Positions 1 through 20,000 of a DNA stretch of 20,000 nt are shown piece by piece. The notes below the pieces were generated by a model. That model had not been told where the DNA came from. It saw nothing but the letters and a program-made list of their open reading frames with translations, and searched no databases. The stretch lies in the IMG/VR virus record IMGVR_UViG_3300007770_000006, one strand, 5' to 3'. Every line of letters begins with the position of its first letter. Position 1 is the first letter of the stretch. The translations under genes and the position numbers were made by a program. The DNA is from an uncultured virus (IMG/VR IMGVR_UViG_3300007770_000006) (taxonomy: Duplodnaviria > Heunggongvirae > Uroviricota > Caudoviricetes).

Positions 1-83
1 TCCAGCAGTGTCTCGACGCGATCGAGAAACGCGGTGGGATCGTTCGGTGCTGAATCAGGGGACTGGCTGTCGGTTGCGGACAC
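1..83 (-). CDS. 5' part of a probable tail assembly chaperone (runs off the window's left edge)
   Basis: GTG at 83 with a GGAGG RBS at 88-92. The frame MSATDSQSPDSAPNDPTAFLDRVETLL is open to the edge. Product assigned only from its position after the tail tube gene. Confidence 0.5.
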   Translation of the reverse strand, partial: MSATDSQSPDSAPNDPTAFLDRVETLL

Positions 84-112
84 TGCGCCTCCGGGGCGTG
101 CGGTTCCGGATC

Positions 113-122
113 AGCGTATCAC
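113..122 (-). promoter_or_regulatory. Putative extended -10 element GTGATACGCT, inside a TCAGCGT/ACGCTGA hairpin (111-127)
   Basis: TGn-TAnnnT match in the gap upstream of the GTG at 83. Same motif family as in other gaps. Confidence 0.4.
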
Positions 123-167
123 GCTGACTCGGCAGCACCACCCATCGGCGCAGACTCAGCGTCGAGA

Positions 168-722
168 CTACAGCTCGCGAACGATCTTCATCAGCTGATC
201 GGTCGCCGGCAGCGCGTTGCTGCCCCAATCGGTCGTGACGCGCTGAGCGTTGTAGGAATACTCGAACCCGTGCTCATCGTGACCGAACGGCAGCGCCAGC
301 CCAGCCTCGGAAACGACCTCCCAGAGATACACATTCATCGTGTTACCGGAAACCGCCATGTAGTGCTGGATGTGCATGGCGAGCCGCGTGACGATCGGAT
401 CGCCGCCCCAGGCAAACGTCTCGGACACGCCCGCAGAGACGGTCGTGGTTCCAGCGCCGAGAGCGTGGCCGAACCGGTCAAAATTCCACTCGATCCCGCT
501 GACCTTCGCCATCACGCTCTGCGCCTGCGTGAACGTGTAGACACTGATCTTGGGGTTGCCCTGCGAGATTGAGCGCTTCTCGCTGGACACCTCGATGGAC
601 ACGCCGTCCTCGGTGATCGAGCCCACGTCGGTTGTGGGCGTCGCGCCGGCCACGCCCATGTAGAGCACGGCGGGTCCAAAGCTGATGTCGTTGGTGGTGA
701 CTGTCGGGACGTTGTACGGCAT
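168..722 (-). CDS. Major tail (tube) protein
   Basis: 184 aa, beta-rich. The N-terminus ISFGPAVLYMG...DVGSITEDGVSIEVS resembles siphophage tail tubes. It has a GAGGA RBS, strongly C/G-biased codons, and lies downstream of the tail terminator. Confidence 0.75.
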   Translation of the reverse strand: MPYNVPTVTTNDISFGPAVLYMGVAGATPTTDVGSITEDGVSIEVSSEKRSISQGNPKISVYTFTQAQSVMAKVSGIEWNFDRFGHALGAGTTTVSAGVSETFAWGGDPIVTRLAMHIQHYMAVSGNTMNVYLWEVVSEAGLALPFGHDEHGFEYSYNAQRVTTDWGSNALPATDQLMKIVREL

Positions 723-791
723 CGGGTGATCCTCGATTCGACGGATTCACCGCTCGCGCCTGATCAGCGTCCCTGGCGGTTGTACGCTTGA

Positions 792-820
792 ACCCTACCA
801 CGAGCCCGCCCCGCCGTCCA
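792..820 (-). promoter_or_regulatory. Putative sigma70-type promoter for the tail tube gene
   Basis: The minus strand reads TGGACG-17 nt-TAGGGT, with a TG extension (GTGGTAGGGT). Confidence 0.5.
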
Positions 821-826
821 GACGGG

Positions 827-1204
827 CTATTTCTTCGCGTCGATACGGGCCGCCGTTCGGGTGTCGCGTAGCTCGTTCACTTCCGCGCAGCGCCGACATG
901 GAACGCGGGTGCTGCCGCCAATCCCAGGCGTCGAGTAGACCACCAGCTCTTTGTACCGAATCCGCAGCTCGTCCGTGTCCGGGTTATACACGCCGAGGCG
1001 TGCGCCACAGTTTCTGCATGACCACACGGTGTCGCGCATCTTCGCCAGCTTGCCGTCGTCAGCGTCCGCGCTGTGTTGCAGCAGCAGTAGCTGAACGGTC
1101 TGGTGCGTTGCTGCGAGTGCAGACTGCAGGTCAGGCAGCGCCTCTGCGACTCTCGCGGCCTGTAGCTCCAGAGCCATTAGCCGTTCGTTCGTGTCTGTGC
1201 TCAC
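827..1204 (-). CDS. Com-like zinc-ribbon protein with an N-terminal coiled coil
   Basis: GTG at 1204 has a GGGGG RBS and overlaps the upstream stop (GTGA). CRNC...CRRC knuckles (WSCRNCGARLG...VPCRRCAEVNEL) resemble phage Mu Com. Confidence 0.6.
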   Translation of the reverse strand: MSTDTNERLMALELQAARVAEALPDLQSALAATHQTVQLLLLQHSADADDGKLAKMRDTVWSCRNCGARLGVYNPDTDELRIRYKELVVYSTPGIGGSTRVPCRRCAEVNELRDTRTAARIDAKK

Positions 1205-1404
1205 CGAGCACCCCCCATTGTGCGCGGTATACGCACGCTCGCGCCGCACTCTGCGCAACGTGAGTCTCTGAACTGTAGACTCGTAGCGTCGAGCGGGGCC
1301 TGCTCCCGGATCTTTGCCACGACGTGCCCGCTCGGGCATAAAATGCGCGTTTCGTCTGCGCGTTTCGTCTGCGCTGATGCTGCGGCCCAAGACTGACTCT
1401 GCAT
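1201..1404 (-). CDS. Small zinc-ribbon protein (67 aa)
   Basis: ATG at 1404 overlaps the tail terminator TAA (TAATG) and has an AGGAG RBS. Metal-binding pattern CPSGH...CAECG. The stop overlaps the next start. Confidence 0.55.
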   Translation of the reverse strand: MQSQSWAAASAQTKRADETRILCPSGHVVAKIREQAPLDATSLQFRDSRCAECGASVRIPRTMGGAR

Positions 1405-1826
1405 TACGATCTCCTGCCGGCCCGAACGACCCACAGACCCTCGCACCAGTGCGCGCGGGCCTGCTCGTTCCACCCGGACTCCGGGCGCTGCTGTTCGAGA
1501 GCATAGCCCGCCGAGCTTACGCCGTCCCGACGCAGAGTCTGATGATGCAGCGCTGCGTGGCACAGATCGTACAGTCGCATTGCTTCGCCGAGCGAGCCGC
1601 GATGATACGTGTAGAGAAACAGGGTCGCCGTCTGGAATCCGCTCGTGGGGCTCGCTCCACCCCCCTCCAGCTCCAGAATGATCAGCGGGTAGACGGTCGA
1701 CCGGTCGTCCGGTGTTCGCGGGTGCGCGCCGAGAACGCGGCCCCCTACGATCTCTGAAATGGCAGCGTCTGTCATCAGCTTATGACGGAGTAGGGCGATC
1801 AGCTCCTGTGTGTCTGCAAACGCCAC
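1404..1826 (-). CDS. Tail terminator / tail completion protein (DUF3168-like)
   Basis: 140 aa with the pattern LMTDAAISEIVGGRV...YPLIIL...ATLFLYTY...LYDLCHAALH. Lies between the neck gene and the tail tube. Confidence 0.7.
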   Translation of the reverse strand: MAFADTQELIALLRHKLMTDAAISEIVGGRVLGAHPRTPDDRSTVYPLIILELEGGGASPTSGFQTATLFLYTYHRGSLGEAMRLYDLCHAALHHQTLRRDGVSSAGYALEQQRPESGWNEQARAHWCEGLWVVRAGRRS

Positions 1827-1829
1827 GCC

Positions 1830-2384
1830 CTACCTCGTTCCGCCGAATCTCAGGCCGGCTTGTGTTCGCATAACGCGACCGAACATGACCACCGCGATCT
1901 TGAACAGCTTTTTTCTCATGTCCGGCGAGTATATCGCGCCGCCGAGAACGTCGCGCCCGAGCATGATCTTGGTGCCGAGAATCACATGCCGCACATAGCT
2001 GGGCGGGCTACTATCGAAGCCGATGCGAAACTTATAATGAACGCCGCCGCCCGCGCCGCCCGGGCGGCGGACCAGCTTGCCGTCGAGCGACTGTGCGAGC
2101 CGCCCGCTATGTGTATGCACAACATGCGGCTCGCCTGGATGAACGCGGATCGCACCGTGTCTGCGGGCGTACGGGTGATCGAGCCGGGCGAGATCTTCGA
2201 GAGTGTGATCCCGTTTCAACACGTCGCGGCGCACCCGATCGAGCGCAACAGCGCCCATGCCCTGTAGGGCAAGACGGGTCGCCGTCTTCAGTCTGCCCTT
2301 CTTGATCTCGCGCAGATTGAAAGAAACGAGCCCGGCACCGTGCAGAATCGTCTTGGTCGCCGCCTTCGACACACTCGCCCCCAC
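1830..2384 (-). CDS. Neck/tail-component protein (HK97 gp10-like position)
   Basis: Basic 184-aa protein with an HSGRLAQSL motif and YVRHVILGTKIM. Directly upstream of the tail terminator. Confidence 0.55.
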   Translation of the reverse strand: MGASVSKAATKTILHGAGLVSFNLREIKKGRLKTATRLALQGMGAVALDRVRRDVLKRDHTLEDLARLDHPYARRHGAIRVHPGEPHVVHTHSGRLAQSLDGKLVRRPGGAGGGVHYKFRIGFDSSPPSYVRHVILGTKIMLGRDVLGGAIYSPDMRKKLFKIAVVMFGRVMRTQAGLRFGGTR

Positions 2385-5318
2385 TCACCCCTGATTCTGC
2401 ACTCCTGACGCGGGCGCGTCCACCGCGATCGTCTGCTGAACGGTCGGGCCGGCCATCGGCAGACTCTGCGCAGAGTCTGCGAGCGCCGCCGCGGCGGCAG
2501 ACTCAGCGAGATCGATCAGCTCGTCGAGGTTCACGTCCGGCGGCACCGTGGCACCGCGGCGCGCGGCCCCCAGCACGGGCTGATCGGGCGCGTGCTGACT
2601 CAGCGTTTCGACGAGCTGAATCGTGGCGTCGCGCAGCTCGTGCGCCGGGCTCAGACGCTCGGCAGCCGCGGCGAGCAGCTGCCGACCCTTGCGCAAGTGA
2701 TGCAGCGCCGCCTCGCGGAACGGCAGGTAACCGTTGCCCGCGGTGCGCAGCGCGATCTCGTAGCAGCGCCACTGTTCGTCAAACAGCCCGTCATTCCCGA
2801 ACTGCAGCCCGAGCGACACCCACGCGCCCGGGCTTGTGAGCGGCGCATCGCGAATCTGCAGACTCAGCAGCCGGGTGTACCGGACGAGCTTCTGCTGGGT
2901 TGCCGCGTCGCCGCGACTCAGCCCCAGGTGTTCGATGATGAACGGCGCATAGCGCACATTCGGGTGGACGCCGCTCGCGCCGAGTCTCGCGAGCCCGTGC
3001 TCCAGCGTTTCGTGGACGCGACCGTTGAACCGCAAGATTCCGCCGTCGAGCCGGAACATGCGGGTATTCTCGCTCCAGTTGAACGTGCCGCCCGGGCGGT
3101 AGTTTCTGAAGCGGAACATCCATGCCCAGCCGTTCGCACACTCTGCGAGTCTGCGGATCGAAACGAGCGTGGCAAACGCCGGTGCCATGTGTTCGTCGGG
3201 GTCCATGACCCAGCACCAGCCGCACCCGAGCCGGCGCAGCTCGTCGACGCCGGCATTTCGGGCGGCCGCCAGATCGTCGTCGAGCGGGTGCGAGATCCAG
3301 CGCGCGCCGAACCGGGCGGCGATGTATTGCATGTCGTCGGACGGCGCAGAGTCTTCCGGCCCGGTCCAGACGAGCACGATTTGATCGGCCACGCCGTAAC
3401 TAAGATCCAGCCAGCGCATGAGATCGTGGGACTGCTCGCCCGCGTGCCAAAGCATTGTGAGCCCGATCCCGTTGTCGGGACGGTACGCCTGCATGGACAT
3501 GCCCTCCTCGTCGACGAGATGAGCGTAGCCGCCGCGACTCTGCGACGTTCCCTGAGTCAGCATCGCGTCAGGGTTGCGGTCGATCTGCATATAGCGCTGA
3601 TACTTGCGCCGGCGGTCCTGCGGGCGCATGTACCCGTAATGACGCCAGCGCCAAGCGGCGACGCGCTTTGCGTTCTGTCCGGTGTCGGGCACGTTGCCGC
3701 AGTGCAGCCCGATCTCGTTCCCAGCGATGATCTGCTGGTGCTCCGAATGCATCACGCGCCACAGACGGAACCCGCGCATACTCGAAGTCCAGCCGTGCGC
3801 CCACGGAGCGTCGACACGGGCCAGCCGCGGGCTGTCCCAATGATTGATCCAGCCGGTGTCGTAGTGTGTGACCGCGGGATCGGGGTGCCGAGTCAGGCGG
3901 CGCAGGTGTCCGCGGGTGATCCGGTCCTCGGGGATCTCGTCGTGATCGACGCTCAGCATCCAGTCGGGCTGCAGAGTCATGCCGAGCTGAATCGCGGCGT
4001 TCCGCTCGTCGCGCTCGTTCCACGTTTCGGCCCGATGAAGACTCGCGACCGTGTCGACACCCGGCGCTATCTCGGCGAGATACGCATTCAGCGCAGACAC
4101 GATGGACTCAGAATCGGCCGAGTCAGCACACGCGGCGACGAGCTTTGCGTCCGTCGCAGACATGCGACCCCGATCGCTCTCCCACTCCGCGTTCGAGACT
4201 ACGTCTGCGGGGTTGTTCGTCGCGAGAATCGCGATCCCGTCGACAAGCTGCGCGACCCGGCGCAGAGACATCGAGAGCATCGAGACATCCCAGGGAACGT
4301 CCCACTTCATGCGGTAGATCGCGACGACGCGATGATCGCGGTCAGTAGTGGATTCCCACTGCCGCAGATACTCGGCAGCGTTGCCGAGCCCGCGCTGCGC
4401 CTCGGGAAAGTGCGCGTCCAGAGTCTGATGACCCAGGTGATGCACATACGTCTGACCGGCGATCACAAGCCGCCAGCCGGCGTGCTGCGCCCGAACGGCG
4501 ATGTCATTGTCGTCGTAGCCGCCGATTGCGAACGCGGGATTGAGCAGACACGCATCGCCGCTTTCGTCGATGAACAGCATGTCAGCGATGCACGCGCGAC
4601 GGTACACGACACAGAGCCCGGACAGAAAGCTCGCGCTCATGGGGTACGGGTTCCCCTTGCGCGTGAAATCGGCCGCGAAGCGCTCAAGCATACGCGGCCC
4701 GTCGTTCGTGAATGCCGCGCCGTTCGTGAACTTCATATCCGGGGCCGTCACCTTCTGAAGACCACAAACCTCGTTCGAGCACGGGCCGACCATGCCGATC
4801 TTTCCGTACGACTCAGCTGCGCGCGGCGGGGCGGCGTCGCCCGCCGGACCAACCTCCCCCTGCTGAATGATGAATTCGGGATCGAGCGCGTTACCCATGC
4901 GGGCCAGCCAGCCGGTCGTGACGAGAACGTCATCGTTGATGATCGCGACCACTTCGGGCATTCCGTCGACGCACAGCGCGCGAACGCCCGCGTTGACTGC
5001 GCCGGTCCAGCCGGCGGCGGCGGGCAGCTCGACCCAGCGCAGATCCACCGCCGAGTCACCGAATGCGTTGGCACTGTCGACGAGAGCGCCGATCTGACCT
5101 TTCACAATCCCGACGAGCGGAACGGTGGCCGCCACCGGGTTTATCACGATCAGCAGTTGCCAGCTCTGCAGTGTCGTCGCTTCGAGCAGCCGCTGCACAC
5201 AGCCGATCAGCAGCTCGGGATCTCCGACGGTCGGGATCATGACGACCGCTTGGCACTGATCGTCGCCCATGTTGCGAACGTGCGGGGCCGGGCCGCGGCC
5301 CGTTGACTCTGCGCTCAT
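2385..5318 (-). CDS. Multidomain glycosyltransferase: three GT-A/GT2 domains plus a TPR-like C-terminus
   Basis: Domain 1: IPTVG, GWTGAVNAG, INDD, GYDDND, VHHLG. Domain 2: ERNAA, WMLSVDHDE, HYGY. Domain 3: AAARNAG, WVMDPDE, FNGRVHE, IEHLG. Then a TPR-like helix pair AWVSLG...YEIAL. GGAGG RBS. Confidence 0.85.
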   Translation of the reverse strand: MSAESTGRGPAPHVRNMGDDQCQAVVMIPTVGDPELLIGCVQRLLEATTLQSWQLLIVINPVAATVPLVGIVKGQIGALVDSANAFGDSAVDLRWVELPAAAGWTGAVNAGVRALCVDGMPEVVAIINDDVLVTTGWLARMGNALDPEFIIQQGEVGPAGDAAPPRAAESYGKIGMVGPCSNEVCGLQKVTAPDMKFTNGAAFTNDGPRMLERFAADFTRKGNPYPMSASFLSGLCVVYRRACIADMLFIDESGDACLLNPAFAIGGYDDNDIAVRAQHAGWRLVIAGQTYVHHLGHQTLDAHFPEAQRGLGNAAEYLRQWESTTDRDHRVVAIYRMKWDVPWDVSMLSMSLRRVAQLVDGIAILATNNPADVVSNAEWESDRGRMSATDAKLVAACADSADSESIVSALNAYLAEIAPGVDTVASLHRAETWNERDERNAAIQLGMTLQPDWMLSVDHDEIPEDRITRGHLRRLTRHPDPAVTHYDTGWINHWDSPRLARVDAPWAHGWTSSMRGFRLWRVMHSEHQQIIAGNEIGLHCGNVPDTGQNAKRVAAWRWRHYGYMRPQDRRRKYQRYMQIDRNPDAMLTQGTSQSRGGYAHLVDEEGMSMQAYRPDNGIGLTMLWHAGEQSHDLMRWLDLSYGVADQIVLVWTGPEDSAPSDDMQYIAARFGARWISHPLDDDLAAARNAGVDELRRLGCGWCWVMDPDEHMAPAFATLVSIRRLAECANGWAWMFRFRNYRPGGTFNWSENTRMFRLDGGILRFNGRVHETLEHGLARLGASGVHPNVRYAPFIIEHLGLSRGDAATQQKLVRYTRLLSLQIRDAPLTSPGAWVSLGLQFGNDGLFDEQWRCYEIALRTAGNGYLPFREAALHHLRKGRQLLAAAAERLSPAHELRDATIQLVETLSQHAPDQPVLGAARRGATVPPDVNLDELIDLAESAAAAALADSAQSLPMAGPTVQQTIAVDAPASGVQNQG

Positions 5319-5344
5319 TTCACCTCCAGGGGCGTGTCTGCACA

Positions 5345-5357
5345 GACTGTATCACCG
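5345..5357 (-). promoter_or_regulatory. Putative extended -10 promoter CGGTGATACAGTC upstream of the glycosyltransferase
   Basis: Exact 13-bp copy of 9557-9569. Contains TG-A-TACAGT. Confidence 0.55.
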
Positions 5358-5375
5358 CGCGTCAGCGCGGGCCAA

Positions 5376-6005
5376 TCATGTGTCTCTGCGGGTCAGACTC
5401 AGCGTCCAGTGAGCTGCAGACACGCCGAACCCGATCCGGGTTTCCTGCACAGACTGAATCAGCCACTCATCGCCCGACACGGGCTCGATCACGATGTCGC
5501 CGACACGCGGTGTCCAGACTTCCTCGTATCCGATCAGAACGTCGAACGAGCCCGACTCGTGGGTGCCGGATTTCGCCGCTCGCCAGTTTGCGCCGCCACG
5601 CTGACGAAACAGCGCCGGCCGGCCCGTCGCCACGGCGGTTCGCTGAAGCTGCGCGCCGCCGTCTGCTCCGACCGTCGAGATCGCAACCGTCGGCGGCGAC
5701 GATTCATCGTGCAGACCCGCTGTCGCGATCGTGGGCGTCGTTCCGGCCTTCCATCGGCCGGTCGTCTGCTGCGCCCCGTTGCCGGTGAACGTCAGCGACT
5801 CGACCTGCGCCGAGTCGTCGGGCGCTGTTCCAGTGATCGTGACCGATCCGGTTCCGTCTGTGCCGCCGGCGATCTCGACTTGCAGAAAGCACTCGGCCCG
5901 GATCTCTCTGTCCAGAGTCATCGCCGCCGCCGCAGTCGCAGCGTCGAGAACGAACGCAGAGCGCCGATACACGTCCAGATAGCGATTCGCTGAGCTGAAG
6001 ATCAT
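5376..6005 (-). CDS. Probable head-closure/head-tail joining protein with an inserted Thr/Gly-rich beta domain
   Basis: ATG 6005 overlaps the upstream TGA. The C-terminus PRVGDIVIEPVSGDEWLIQSVQE...HWTLSL fits the SPP1 gp16/lambda FII stopper pattern. Confidence 0.6.
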   Translation of the reverse strand: MIFSSANRYLDVYRRSAFVLDAATAAAAMTLDREIRAECFLQVEIAGGTDGTGSVTITGTAPDDSAQVESLTFTGNGAQQTTGRWKAGTTPTIATAGLHDESSPPTVAISTVGADGGAQLQRTAVATGRPALFRQRGGANWRAAKSGTHESGSFDVLIGYEEVWTPRVGDIVIEPVSGDEWLIQSVQETRIGFGVSAAHWTLSLTRRDT

Positions 6006-6577
6006 GATTCGGGCTCTGTCTGTTTGATTCCCCAACCGTCCCGGCCGGGCTTCTCGATGAACATAGAGTGACCGCGCAGATACTCGCTATGGTACGGCAA
6101 TTCGTAGCAGTCTGCACGACACGCGGCGGCCTGCCATGATCGCCAATGCCACAGCTTGAACCGCGAGATCGAGCGGATCGGGCATCGCGGAACGTGCCGA
6201 TACTTGACGAATTCGTGCGCCGGCTCGCCGCGCTGTGCCCAGCCAACGCGCCGCTCGCTCGCTTCGATCTCGCCGCTCGGACGGAGCACCCAGATCACCG
6301 CGAGCCCGTCGACGGGCGGCAAGTGGTGCAGCATAAACGTAAGACCCGGGGCCTGTAGCACCCACGGGCGCTGCTCAGCGAGCAGCCGAGTCAGCACGTC
6401 CACGCGGCTGACTCGGATCGCAGACTCGTCGACGAAATCCCGGCCGAGTGTTGCGGCCAGCGCTTTCGCCGAGAACGTCGTCCCGCTACGCTGCGGGCCG
6501 GTCACGATGATTTGACGTGTCGGGCCGAGCGACGAACGGATCTCGTCGAGAGTGCGAAGCGTGCGCGGCGCGCTCAT
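6002..6577 (-). CDS. Sulfotransferase-family (PAPS-binding P-loop) protein
   Basis: IIVTGPQRSGTTF matches the 5'-PSB loop and VIWVLRPSGEIEAS matches the 3'-PB motif. ATGA-coupled on both sides. Confidence 0.65.
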   Translation of the reverse strand: MSAPRTLRTLDEIRSSLGPTRQIIVTGPQRSGTTFSAKALAATLGRDFVDESAIRVSRVDVLTRLLAEQRPWVLQAPGLTFMLHHLPPVDGLAVIWVLRPSGEIEASERRVGWAQRGEPAHEFVKYRHVPRCPIRSISRFKLWHWRSWQAAACRADCYELPYHSEYLRGHSMFIEKPGRDGWGIKQTEPES

Positions 6578-7089
6578 TCGGTGCCGTCGCTCTGTGCCGC
6601 CGTAGCGGGCGCAGGTGCGGCGCTGACCGGCTCGCGCTCTGCTGTCGCGGGCTCGGCCCGGGCGGCCCGCTTGATCGGGCGCTGCAGCCGCTCAGCGGGC
6701 CGCCAGCCGCCGTCGCTGAACGTCTCGAAGATCAGGCCCGGCCGCACCCGCATCGGGCCGTCGACCCGATACACGGTGTCGGCGTCGCCGGCGTCGCCGG
6801 CGGCGCGCGGCCCGCTGTCGAGCTGAAGCGCGATGCGGCCGCGGCACGGCCGCGGCAGTCGCAGCAGCTCGCGCAGCTGTGCGGCATCGCCCCACACGAT
6901 CTGGCACCCCTGCTCGCGCAGACGGATCGATCCGCTGTCAGCGATCCGGAACGCCGAGCCGCGGCCCGTGCGCGGGATCGCGGCGTCGCCGCAGCGAACG
7001 GCGACGAGCGGAGCAAAGTGAACGCCGAGGATCGCTGCCTCGGGCGCGTCAGGTGCGGGCAGAAAGCCGAACAGAGCATCGCGGGACAT
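6574..7089 (-). CDS. Hypothetical protein (171 aa)
   Basis: ATG 7089 with an AGGGG RBS directly after the dehydratase stop. Its own stop overlaps the sulfotransferase start. Confidence 0.55.
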   Translation of the reverse strand: MSRDALFGFLPAPDAPEAAILGVHFAPLVAVRCGDAAIPRTGRGSAFRIADSGSIRLREQGCQIVWGDAAQLRELLRLPRPCRGRIALQLDSGPRAAGDAGDADTVYRVDGPMRVRPGLIFETFSDGGWRPAERLQRPIKRAARAEPATAEREPVSAAPAPATAAQSDGTE

Positions 7090-7091
7090 GG

Positions 7092-8090
7092 TCACCCCTG
7101 AGAGTATGCGGCGAGTCGCGGCACGGCCGAGCTGTCCGCATAGTGCTGAAACAGTGCGCGCAGCTCTGCCGGATCGCTGAGTCTGCGCCGAGCCCGCCAA
7201 CCGAGCGATTCGAGAATCGACGAGCCGTCGACACAGTAGCACGAGTCTTGGCCGGGCCTGTCGGGCGCAATCTGCGCCGCCGAGTCGACGCCGCCCGCCC
7301 GGGCGATCATGCGAACGACGGCGCGAACGCTCAGCACTTCCGAGCCCGCGAGATTGAACACGCGCCCGTGTGTTTCGCCGGCGACGAGAGACACGGCGAC
7401 CCTGTGAAGCGCGTCCGCAAACTCTGAAACGTGCAGCCACTGTCGCAACTGTGCGCCGCCGCCATGCAGCGGGACGAGCTTGCCGGCGGCGACCCGCAGA
7501 CACGCGATCGGGATCAGCTTCTCACTGAACTGCCAGAACCCCCACGCATTCGATCCGCGAGTGATTGCCCAGCGCAAGCCCGCAGACACGCCAGCAGCCC
7601 GCACGGCGTGCTCGCCGGCGGCCTTGCTTGCGCTGTACGGGCTCGACGGGTTGAGTGGCGCAGACTCGTCGACGGGAACAGGCCGATCGAAGCCGTCAAC
7701 CGGCGTCGAGCCATACACCTCGTCGGTGCCGCAATAGACCATCGGAACGCCTGCGGCAGCGCAGGCGTGAGCCACGATTGCCGTTCCGGTCGCGTTTGTG
7801 TTCCACGTCTCGACGGGTGCTGTGAGGCTGTGATCGACGTGCGATTGTGCAGCAACGTGTATGCACACGTCGGGCCGACGCTCTCGCAGTAGGCCGTCGA
7901 CTCGCCAGTATTGCGACACCGAGCCGCGAACGAGCCGATCGCCGATCAGATCGCGCACCCGCTGACGACCCGTCGCGCCCCGATCGAACGAGTCGAGAAC
8001 GCAGACCCTGTCTGCGCCATATTCGGCGACGAGCTGTGCGACGAGCTGCTGCCCGATGAATCCGCATCCACCGGTGATCATGACCTTCAT
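7092..8090 (-). CDS. rfbB: dTDP-glucose 4,6-dehydratase-like extended SDR (RmlB/RfbB family)
   Basis: Starts MKVMITGGCGFIG (GxxGxxG). Also HVAAQSHVD, TDEVYG, catalytic YSASK, EKLIP and DRPGQD. ATG 8090 overlaps the upstream TGA. Confidence 0.85.
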   Translation of the reverse strand: MKVMITGGCGFIGQQLVAQLVAEYGADRVCVLDSFDRGATGRQRVRDLIGDRLVRGSVSQYWRVDGLLRERRPDVCIHVAAQSHVDHSLTAPVETWNTNATGTAIVAHACAAAGVPMVYCGTDEVYGSTPVDGFDRPVPVDESAPLNPSSPYSASKAAGEHAVRAAGVSAGLRWAITRGSNAWGFWQFSEKLIPIACLRVAAGKLVPLHGGGAQLRQWLHVSEFADALHRVAVSLVAGETHGRVFNLAGSEVLSVRAVVRMIARAGGVDSAAQIAPDRPGQDSCYCVDGSSILESLGWRARRRLSDPAELRALFQHYADSSAVPRLAAYSQG

Positions 8091-8476
8091 CGCTGCGCCG
8101 CCTTTCTGAGCTTCCGATCGCGCTCGCCGATCTTTTCGAGAATGCTGATTCTGTTTCGGCCCGCGCGCTCCAGATCGTACAGCTCCTGCAGATACTGATC
8201 GCAATCGCCCGCGCTCAGACTGTGCATGGTCTGCGAGTACCCACGCGAAAGCGTCGCGGCTGCGGGCGATAGTGCAGACTCGACGACCCGCCAGCCGCGC
8301 TCTGTGCAGAGTCTGACTGTCTCGTCCGACTCGACACTTGCGAGTAGATGATCTGCAGAGTCGGGATCTGATCGAGAGATGACCCGCTCGTCCGGGCAGG
8401 TCATCAGGGTTTGACCGTCTGCCGGGTCTTGCGCGTTGCGTCTGCGCCGCAGCGTGACTGTGCGGCGAGCGGTCAT
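8087..8476 (-). CDS. Hypothetical head-region protein with a small C-terminal helical module
   Basis: ATGA-coupled at both ends. The C-terminal LQELYDLERAGRNRISILEKI resembles a short module seen in phage head-associated proteins. Confidence 0.55.
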   Translation of the reverse strand: MTARRTVTLRRRRNAQDPADGQTLMTCPDERVISRSDPDSADHLLASVESDETVRLCTERGWRVVESALSPAAATLSRGYSQTMHSLSAGDCDQYLQELYDLERAGRNRISILEKIGERDRKLRKAAQR

Positions 8477-9051
8477 GGCGCAGAGTCGCGCGGAATGATC
8501 CGAGTGTAGCCGGCGAGCATCGATCGCACCTGCGCCGGAACCTCGTCCGGGTCGGCGCTGTAGCGGTAGCCCGCGCCCGACTCGCTACGCATTCCAGCGT
8601 GTCTCGACGCATTGAACCACGACGCCGCCCAGACGGTCGCAGCGTGTGCCAGCGTGTTCAGTCCGGGCGATGCCGCCGTGTGACCCGCCGTGTAGACGAC
8701 CGAGACTTTTTGTGCGCCCTGCGTGAAGAATCGTCCCGAGCCCGTGCGACGAACGAAACCCGTTCGCGAGTCGAGATACCACGCCGTCTGTGCAAGCGTT
8801 GTTCCTGCGTCGACGACTGACGCGACCTCGGCGACCGGGAAGCATCGCAGCGCGATCTCGTTCTGCCCAGCCCCCTCGATGTCGAATGCGTGCGTGTGAG
8901 TCGCCCACGTCAGCGTCGGCTGACCGCAATACGCCAGAATCATGTTGTCGACTGCGTCGGCCAGCTCTGCGATGTATGCGTCGTGCATTGTGATCGCTGC
9001 CGGAATTCCCAGCGCGCGCTTGACTCGCGTGGTAGACGTGAGATCAGCCAT
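8473..9051 (-). CDS. Head-tail connector/adaptor (gp6/gp15-like)
   Basis: LTSTTRVKRALGI...DAYIAEL...YCG, VSVVYTAG and VPAQVRSMLAGY match the adaptor pattern. GAGG RBS. Confidence 0.8.
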   Translation of the reverse strand: MADLTSTTRVKRALGIPAAITMHDAYIAELADAVDNMILAYCGQPTLTWATHTHAFDIEGAGQNEIALRCFPVAEVASVVDAGTTLAQTAWYLDSRTGFVRRTGSGRFFTQGAQKVSVVYTAGHTAASPGLNTLAHAATVWAASWFNASRHAGMRSESGAGYRYSADPDEVPAQVRSMLAGYTRIIPRDSAP

Positions 9052-9538
9052 CGCAGATCACCGCCTCGTGGAAGCGCGGCCCGCGCTTGTAGCGATAGTC
9101 CCGCGTCGACGTGCCCGCGTTGACTGTCGCGATCCCGCGCTGATTCAGCATCTTGATCGACGTGCGCCACTCGCTGTCGGCGATGCCGGTCGCTGACACG
9201 ATCTCGGCTTTCGTCATCCAGTCGTCTGTCAGCGTTTCGACGATCTTGCGCTGACTCGGCGTCGAAACGCGCGGGCGCAGACTCTGCAGATACTCGAACC
9301 ACTCGGCGCTGACATCCACCCAGCCGGTGCGCAGGCCCCGCTCGCGTGTCGACGGCTTCGAGCAGAACACCGTATGACGGCGCGGTTCGCCGGGCAGAGC
9401 GAGCGACAAAGACTCGCGCGATTCTTCATACCCGATCAAGTCGATCGGGTGCGAGTCGCGCTCGACGATGAATCGCTGGTACTGCAGGACGTACCGGTAC
9501 GTCCCGACGTTCGGCGGCTTACTGGACATCGCAGGCAA
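9044..9538 (-). CDS. Hypothetical protein with a C-terminal winged helix-turn-helix
   Basis: SQRKIVETL...MTKAEIVSATGIADSEWRTSIKMLNQRGIA plus a beta wing. The start is TTG 9538 (GGGGG RBS) or ATG 9529. Confidence 0.6.
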   Translation of the reverse strand: MPAMSSKPPNVGTYRYVLQYQRFIVERDSHPIDLIGYEESRESLSLALPGEPRRHTVFCSKPSTRERGLRTGWVDVSAEWFEYLQSLRPRVSTPSQRKIVETLTDDWMTKAEIVSATGIADSEWRTSIKMLNQRGIATVNAGTSTRDYRYKRGPRFHEAVICDG

Positions 9539-9556
9539 TCAGCACCCCCTGCCGCC

Positions 9557-9569
9557 GACTGTATCACCG
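9557..9569 (-). promoter_or_regulatory. Putative extended -10 promoter CGGTGATACAGTC upstream of the wHTH/neck genes
   Basis: Exact copy of 5345-5357, located just downstream of the post-capsid hairpin. Confidence 0.55.
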
Positions 9570-9602
9570 AACACCTCGATCGCGCCACCCGCAGACACAC
9601 GA

Positions 9603-9633
9603 ACGCCCCGAACAGGCCGGCCGTTCGGGGCGT
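9603..9633 (-). terminator. Hairpin after the major capsid gene (probable terminator or mRNA-stabilising stem)
   Basis: Perfect 11-bp stem ACGCCCCGAAC/GTTCGGGGCGT with a 9-nt loop, 21 nt after the capsid stop. The U-tract is weak. Confidence 0.65.
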
Positions 9634-9654
9634 GCCGAGTTAGTCGGCGCTGTC

Positions 9655-10650
9655 TTACGAGGCGTCGAGCCCGCCGAGCACCGCCGATCCCTTGGTGTTC
9701 GCGTGGACGAGCGCGAGATCACCGAAGATATCGAACTGCTCGAACTGCGAGTCATCGCGGGCCAGAGGCATCATGGTCATCGGGGTCAGCTCCTCGATCC
9801 ATACGTGTCTCCGATTCACGACCGCGATCGCGGTGGTCGGGTTGCTCGACTCGCCGGACAGCGCTGTGATCGCGGTGCCGCTCCACGTCAGGTCGTCGGG
9901 CATTCCGGTGGACACGACGACCGGAACGCCGTCGTAGTCGCGAACGCGGAACCCGGCGGCGATCTCCACCATGTTGACGAAACGCTGGCGACTGTCCAGC
10001 GCTGCGTTGATCTTCCGGCCGCCCTTGAAGGAGCAGTAGATCACGAGGTCGGAACGGTTGCCCGCCCCCTTGACGGTGTCGATCGTCTCGTCGAGCTTCG
10101 AGAGCGACAGCGAGTCGCCGGCGGGCGCGCTCGTCTGTGCGACGACCTGCCCGCTGACCGCGTTGGTCAGCGTCAGCAGACCGTCGATCTGGTCGGAGAT
10201 CGCGGCGCTGTCACCGATGAACAGAGCGGACTCCAGCGACTCGTTCCAGTCGTCCGCTTTCTGCACCATCTCGTCGGCGAGCAGATCGACGTAGGACCGG
10301 CCGATGGCCCGCATCTTCCGGGTGATCTTGCCGCGGGTGGCGAGAGTCTGGTAGGTGAACGTCGCCTGGGTGTGCGTACCCGTCGACTCGGTCAGCGAGT
10401 CGGTGTCGGCAACCCAGACGTTCGCGGCGGTCATCGTCGAGCCGGCCCGGCGATTTACGACCGCCTGACTGCCGCTGCCCGGTTTGCGCTGCAGCGTGGC
10501 ACCAGCGCCCTGTTCCCGAAGAACGAGCTGCTGGATGATCCGGTTCGTGAAATTCTGAACGAGAATCGAACCAGCGCCGGACACGTTGATCGCGCGCTCG
10601 AACCGCTCTCGGCGGGTGGGGTCCAGTCCGGCCCAAGCTGGGGTCGTCAT
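9655..10650 (-). CDS. Major capsid protein (HK97 fold)
   Basis: 331 aa following the protease/scaffold. Motifs ESALFIGD, IDGLL and YDGVPVVVS. AGGAG RBS and strongly optimised codons. Confidence 0.85.
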   Translation of the reverse strand: MTTPAWAGLDPTRRERFERAINVSGAGSILVQNFTNRIIQQLVLREQGAGATLQRKPGSGSQAVVNRRAGSTMTAANVWVADTDSLTESTGTHTQATFTYQTLATRGKITRKMRAIGRSYVDLLADEMVQKADDWNESLESALFIGDSAAISDQIDGLLTLTNAVSGQVVAQTSAPAGDSLSLSKLDETIDTVKGAGNRSDLVIYCSFKGGRKINAALDSRQRFVNMVEIAAGFRVRDYDGVPVVVSTGMPDDLTWSGTAITALSGESSNPTTAIAVVNRRHVWIEELTPMTMMPLARDDSQFEQFDIFGDLALVHANTKGSAVLGGLDAS

Positions 10651-10728
10651 GGGTTGTCTCCTGTCTCGACGTTGTCGGGTGTGGTTGCGACCGCGCAGAC
10701 ACGCTCGGCCTGGTTCCGTCCGCGCGCC

Positions 10729-12180
10729 TTAGTAGGCCGCAGACTCGTGCGGGTCGGCGATGACGCCGTCGGCGTACGCGGCCGCGAGCAGCGAGCGCAG
10801 ATCCTGCTCCAGCTCGTCGCGGCTCGGCGTCTTGCTGATGCTGGCGTCCCGGCGCTCGGCCTGGGCGTTCGCGACCATCGCGATCGCCGAGTCGTCTCCG
10901 AGCTGTGCGGCGCAGCGCTTGACCATGCCGGCGTAGCCGCCGGCCAGCTCGACGCGCTGGCGAGTGATCGCACCGACACCGGCGCGACTCGCGGCGGTCA
11001 TCGTGCGCTGGAGCCGGGCGCGCAGCTCTGCGTTCTGCAGCTTCAGCGCGCGCGCCTCGTCGCCGCTCTCGGCAGCGGGTGCGGCGGGCGTGGTCGGGGC
11101 GGTGCGCTCGGCCTGAGCGGACATCAGGCCGATCAGGGTGTCCAGCTTCTCGTTCGTCGCGCGCTGCGCGTCGGCGATGCCGGTCAGCTCGGCGCTCTGC
11201 GTGTTCTCGGTTCCGTCAGACATTGCGTGATCCGTCGTGTCGTCGTTTGTCGGGGACGGCTTCGCGCGCTGACTGGCGTCTTGCTCGCTCACAGTCGAAC
11301 CCGGATTCGGGACACTGTCAAGCGCGGTGGCCGCTGGTGTTGATACGGTCGGCGTTTCCGCAGACTCGCTGTGACTCGGGCTGTCATCGCCCGTGTCGGC
11401 ATCTTTGAGCGTCGAAACGCTCTCGGAATTGGTGCCCGTGTCAGCGTTCTCGTCACGAACGGTGGGCGGCTTGCAAACGAGCGACCGTGCGCGCTCGATC
11501 AGCCCGTCGATCCAGCTCTCGCGATTCGACGGGCGACGGGTCGTCGCAAGGTGATCCAGCTCGATCTTGTGGATCAGAACGCGCTCCAGCTCGTCGTCGT
11601 CGTTGAACAGAAACTCCATGTCTCTGAACCAGCCGCCGATCGACGTTCCAATCGGCGAGTCTCCGCGCTTGACTGCGCGGACGAGCCTGTGCGCTCTGTC
11701 TTCATCGTACAGACCGATCACGACGCGCAGCGCCTCGCCCTTGCCGGGCTTGCCGGTTGCGCCGTCCTCGGCGATCCGTGCAGACTCGATCTCGGCGTCG
11801 ACCGTGCGGCCGATGATCTCGTCCCACTCCGTGTCCCAATGAGTCGGAACGTAGATCGTCCCGGCCTTCATTTGCTCGGCCATGTCGCGCAGACACCCAG
11901 CAGTCATTTCGGTACCATGACTGTCGACGCCGGTACTGGACGCCCGCGCCTGCAGCAGAGCGACGAACGGCGAATCATCGCTCAGCCGCTCGTCATCGGA
12001 CGCACGCTCGACATCGGCGGGCGCAGACTCGGCCAGAGCTTCGAGTGGCAGCCCCACGAATGGAACGCGAGCCTGGGTCCTGTAGACTCGCAGCCCGTCG
12101 CGCTCTGGCGCAGACTCCAGACACAGATCGAGCGAGCGCAGAAGCTCAGACAGCGATTCAGCATCGCGCAGACGCATCAT
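10729..12180 (-). CDS. Prohead protease-scaffold fusion (HK97/herpes-type serine protease)
   Basis: ASSTGVDSHG, PTH (candidate catalytic His), GTSIGG (catalytic Ser) and ELDHLATTRRPSN. These are followed by an acidic S/T linker and a coiled-coil scaffold. Confidence 0.8.
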   Translation of the reverse strand: MMRLRDAESLSELLRSLDLCLESAPERDGLRVYRTQARVPFVGLPLEALAESAPADVERASDDERLSDDSPFVALLQARASSTGVDSHGTEMTAGCLRDMAEQMKAGTIYVPTHWDTEWDEIIGRTVDAEIESARIAEDGATGKPGKGEALRVVIGLYDEDRAHRLVRAVKRGDSPIGTSIGGWFRDMEFLFNDDDELERVLIHKIELDHLATTRRPSNRESWIDGLIERARSLVCKPPTVRDENADTGTNSESVSTLKDADTGDDSPSHSESAETPTVSTPAATALDSVPNPGSTVSEQDASQRAKPSPTNDDTTDHAMSDGTENTQSAELTGIADAQRATNEKLDTLIGLMSAQAERTAPTTPAAPAAESGDEARALKLQNAELRARLQRTMTAASRAGVGAITRQRVELAGGYAGMVKRCAAQLGDDSAIAMVANAQAERRDASISKTPSRDELEQDLRSLLAAAYADGVIADPHESAAY

Positions 12181-12224
12181 GTTCTCTCGGTCGTCAGTGT
12201 CTGCGCCTGCGCGGCGTCATTGAA

Positions 12225-12253
12225 CGTGTACCACCGAACTCGCAGACGTTCAA
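12225..12253 (-). promoter_or_regulatory. Putative promoter for the protease/capsid genes, overlapped by an inverted repeat
   Basis: The minus strand reads TTGAAC-17 nt-TACACG with a GGTGG extension. Inverted repeat TTGAACGT (12220-12227) / ACGTTCAA (12246-12253). Confidence 0.45.
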
Positions 12254-14667
12254 GCGTCCGGGCCGCCGGGTGCCAGCTCGGACAGCTTGATCGCCGCCCC
12301 AGCGTCGATCTCGCGCTTTGTCCAAAACACGAGAACACACCGACAACGCCCTACGCAGAATGTGTCCTCACCGGGGCGGCGCGAGAGCTGCGAGATCGCC
12401 CGGAACCCCTGCGAGCCCTCGTCCCGACAGATCGGGCAAGTCTTGCCGCCCGCGTTTACCCACTCGCACCACCACTCGACGGGCGAGCCGTCCTGCTGGC
12501 TTGCGGTCTGGTTCAAAGCGTCGACCAGAACGCTGTTCGCCAGTCCGACCATGCGGCCCGACCAATTGTCGATTCGGTGCGCTTGCGCCGTCAGCGACAG
12601 CTCCAGCGTCGATAGCGCCCGCTCGGGCGCAGCGTCGGGCGTCAGATCGTCGATCCGGTCGCGCGTCGAGTCTGCGACGCAGCAGCCAGCCGAGTCGGCG
12701 GGCGCGGCGCTACGCTCGCCGATGGTCAGTGCTGACACGGTGCGGCGGCACTCTGTGCGCAGCGTTCCGATCAGACCGTCGGGATCTGTCAGATAGGACA
12801 TCGCCCGCTCGTGATACGACTCGGCGCGCGCGGCCGGGTCGATCTGCGTCACGCCGCCGGCGATCGTGTCTGCGCTATCGGCGGCGAGCTGTGCGGCCCG
12901 CGCGTACAGCGGCGCAGACAGCGCAGACCAGCCCGCCGCGAAATCGTCGAGTCGCGAGAACATGCGCTCCAGCGTCGAGTCGGCCTCGGCCGGCGACAGC
13001 CGGTCATCGCCGCCGTAGCCCTGCGCGAGCAGAACCTGCAGATCGGCGACCGTGTCGGCATACAGCCCGGCGATCCCGCGGGTGTAGTCCGCGACGGCGT
13101 CGCCGAGCGCGCGAACGTCGATCACGCGGTACGGGTCCCACCGCCCGGCGTCGGGCCAGTCGCTCGGCAGACCCGAGCCGCGCGCGGCCCGTGAGAGCTG
13201 CGCTCGCAGCTGCACGAGCTGCGCTCGATCGGCAGCCGTCAGCGGGCGCAGGCTGCCGCTGCCGCGCTCGGGCGACTTGCGCCCGCCGTCAGCAGCGCCG
13301 CCGCTGTCAGCGGGCGCGGGCGAGCCGGCCGCGATGTCGGTCAACGGGCGCGGCCCCTCGTTCGTGTCCATCACTGCGACATCGCCGCCGGGGACCGGCA
13401 GTAGCCCGAGATCGGCGCGCGCCTCGTTGACCGTAATGATCCCGCGGCGCACCCGAACGTCCTGAGCTTTCGCAAGCGATAGCCGCTGATCCGGCGTCAG
13501 CGGCTGATCCCGATCGAACCGGAACGCGATCGACGCCGCGTCCGACCCGAACATCAGCGGCACGATCTGCGCGTTGATCCGGGCCTGTACCAGCTCCAGT
13601 ATCGGCGTGATCAGGTGGCTCGACGACACGTCCACCTGCACGGTTGCACTCGCTCTCGGCACGCCCTCGAAAACACCCAGCTCCACGGGCATCACGCCGA
13701 ACGTGCGCCAGATCGTTCGGCGCATGTTGTCGACGACCTCGATCATCGAGAGATCTTTGGGCGTGTGTCGCAGCTCGACCCAGTCTGCACGAATTCCCGC
13801 GGGCTGCGGGCTCGTGATTACGCGCAGCTTGTGATCGCGTCCGCGCATTTGCTGCAAGTCGGCGCGGGCGCGCTCAGCAGCAGCACCGGCGACGCCGCCC
13901 ACGACGAGCAGTCCGGGCGGGATCTCGTTCGCGTCGAGAGCGAGCATCGCGTGCTCACTTGCGAGCAGAACGGTAACGCACTCGTCAACGAGAGTGTCGA
14001 GCAGCGGCATACCCAGCGGCCCGCGATTGTTGCGGAACAGCGAGAAATAGACCATGCGTTCCGGCATGAGCTTAGCCCCGCTCGCAGCCCCGCCCTCCTT
14101 GTGTTGTTCGTACCGCAGCAGCATCGATCGCTCATCGTAGATCGGCAGCCATTCCGAGCCGAGCCACGGCACGATCTCGGCGAGATCTGCGCCGGGTACG
14201 TTCAGCTCCCACGCGCCGGCATCATACAGCAGCAGATCCGTCCCGGTGCGAGTCATCAGCTCCTGCCATGTTTCACCGTTTGCGTTCGGCACAGCGAGCC
14301 AGCGCTGCCCGGCGTCTGCACGCCCGCGGAGTCGCCGGTATTCGGCTGCGTCGCGCGGGTCGGTCTGAACCTCGAACGACCAATTCCACGTCGCGATTCT
14401 GCGCACGATACTGTCGACACACGCACGAACGTCCGGGCTCGTCTTGTAGAGCTGCCAGTATTGCACCGGCAGCAGATTTCGGTCCACGCGATGCTGAGAC
14501 ATGCCGAGCGCGGCGATCGGATGCCCATACCCGCCGAGCCCGAGACGCGATCGCGCAGACTCAGGCGGCCCGCCGCGGCCCGAGAACCACAGCCCGCCAG
14601 CACCGCGCGAATTGCGTGGGCCGACTGAGAGCGGGGCGGGTGCGAGAAGTGTGATCGGAGCGGACAT
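12250..14667 (-). CDS. Portal protein fused to a MuF/SPP1 gp7-like minor head domain
   Basis: HK97-type portal motifs VRACVDSI, PLGMPLL, FGVMPVELG and GIITVNEARADLGLLPVPGGD. C-terminal KTCPIC...GRCRCVLV is the MuF signature. ATG 14667 has a GGGAGG RBS. Confidence 0.85.
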   Translation of the reverse strand: MSAPITLLAPAPLSVGPRNSRGAGGLWFSGRGGPPESARSRLGLGGYGHPIAALGMSQHRVDRNLLPVQYWQLYKTSPDVRACVDSIVRRIATWNWSFEVQTDPRDAAEYRRLRGRADAGQRWLAVPNANGETWQELMTRTGTDLLLYDAGAWELNVPGADLAEIVPWLGSEWLPIYDERSMLLRYEQHKEGGAASGAKLMPERMVYFSLFRNNRGPLGMPLLDTLVDECVTVLLASEHAMLALDANEIPPGLLVVGGVAGAAAERARADLQQMRGRDHKLRVITSPQPAGIRADWVELRHTPKDLSMIEVVDNMRRTIWRTFGVMPVELGVFEGVPRASATVQVDVSSSHLITPILELVQARINAQIVPLMFGSDAASIAFRFDRDQPLTPDQRLSLAKAQDVRVRRGIITVNEARADLGLLPVPGGDVAVMDTNEGPRPLTDIAAGSPAPADSGGAADGGRKSPERGSGSLRPLTAADRAQLVQLRAQLSRAARGSGLPSDWPDAGRWDPYRVIDVRALGDAVADYTRGIAGLYADTVADLQVLLAQGYGGDDRLSPAEADSTLERMFSRLDDFAAGWSALSAPLYARAAQLAADSADTIAGGVTQIDPAARAESYHERAMSYLTDPDGLIGTLRTECRRTVSALTIGERSAAPADSAGCCVADSTRDRIDDLTPDAAPERALSTLELSLTAQAHRIDNWSGRMVGLANSVLVDALNQTASQQDGSPVEWWCEWVNAGGKTCPICRDEGSQGFRAISQLSRRPGEDTFCVGRCRCVLVFWTKREIDAGAAIKLSELAPGGPDA

Positions 14668-14694
14668 AGGGGCCTCCCACGGCGAGATTACCAC

Positions 14695-14985
14695 CTATCG
14701 GCGAGCGCCGCCCGGAACGACAAGGCGCGCGAGTCTGCGCGCGAGCCCACCCGCAGACTCGTTCGGCTCGGCGACCGGTACGCCGAGAATCGGTGCGATC
14801 ACGCTCGCAACGAACCGCCCGGCGCGCGACTCTGCGTCACGCTCGCCCTGTCTGTACGCATCGCTGAGCGCCGCCGCGAGCGCGTCGATTTGCGCCGGCG
14901 ATGCGCGCTCGACGAGCGAGCGCAGCTCGGGCGAGCCCGCAGACACCGCGCCGAGTCTGTGCAGCGCAAGTGCTGACTCAGTCAT
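14695..14985 (-). CDS. Small hypothetical protein (96 aa)
   Basis: ATG 14985 overlaps the end of terL and has a GGGGAG RBS. Fills the terL-portal gap. Confidence 0.5.
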   Translation of the reverse strand: MTESALALHRLGAVSAGSPELRSLVERASPAQIDALAAALSDAYRQGERDAESRAGRFVASVIAPILGVPVAEPNESAGGLARRLARLVVPGGARR

Positions 14986-16648
14986 GATAGCTCCCCTGCA
15001 TGTCCAGCAGCGACTCGGCCACGCGCGAGTATGCGTCGCTGAATCTGTAGTGATCAGCAGACCGTCCGCTATCCCATATGAACCCGTCGCCGTTTCGGTT
15101 CGATACACGCTTCGGCGCGGTCATCTGTTGCGACCAGCCGCGACTCTGCCAAACGTCCTCGGGCCACGTTCGCGACGGCGGGTCGTGCTGAATGTCTGCG
15201 AGCGTCGCGTCCAGTAGCTGCGTTCTGTCGACACGCACGACGTGGCGGTTCCAGTCCTGCATCATTCCGAAATCTTGCGCGCTGACTCGCGGCGTTTTGT
15301 GAAACTCACAGAGCCACACGTCGGACACGCCCGACGCGATCGCGCGGTCGCGCAGCTCCTGCGACTTTCGCGCCTCGGGCCGAGCGTCGATCACCGCAAC
15401 GTCCACGCAGTAGCGGACGAGCATGTCATAGATATCGTTGAATGACGACACCTCTCCTGTCCAGATTCCGCGACGCTTTCTGCGCAGCGTTGTCTCGTCG
15501 ATCTCTGATACGCAAATGTCCACGTTCAGCACGTTTCCGACATCGATCCCGGCGACGACCTGACAGCGTCGCAAGTGTTCACCGCCGGCGTGGTCTGTAG
15601 GCGGCGCGGTAGCTGCACGATGCAGCAGATCTGTCGACACGCTGCTGCCCGCTGGGGCGTACGGCAGGCCGAGCACACCGGCATAAAATGCAGTCATCTT
15701 GTCCGGGTTGCCCTGAGCTTCGATCCACTCGTCGAACAGATCGCGCAGGTTCTCGCTCAGCACGTCCATTCTGCAGACGTGATAGCCGCGGCGTGGCCGA
15801 TCTGGCCGTGTCTGCACCCACTGCCCACCGCCATCTCTGCGGTCCCACGGGCGTCCGCAGCGCAGACACACGGGCCGAACCGTTCCGTGGTCTGAGCGCG
15901 CAGAGTCACGCAGAACCCAGCGCCCAGCGTCGTCCCGGTCGACTATGTGCAGGAACCAGTCGATCTGCTGCCGCTCGCCGCAGCGGCTGCAGCGGTGGAA
16001 CCACTCGCGGCCGTCGCTGATGTCGAACAGCTCGCTAATGCCGCGGCCCGGGATCGTCGGGTTGCTGACTCTGAACAGCTGCGGGCTATCGCTGGCGCGC
16101 AGTCGGTCGCGGGCAAACGAAAGATTCGTCTGGTCGCAGCGATCATACTCGTCGACAACCAGCACGTCCGCGCTAAACTCGATGAAATCGTTAACGGCGT
16201 TCGAGCCGAGGAACAACAGAGCGCCGCGGCCGAATCGTTTATGGCGCAGACTGCCGGGATCGTCGGACGGAACCAGCGCGCGGTATGCCGGGACGGTCAT
16301 CTTGTCATCGCCGCCGAGCAGCGACACGACACGGCGTCGAACAAACCGATCCCGCAGCTGATAGCTCGGCAGCACGTAGCCGCAGATTCGCCCGGCCCAG
16401 CCGGCCCGCTCCAGAACGAGCTGAATCAGATACTCGGACCAGCCGACCTGAACGCACTTCATCGCGTCGAATCCGTCGATCTTTGGCCCGTCCGTATACA
16501 GCTCGATCAGATACGGCCGGTTCTTGAACGACATGGGCTGACCGCGCGTATTGCGATGGTGCATCAGCGAAAGGCCGAGCAGCGGGTATTCCTCGGCGAG
16601 TCTGCGCACAATGCTGGACGTGGGGGCCGCCTGTTTGTCCAGATTCAT
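14978..16648 (-). CDS. terL: Terminase large subunit, GpA family
   Basis: KCVQVGWSE (Walker A), LVVDEYD (Walker B), VSNPT (coupling motif), CSRC/CLRC zinc finger, and nuclease motifs GIDVG and DHYRFSDAY. ATG 16648 with a GGAGG RBS. Confidence 0.9.
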   Translation of the reverse strand: MNLDKQAAPTSSIVRRLAEEYPLLGLSLMHHRNTRGQPMSFKNRPYLIELYTDGPKIDGFDAMKCVQVGWSEYLIQLVLERAGWAGRICGYVLPSYQLRDRFVRRRVVSLLGGDDKMTVPAYRALVPSDDPGSLRHKRFGRGALLFLGSNAVNDFIEFSADVLVVDEYDRCDQTNLSFARDRLRASDSPQLFRVSNPTIPGRGISELFDISDGREWFHRCSRCGERQQIDWFLHIVDRDDAGRWVLRDSARSDHGTVRPVCLRCGRPWDRRDGGGQWVQTRPDRPRRGYHVCRMDVLSENLRDLFDEWIEAQGNPDKMTAFYAGVLGLPYAPAGSSVSTDLLHRAATAPPTDHAGGEHLRRCQVVAGIDVGNVLNVDICVSEIDETTLRRKRRGIWTGEVSSFNDIYDMLVRYCVDVAVIDARPEARKSQELRDRAIASGVSDVWLCEFHKTPRVSAQDFGMMQDWNRHVVRVDRTQLLDATLADIQHDPPSRTWPEDVWQSRGWSQQMTAPKRVSNRNGDGFIWDSGRSADHYRFSDAYSRVAESLLDMQGSYHD

Positions 16649-17862
16649 CGCTTCCTCCGTCTGACCCGGTTTCGCTTGCGCGTGACGTTGACTCGCGGCG
16701 GGCGCTGTTTGCCGCCGGGCGTGACGATGAATCGCTCGGCCAGCCCTCGCGACATCGTCGGGCCGCAATACTCGAACACTGCACACGGGCGGCCGCCAAA
16801 GTCGCTTGATCCCGACTCGCCCTCTCCCTCTCTGTATCTGCGCGCCTTCGCGTTCTTGTTCGGCGCATTCTTCAGCGAAGACTCTGCACTCGAAATCAAC
16901 CGCCAGTGCGGGCTTCTCATGCAGGCCGCCACATATCCCGGGTGTGCCGGGTAGTCGCGAAACCGCCACCCGAACGCCTTGTAGGCTGCGCCGAGCGCAT
17001 CATTCAGCACAAACGAAAGCCCGAGCCCCTGCCAGTCGGGCAACACTACCGTCCGGGTCATTCGGATCAGATCCTTCGCTGACCAGTGCGGGAAGATTGC
17101 GATCCCCGTGAAGCCGACCGGACGGGCTACGCCGTCAACGAAAACGCCGTAATACTCCCCATATGGGAGCGTCGAGGTCAGATAGTGAAACGGTGCAAAC
17201 CGCGCCCACTCGGCACGATCCACTCGGGCGATCCCAACGTCGAATCGTGGTCGGGGTTGAACCGACCTCCAGCTAAAGGACATTGTCTCTGGCTCCAGTA
17301 CCCAATCGGGCCTGAGCCAGTCCACCACGTCATAGTGACAGGTCACGGCGACGAACCGCCGGCCGTTTCTGCGCGCCCACTTCTGCACGGCGTGCGATCC
17401 GATCTTGGCGACTTGCCGATCTACCACGCTCGTAAACTCGTCGACGACGACGGGATCTGCAGACTCGCAGAGTCTGCGGGCAAGCTCGACGCGGAACCGC
17501 TCGCCGTTCGACAGAACGTGGAACGGGCGCAACCACGCCGGGATCGTGTTGAACCCGACGGCGCTGCACGCTTTCGTGATTGTCTCGACATCGAGAGACG
17601 GCGCAAAGTCGTCCACGACGCTCGGCGCGCTCCAGCTAAGCTCGGCCGGCTCGCCAAACAGATCGCGCATGATTGTGCTCTTTCCAGAGCCGCTGGGTCC
17701 GACGATCAGGCCGACGCTCCAGTCCCGCTCGGCGAGCGGAACATCGCCCGACCACGAGCGCTCGCACTTTTCCGCCGGCGGAACGTCGAACATACTGCAC
17801 ACCTGACGCGCGCGCATACTCTCGGACAGGGGCGTAGAGACTACGACATTAACGGTTGGCAC
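16645..17862 (-). CDS. ABC-type ATPase fused to a GNAT (Mom-like) acetyltransferase
   Basis: GPSGSGKS (Walker A), LSNGE (ABC signature), VVVDEF (Walker B) and VTCH (H-loop). Then FAPFHYL and RTVVLPDWQGLGL (acetyl-CoA binding). No membrane partner. GTG start at 17862. Confidence 0.8.
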   Translation of the reverse strand: MPTVNVVVSTPLSESMRARQVCSMFDVPPAEKCERSWSGDVPLAERDWSVGLIVGPSGSGKSTIMRDLFGEPAELSWSAPSVVDDFAPSLDVETITKACSAVGFNTIPAWLRPFHVLSNGERFRVELARRLCESADPVVVDEFTSVVDRQVAKIGSHAVQKWARRNGRRFVAVTCHYDVVDWLRPDWVLEPETMSFSWRSVQPRPRFDVGIARVDRAEWARFAPFHYLTSTLPYGEYYGVFVDGVARPVGFTGIAIFPHWSAKDLIRMTRTVVLPDWQGLGLSFVLNDALGAAYKAFGWRFRDYPAHPGYVAACMRSPHWRLISSAESSLKNAPNKNAKARRYREGEGESGSSDFGGRPCAVFEYCGPTMSRGLAERFIVTPGGKQRPPRVNVTRKRNRVRRRKR

Positions 17863-18407
17863 TTGAATCCCTCGGATTCGAGTCTCTGAATCATCGCGCT
17901 TTGTGCAGACTCGCTGTCGACCTCGACGAGCACTCGGAATTGCAGACTCGCGCCGCCGCCCGACGCAGACTCGCCGGGATCGTCGATCTGCCCATCCAGC
18001 GCGCGCAGATACTCGCCCATCTCGTCTTCCCAGCCGGTCGCCGCGATCAGCTCTGCATCGCAGTCGCGCAGAGCTACGAATGTTTCCTCCAGCAGATCGC
18101 CGTCCCACTCGGCAATCTCGCCAAGTTTGTTGTCGGCGAGAGCGAGCGCCCGGAACTGCGCGTCCGTCAGATCCATGAATCGAACAGGCACCCGCTCAAG
18201 CCCGAGGCGGCGCGCCGCCGTCCAGCGCGTGTGACCGGCGATGATCGTTCCGTCTGTGCGGGCGACGATCGGCGACGCGAACCCGAATTGGGCGATGCTC
18301 TGCGCGACCGGCTCGACGGCGTCATCGTTGATCCGCGGGTTGTCCTCCCACGGGCGTAGCTCGTCCGGGTGAACATAGACGGCGGCGGCTTCGCGCTGCC
18401 GAGTCAT
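17841..18407 (-). CDS. ParB/Srx N-terminal domain protein (phage type)
   Basis: LRPWEDNPR, SIAQFGFASPI, IIAGHTR and LADNK. ATG 18407 is coupled to the upstream TGA. No methyltransferase domain is attached. Confidence 0.85.
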   Translation of the reverse strand: MTRQREAAAVYVHPDELRPWEDNPRINDDAVEPVAQSIAQFGFASPIVARTDGTIIAGHTRWTAARRLGLERVPVRFMDLTDAQFRALALADNKLGEIAEWDGDLLEETFVALRDCDAELIAATGWEDEMGEYLRALDGQIDDPGESASGGGASLQFRVLVEVDSESAQSAMIQRLESEGFKCQPLMS

Positions 18408-18748
18408 CGCCGCCGCCGGGTCGCAGACACTGCGCCGTCCACGGGCGTTCGCTCGGGCCGTGGCTGCAGACTGATCAGAGTCAGCGTCTGGTAGACGTGA
18501 CCGTTCCCCGACCGCCACACGCGCTGCCGAAAGCCGACGCCGTCGAGCTGCACGCGGCCCGACAGCGACTGCGACGCGATGTCGAGCAGCTGCTGCAGAG
18601 TCTTGCGATCGAGCAGCATTCGCACGTCCTGCCCAGACAGCGGGCCGCCGATCGTGTTCTCGCCGATCTTTGCGTCAAGGCCCGCGCGCGGGCCAGCGGC
18701 CGAGCCGTGCTCGACAATTGCGCCCGGCGGGCGGAACAGATCAGCCAT
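18404..18748 (-). CDS. Hypothetical protein (114 aa)
   Basis: ATG 18748 with a GGGAG RBS overlaps the end of terS. The stop is coupled to the ParB start. Confidence 0.55.
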   Translation of the reverse strand: MADLFRPPGAIVEHGSAAGPRAGLDAKIGENTIGGPLSGQDVRMLLDRKTLQQLLDIASQSLSGRVQLDGVGFRQRVWRSGNGHVYQTLTLISLQPRPERTPVDGAVSATRRRR

Positions 18749-19898
18749 CGTCACTCCCAACGTCGACGACTCGCGCCGGGATCGCGCGCAGAATCGCCTG
18801 GATCTCGTCTGTCTCGACGCGCATCGCGTCGAGCAACGCTGGGCCGCCCCGCTCGCGAGCGTCACGCATTCGCGTCGACTCGACGACTGCCACTCTGTGC
18901 TCGTGCGTGTGTGTCGACTGAACGGCGATCTGCTCAGTCGGCAGCCCGGTGATCAGCGCCCGGGCTTTCAGCAGTGCAGGGATATCGCTAACCTTTACGT
19001 CGATCTTGCCCGACGCGACGCGCTTTGCAATCAGTCCGAGCGTGCCGTCGATCAGCTGAATCTGGCGCCGTATGTCTGCCGGCCGTAGATGATTTCGCAG
19101 CGTCGACTCGTGCAGCGTCGCCATGTACCGGTTCGGGTTCATGGTCGATAGCTCAGAATCTGACAGCGGTGTGCGGAACACCGCGCTGGGATCTGACGCG
19201 CCGGGATCGCGCGGCCCGCTGCGCCCGGGAGGTGGCGGCGCGTCAGCGGGTGCTGGCGGCGTCCCGGGCCGTTCCGGGTGCTCTGACATAGGGGCGGGGT
19301 CTGCGCCCTGCCCAGCGGCGCGCTGAGCCGTCATATGCGGCCCGTCTGCTCGCGGCGTTCCGGGCTTGTCTGTCGGCACGATGTCGTGGGTCGGTGGGCC
19401 GGCGGGCAGCCCCTGCCGCTGTGCTGCGACCGCGTGCCGCAGCCGGGCCGACCCGGTGTCGGCCAGCACGACATCGAGAGCGAGTCTTAGCGCGGGCGTC
19501 GTGATCACCTCGTGATCGTGCAGATCCATCAGCTGACGAAACGCGGCGAGCGCAACCCAGTCCGGATCGGCGACGCAGACTCGGCGTCGCTCCCACCCGT
19601 GCTTTCTGCGCCAGTAGCGCATCGTCCCATCGCTGATCGACATCGCGACCGCGATTCGCCTGATGCTGCGCCGGGCCTGCATACAGTAGAGCAGAAACGC
19701 AGCATAAGCCCGATCCGACTCTTTCTCGCGCGGCCGCATCGGCTCGGCGAACCGGCCGAACACCTCGCGATTCTGCGAGCTGTCGATCGTCGGCACAGAC
19801 AGAGCGACCCGCCGAGCTGCGCGGCGCGGTGCCGACTCGCTGCTACCCTCTGACGCGGCCGACGATCCCGGCTGCGTCGACTCGTTCGGCGCATTCAT
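18741..19898 (-). CDS. Probable terminase small subunit (N-terminal HTH, long Pro-rich insert)
   Basis: ESDRAYAAFLLY...RSIRRIAVAMSISDGTMRYWRRKHGW forms an HTH. Helical oligomerisation-like C-terminus. Heads the packaging operon. Confidence 0.6.
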   Translation of the reverse strand: MNAPNESTQPGSSAASEGSSESAPRRAARRVALSVPTIDSSQNREVFGRFAEPMRPREKESDRAYAAFLLYCMQARRSIRRIAVAMSISDGTMRYWRRKHGWERRRVCVADPDWVALAAFRQLMDLHDHEVITTPALRLALDVVLADTGSARLRHAVAAQRQGLPAGPPTHDIVPTDKPGTPRADGPHMTAQRAAGQGADPAPMSEHPERPGTPPAPADAPPPPGRSGPRDPGASDPSAVFRTPLSDSELSTMNPNRYMATLHESTLRNHLRPADIRRQIQLIDGTLGLIAKRVASGKIDVKVSDIPALLKARALITGLPTEQIAVQSTHTHEHRVAVVESTRMRDARERGGPALLDAMRVETDEIQAILRAIPARVVDVGSDDG

Positions 19899-19904
19899 GT
19901 CTCG

Positions 19905-19913
19905 ACTGTAGCA
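19905..19913 (-). promoter_or_regulatory. Putative extended -10 (TGCTACAGT) for a leaderless terS transcript
   Basis: TACAGT ends 6 nt before ATG 19898 and no convincing SD sequence is present. Confidence 0.45.
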
Positions 19914-20000
19914 GCTCGACGCCGTCTGCGCCACGCTCACTGCTATAGCTGCTATAGCAGTCATAGCAGCACAAACGCCGACACGCCCGCAGCTGCGGGC

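Follow-up and report, generated by a model that had tools for sequence, protein, structure and literature searches.

Why does one 8-bp word recur so often in the genes of an uncultured phage, and what might read it? The window, by which we mean the whole 20,000-nucleotide stretch of DNA analyzed, is the head/tail module of a marine phage with a genome of ∼78 kb. It contains 27 exact copies of GCAGACTC, 20 on the plus strand and 7 on the minus strand, between positions 150 and 19582, a recount that agrees with the original prediction. About one copy had been estimated by chance, and dinucleotide shuffles of the window (n = 200) gave a mean of 1.45 (standard deviation, 1.20; maximum, 5). Markov models of orders 1 to 3 expect 1.4, 1.8, and 4.5 copies; orders 4 to 6 expect 13.6 to 25.3, high values because the octamer itself inflates them. 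The exact copies begin at the following positions:

Plus strand: 150, 2459, 2497, 2858, 6420, 7660, 8274, 9277, 10739, 11360
Plus strand, continued: 11780, 12023, 12110, 14555, 14753, 17459, 17905, 17942, 17965, 19575
Minus strand: 2473, 3147, 7179, 12668, 14731, 16598, 17470

The enrichment also survives a codon-preserving null model, the check that had been named for it. Synonymous-codon shuffling of 18 window genes, one of them misframed, gave 2.75 copies versus 24 observed (500 shuffles; maximum, 8), and the same shuffle of 51 phage genes with corrected calls gave 4.8 versus 37 (7.7-fold; 200 shuffles; maximum, 11). Our phage-wide counts cover 52.7 kb of the genome, of which ∼7 kb was never seen. 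They include 54 copies, split 22:32 between the strands and using all six frames, ∼13-fold over the order-2 expectation and about 990 to 1,020 per Mb, or ∼1 per kb. Each full 4-kb bin of the 52.7 kb holds two to seven copies. Spacing is overdispersed (gap CV, 1.29), with no sign of regularity and no helical-phase periodicity.

The octamer belongs to a small family of words. One-mismatch variants had been listed before, and they are indeed present, but the list missed the commonest in the window, C>G at position 6 (18 copies); position 7 contributes 17 copies and position 3 contributes 11. Phage-wide, the position-7 variant is the second most abundant form, with 41 copies versus 5.0 expected (24 versus 3.3 under the synonymous shuffle). 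It breaks GANTC, and this abundance argues against the earlier suggestion of a GANTC methylation target. Counted together, the octamer and its position-3, -6, and -7 variants average one site every 320 bp. The variants that show strong enrichment differ by transversions, with no halo of transitions, and A>G neighbors are underrepresented at both position 3 and position 5. By hand calculation, the opening and closing triplets of the octamer are linked ∼4-fold beyond what their shared core explains (48 versus ∼12), and shorter words are already 1.4- to 2.2-fold over the synonymous shuffle. The octamer is not self-complementary, and copies overlap on both strands 13 times versus ∼14.5 under independence (hand calculation), with no dyad excess. 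We rejected a homodimer model with an 11-bp dyad on these numbers; there may be a weak dyad preference. The octamer behaves as an asymmetric word that is read on either strand, with no dyad.

How does the word sit in genes? The codon-preserving nulls, the use of six frames and both strands, the rare codons, and the altered proteins all support a DNA-level signal, as the original prediction held. Its frame readings were right (ESA at 10739; SL at 2858, 9277, and 17942; RVC at 19575; ADS at 2473), as were the rare codon use and the lack of exact copies in the capsid and tail-tube genes. The proposed confinement to linkers and accessory genes did not hold, since copies also lie in the genes for the large terminase subunit (TerL), the portal, the protease/scaffold, and a conserved glycosyltransferase:

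168..722, minus strand: tail-tube-like protein, no exact copy
2385..5318, minus strand: glycosyltransferase (GT2-like), 5 exact and 11 variant copies
2459..2504, both strands: clustered octamers at the C-terminal end of the glycosyltransferase, which is not conserved there
9655..10650, minus strand: major capsid protein (SU10/HK97 type), without the octamer or its main variants
10729-12180, minus strand: putative protease/scaffold gene, 5 exact copies; role from position, no family match
12250-14694, minus strand: portal gene, 2 exact copies
14978..16648, minus strand: TerL (gpA type), 1 exact and 6 variant copies

In the glycosyltransferase cluster, overlaps between copies on opposite strands make up two 11-bp inverted units in tandem, and a third exact copy lies there as well. 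Octamer positions are moderately less conserved than average (52% versus 64% amino-acid identity to the nearest orthologs). Among 61 sites aligned with orthologs, one falls in a gap and only four keep all of their amino acids. The ortholog words mostly differ from the octamer at 3 to 5 positions, in some cases by double transversions that yield AGA codons, and ESA, DSA, and ADS occur 11, 11, and 12 times in the phage versus 1, 1, and 0 times in the orthologs of one relative, G004. In TerL, which is 75% identical to its ortholog, the copies arose by substitution. At the level of aligned sequences, this shows that the octamer was built by point substitution, mostly altering amino acids.

The nearest relative, G003 (capsid 83% identical), has two copies in 42 kb, and the complete relatives G004, G005, and G006 have 0, 0, and 6 (versus 6.5 expected for G006). 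The octamer is absent from 45 of 49 other related loci and present once in the remaining 4. By comparison of genomes, it is shown to be private to one lineage of the phage family, the close relatives examined having no enrichment. We found no cultured relative in 50,697 phage records, where DNA and capsid searches gave no match and TerL matches reach only 25 to 27% identity. Zero substitutions were seen among contigs from 4 runs.

The lineage stands apart in other ways. Its dinucleotide signature and substitution spectrum are sharply unlike those of the sister lineage. Eleven 6-bp palindromes occur at 0 to 2 copies in the phage versus 9 to 57 expected, and the set of avoided restriction-type palindromes differs between the two lineages. 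Substitution flux is context specific, with C>G in one context (143/260) and C>T in another (52/120), the latter creating Dam-type sites. This C>T flux does not favor CC contexts, so deamination of methylated CC words was rejected as sole source. A similar shift in favor of Dam-type and GANTC words is seen in G006, which lacks octamer enrichment. The phage encodes three methyltransferases, including a C5 enzyme and a second N6/N4 enzyme. The C5 gene has lower GC, retains the avoided sites, and carries no exact copy and one variant copy of the octamer; from its sequence, it looks recently gained.

We tentatively favor, at a probability of roughly 0.4, the reading that selection has made the octamer and its position-3, -6, and -7 variants into a word recognized by a DNA-processing or defense factor of the host, a word that is Chi-like in function and was acquired when the lineage moved to a new host and faced heavy restriction. 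The host factor would recognize the octamer asymmetrically, whichever strand carries it, and every copy would confer a small benefit, as Chi tempers the resection of broken DNA by RecBCD/AddAB. The lineage would have changed host, the new host would be rich in restriction systems, and the octamer would have been favored by aiding the survival and repair of cut or exposed phage DNA. Several observations are consistent with a host-read word: its genome-wide, frame-independent, lineage-private spread on both strands; the avoided palindromes and shifted signature; the scarcity of the word in the recent-looking C5-methyltransferase gene; the presence of the candidate phage readers in relatives without it; and the sister words of unrelated elements described below. 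On the other side, neither host nor reader has been found, and the phage encodes its own Sak4-like recombinase.

How close is the parallel with Chi? Studies of phage Chi (Bobay et al. 2013, PMC3784561; LLS and MD8, PMC12315714; P1, bioRxiv 10.1101/2021.07.08.451572) describe sites that, like the octamer, are asymmetric, lie inside genes, can top a phage's word list, and can be denser than in the host. Pseudomonas Chi is the top octamer of phage MD8 and the 43rd of its host (PMC12315714), and the 50 Chi sites of P1 are found on both strands (bioRxiv 10.1101/2021.07.08.451572). Our word shares the Chi-type features of being short, asymmetric, and overrepresented beyond codon usage (37 versus 4.8). 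However, its sequence is unrelated to Chi, and its ∼13-fold enrichment compares with ∼2.5- to 3-fold (median for lambdoid phages, 2.4- to 3.1-fold). The Chi-rich phages described so far have oriented or terminally clustered sites, whereas the octamer is mixed and evenly spread, with neither pattern in the 22:32 split over the 52.7 kb counted, in which genome ends were not located. The octamer is not among the proteobacterial Chi motifs described in the cited part of PMC8022716. Canonical Chi is at background in the phage genes (3 versus 4.6), and its raw counts are 52 in G003 and 126 in G005. The apparent swap is weak because the relatives' canonical Chi is just 1.5- to 3-fold over the synonymous shuffle, with neighboring words about equally enriched, and we rejected Chi replacement. 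One family site per 320 bp also seems to exceed what a saturating protective role would need.

Chromosomes rich in the octamer did not turn up in any of our searches. Triple-motif scans covered 185,579 GTDB species genomes, where they gave 63 loci, and JGI metagenomes, where they gave 75; no locus has dispersed enrichment in phage-like DNA. These scans detect high density only, with ∼1.2 hits per Mb at phage density (hand calculation) and a yield that falls as the cube of octamer density. Among 301 Planctomycetota, selected only as a guess for a survey at low density, the octamer reaches ∼36 per Mb versus ∼990 in the phage, and it is not enriched in 76 alphaproteobacterial stretches. In a viral pair scan, the phage's own contig alone was enriched among the at least 120 loci listed. 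Cluster names, Atlas taxa, and methyltransferase homologs were uninformative for host assignment, and a literature search by topic, rather than by the letters of the word, found no description of the phage group or of such a word.

Two unrelated elements, G317 and G320, which share no gene with the phage, have sister 7-mers as their top words, enriched 8- to 16-fold, the G320 figure being inflated by a local repeat and duplication. All three sister words occur in the phage; G317 has the position-7 form only, and G320 has the other two only. Chance convergence is possible because both elements came from a scan for the octamer. A broader proposal, which we regard as doubtful, is that unrelated phages and satellites under heavy restriction independently write sister 7- to 8-bp words into their genes, at 1 to 3 per kb, that host chromosomes do not carry. 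A DNA-scanning factor, so far undescribed, would read their density as a pass-mark, the words would form a class of phage-side self-tags separate from both Chi and uptake sequences, and the three sister words would be dialects of one system.

Could the reader instead be encoded by the phage? A genome-coating, packaging, modifying, or self-sparing nuclease system, in which more sites would mean more protection or control, is unlikely on balance but the most durable of the alternatives to a host factor. It fits a lineage-private word that no chromosome carries in the scans made, and the ∼7 kb beyond the part of the genome seen leaves it room. The candidates considered include products of the following genes:

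9044..9529, minus strand: C-terminal winged-helix (wHTH) protein, AlphaFold pLDDT 94 (alignment-based)
16645..17862, minus strand: ABC-ATPase/GNAT fusion (ABC-GNAT), predicted DNA-base-modifying enzyme
17459..17477, both strands: overlapping octamer copies inside the ABC-GNAT gene
17841..18410, minus strand: ParB N-terminal-domain protein, 3 exact copies in the C-terminal part; ortholog in G006
18741..19898, minus strand: terminase small subunit (TerS), orthologs in relatives examined

ParB, wHTH, and TerS had been put forward in the original prediction; all three have orthologs in relatives without the octamer, and ParB and wHTH, lacking co-occurrence support, were rejected as readers. The wHTH protein has weak matches only (E above 0.001), to MarR/ArsR/CodY-type wHTH, and is an unlikely reader because relatives without the octamer have a wHTH with a conserved recognition helix. 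Stoperators of mycobacteriophage L5 are oriented with transcription, and in parS/ParB systems, the sites are palindromes that lie in clusters and ParB has an HTH that reads DNA. Like stoperators and parS or half-parS sites, the octamer is a short word with many dispersed copies in one replicon. Neither comparison, both proposed earlier, carries further: copies are 14 sense and 23 antisense in called genes, which all lie on one strand, there is neither clustering nor the dyad excess of parS (13 versus ∼14.5 overlaps), and the phage's two ParB-like proteins match ParB_N only, with no HTH detected. The candidate regulators, moreover, are common to relatives without the word.

ABC-GNAT proteins of this type are predicted to acylate DNA bases (PMC7824862), but ABC-GNAT was rejected as a reader: none of 78 other carrier loci is enriched (maximum, 3 exact copies), and G006 carries ABC-GNAT, ParB, and a methyltransferase homolog without octamer enrichment. 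The C5 methyltransferase, which looks recent and lacks co-occurrence support, was also rejected. An HNH nuclease, a PLD-like nuclease, a Dda/RecD-like helicase, and the second N6/N4 methyltransferase were not found in the relatives examined, in keeping with a phage-encoded reader. Of these, the Dda-like helicase was rejected: its homologs are ≤35% identical, and the octamer is not among the top octamers of their loci. A phage-encoded reader must also contend with sister words in elements that share no gene with the phage.

A third reading, to which we give rather little weight, is that the word belongs to a host lineage missing from databases, was written by a DUS- or HIP1-like drive, and was inherited through long residence in that host. 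Its anatomy fits DUS/USS best. As in temperate phages (PMC6776037), copies occur at ∼1 per kb on both strands in permissive coding positions; the word is also asymmetric, alters proteins, and is scarce in a gene that looks recently acquired. However, ∼1,020 per Mb exceeds the ceiling of ∼750 per Mb reported for USS in temperate Pasteurellaceae phages (PMC6776037), and no chromosome carrying the word turned up in the high-density scans. Cyanobacterial HIP1 and alternate HIPs (Elhai 2015, PMC4390886) resemble it in frame independence, an invariant central adenine, and a Dam-type-rich genome. The HIP1-like origin suggested earlier is nonetheless disfavored, as the octamer is not a palindrome, varies at positions 3, 6, and 7 and not at its ends, and is found in a phage rather than a chromosome (none in the scans made, the host not being identified). 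No cognate was identified among the three phage methyltransferases. The strong overall composition shift of the phage, and the lack of a recognized DNA polymerase among the ORFs scanned, would suit residence in such a host. Against it stand the GTDB, JGI, planctomycete, and alphaproteobacterial results above, and the evidence for lysogeny is limited to a short serine recombinase (232 aa) common to the phage and its relatives; none of the records seen includes flanking host DNA.

Finally, an origin without any reader, in which context-dependent mutation and escape from restriction sites left the word behind, is improbable: the context-specific flux, the enriched shorter words, the depleted A>G neighbors, and the overdispersed spacing would suit it, but it does not account for 27 copies against an order-3 expectation of 4.5, the coupled ends, the transversion variants, ortholog words 3 to 5 positions away, or the similar Dam-type/GANTC shift of G006 without the octamer.

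If the favored host factor is a resection or defense enzyme, the octamer would be a Chi-equivalent for a lineage without a known one; according to PMC8022716, Chi-type motifs in most Proteobacteria must differ from that of E. coli. The octamer offers a concrete probe, as pull-down bait, as a recoding target, and as a possible marker linking uncultured phages to hosts. A force able to rewrite terminase, portal, and other core proteins in a single branch of this phage family suggests an as yet unrecognized step of infection in which DNA is read.

The octamer GCAGACTC occurs in 27 exact copies in the window, 20 on the plus strand and 7 on the minus strand, just as the original prediction had counted, and the reading frames it assigned to the copies were correct on recheck. 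The enrichment is real and strong. In 200 dinucleotide shuffles of the window the octamer averaged 1.45 copies (maximum 5), and Markov models of order 1 to 3 expect 1.4-4.5. On called genes we used a synonymous-codon shuffle, which leaves each protein unchanged; here the octamer counted 24 against 2.75 expected in 18 window genes (one of them misframed) and 37 against 4.8 (maximum 11 in 200) in 51 genes of the larger phage. The excess therefore survives the codon-preserving null by which that prediction had proposed to challenge it, as well as Markov models up to order 3.

The window spans a tailed phage's module for packaging, head and neck.

Genes of the module, all on the minus strand
TerS
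ParB-N protein
ABC-GNAT
gpA-type TerL
portal
capsid
adaptor
RmlB-like enzyme
glycosyltransferase
terminator
tube

It is 100% identical across 14.7 kb to G002, a record of the same phage; G002 plus the remainder of the window gives 52.7 kb (here F). The window also continues into a second record, G312, bringing coverage to 70.8 kb, and the longest contig of the genome is 77.8 kb. All six runs with the window sequence are marine or seawater metagenomes from two studies, each a possible source, and DNA and protein searches of phage records found no cultured relative. Glycosyltransferase, RmlB-like and sulfotransferase-like genes lie within the neck module (window 2385-8090, L053:14207-14818), with RmlC elsewhere, and virion glycosylation is possible; the sulfotransferase is putative, a label we assume from reading the sequence by eye, without a family match. 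At two non-coding spots (window ~19935-19960, G002 23360-23400) a short inverted motif built on a TATA core is repeated; it may be a promoter or operator. A similar word has nine copies in the unrelated locus L482. After the tail module comes a trio of DUF6744-like, MoxR AAA and VWA genes (L550:14408-18464).

The octamer is dispersed. F has 54 copies (strands 22:32), with 2-7 in each full 4-kb bin, and in called genes all six frames are used (sense 5/6/3, antisense 15/1/7). Three single-change variants are strongly enriched, all of them transversions: T>A at position 7 (41 copies against 5.0 expected), C>G at position 6 (31 against 4.3) and A>T at position 3 (20 against 4.4). The position-6 variant is also among the top words of the 18-kb tail region (13 vs 1.7). 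Position 5 is almost always adenine, and 52 of the 54 copies follow directly on a pyrimidine. Together, octamer and variants form a family of 164 sites in F, with a mean gap of 321 bp (CV 1.29) and no helical phasing seen. Thirteen sites overlap an opposite-strand site, forming an 11-bp inverted unit; since a hand calculation from 261 core loci and 123 oriented family sites gives ~14.5 such overlaps under independence, the octamer appears to behave as an asymmetric site, each strand probably being read separately.

The word is limited to one lineage. Among 49 related loci from other phages, which overlap each other so that counts are not independent, 45 have no octamer and four have one copy. 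The nearest relative, G003, with an 83% identical capsid, has two copies in 42 kb; G004 and G005 have none in 79 and 75 kb. A synonymous-shuffle scan covered 12 relatives; their best dispersed octamers had z scores of 10 or lower, against 14 in the present phage. A separate, strand-biased octamer (18 vs 0.7, 17:1) in the relative G314 (L555-L557) is promoter-like.

Within this lineage the word arose by substitution. When 61 family sites were aligned to their nearest orthologs, a gap occurred at one and all amino acids were kept at four; the counterparts mostly differ at 3-5 positions, and identity is 52% at family sites vs 64% elsewhere. ESA, DSA and ADS occur 11, 11 and 12 times in the phage vs 1, 1 and 0 in G004 orthologs, and family sites take up a third of all its TCT and AGT codons. 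The capsid gene has no copy of the word. Exact copies are also absent from a lower-GC C5-methyltransferase gene that keeps avoided restriction-type sites, and because of this one case we weakly suggest that the word needs residence time to build up in a gene. That gene (L054:6024-7533), which has a short ORF after it, seems to have been captured recently from a bacterium.

How does the octamer compare with known words? It differs in a defining property from each of Chi, HIP1, stoperators and parS, although in function it may work like Chi or an uptake-type tag. Canonical Chi sites number 52 in G003, 126 in G005 and 3 in G002; under the synonymous shuffle their excess in relatives is 1.5-3x, with neighbouring words about equally enriched. 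Earlier papers warn of false-positive Chi-type words in GC-rich genomes (PMC8022716) and report a median Chi O/E of 2.4-3.1 in Chi-rich phages (PMC3784561) and oriented or terminal sites in such phages (PMC12315714; bioRxiv 10.1101/2021.07.08.451572). In phage MD8 a host signal is the top octamer though it is 43rd in the host (PMC12315714). Our literature searches, run on terms other than the octamer's letters and with supplements outside their scope, found no account of it. We regard the octamer as a further form of dispersed self-tag that falls outside the named families.

Most likely, at roughly 40%, the octamer has been selected as a mark read by a host factor that spares marked DNA, by analogy with Chi. 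A host DNA-processing or defence factor would read it on either strand and treat octamer-marked DNA more gently, as Chi does, so that the octamer would be selected.

It is somewhat unlikely that the phage encodes its own reader. ParB, wHTH and TerS had been proposed for this role; the genes are indeed present, but as readers they are unsupported, with orthologs in relatives without the octamer. The two ParB-like proteins match ParB_N only, and the 9044-9529 protein, with a confident predicted fold (pLDDT 94) and weak wHTH matches, has a recognition helix conserved across homologs. The predicted role of the ABC-GNAT fusion is base acylation (PMC7824862). None of the 78 other loci with the gene (80 of the 221 matches were kept) is enriched in the octamer, and the related phage G006 carries the gene without the octamer standing out (6 copies vs 6.5 expected). 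What favours a phage-encoded reader is a set of genes that turned up in none of the relatives examined (an HNH, a PLD-like nuclease, a Dda-like helicase and a second N6/N4 methyltransferase), together with the 7 kb of genome beyond the sequence covered.

An uptake or HIP-type drive from an unsequenced host is less likely still. The literature reports USS up to about 750 per Mb in temperate Pasteurellaceae phages (PMC6776037) and a palindromic HIP1 linked to methyltransferases (PMC4390886). Three-site pattern scans of GTDB (63 loci) and JGI metagenomes (75 loci) returned local repeats as the many-copy loci and no dispersed signature in phage-like DNA. By hand estimate, ~1.2 matches per Mb would be expected from a genome as dense in the word as the phage, and because yield drops with the cube of density the scans rule out dense hosts only. 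The octamer reaches up to about 36 per Mb in 301 Planctomycetota vs about 990 in F, and is at or below expectation in 76 of 80 alphaproteobacterial stretches (1.43 Mb; four shorter than 4 kb left out). In Streptomyces contigs (L321 and others, ~25-40 kb, two labelled plasmids) it is a half-site of a 17-bp inverted repeat, present twice in tandem in a module often found again 3-4 kb off (L321:10001-10048, 13591-13638), an arrangement that resembles an operator or resolution site.

An IMG/VR pair scan for the word gave 45 loci, most high counts being tandem repeats. Related words stood out in elements unrelated to the phage.

Elements with sister words
G317 (L560-L562): a complete phage of 48 kb that carries PolA and a GcrA-family gene
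G320 (L566): satellite-like islands, two in tandem, capsid with Hyphomicrobiales homologs

In G317 the top 7-mer (70 vs 4.4, strands 43:27, evenly spread) spans positions 2-8 of the position-7 variant, and neither of the two forms that contain GANTC occurs; in its relative G318 (L563) this 7-mer is again the top word (15 vs 1.3). G320 has the other two (19 and 25 vs 2.5, 8-10x), counts partly due to a local peptide repeat and the island duplication. F has all three (69/10.5, 45/12.2, 37/10.5). No genes are common to F and these elements at E 1e-3, and all avoid restriction-type palindromes, 21 of 6 bp in G317. G317, too, has a pair of AAA and VWA genes. Since it was a search for the word that led to these elements, the sister words may have converged by chance, private words being carried by many phages.

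Least probable is a mutational by-product, although the substitution spectrum of F is unlike its sister's. At third codon positions, ancestral CCA underwent C>G in 55% of cases in the F lineage (143/260) vs 8/72 in the sister. Ssp-type phosphorothioate systems target CCA and are a possible cause of this flux. 

For the leading reading, the host-read mark, the composition of F counts as well. Its dinucleotide signature is unlike its sister's (CG 1.42 vs 0.84), and Dam-type sites reach 12.6 per kb against 0.8. Eleven 6-bp palindromes are nearly absent from F (0-2 copies vs 9-57 expected), which we take to include NarI, AatII, XhoI, SacI, MluI, ApaI, SphI and ApaLI sites, and the relatives' avoided sets partly differ. 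Each member of the phage family (the whole phage, G003, G313-G315 and L023) avoids its own set, which suggests that the hosts carry many type II restriction systems. Because its composition, substitution spectrum and avoided palindromes differ from those of its relatives, we infer that the F lineage changed host, under heavy restriction, where a selected mark such as the octamer may have had a protective role.
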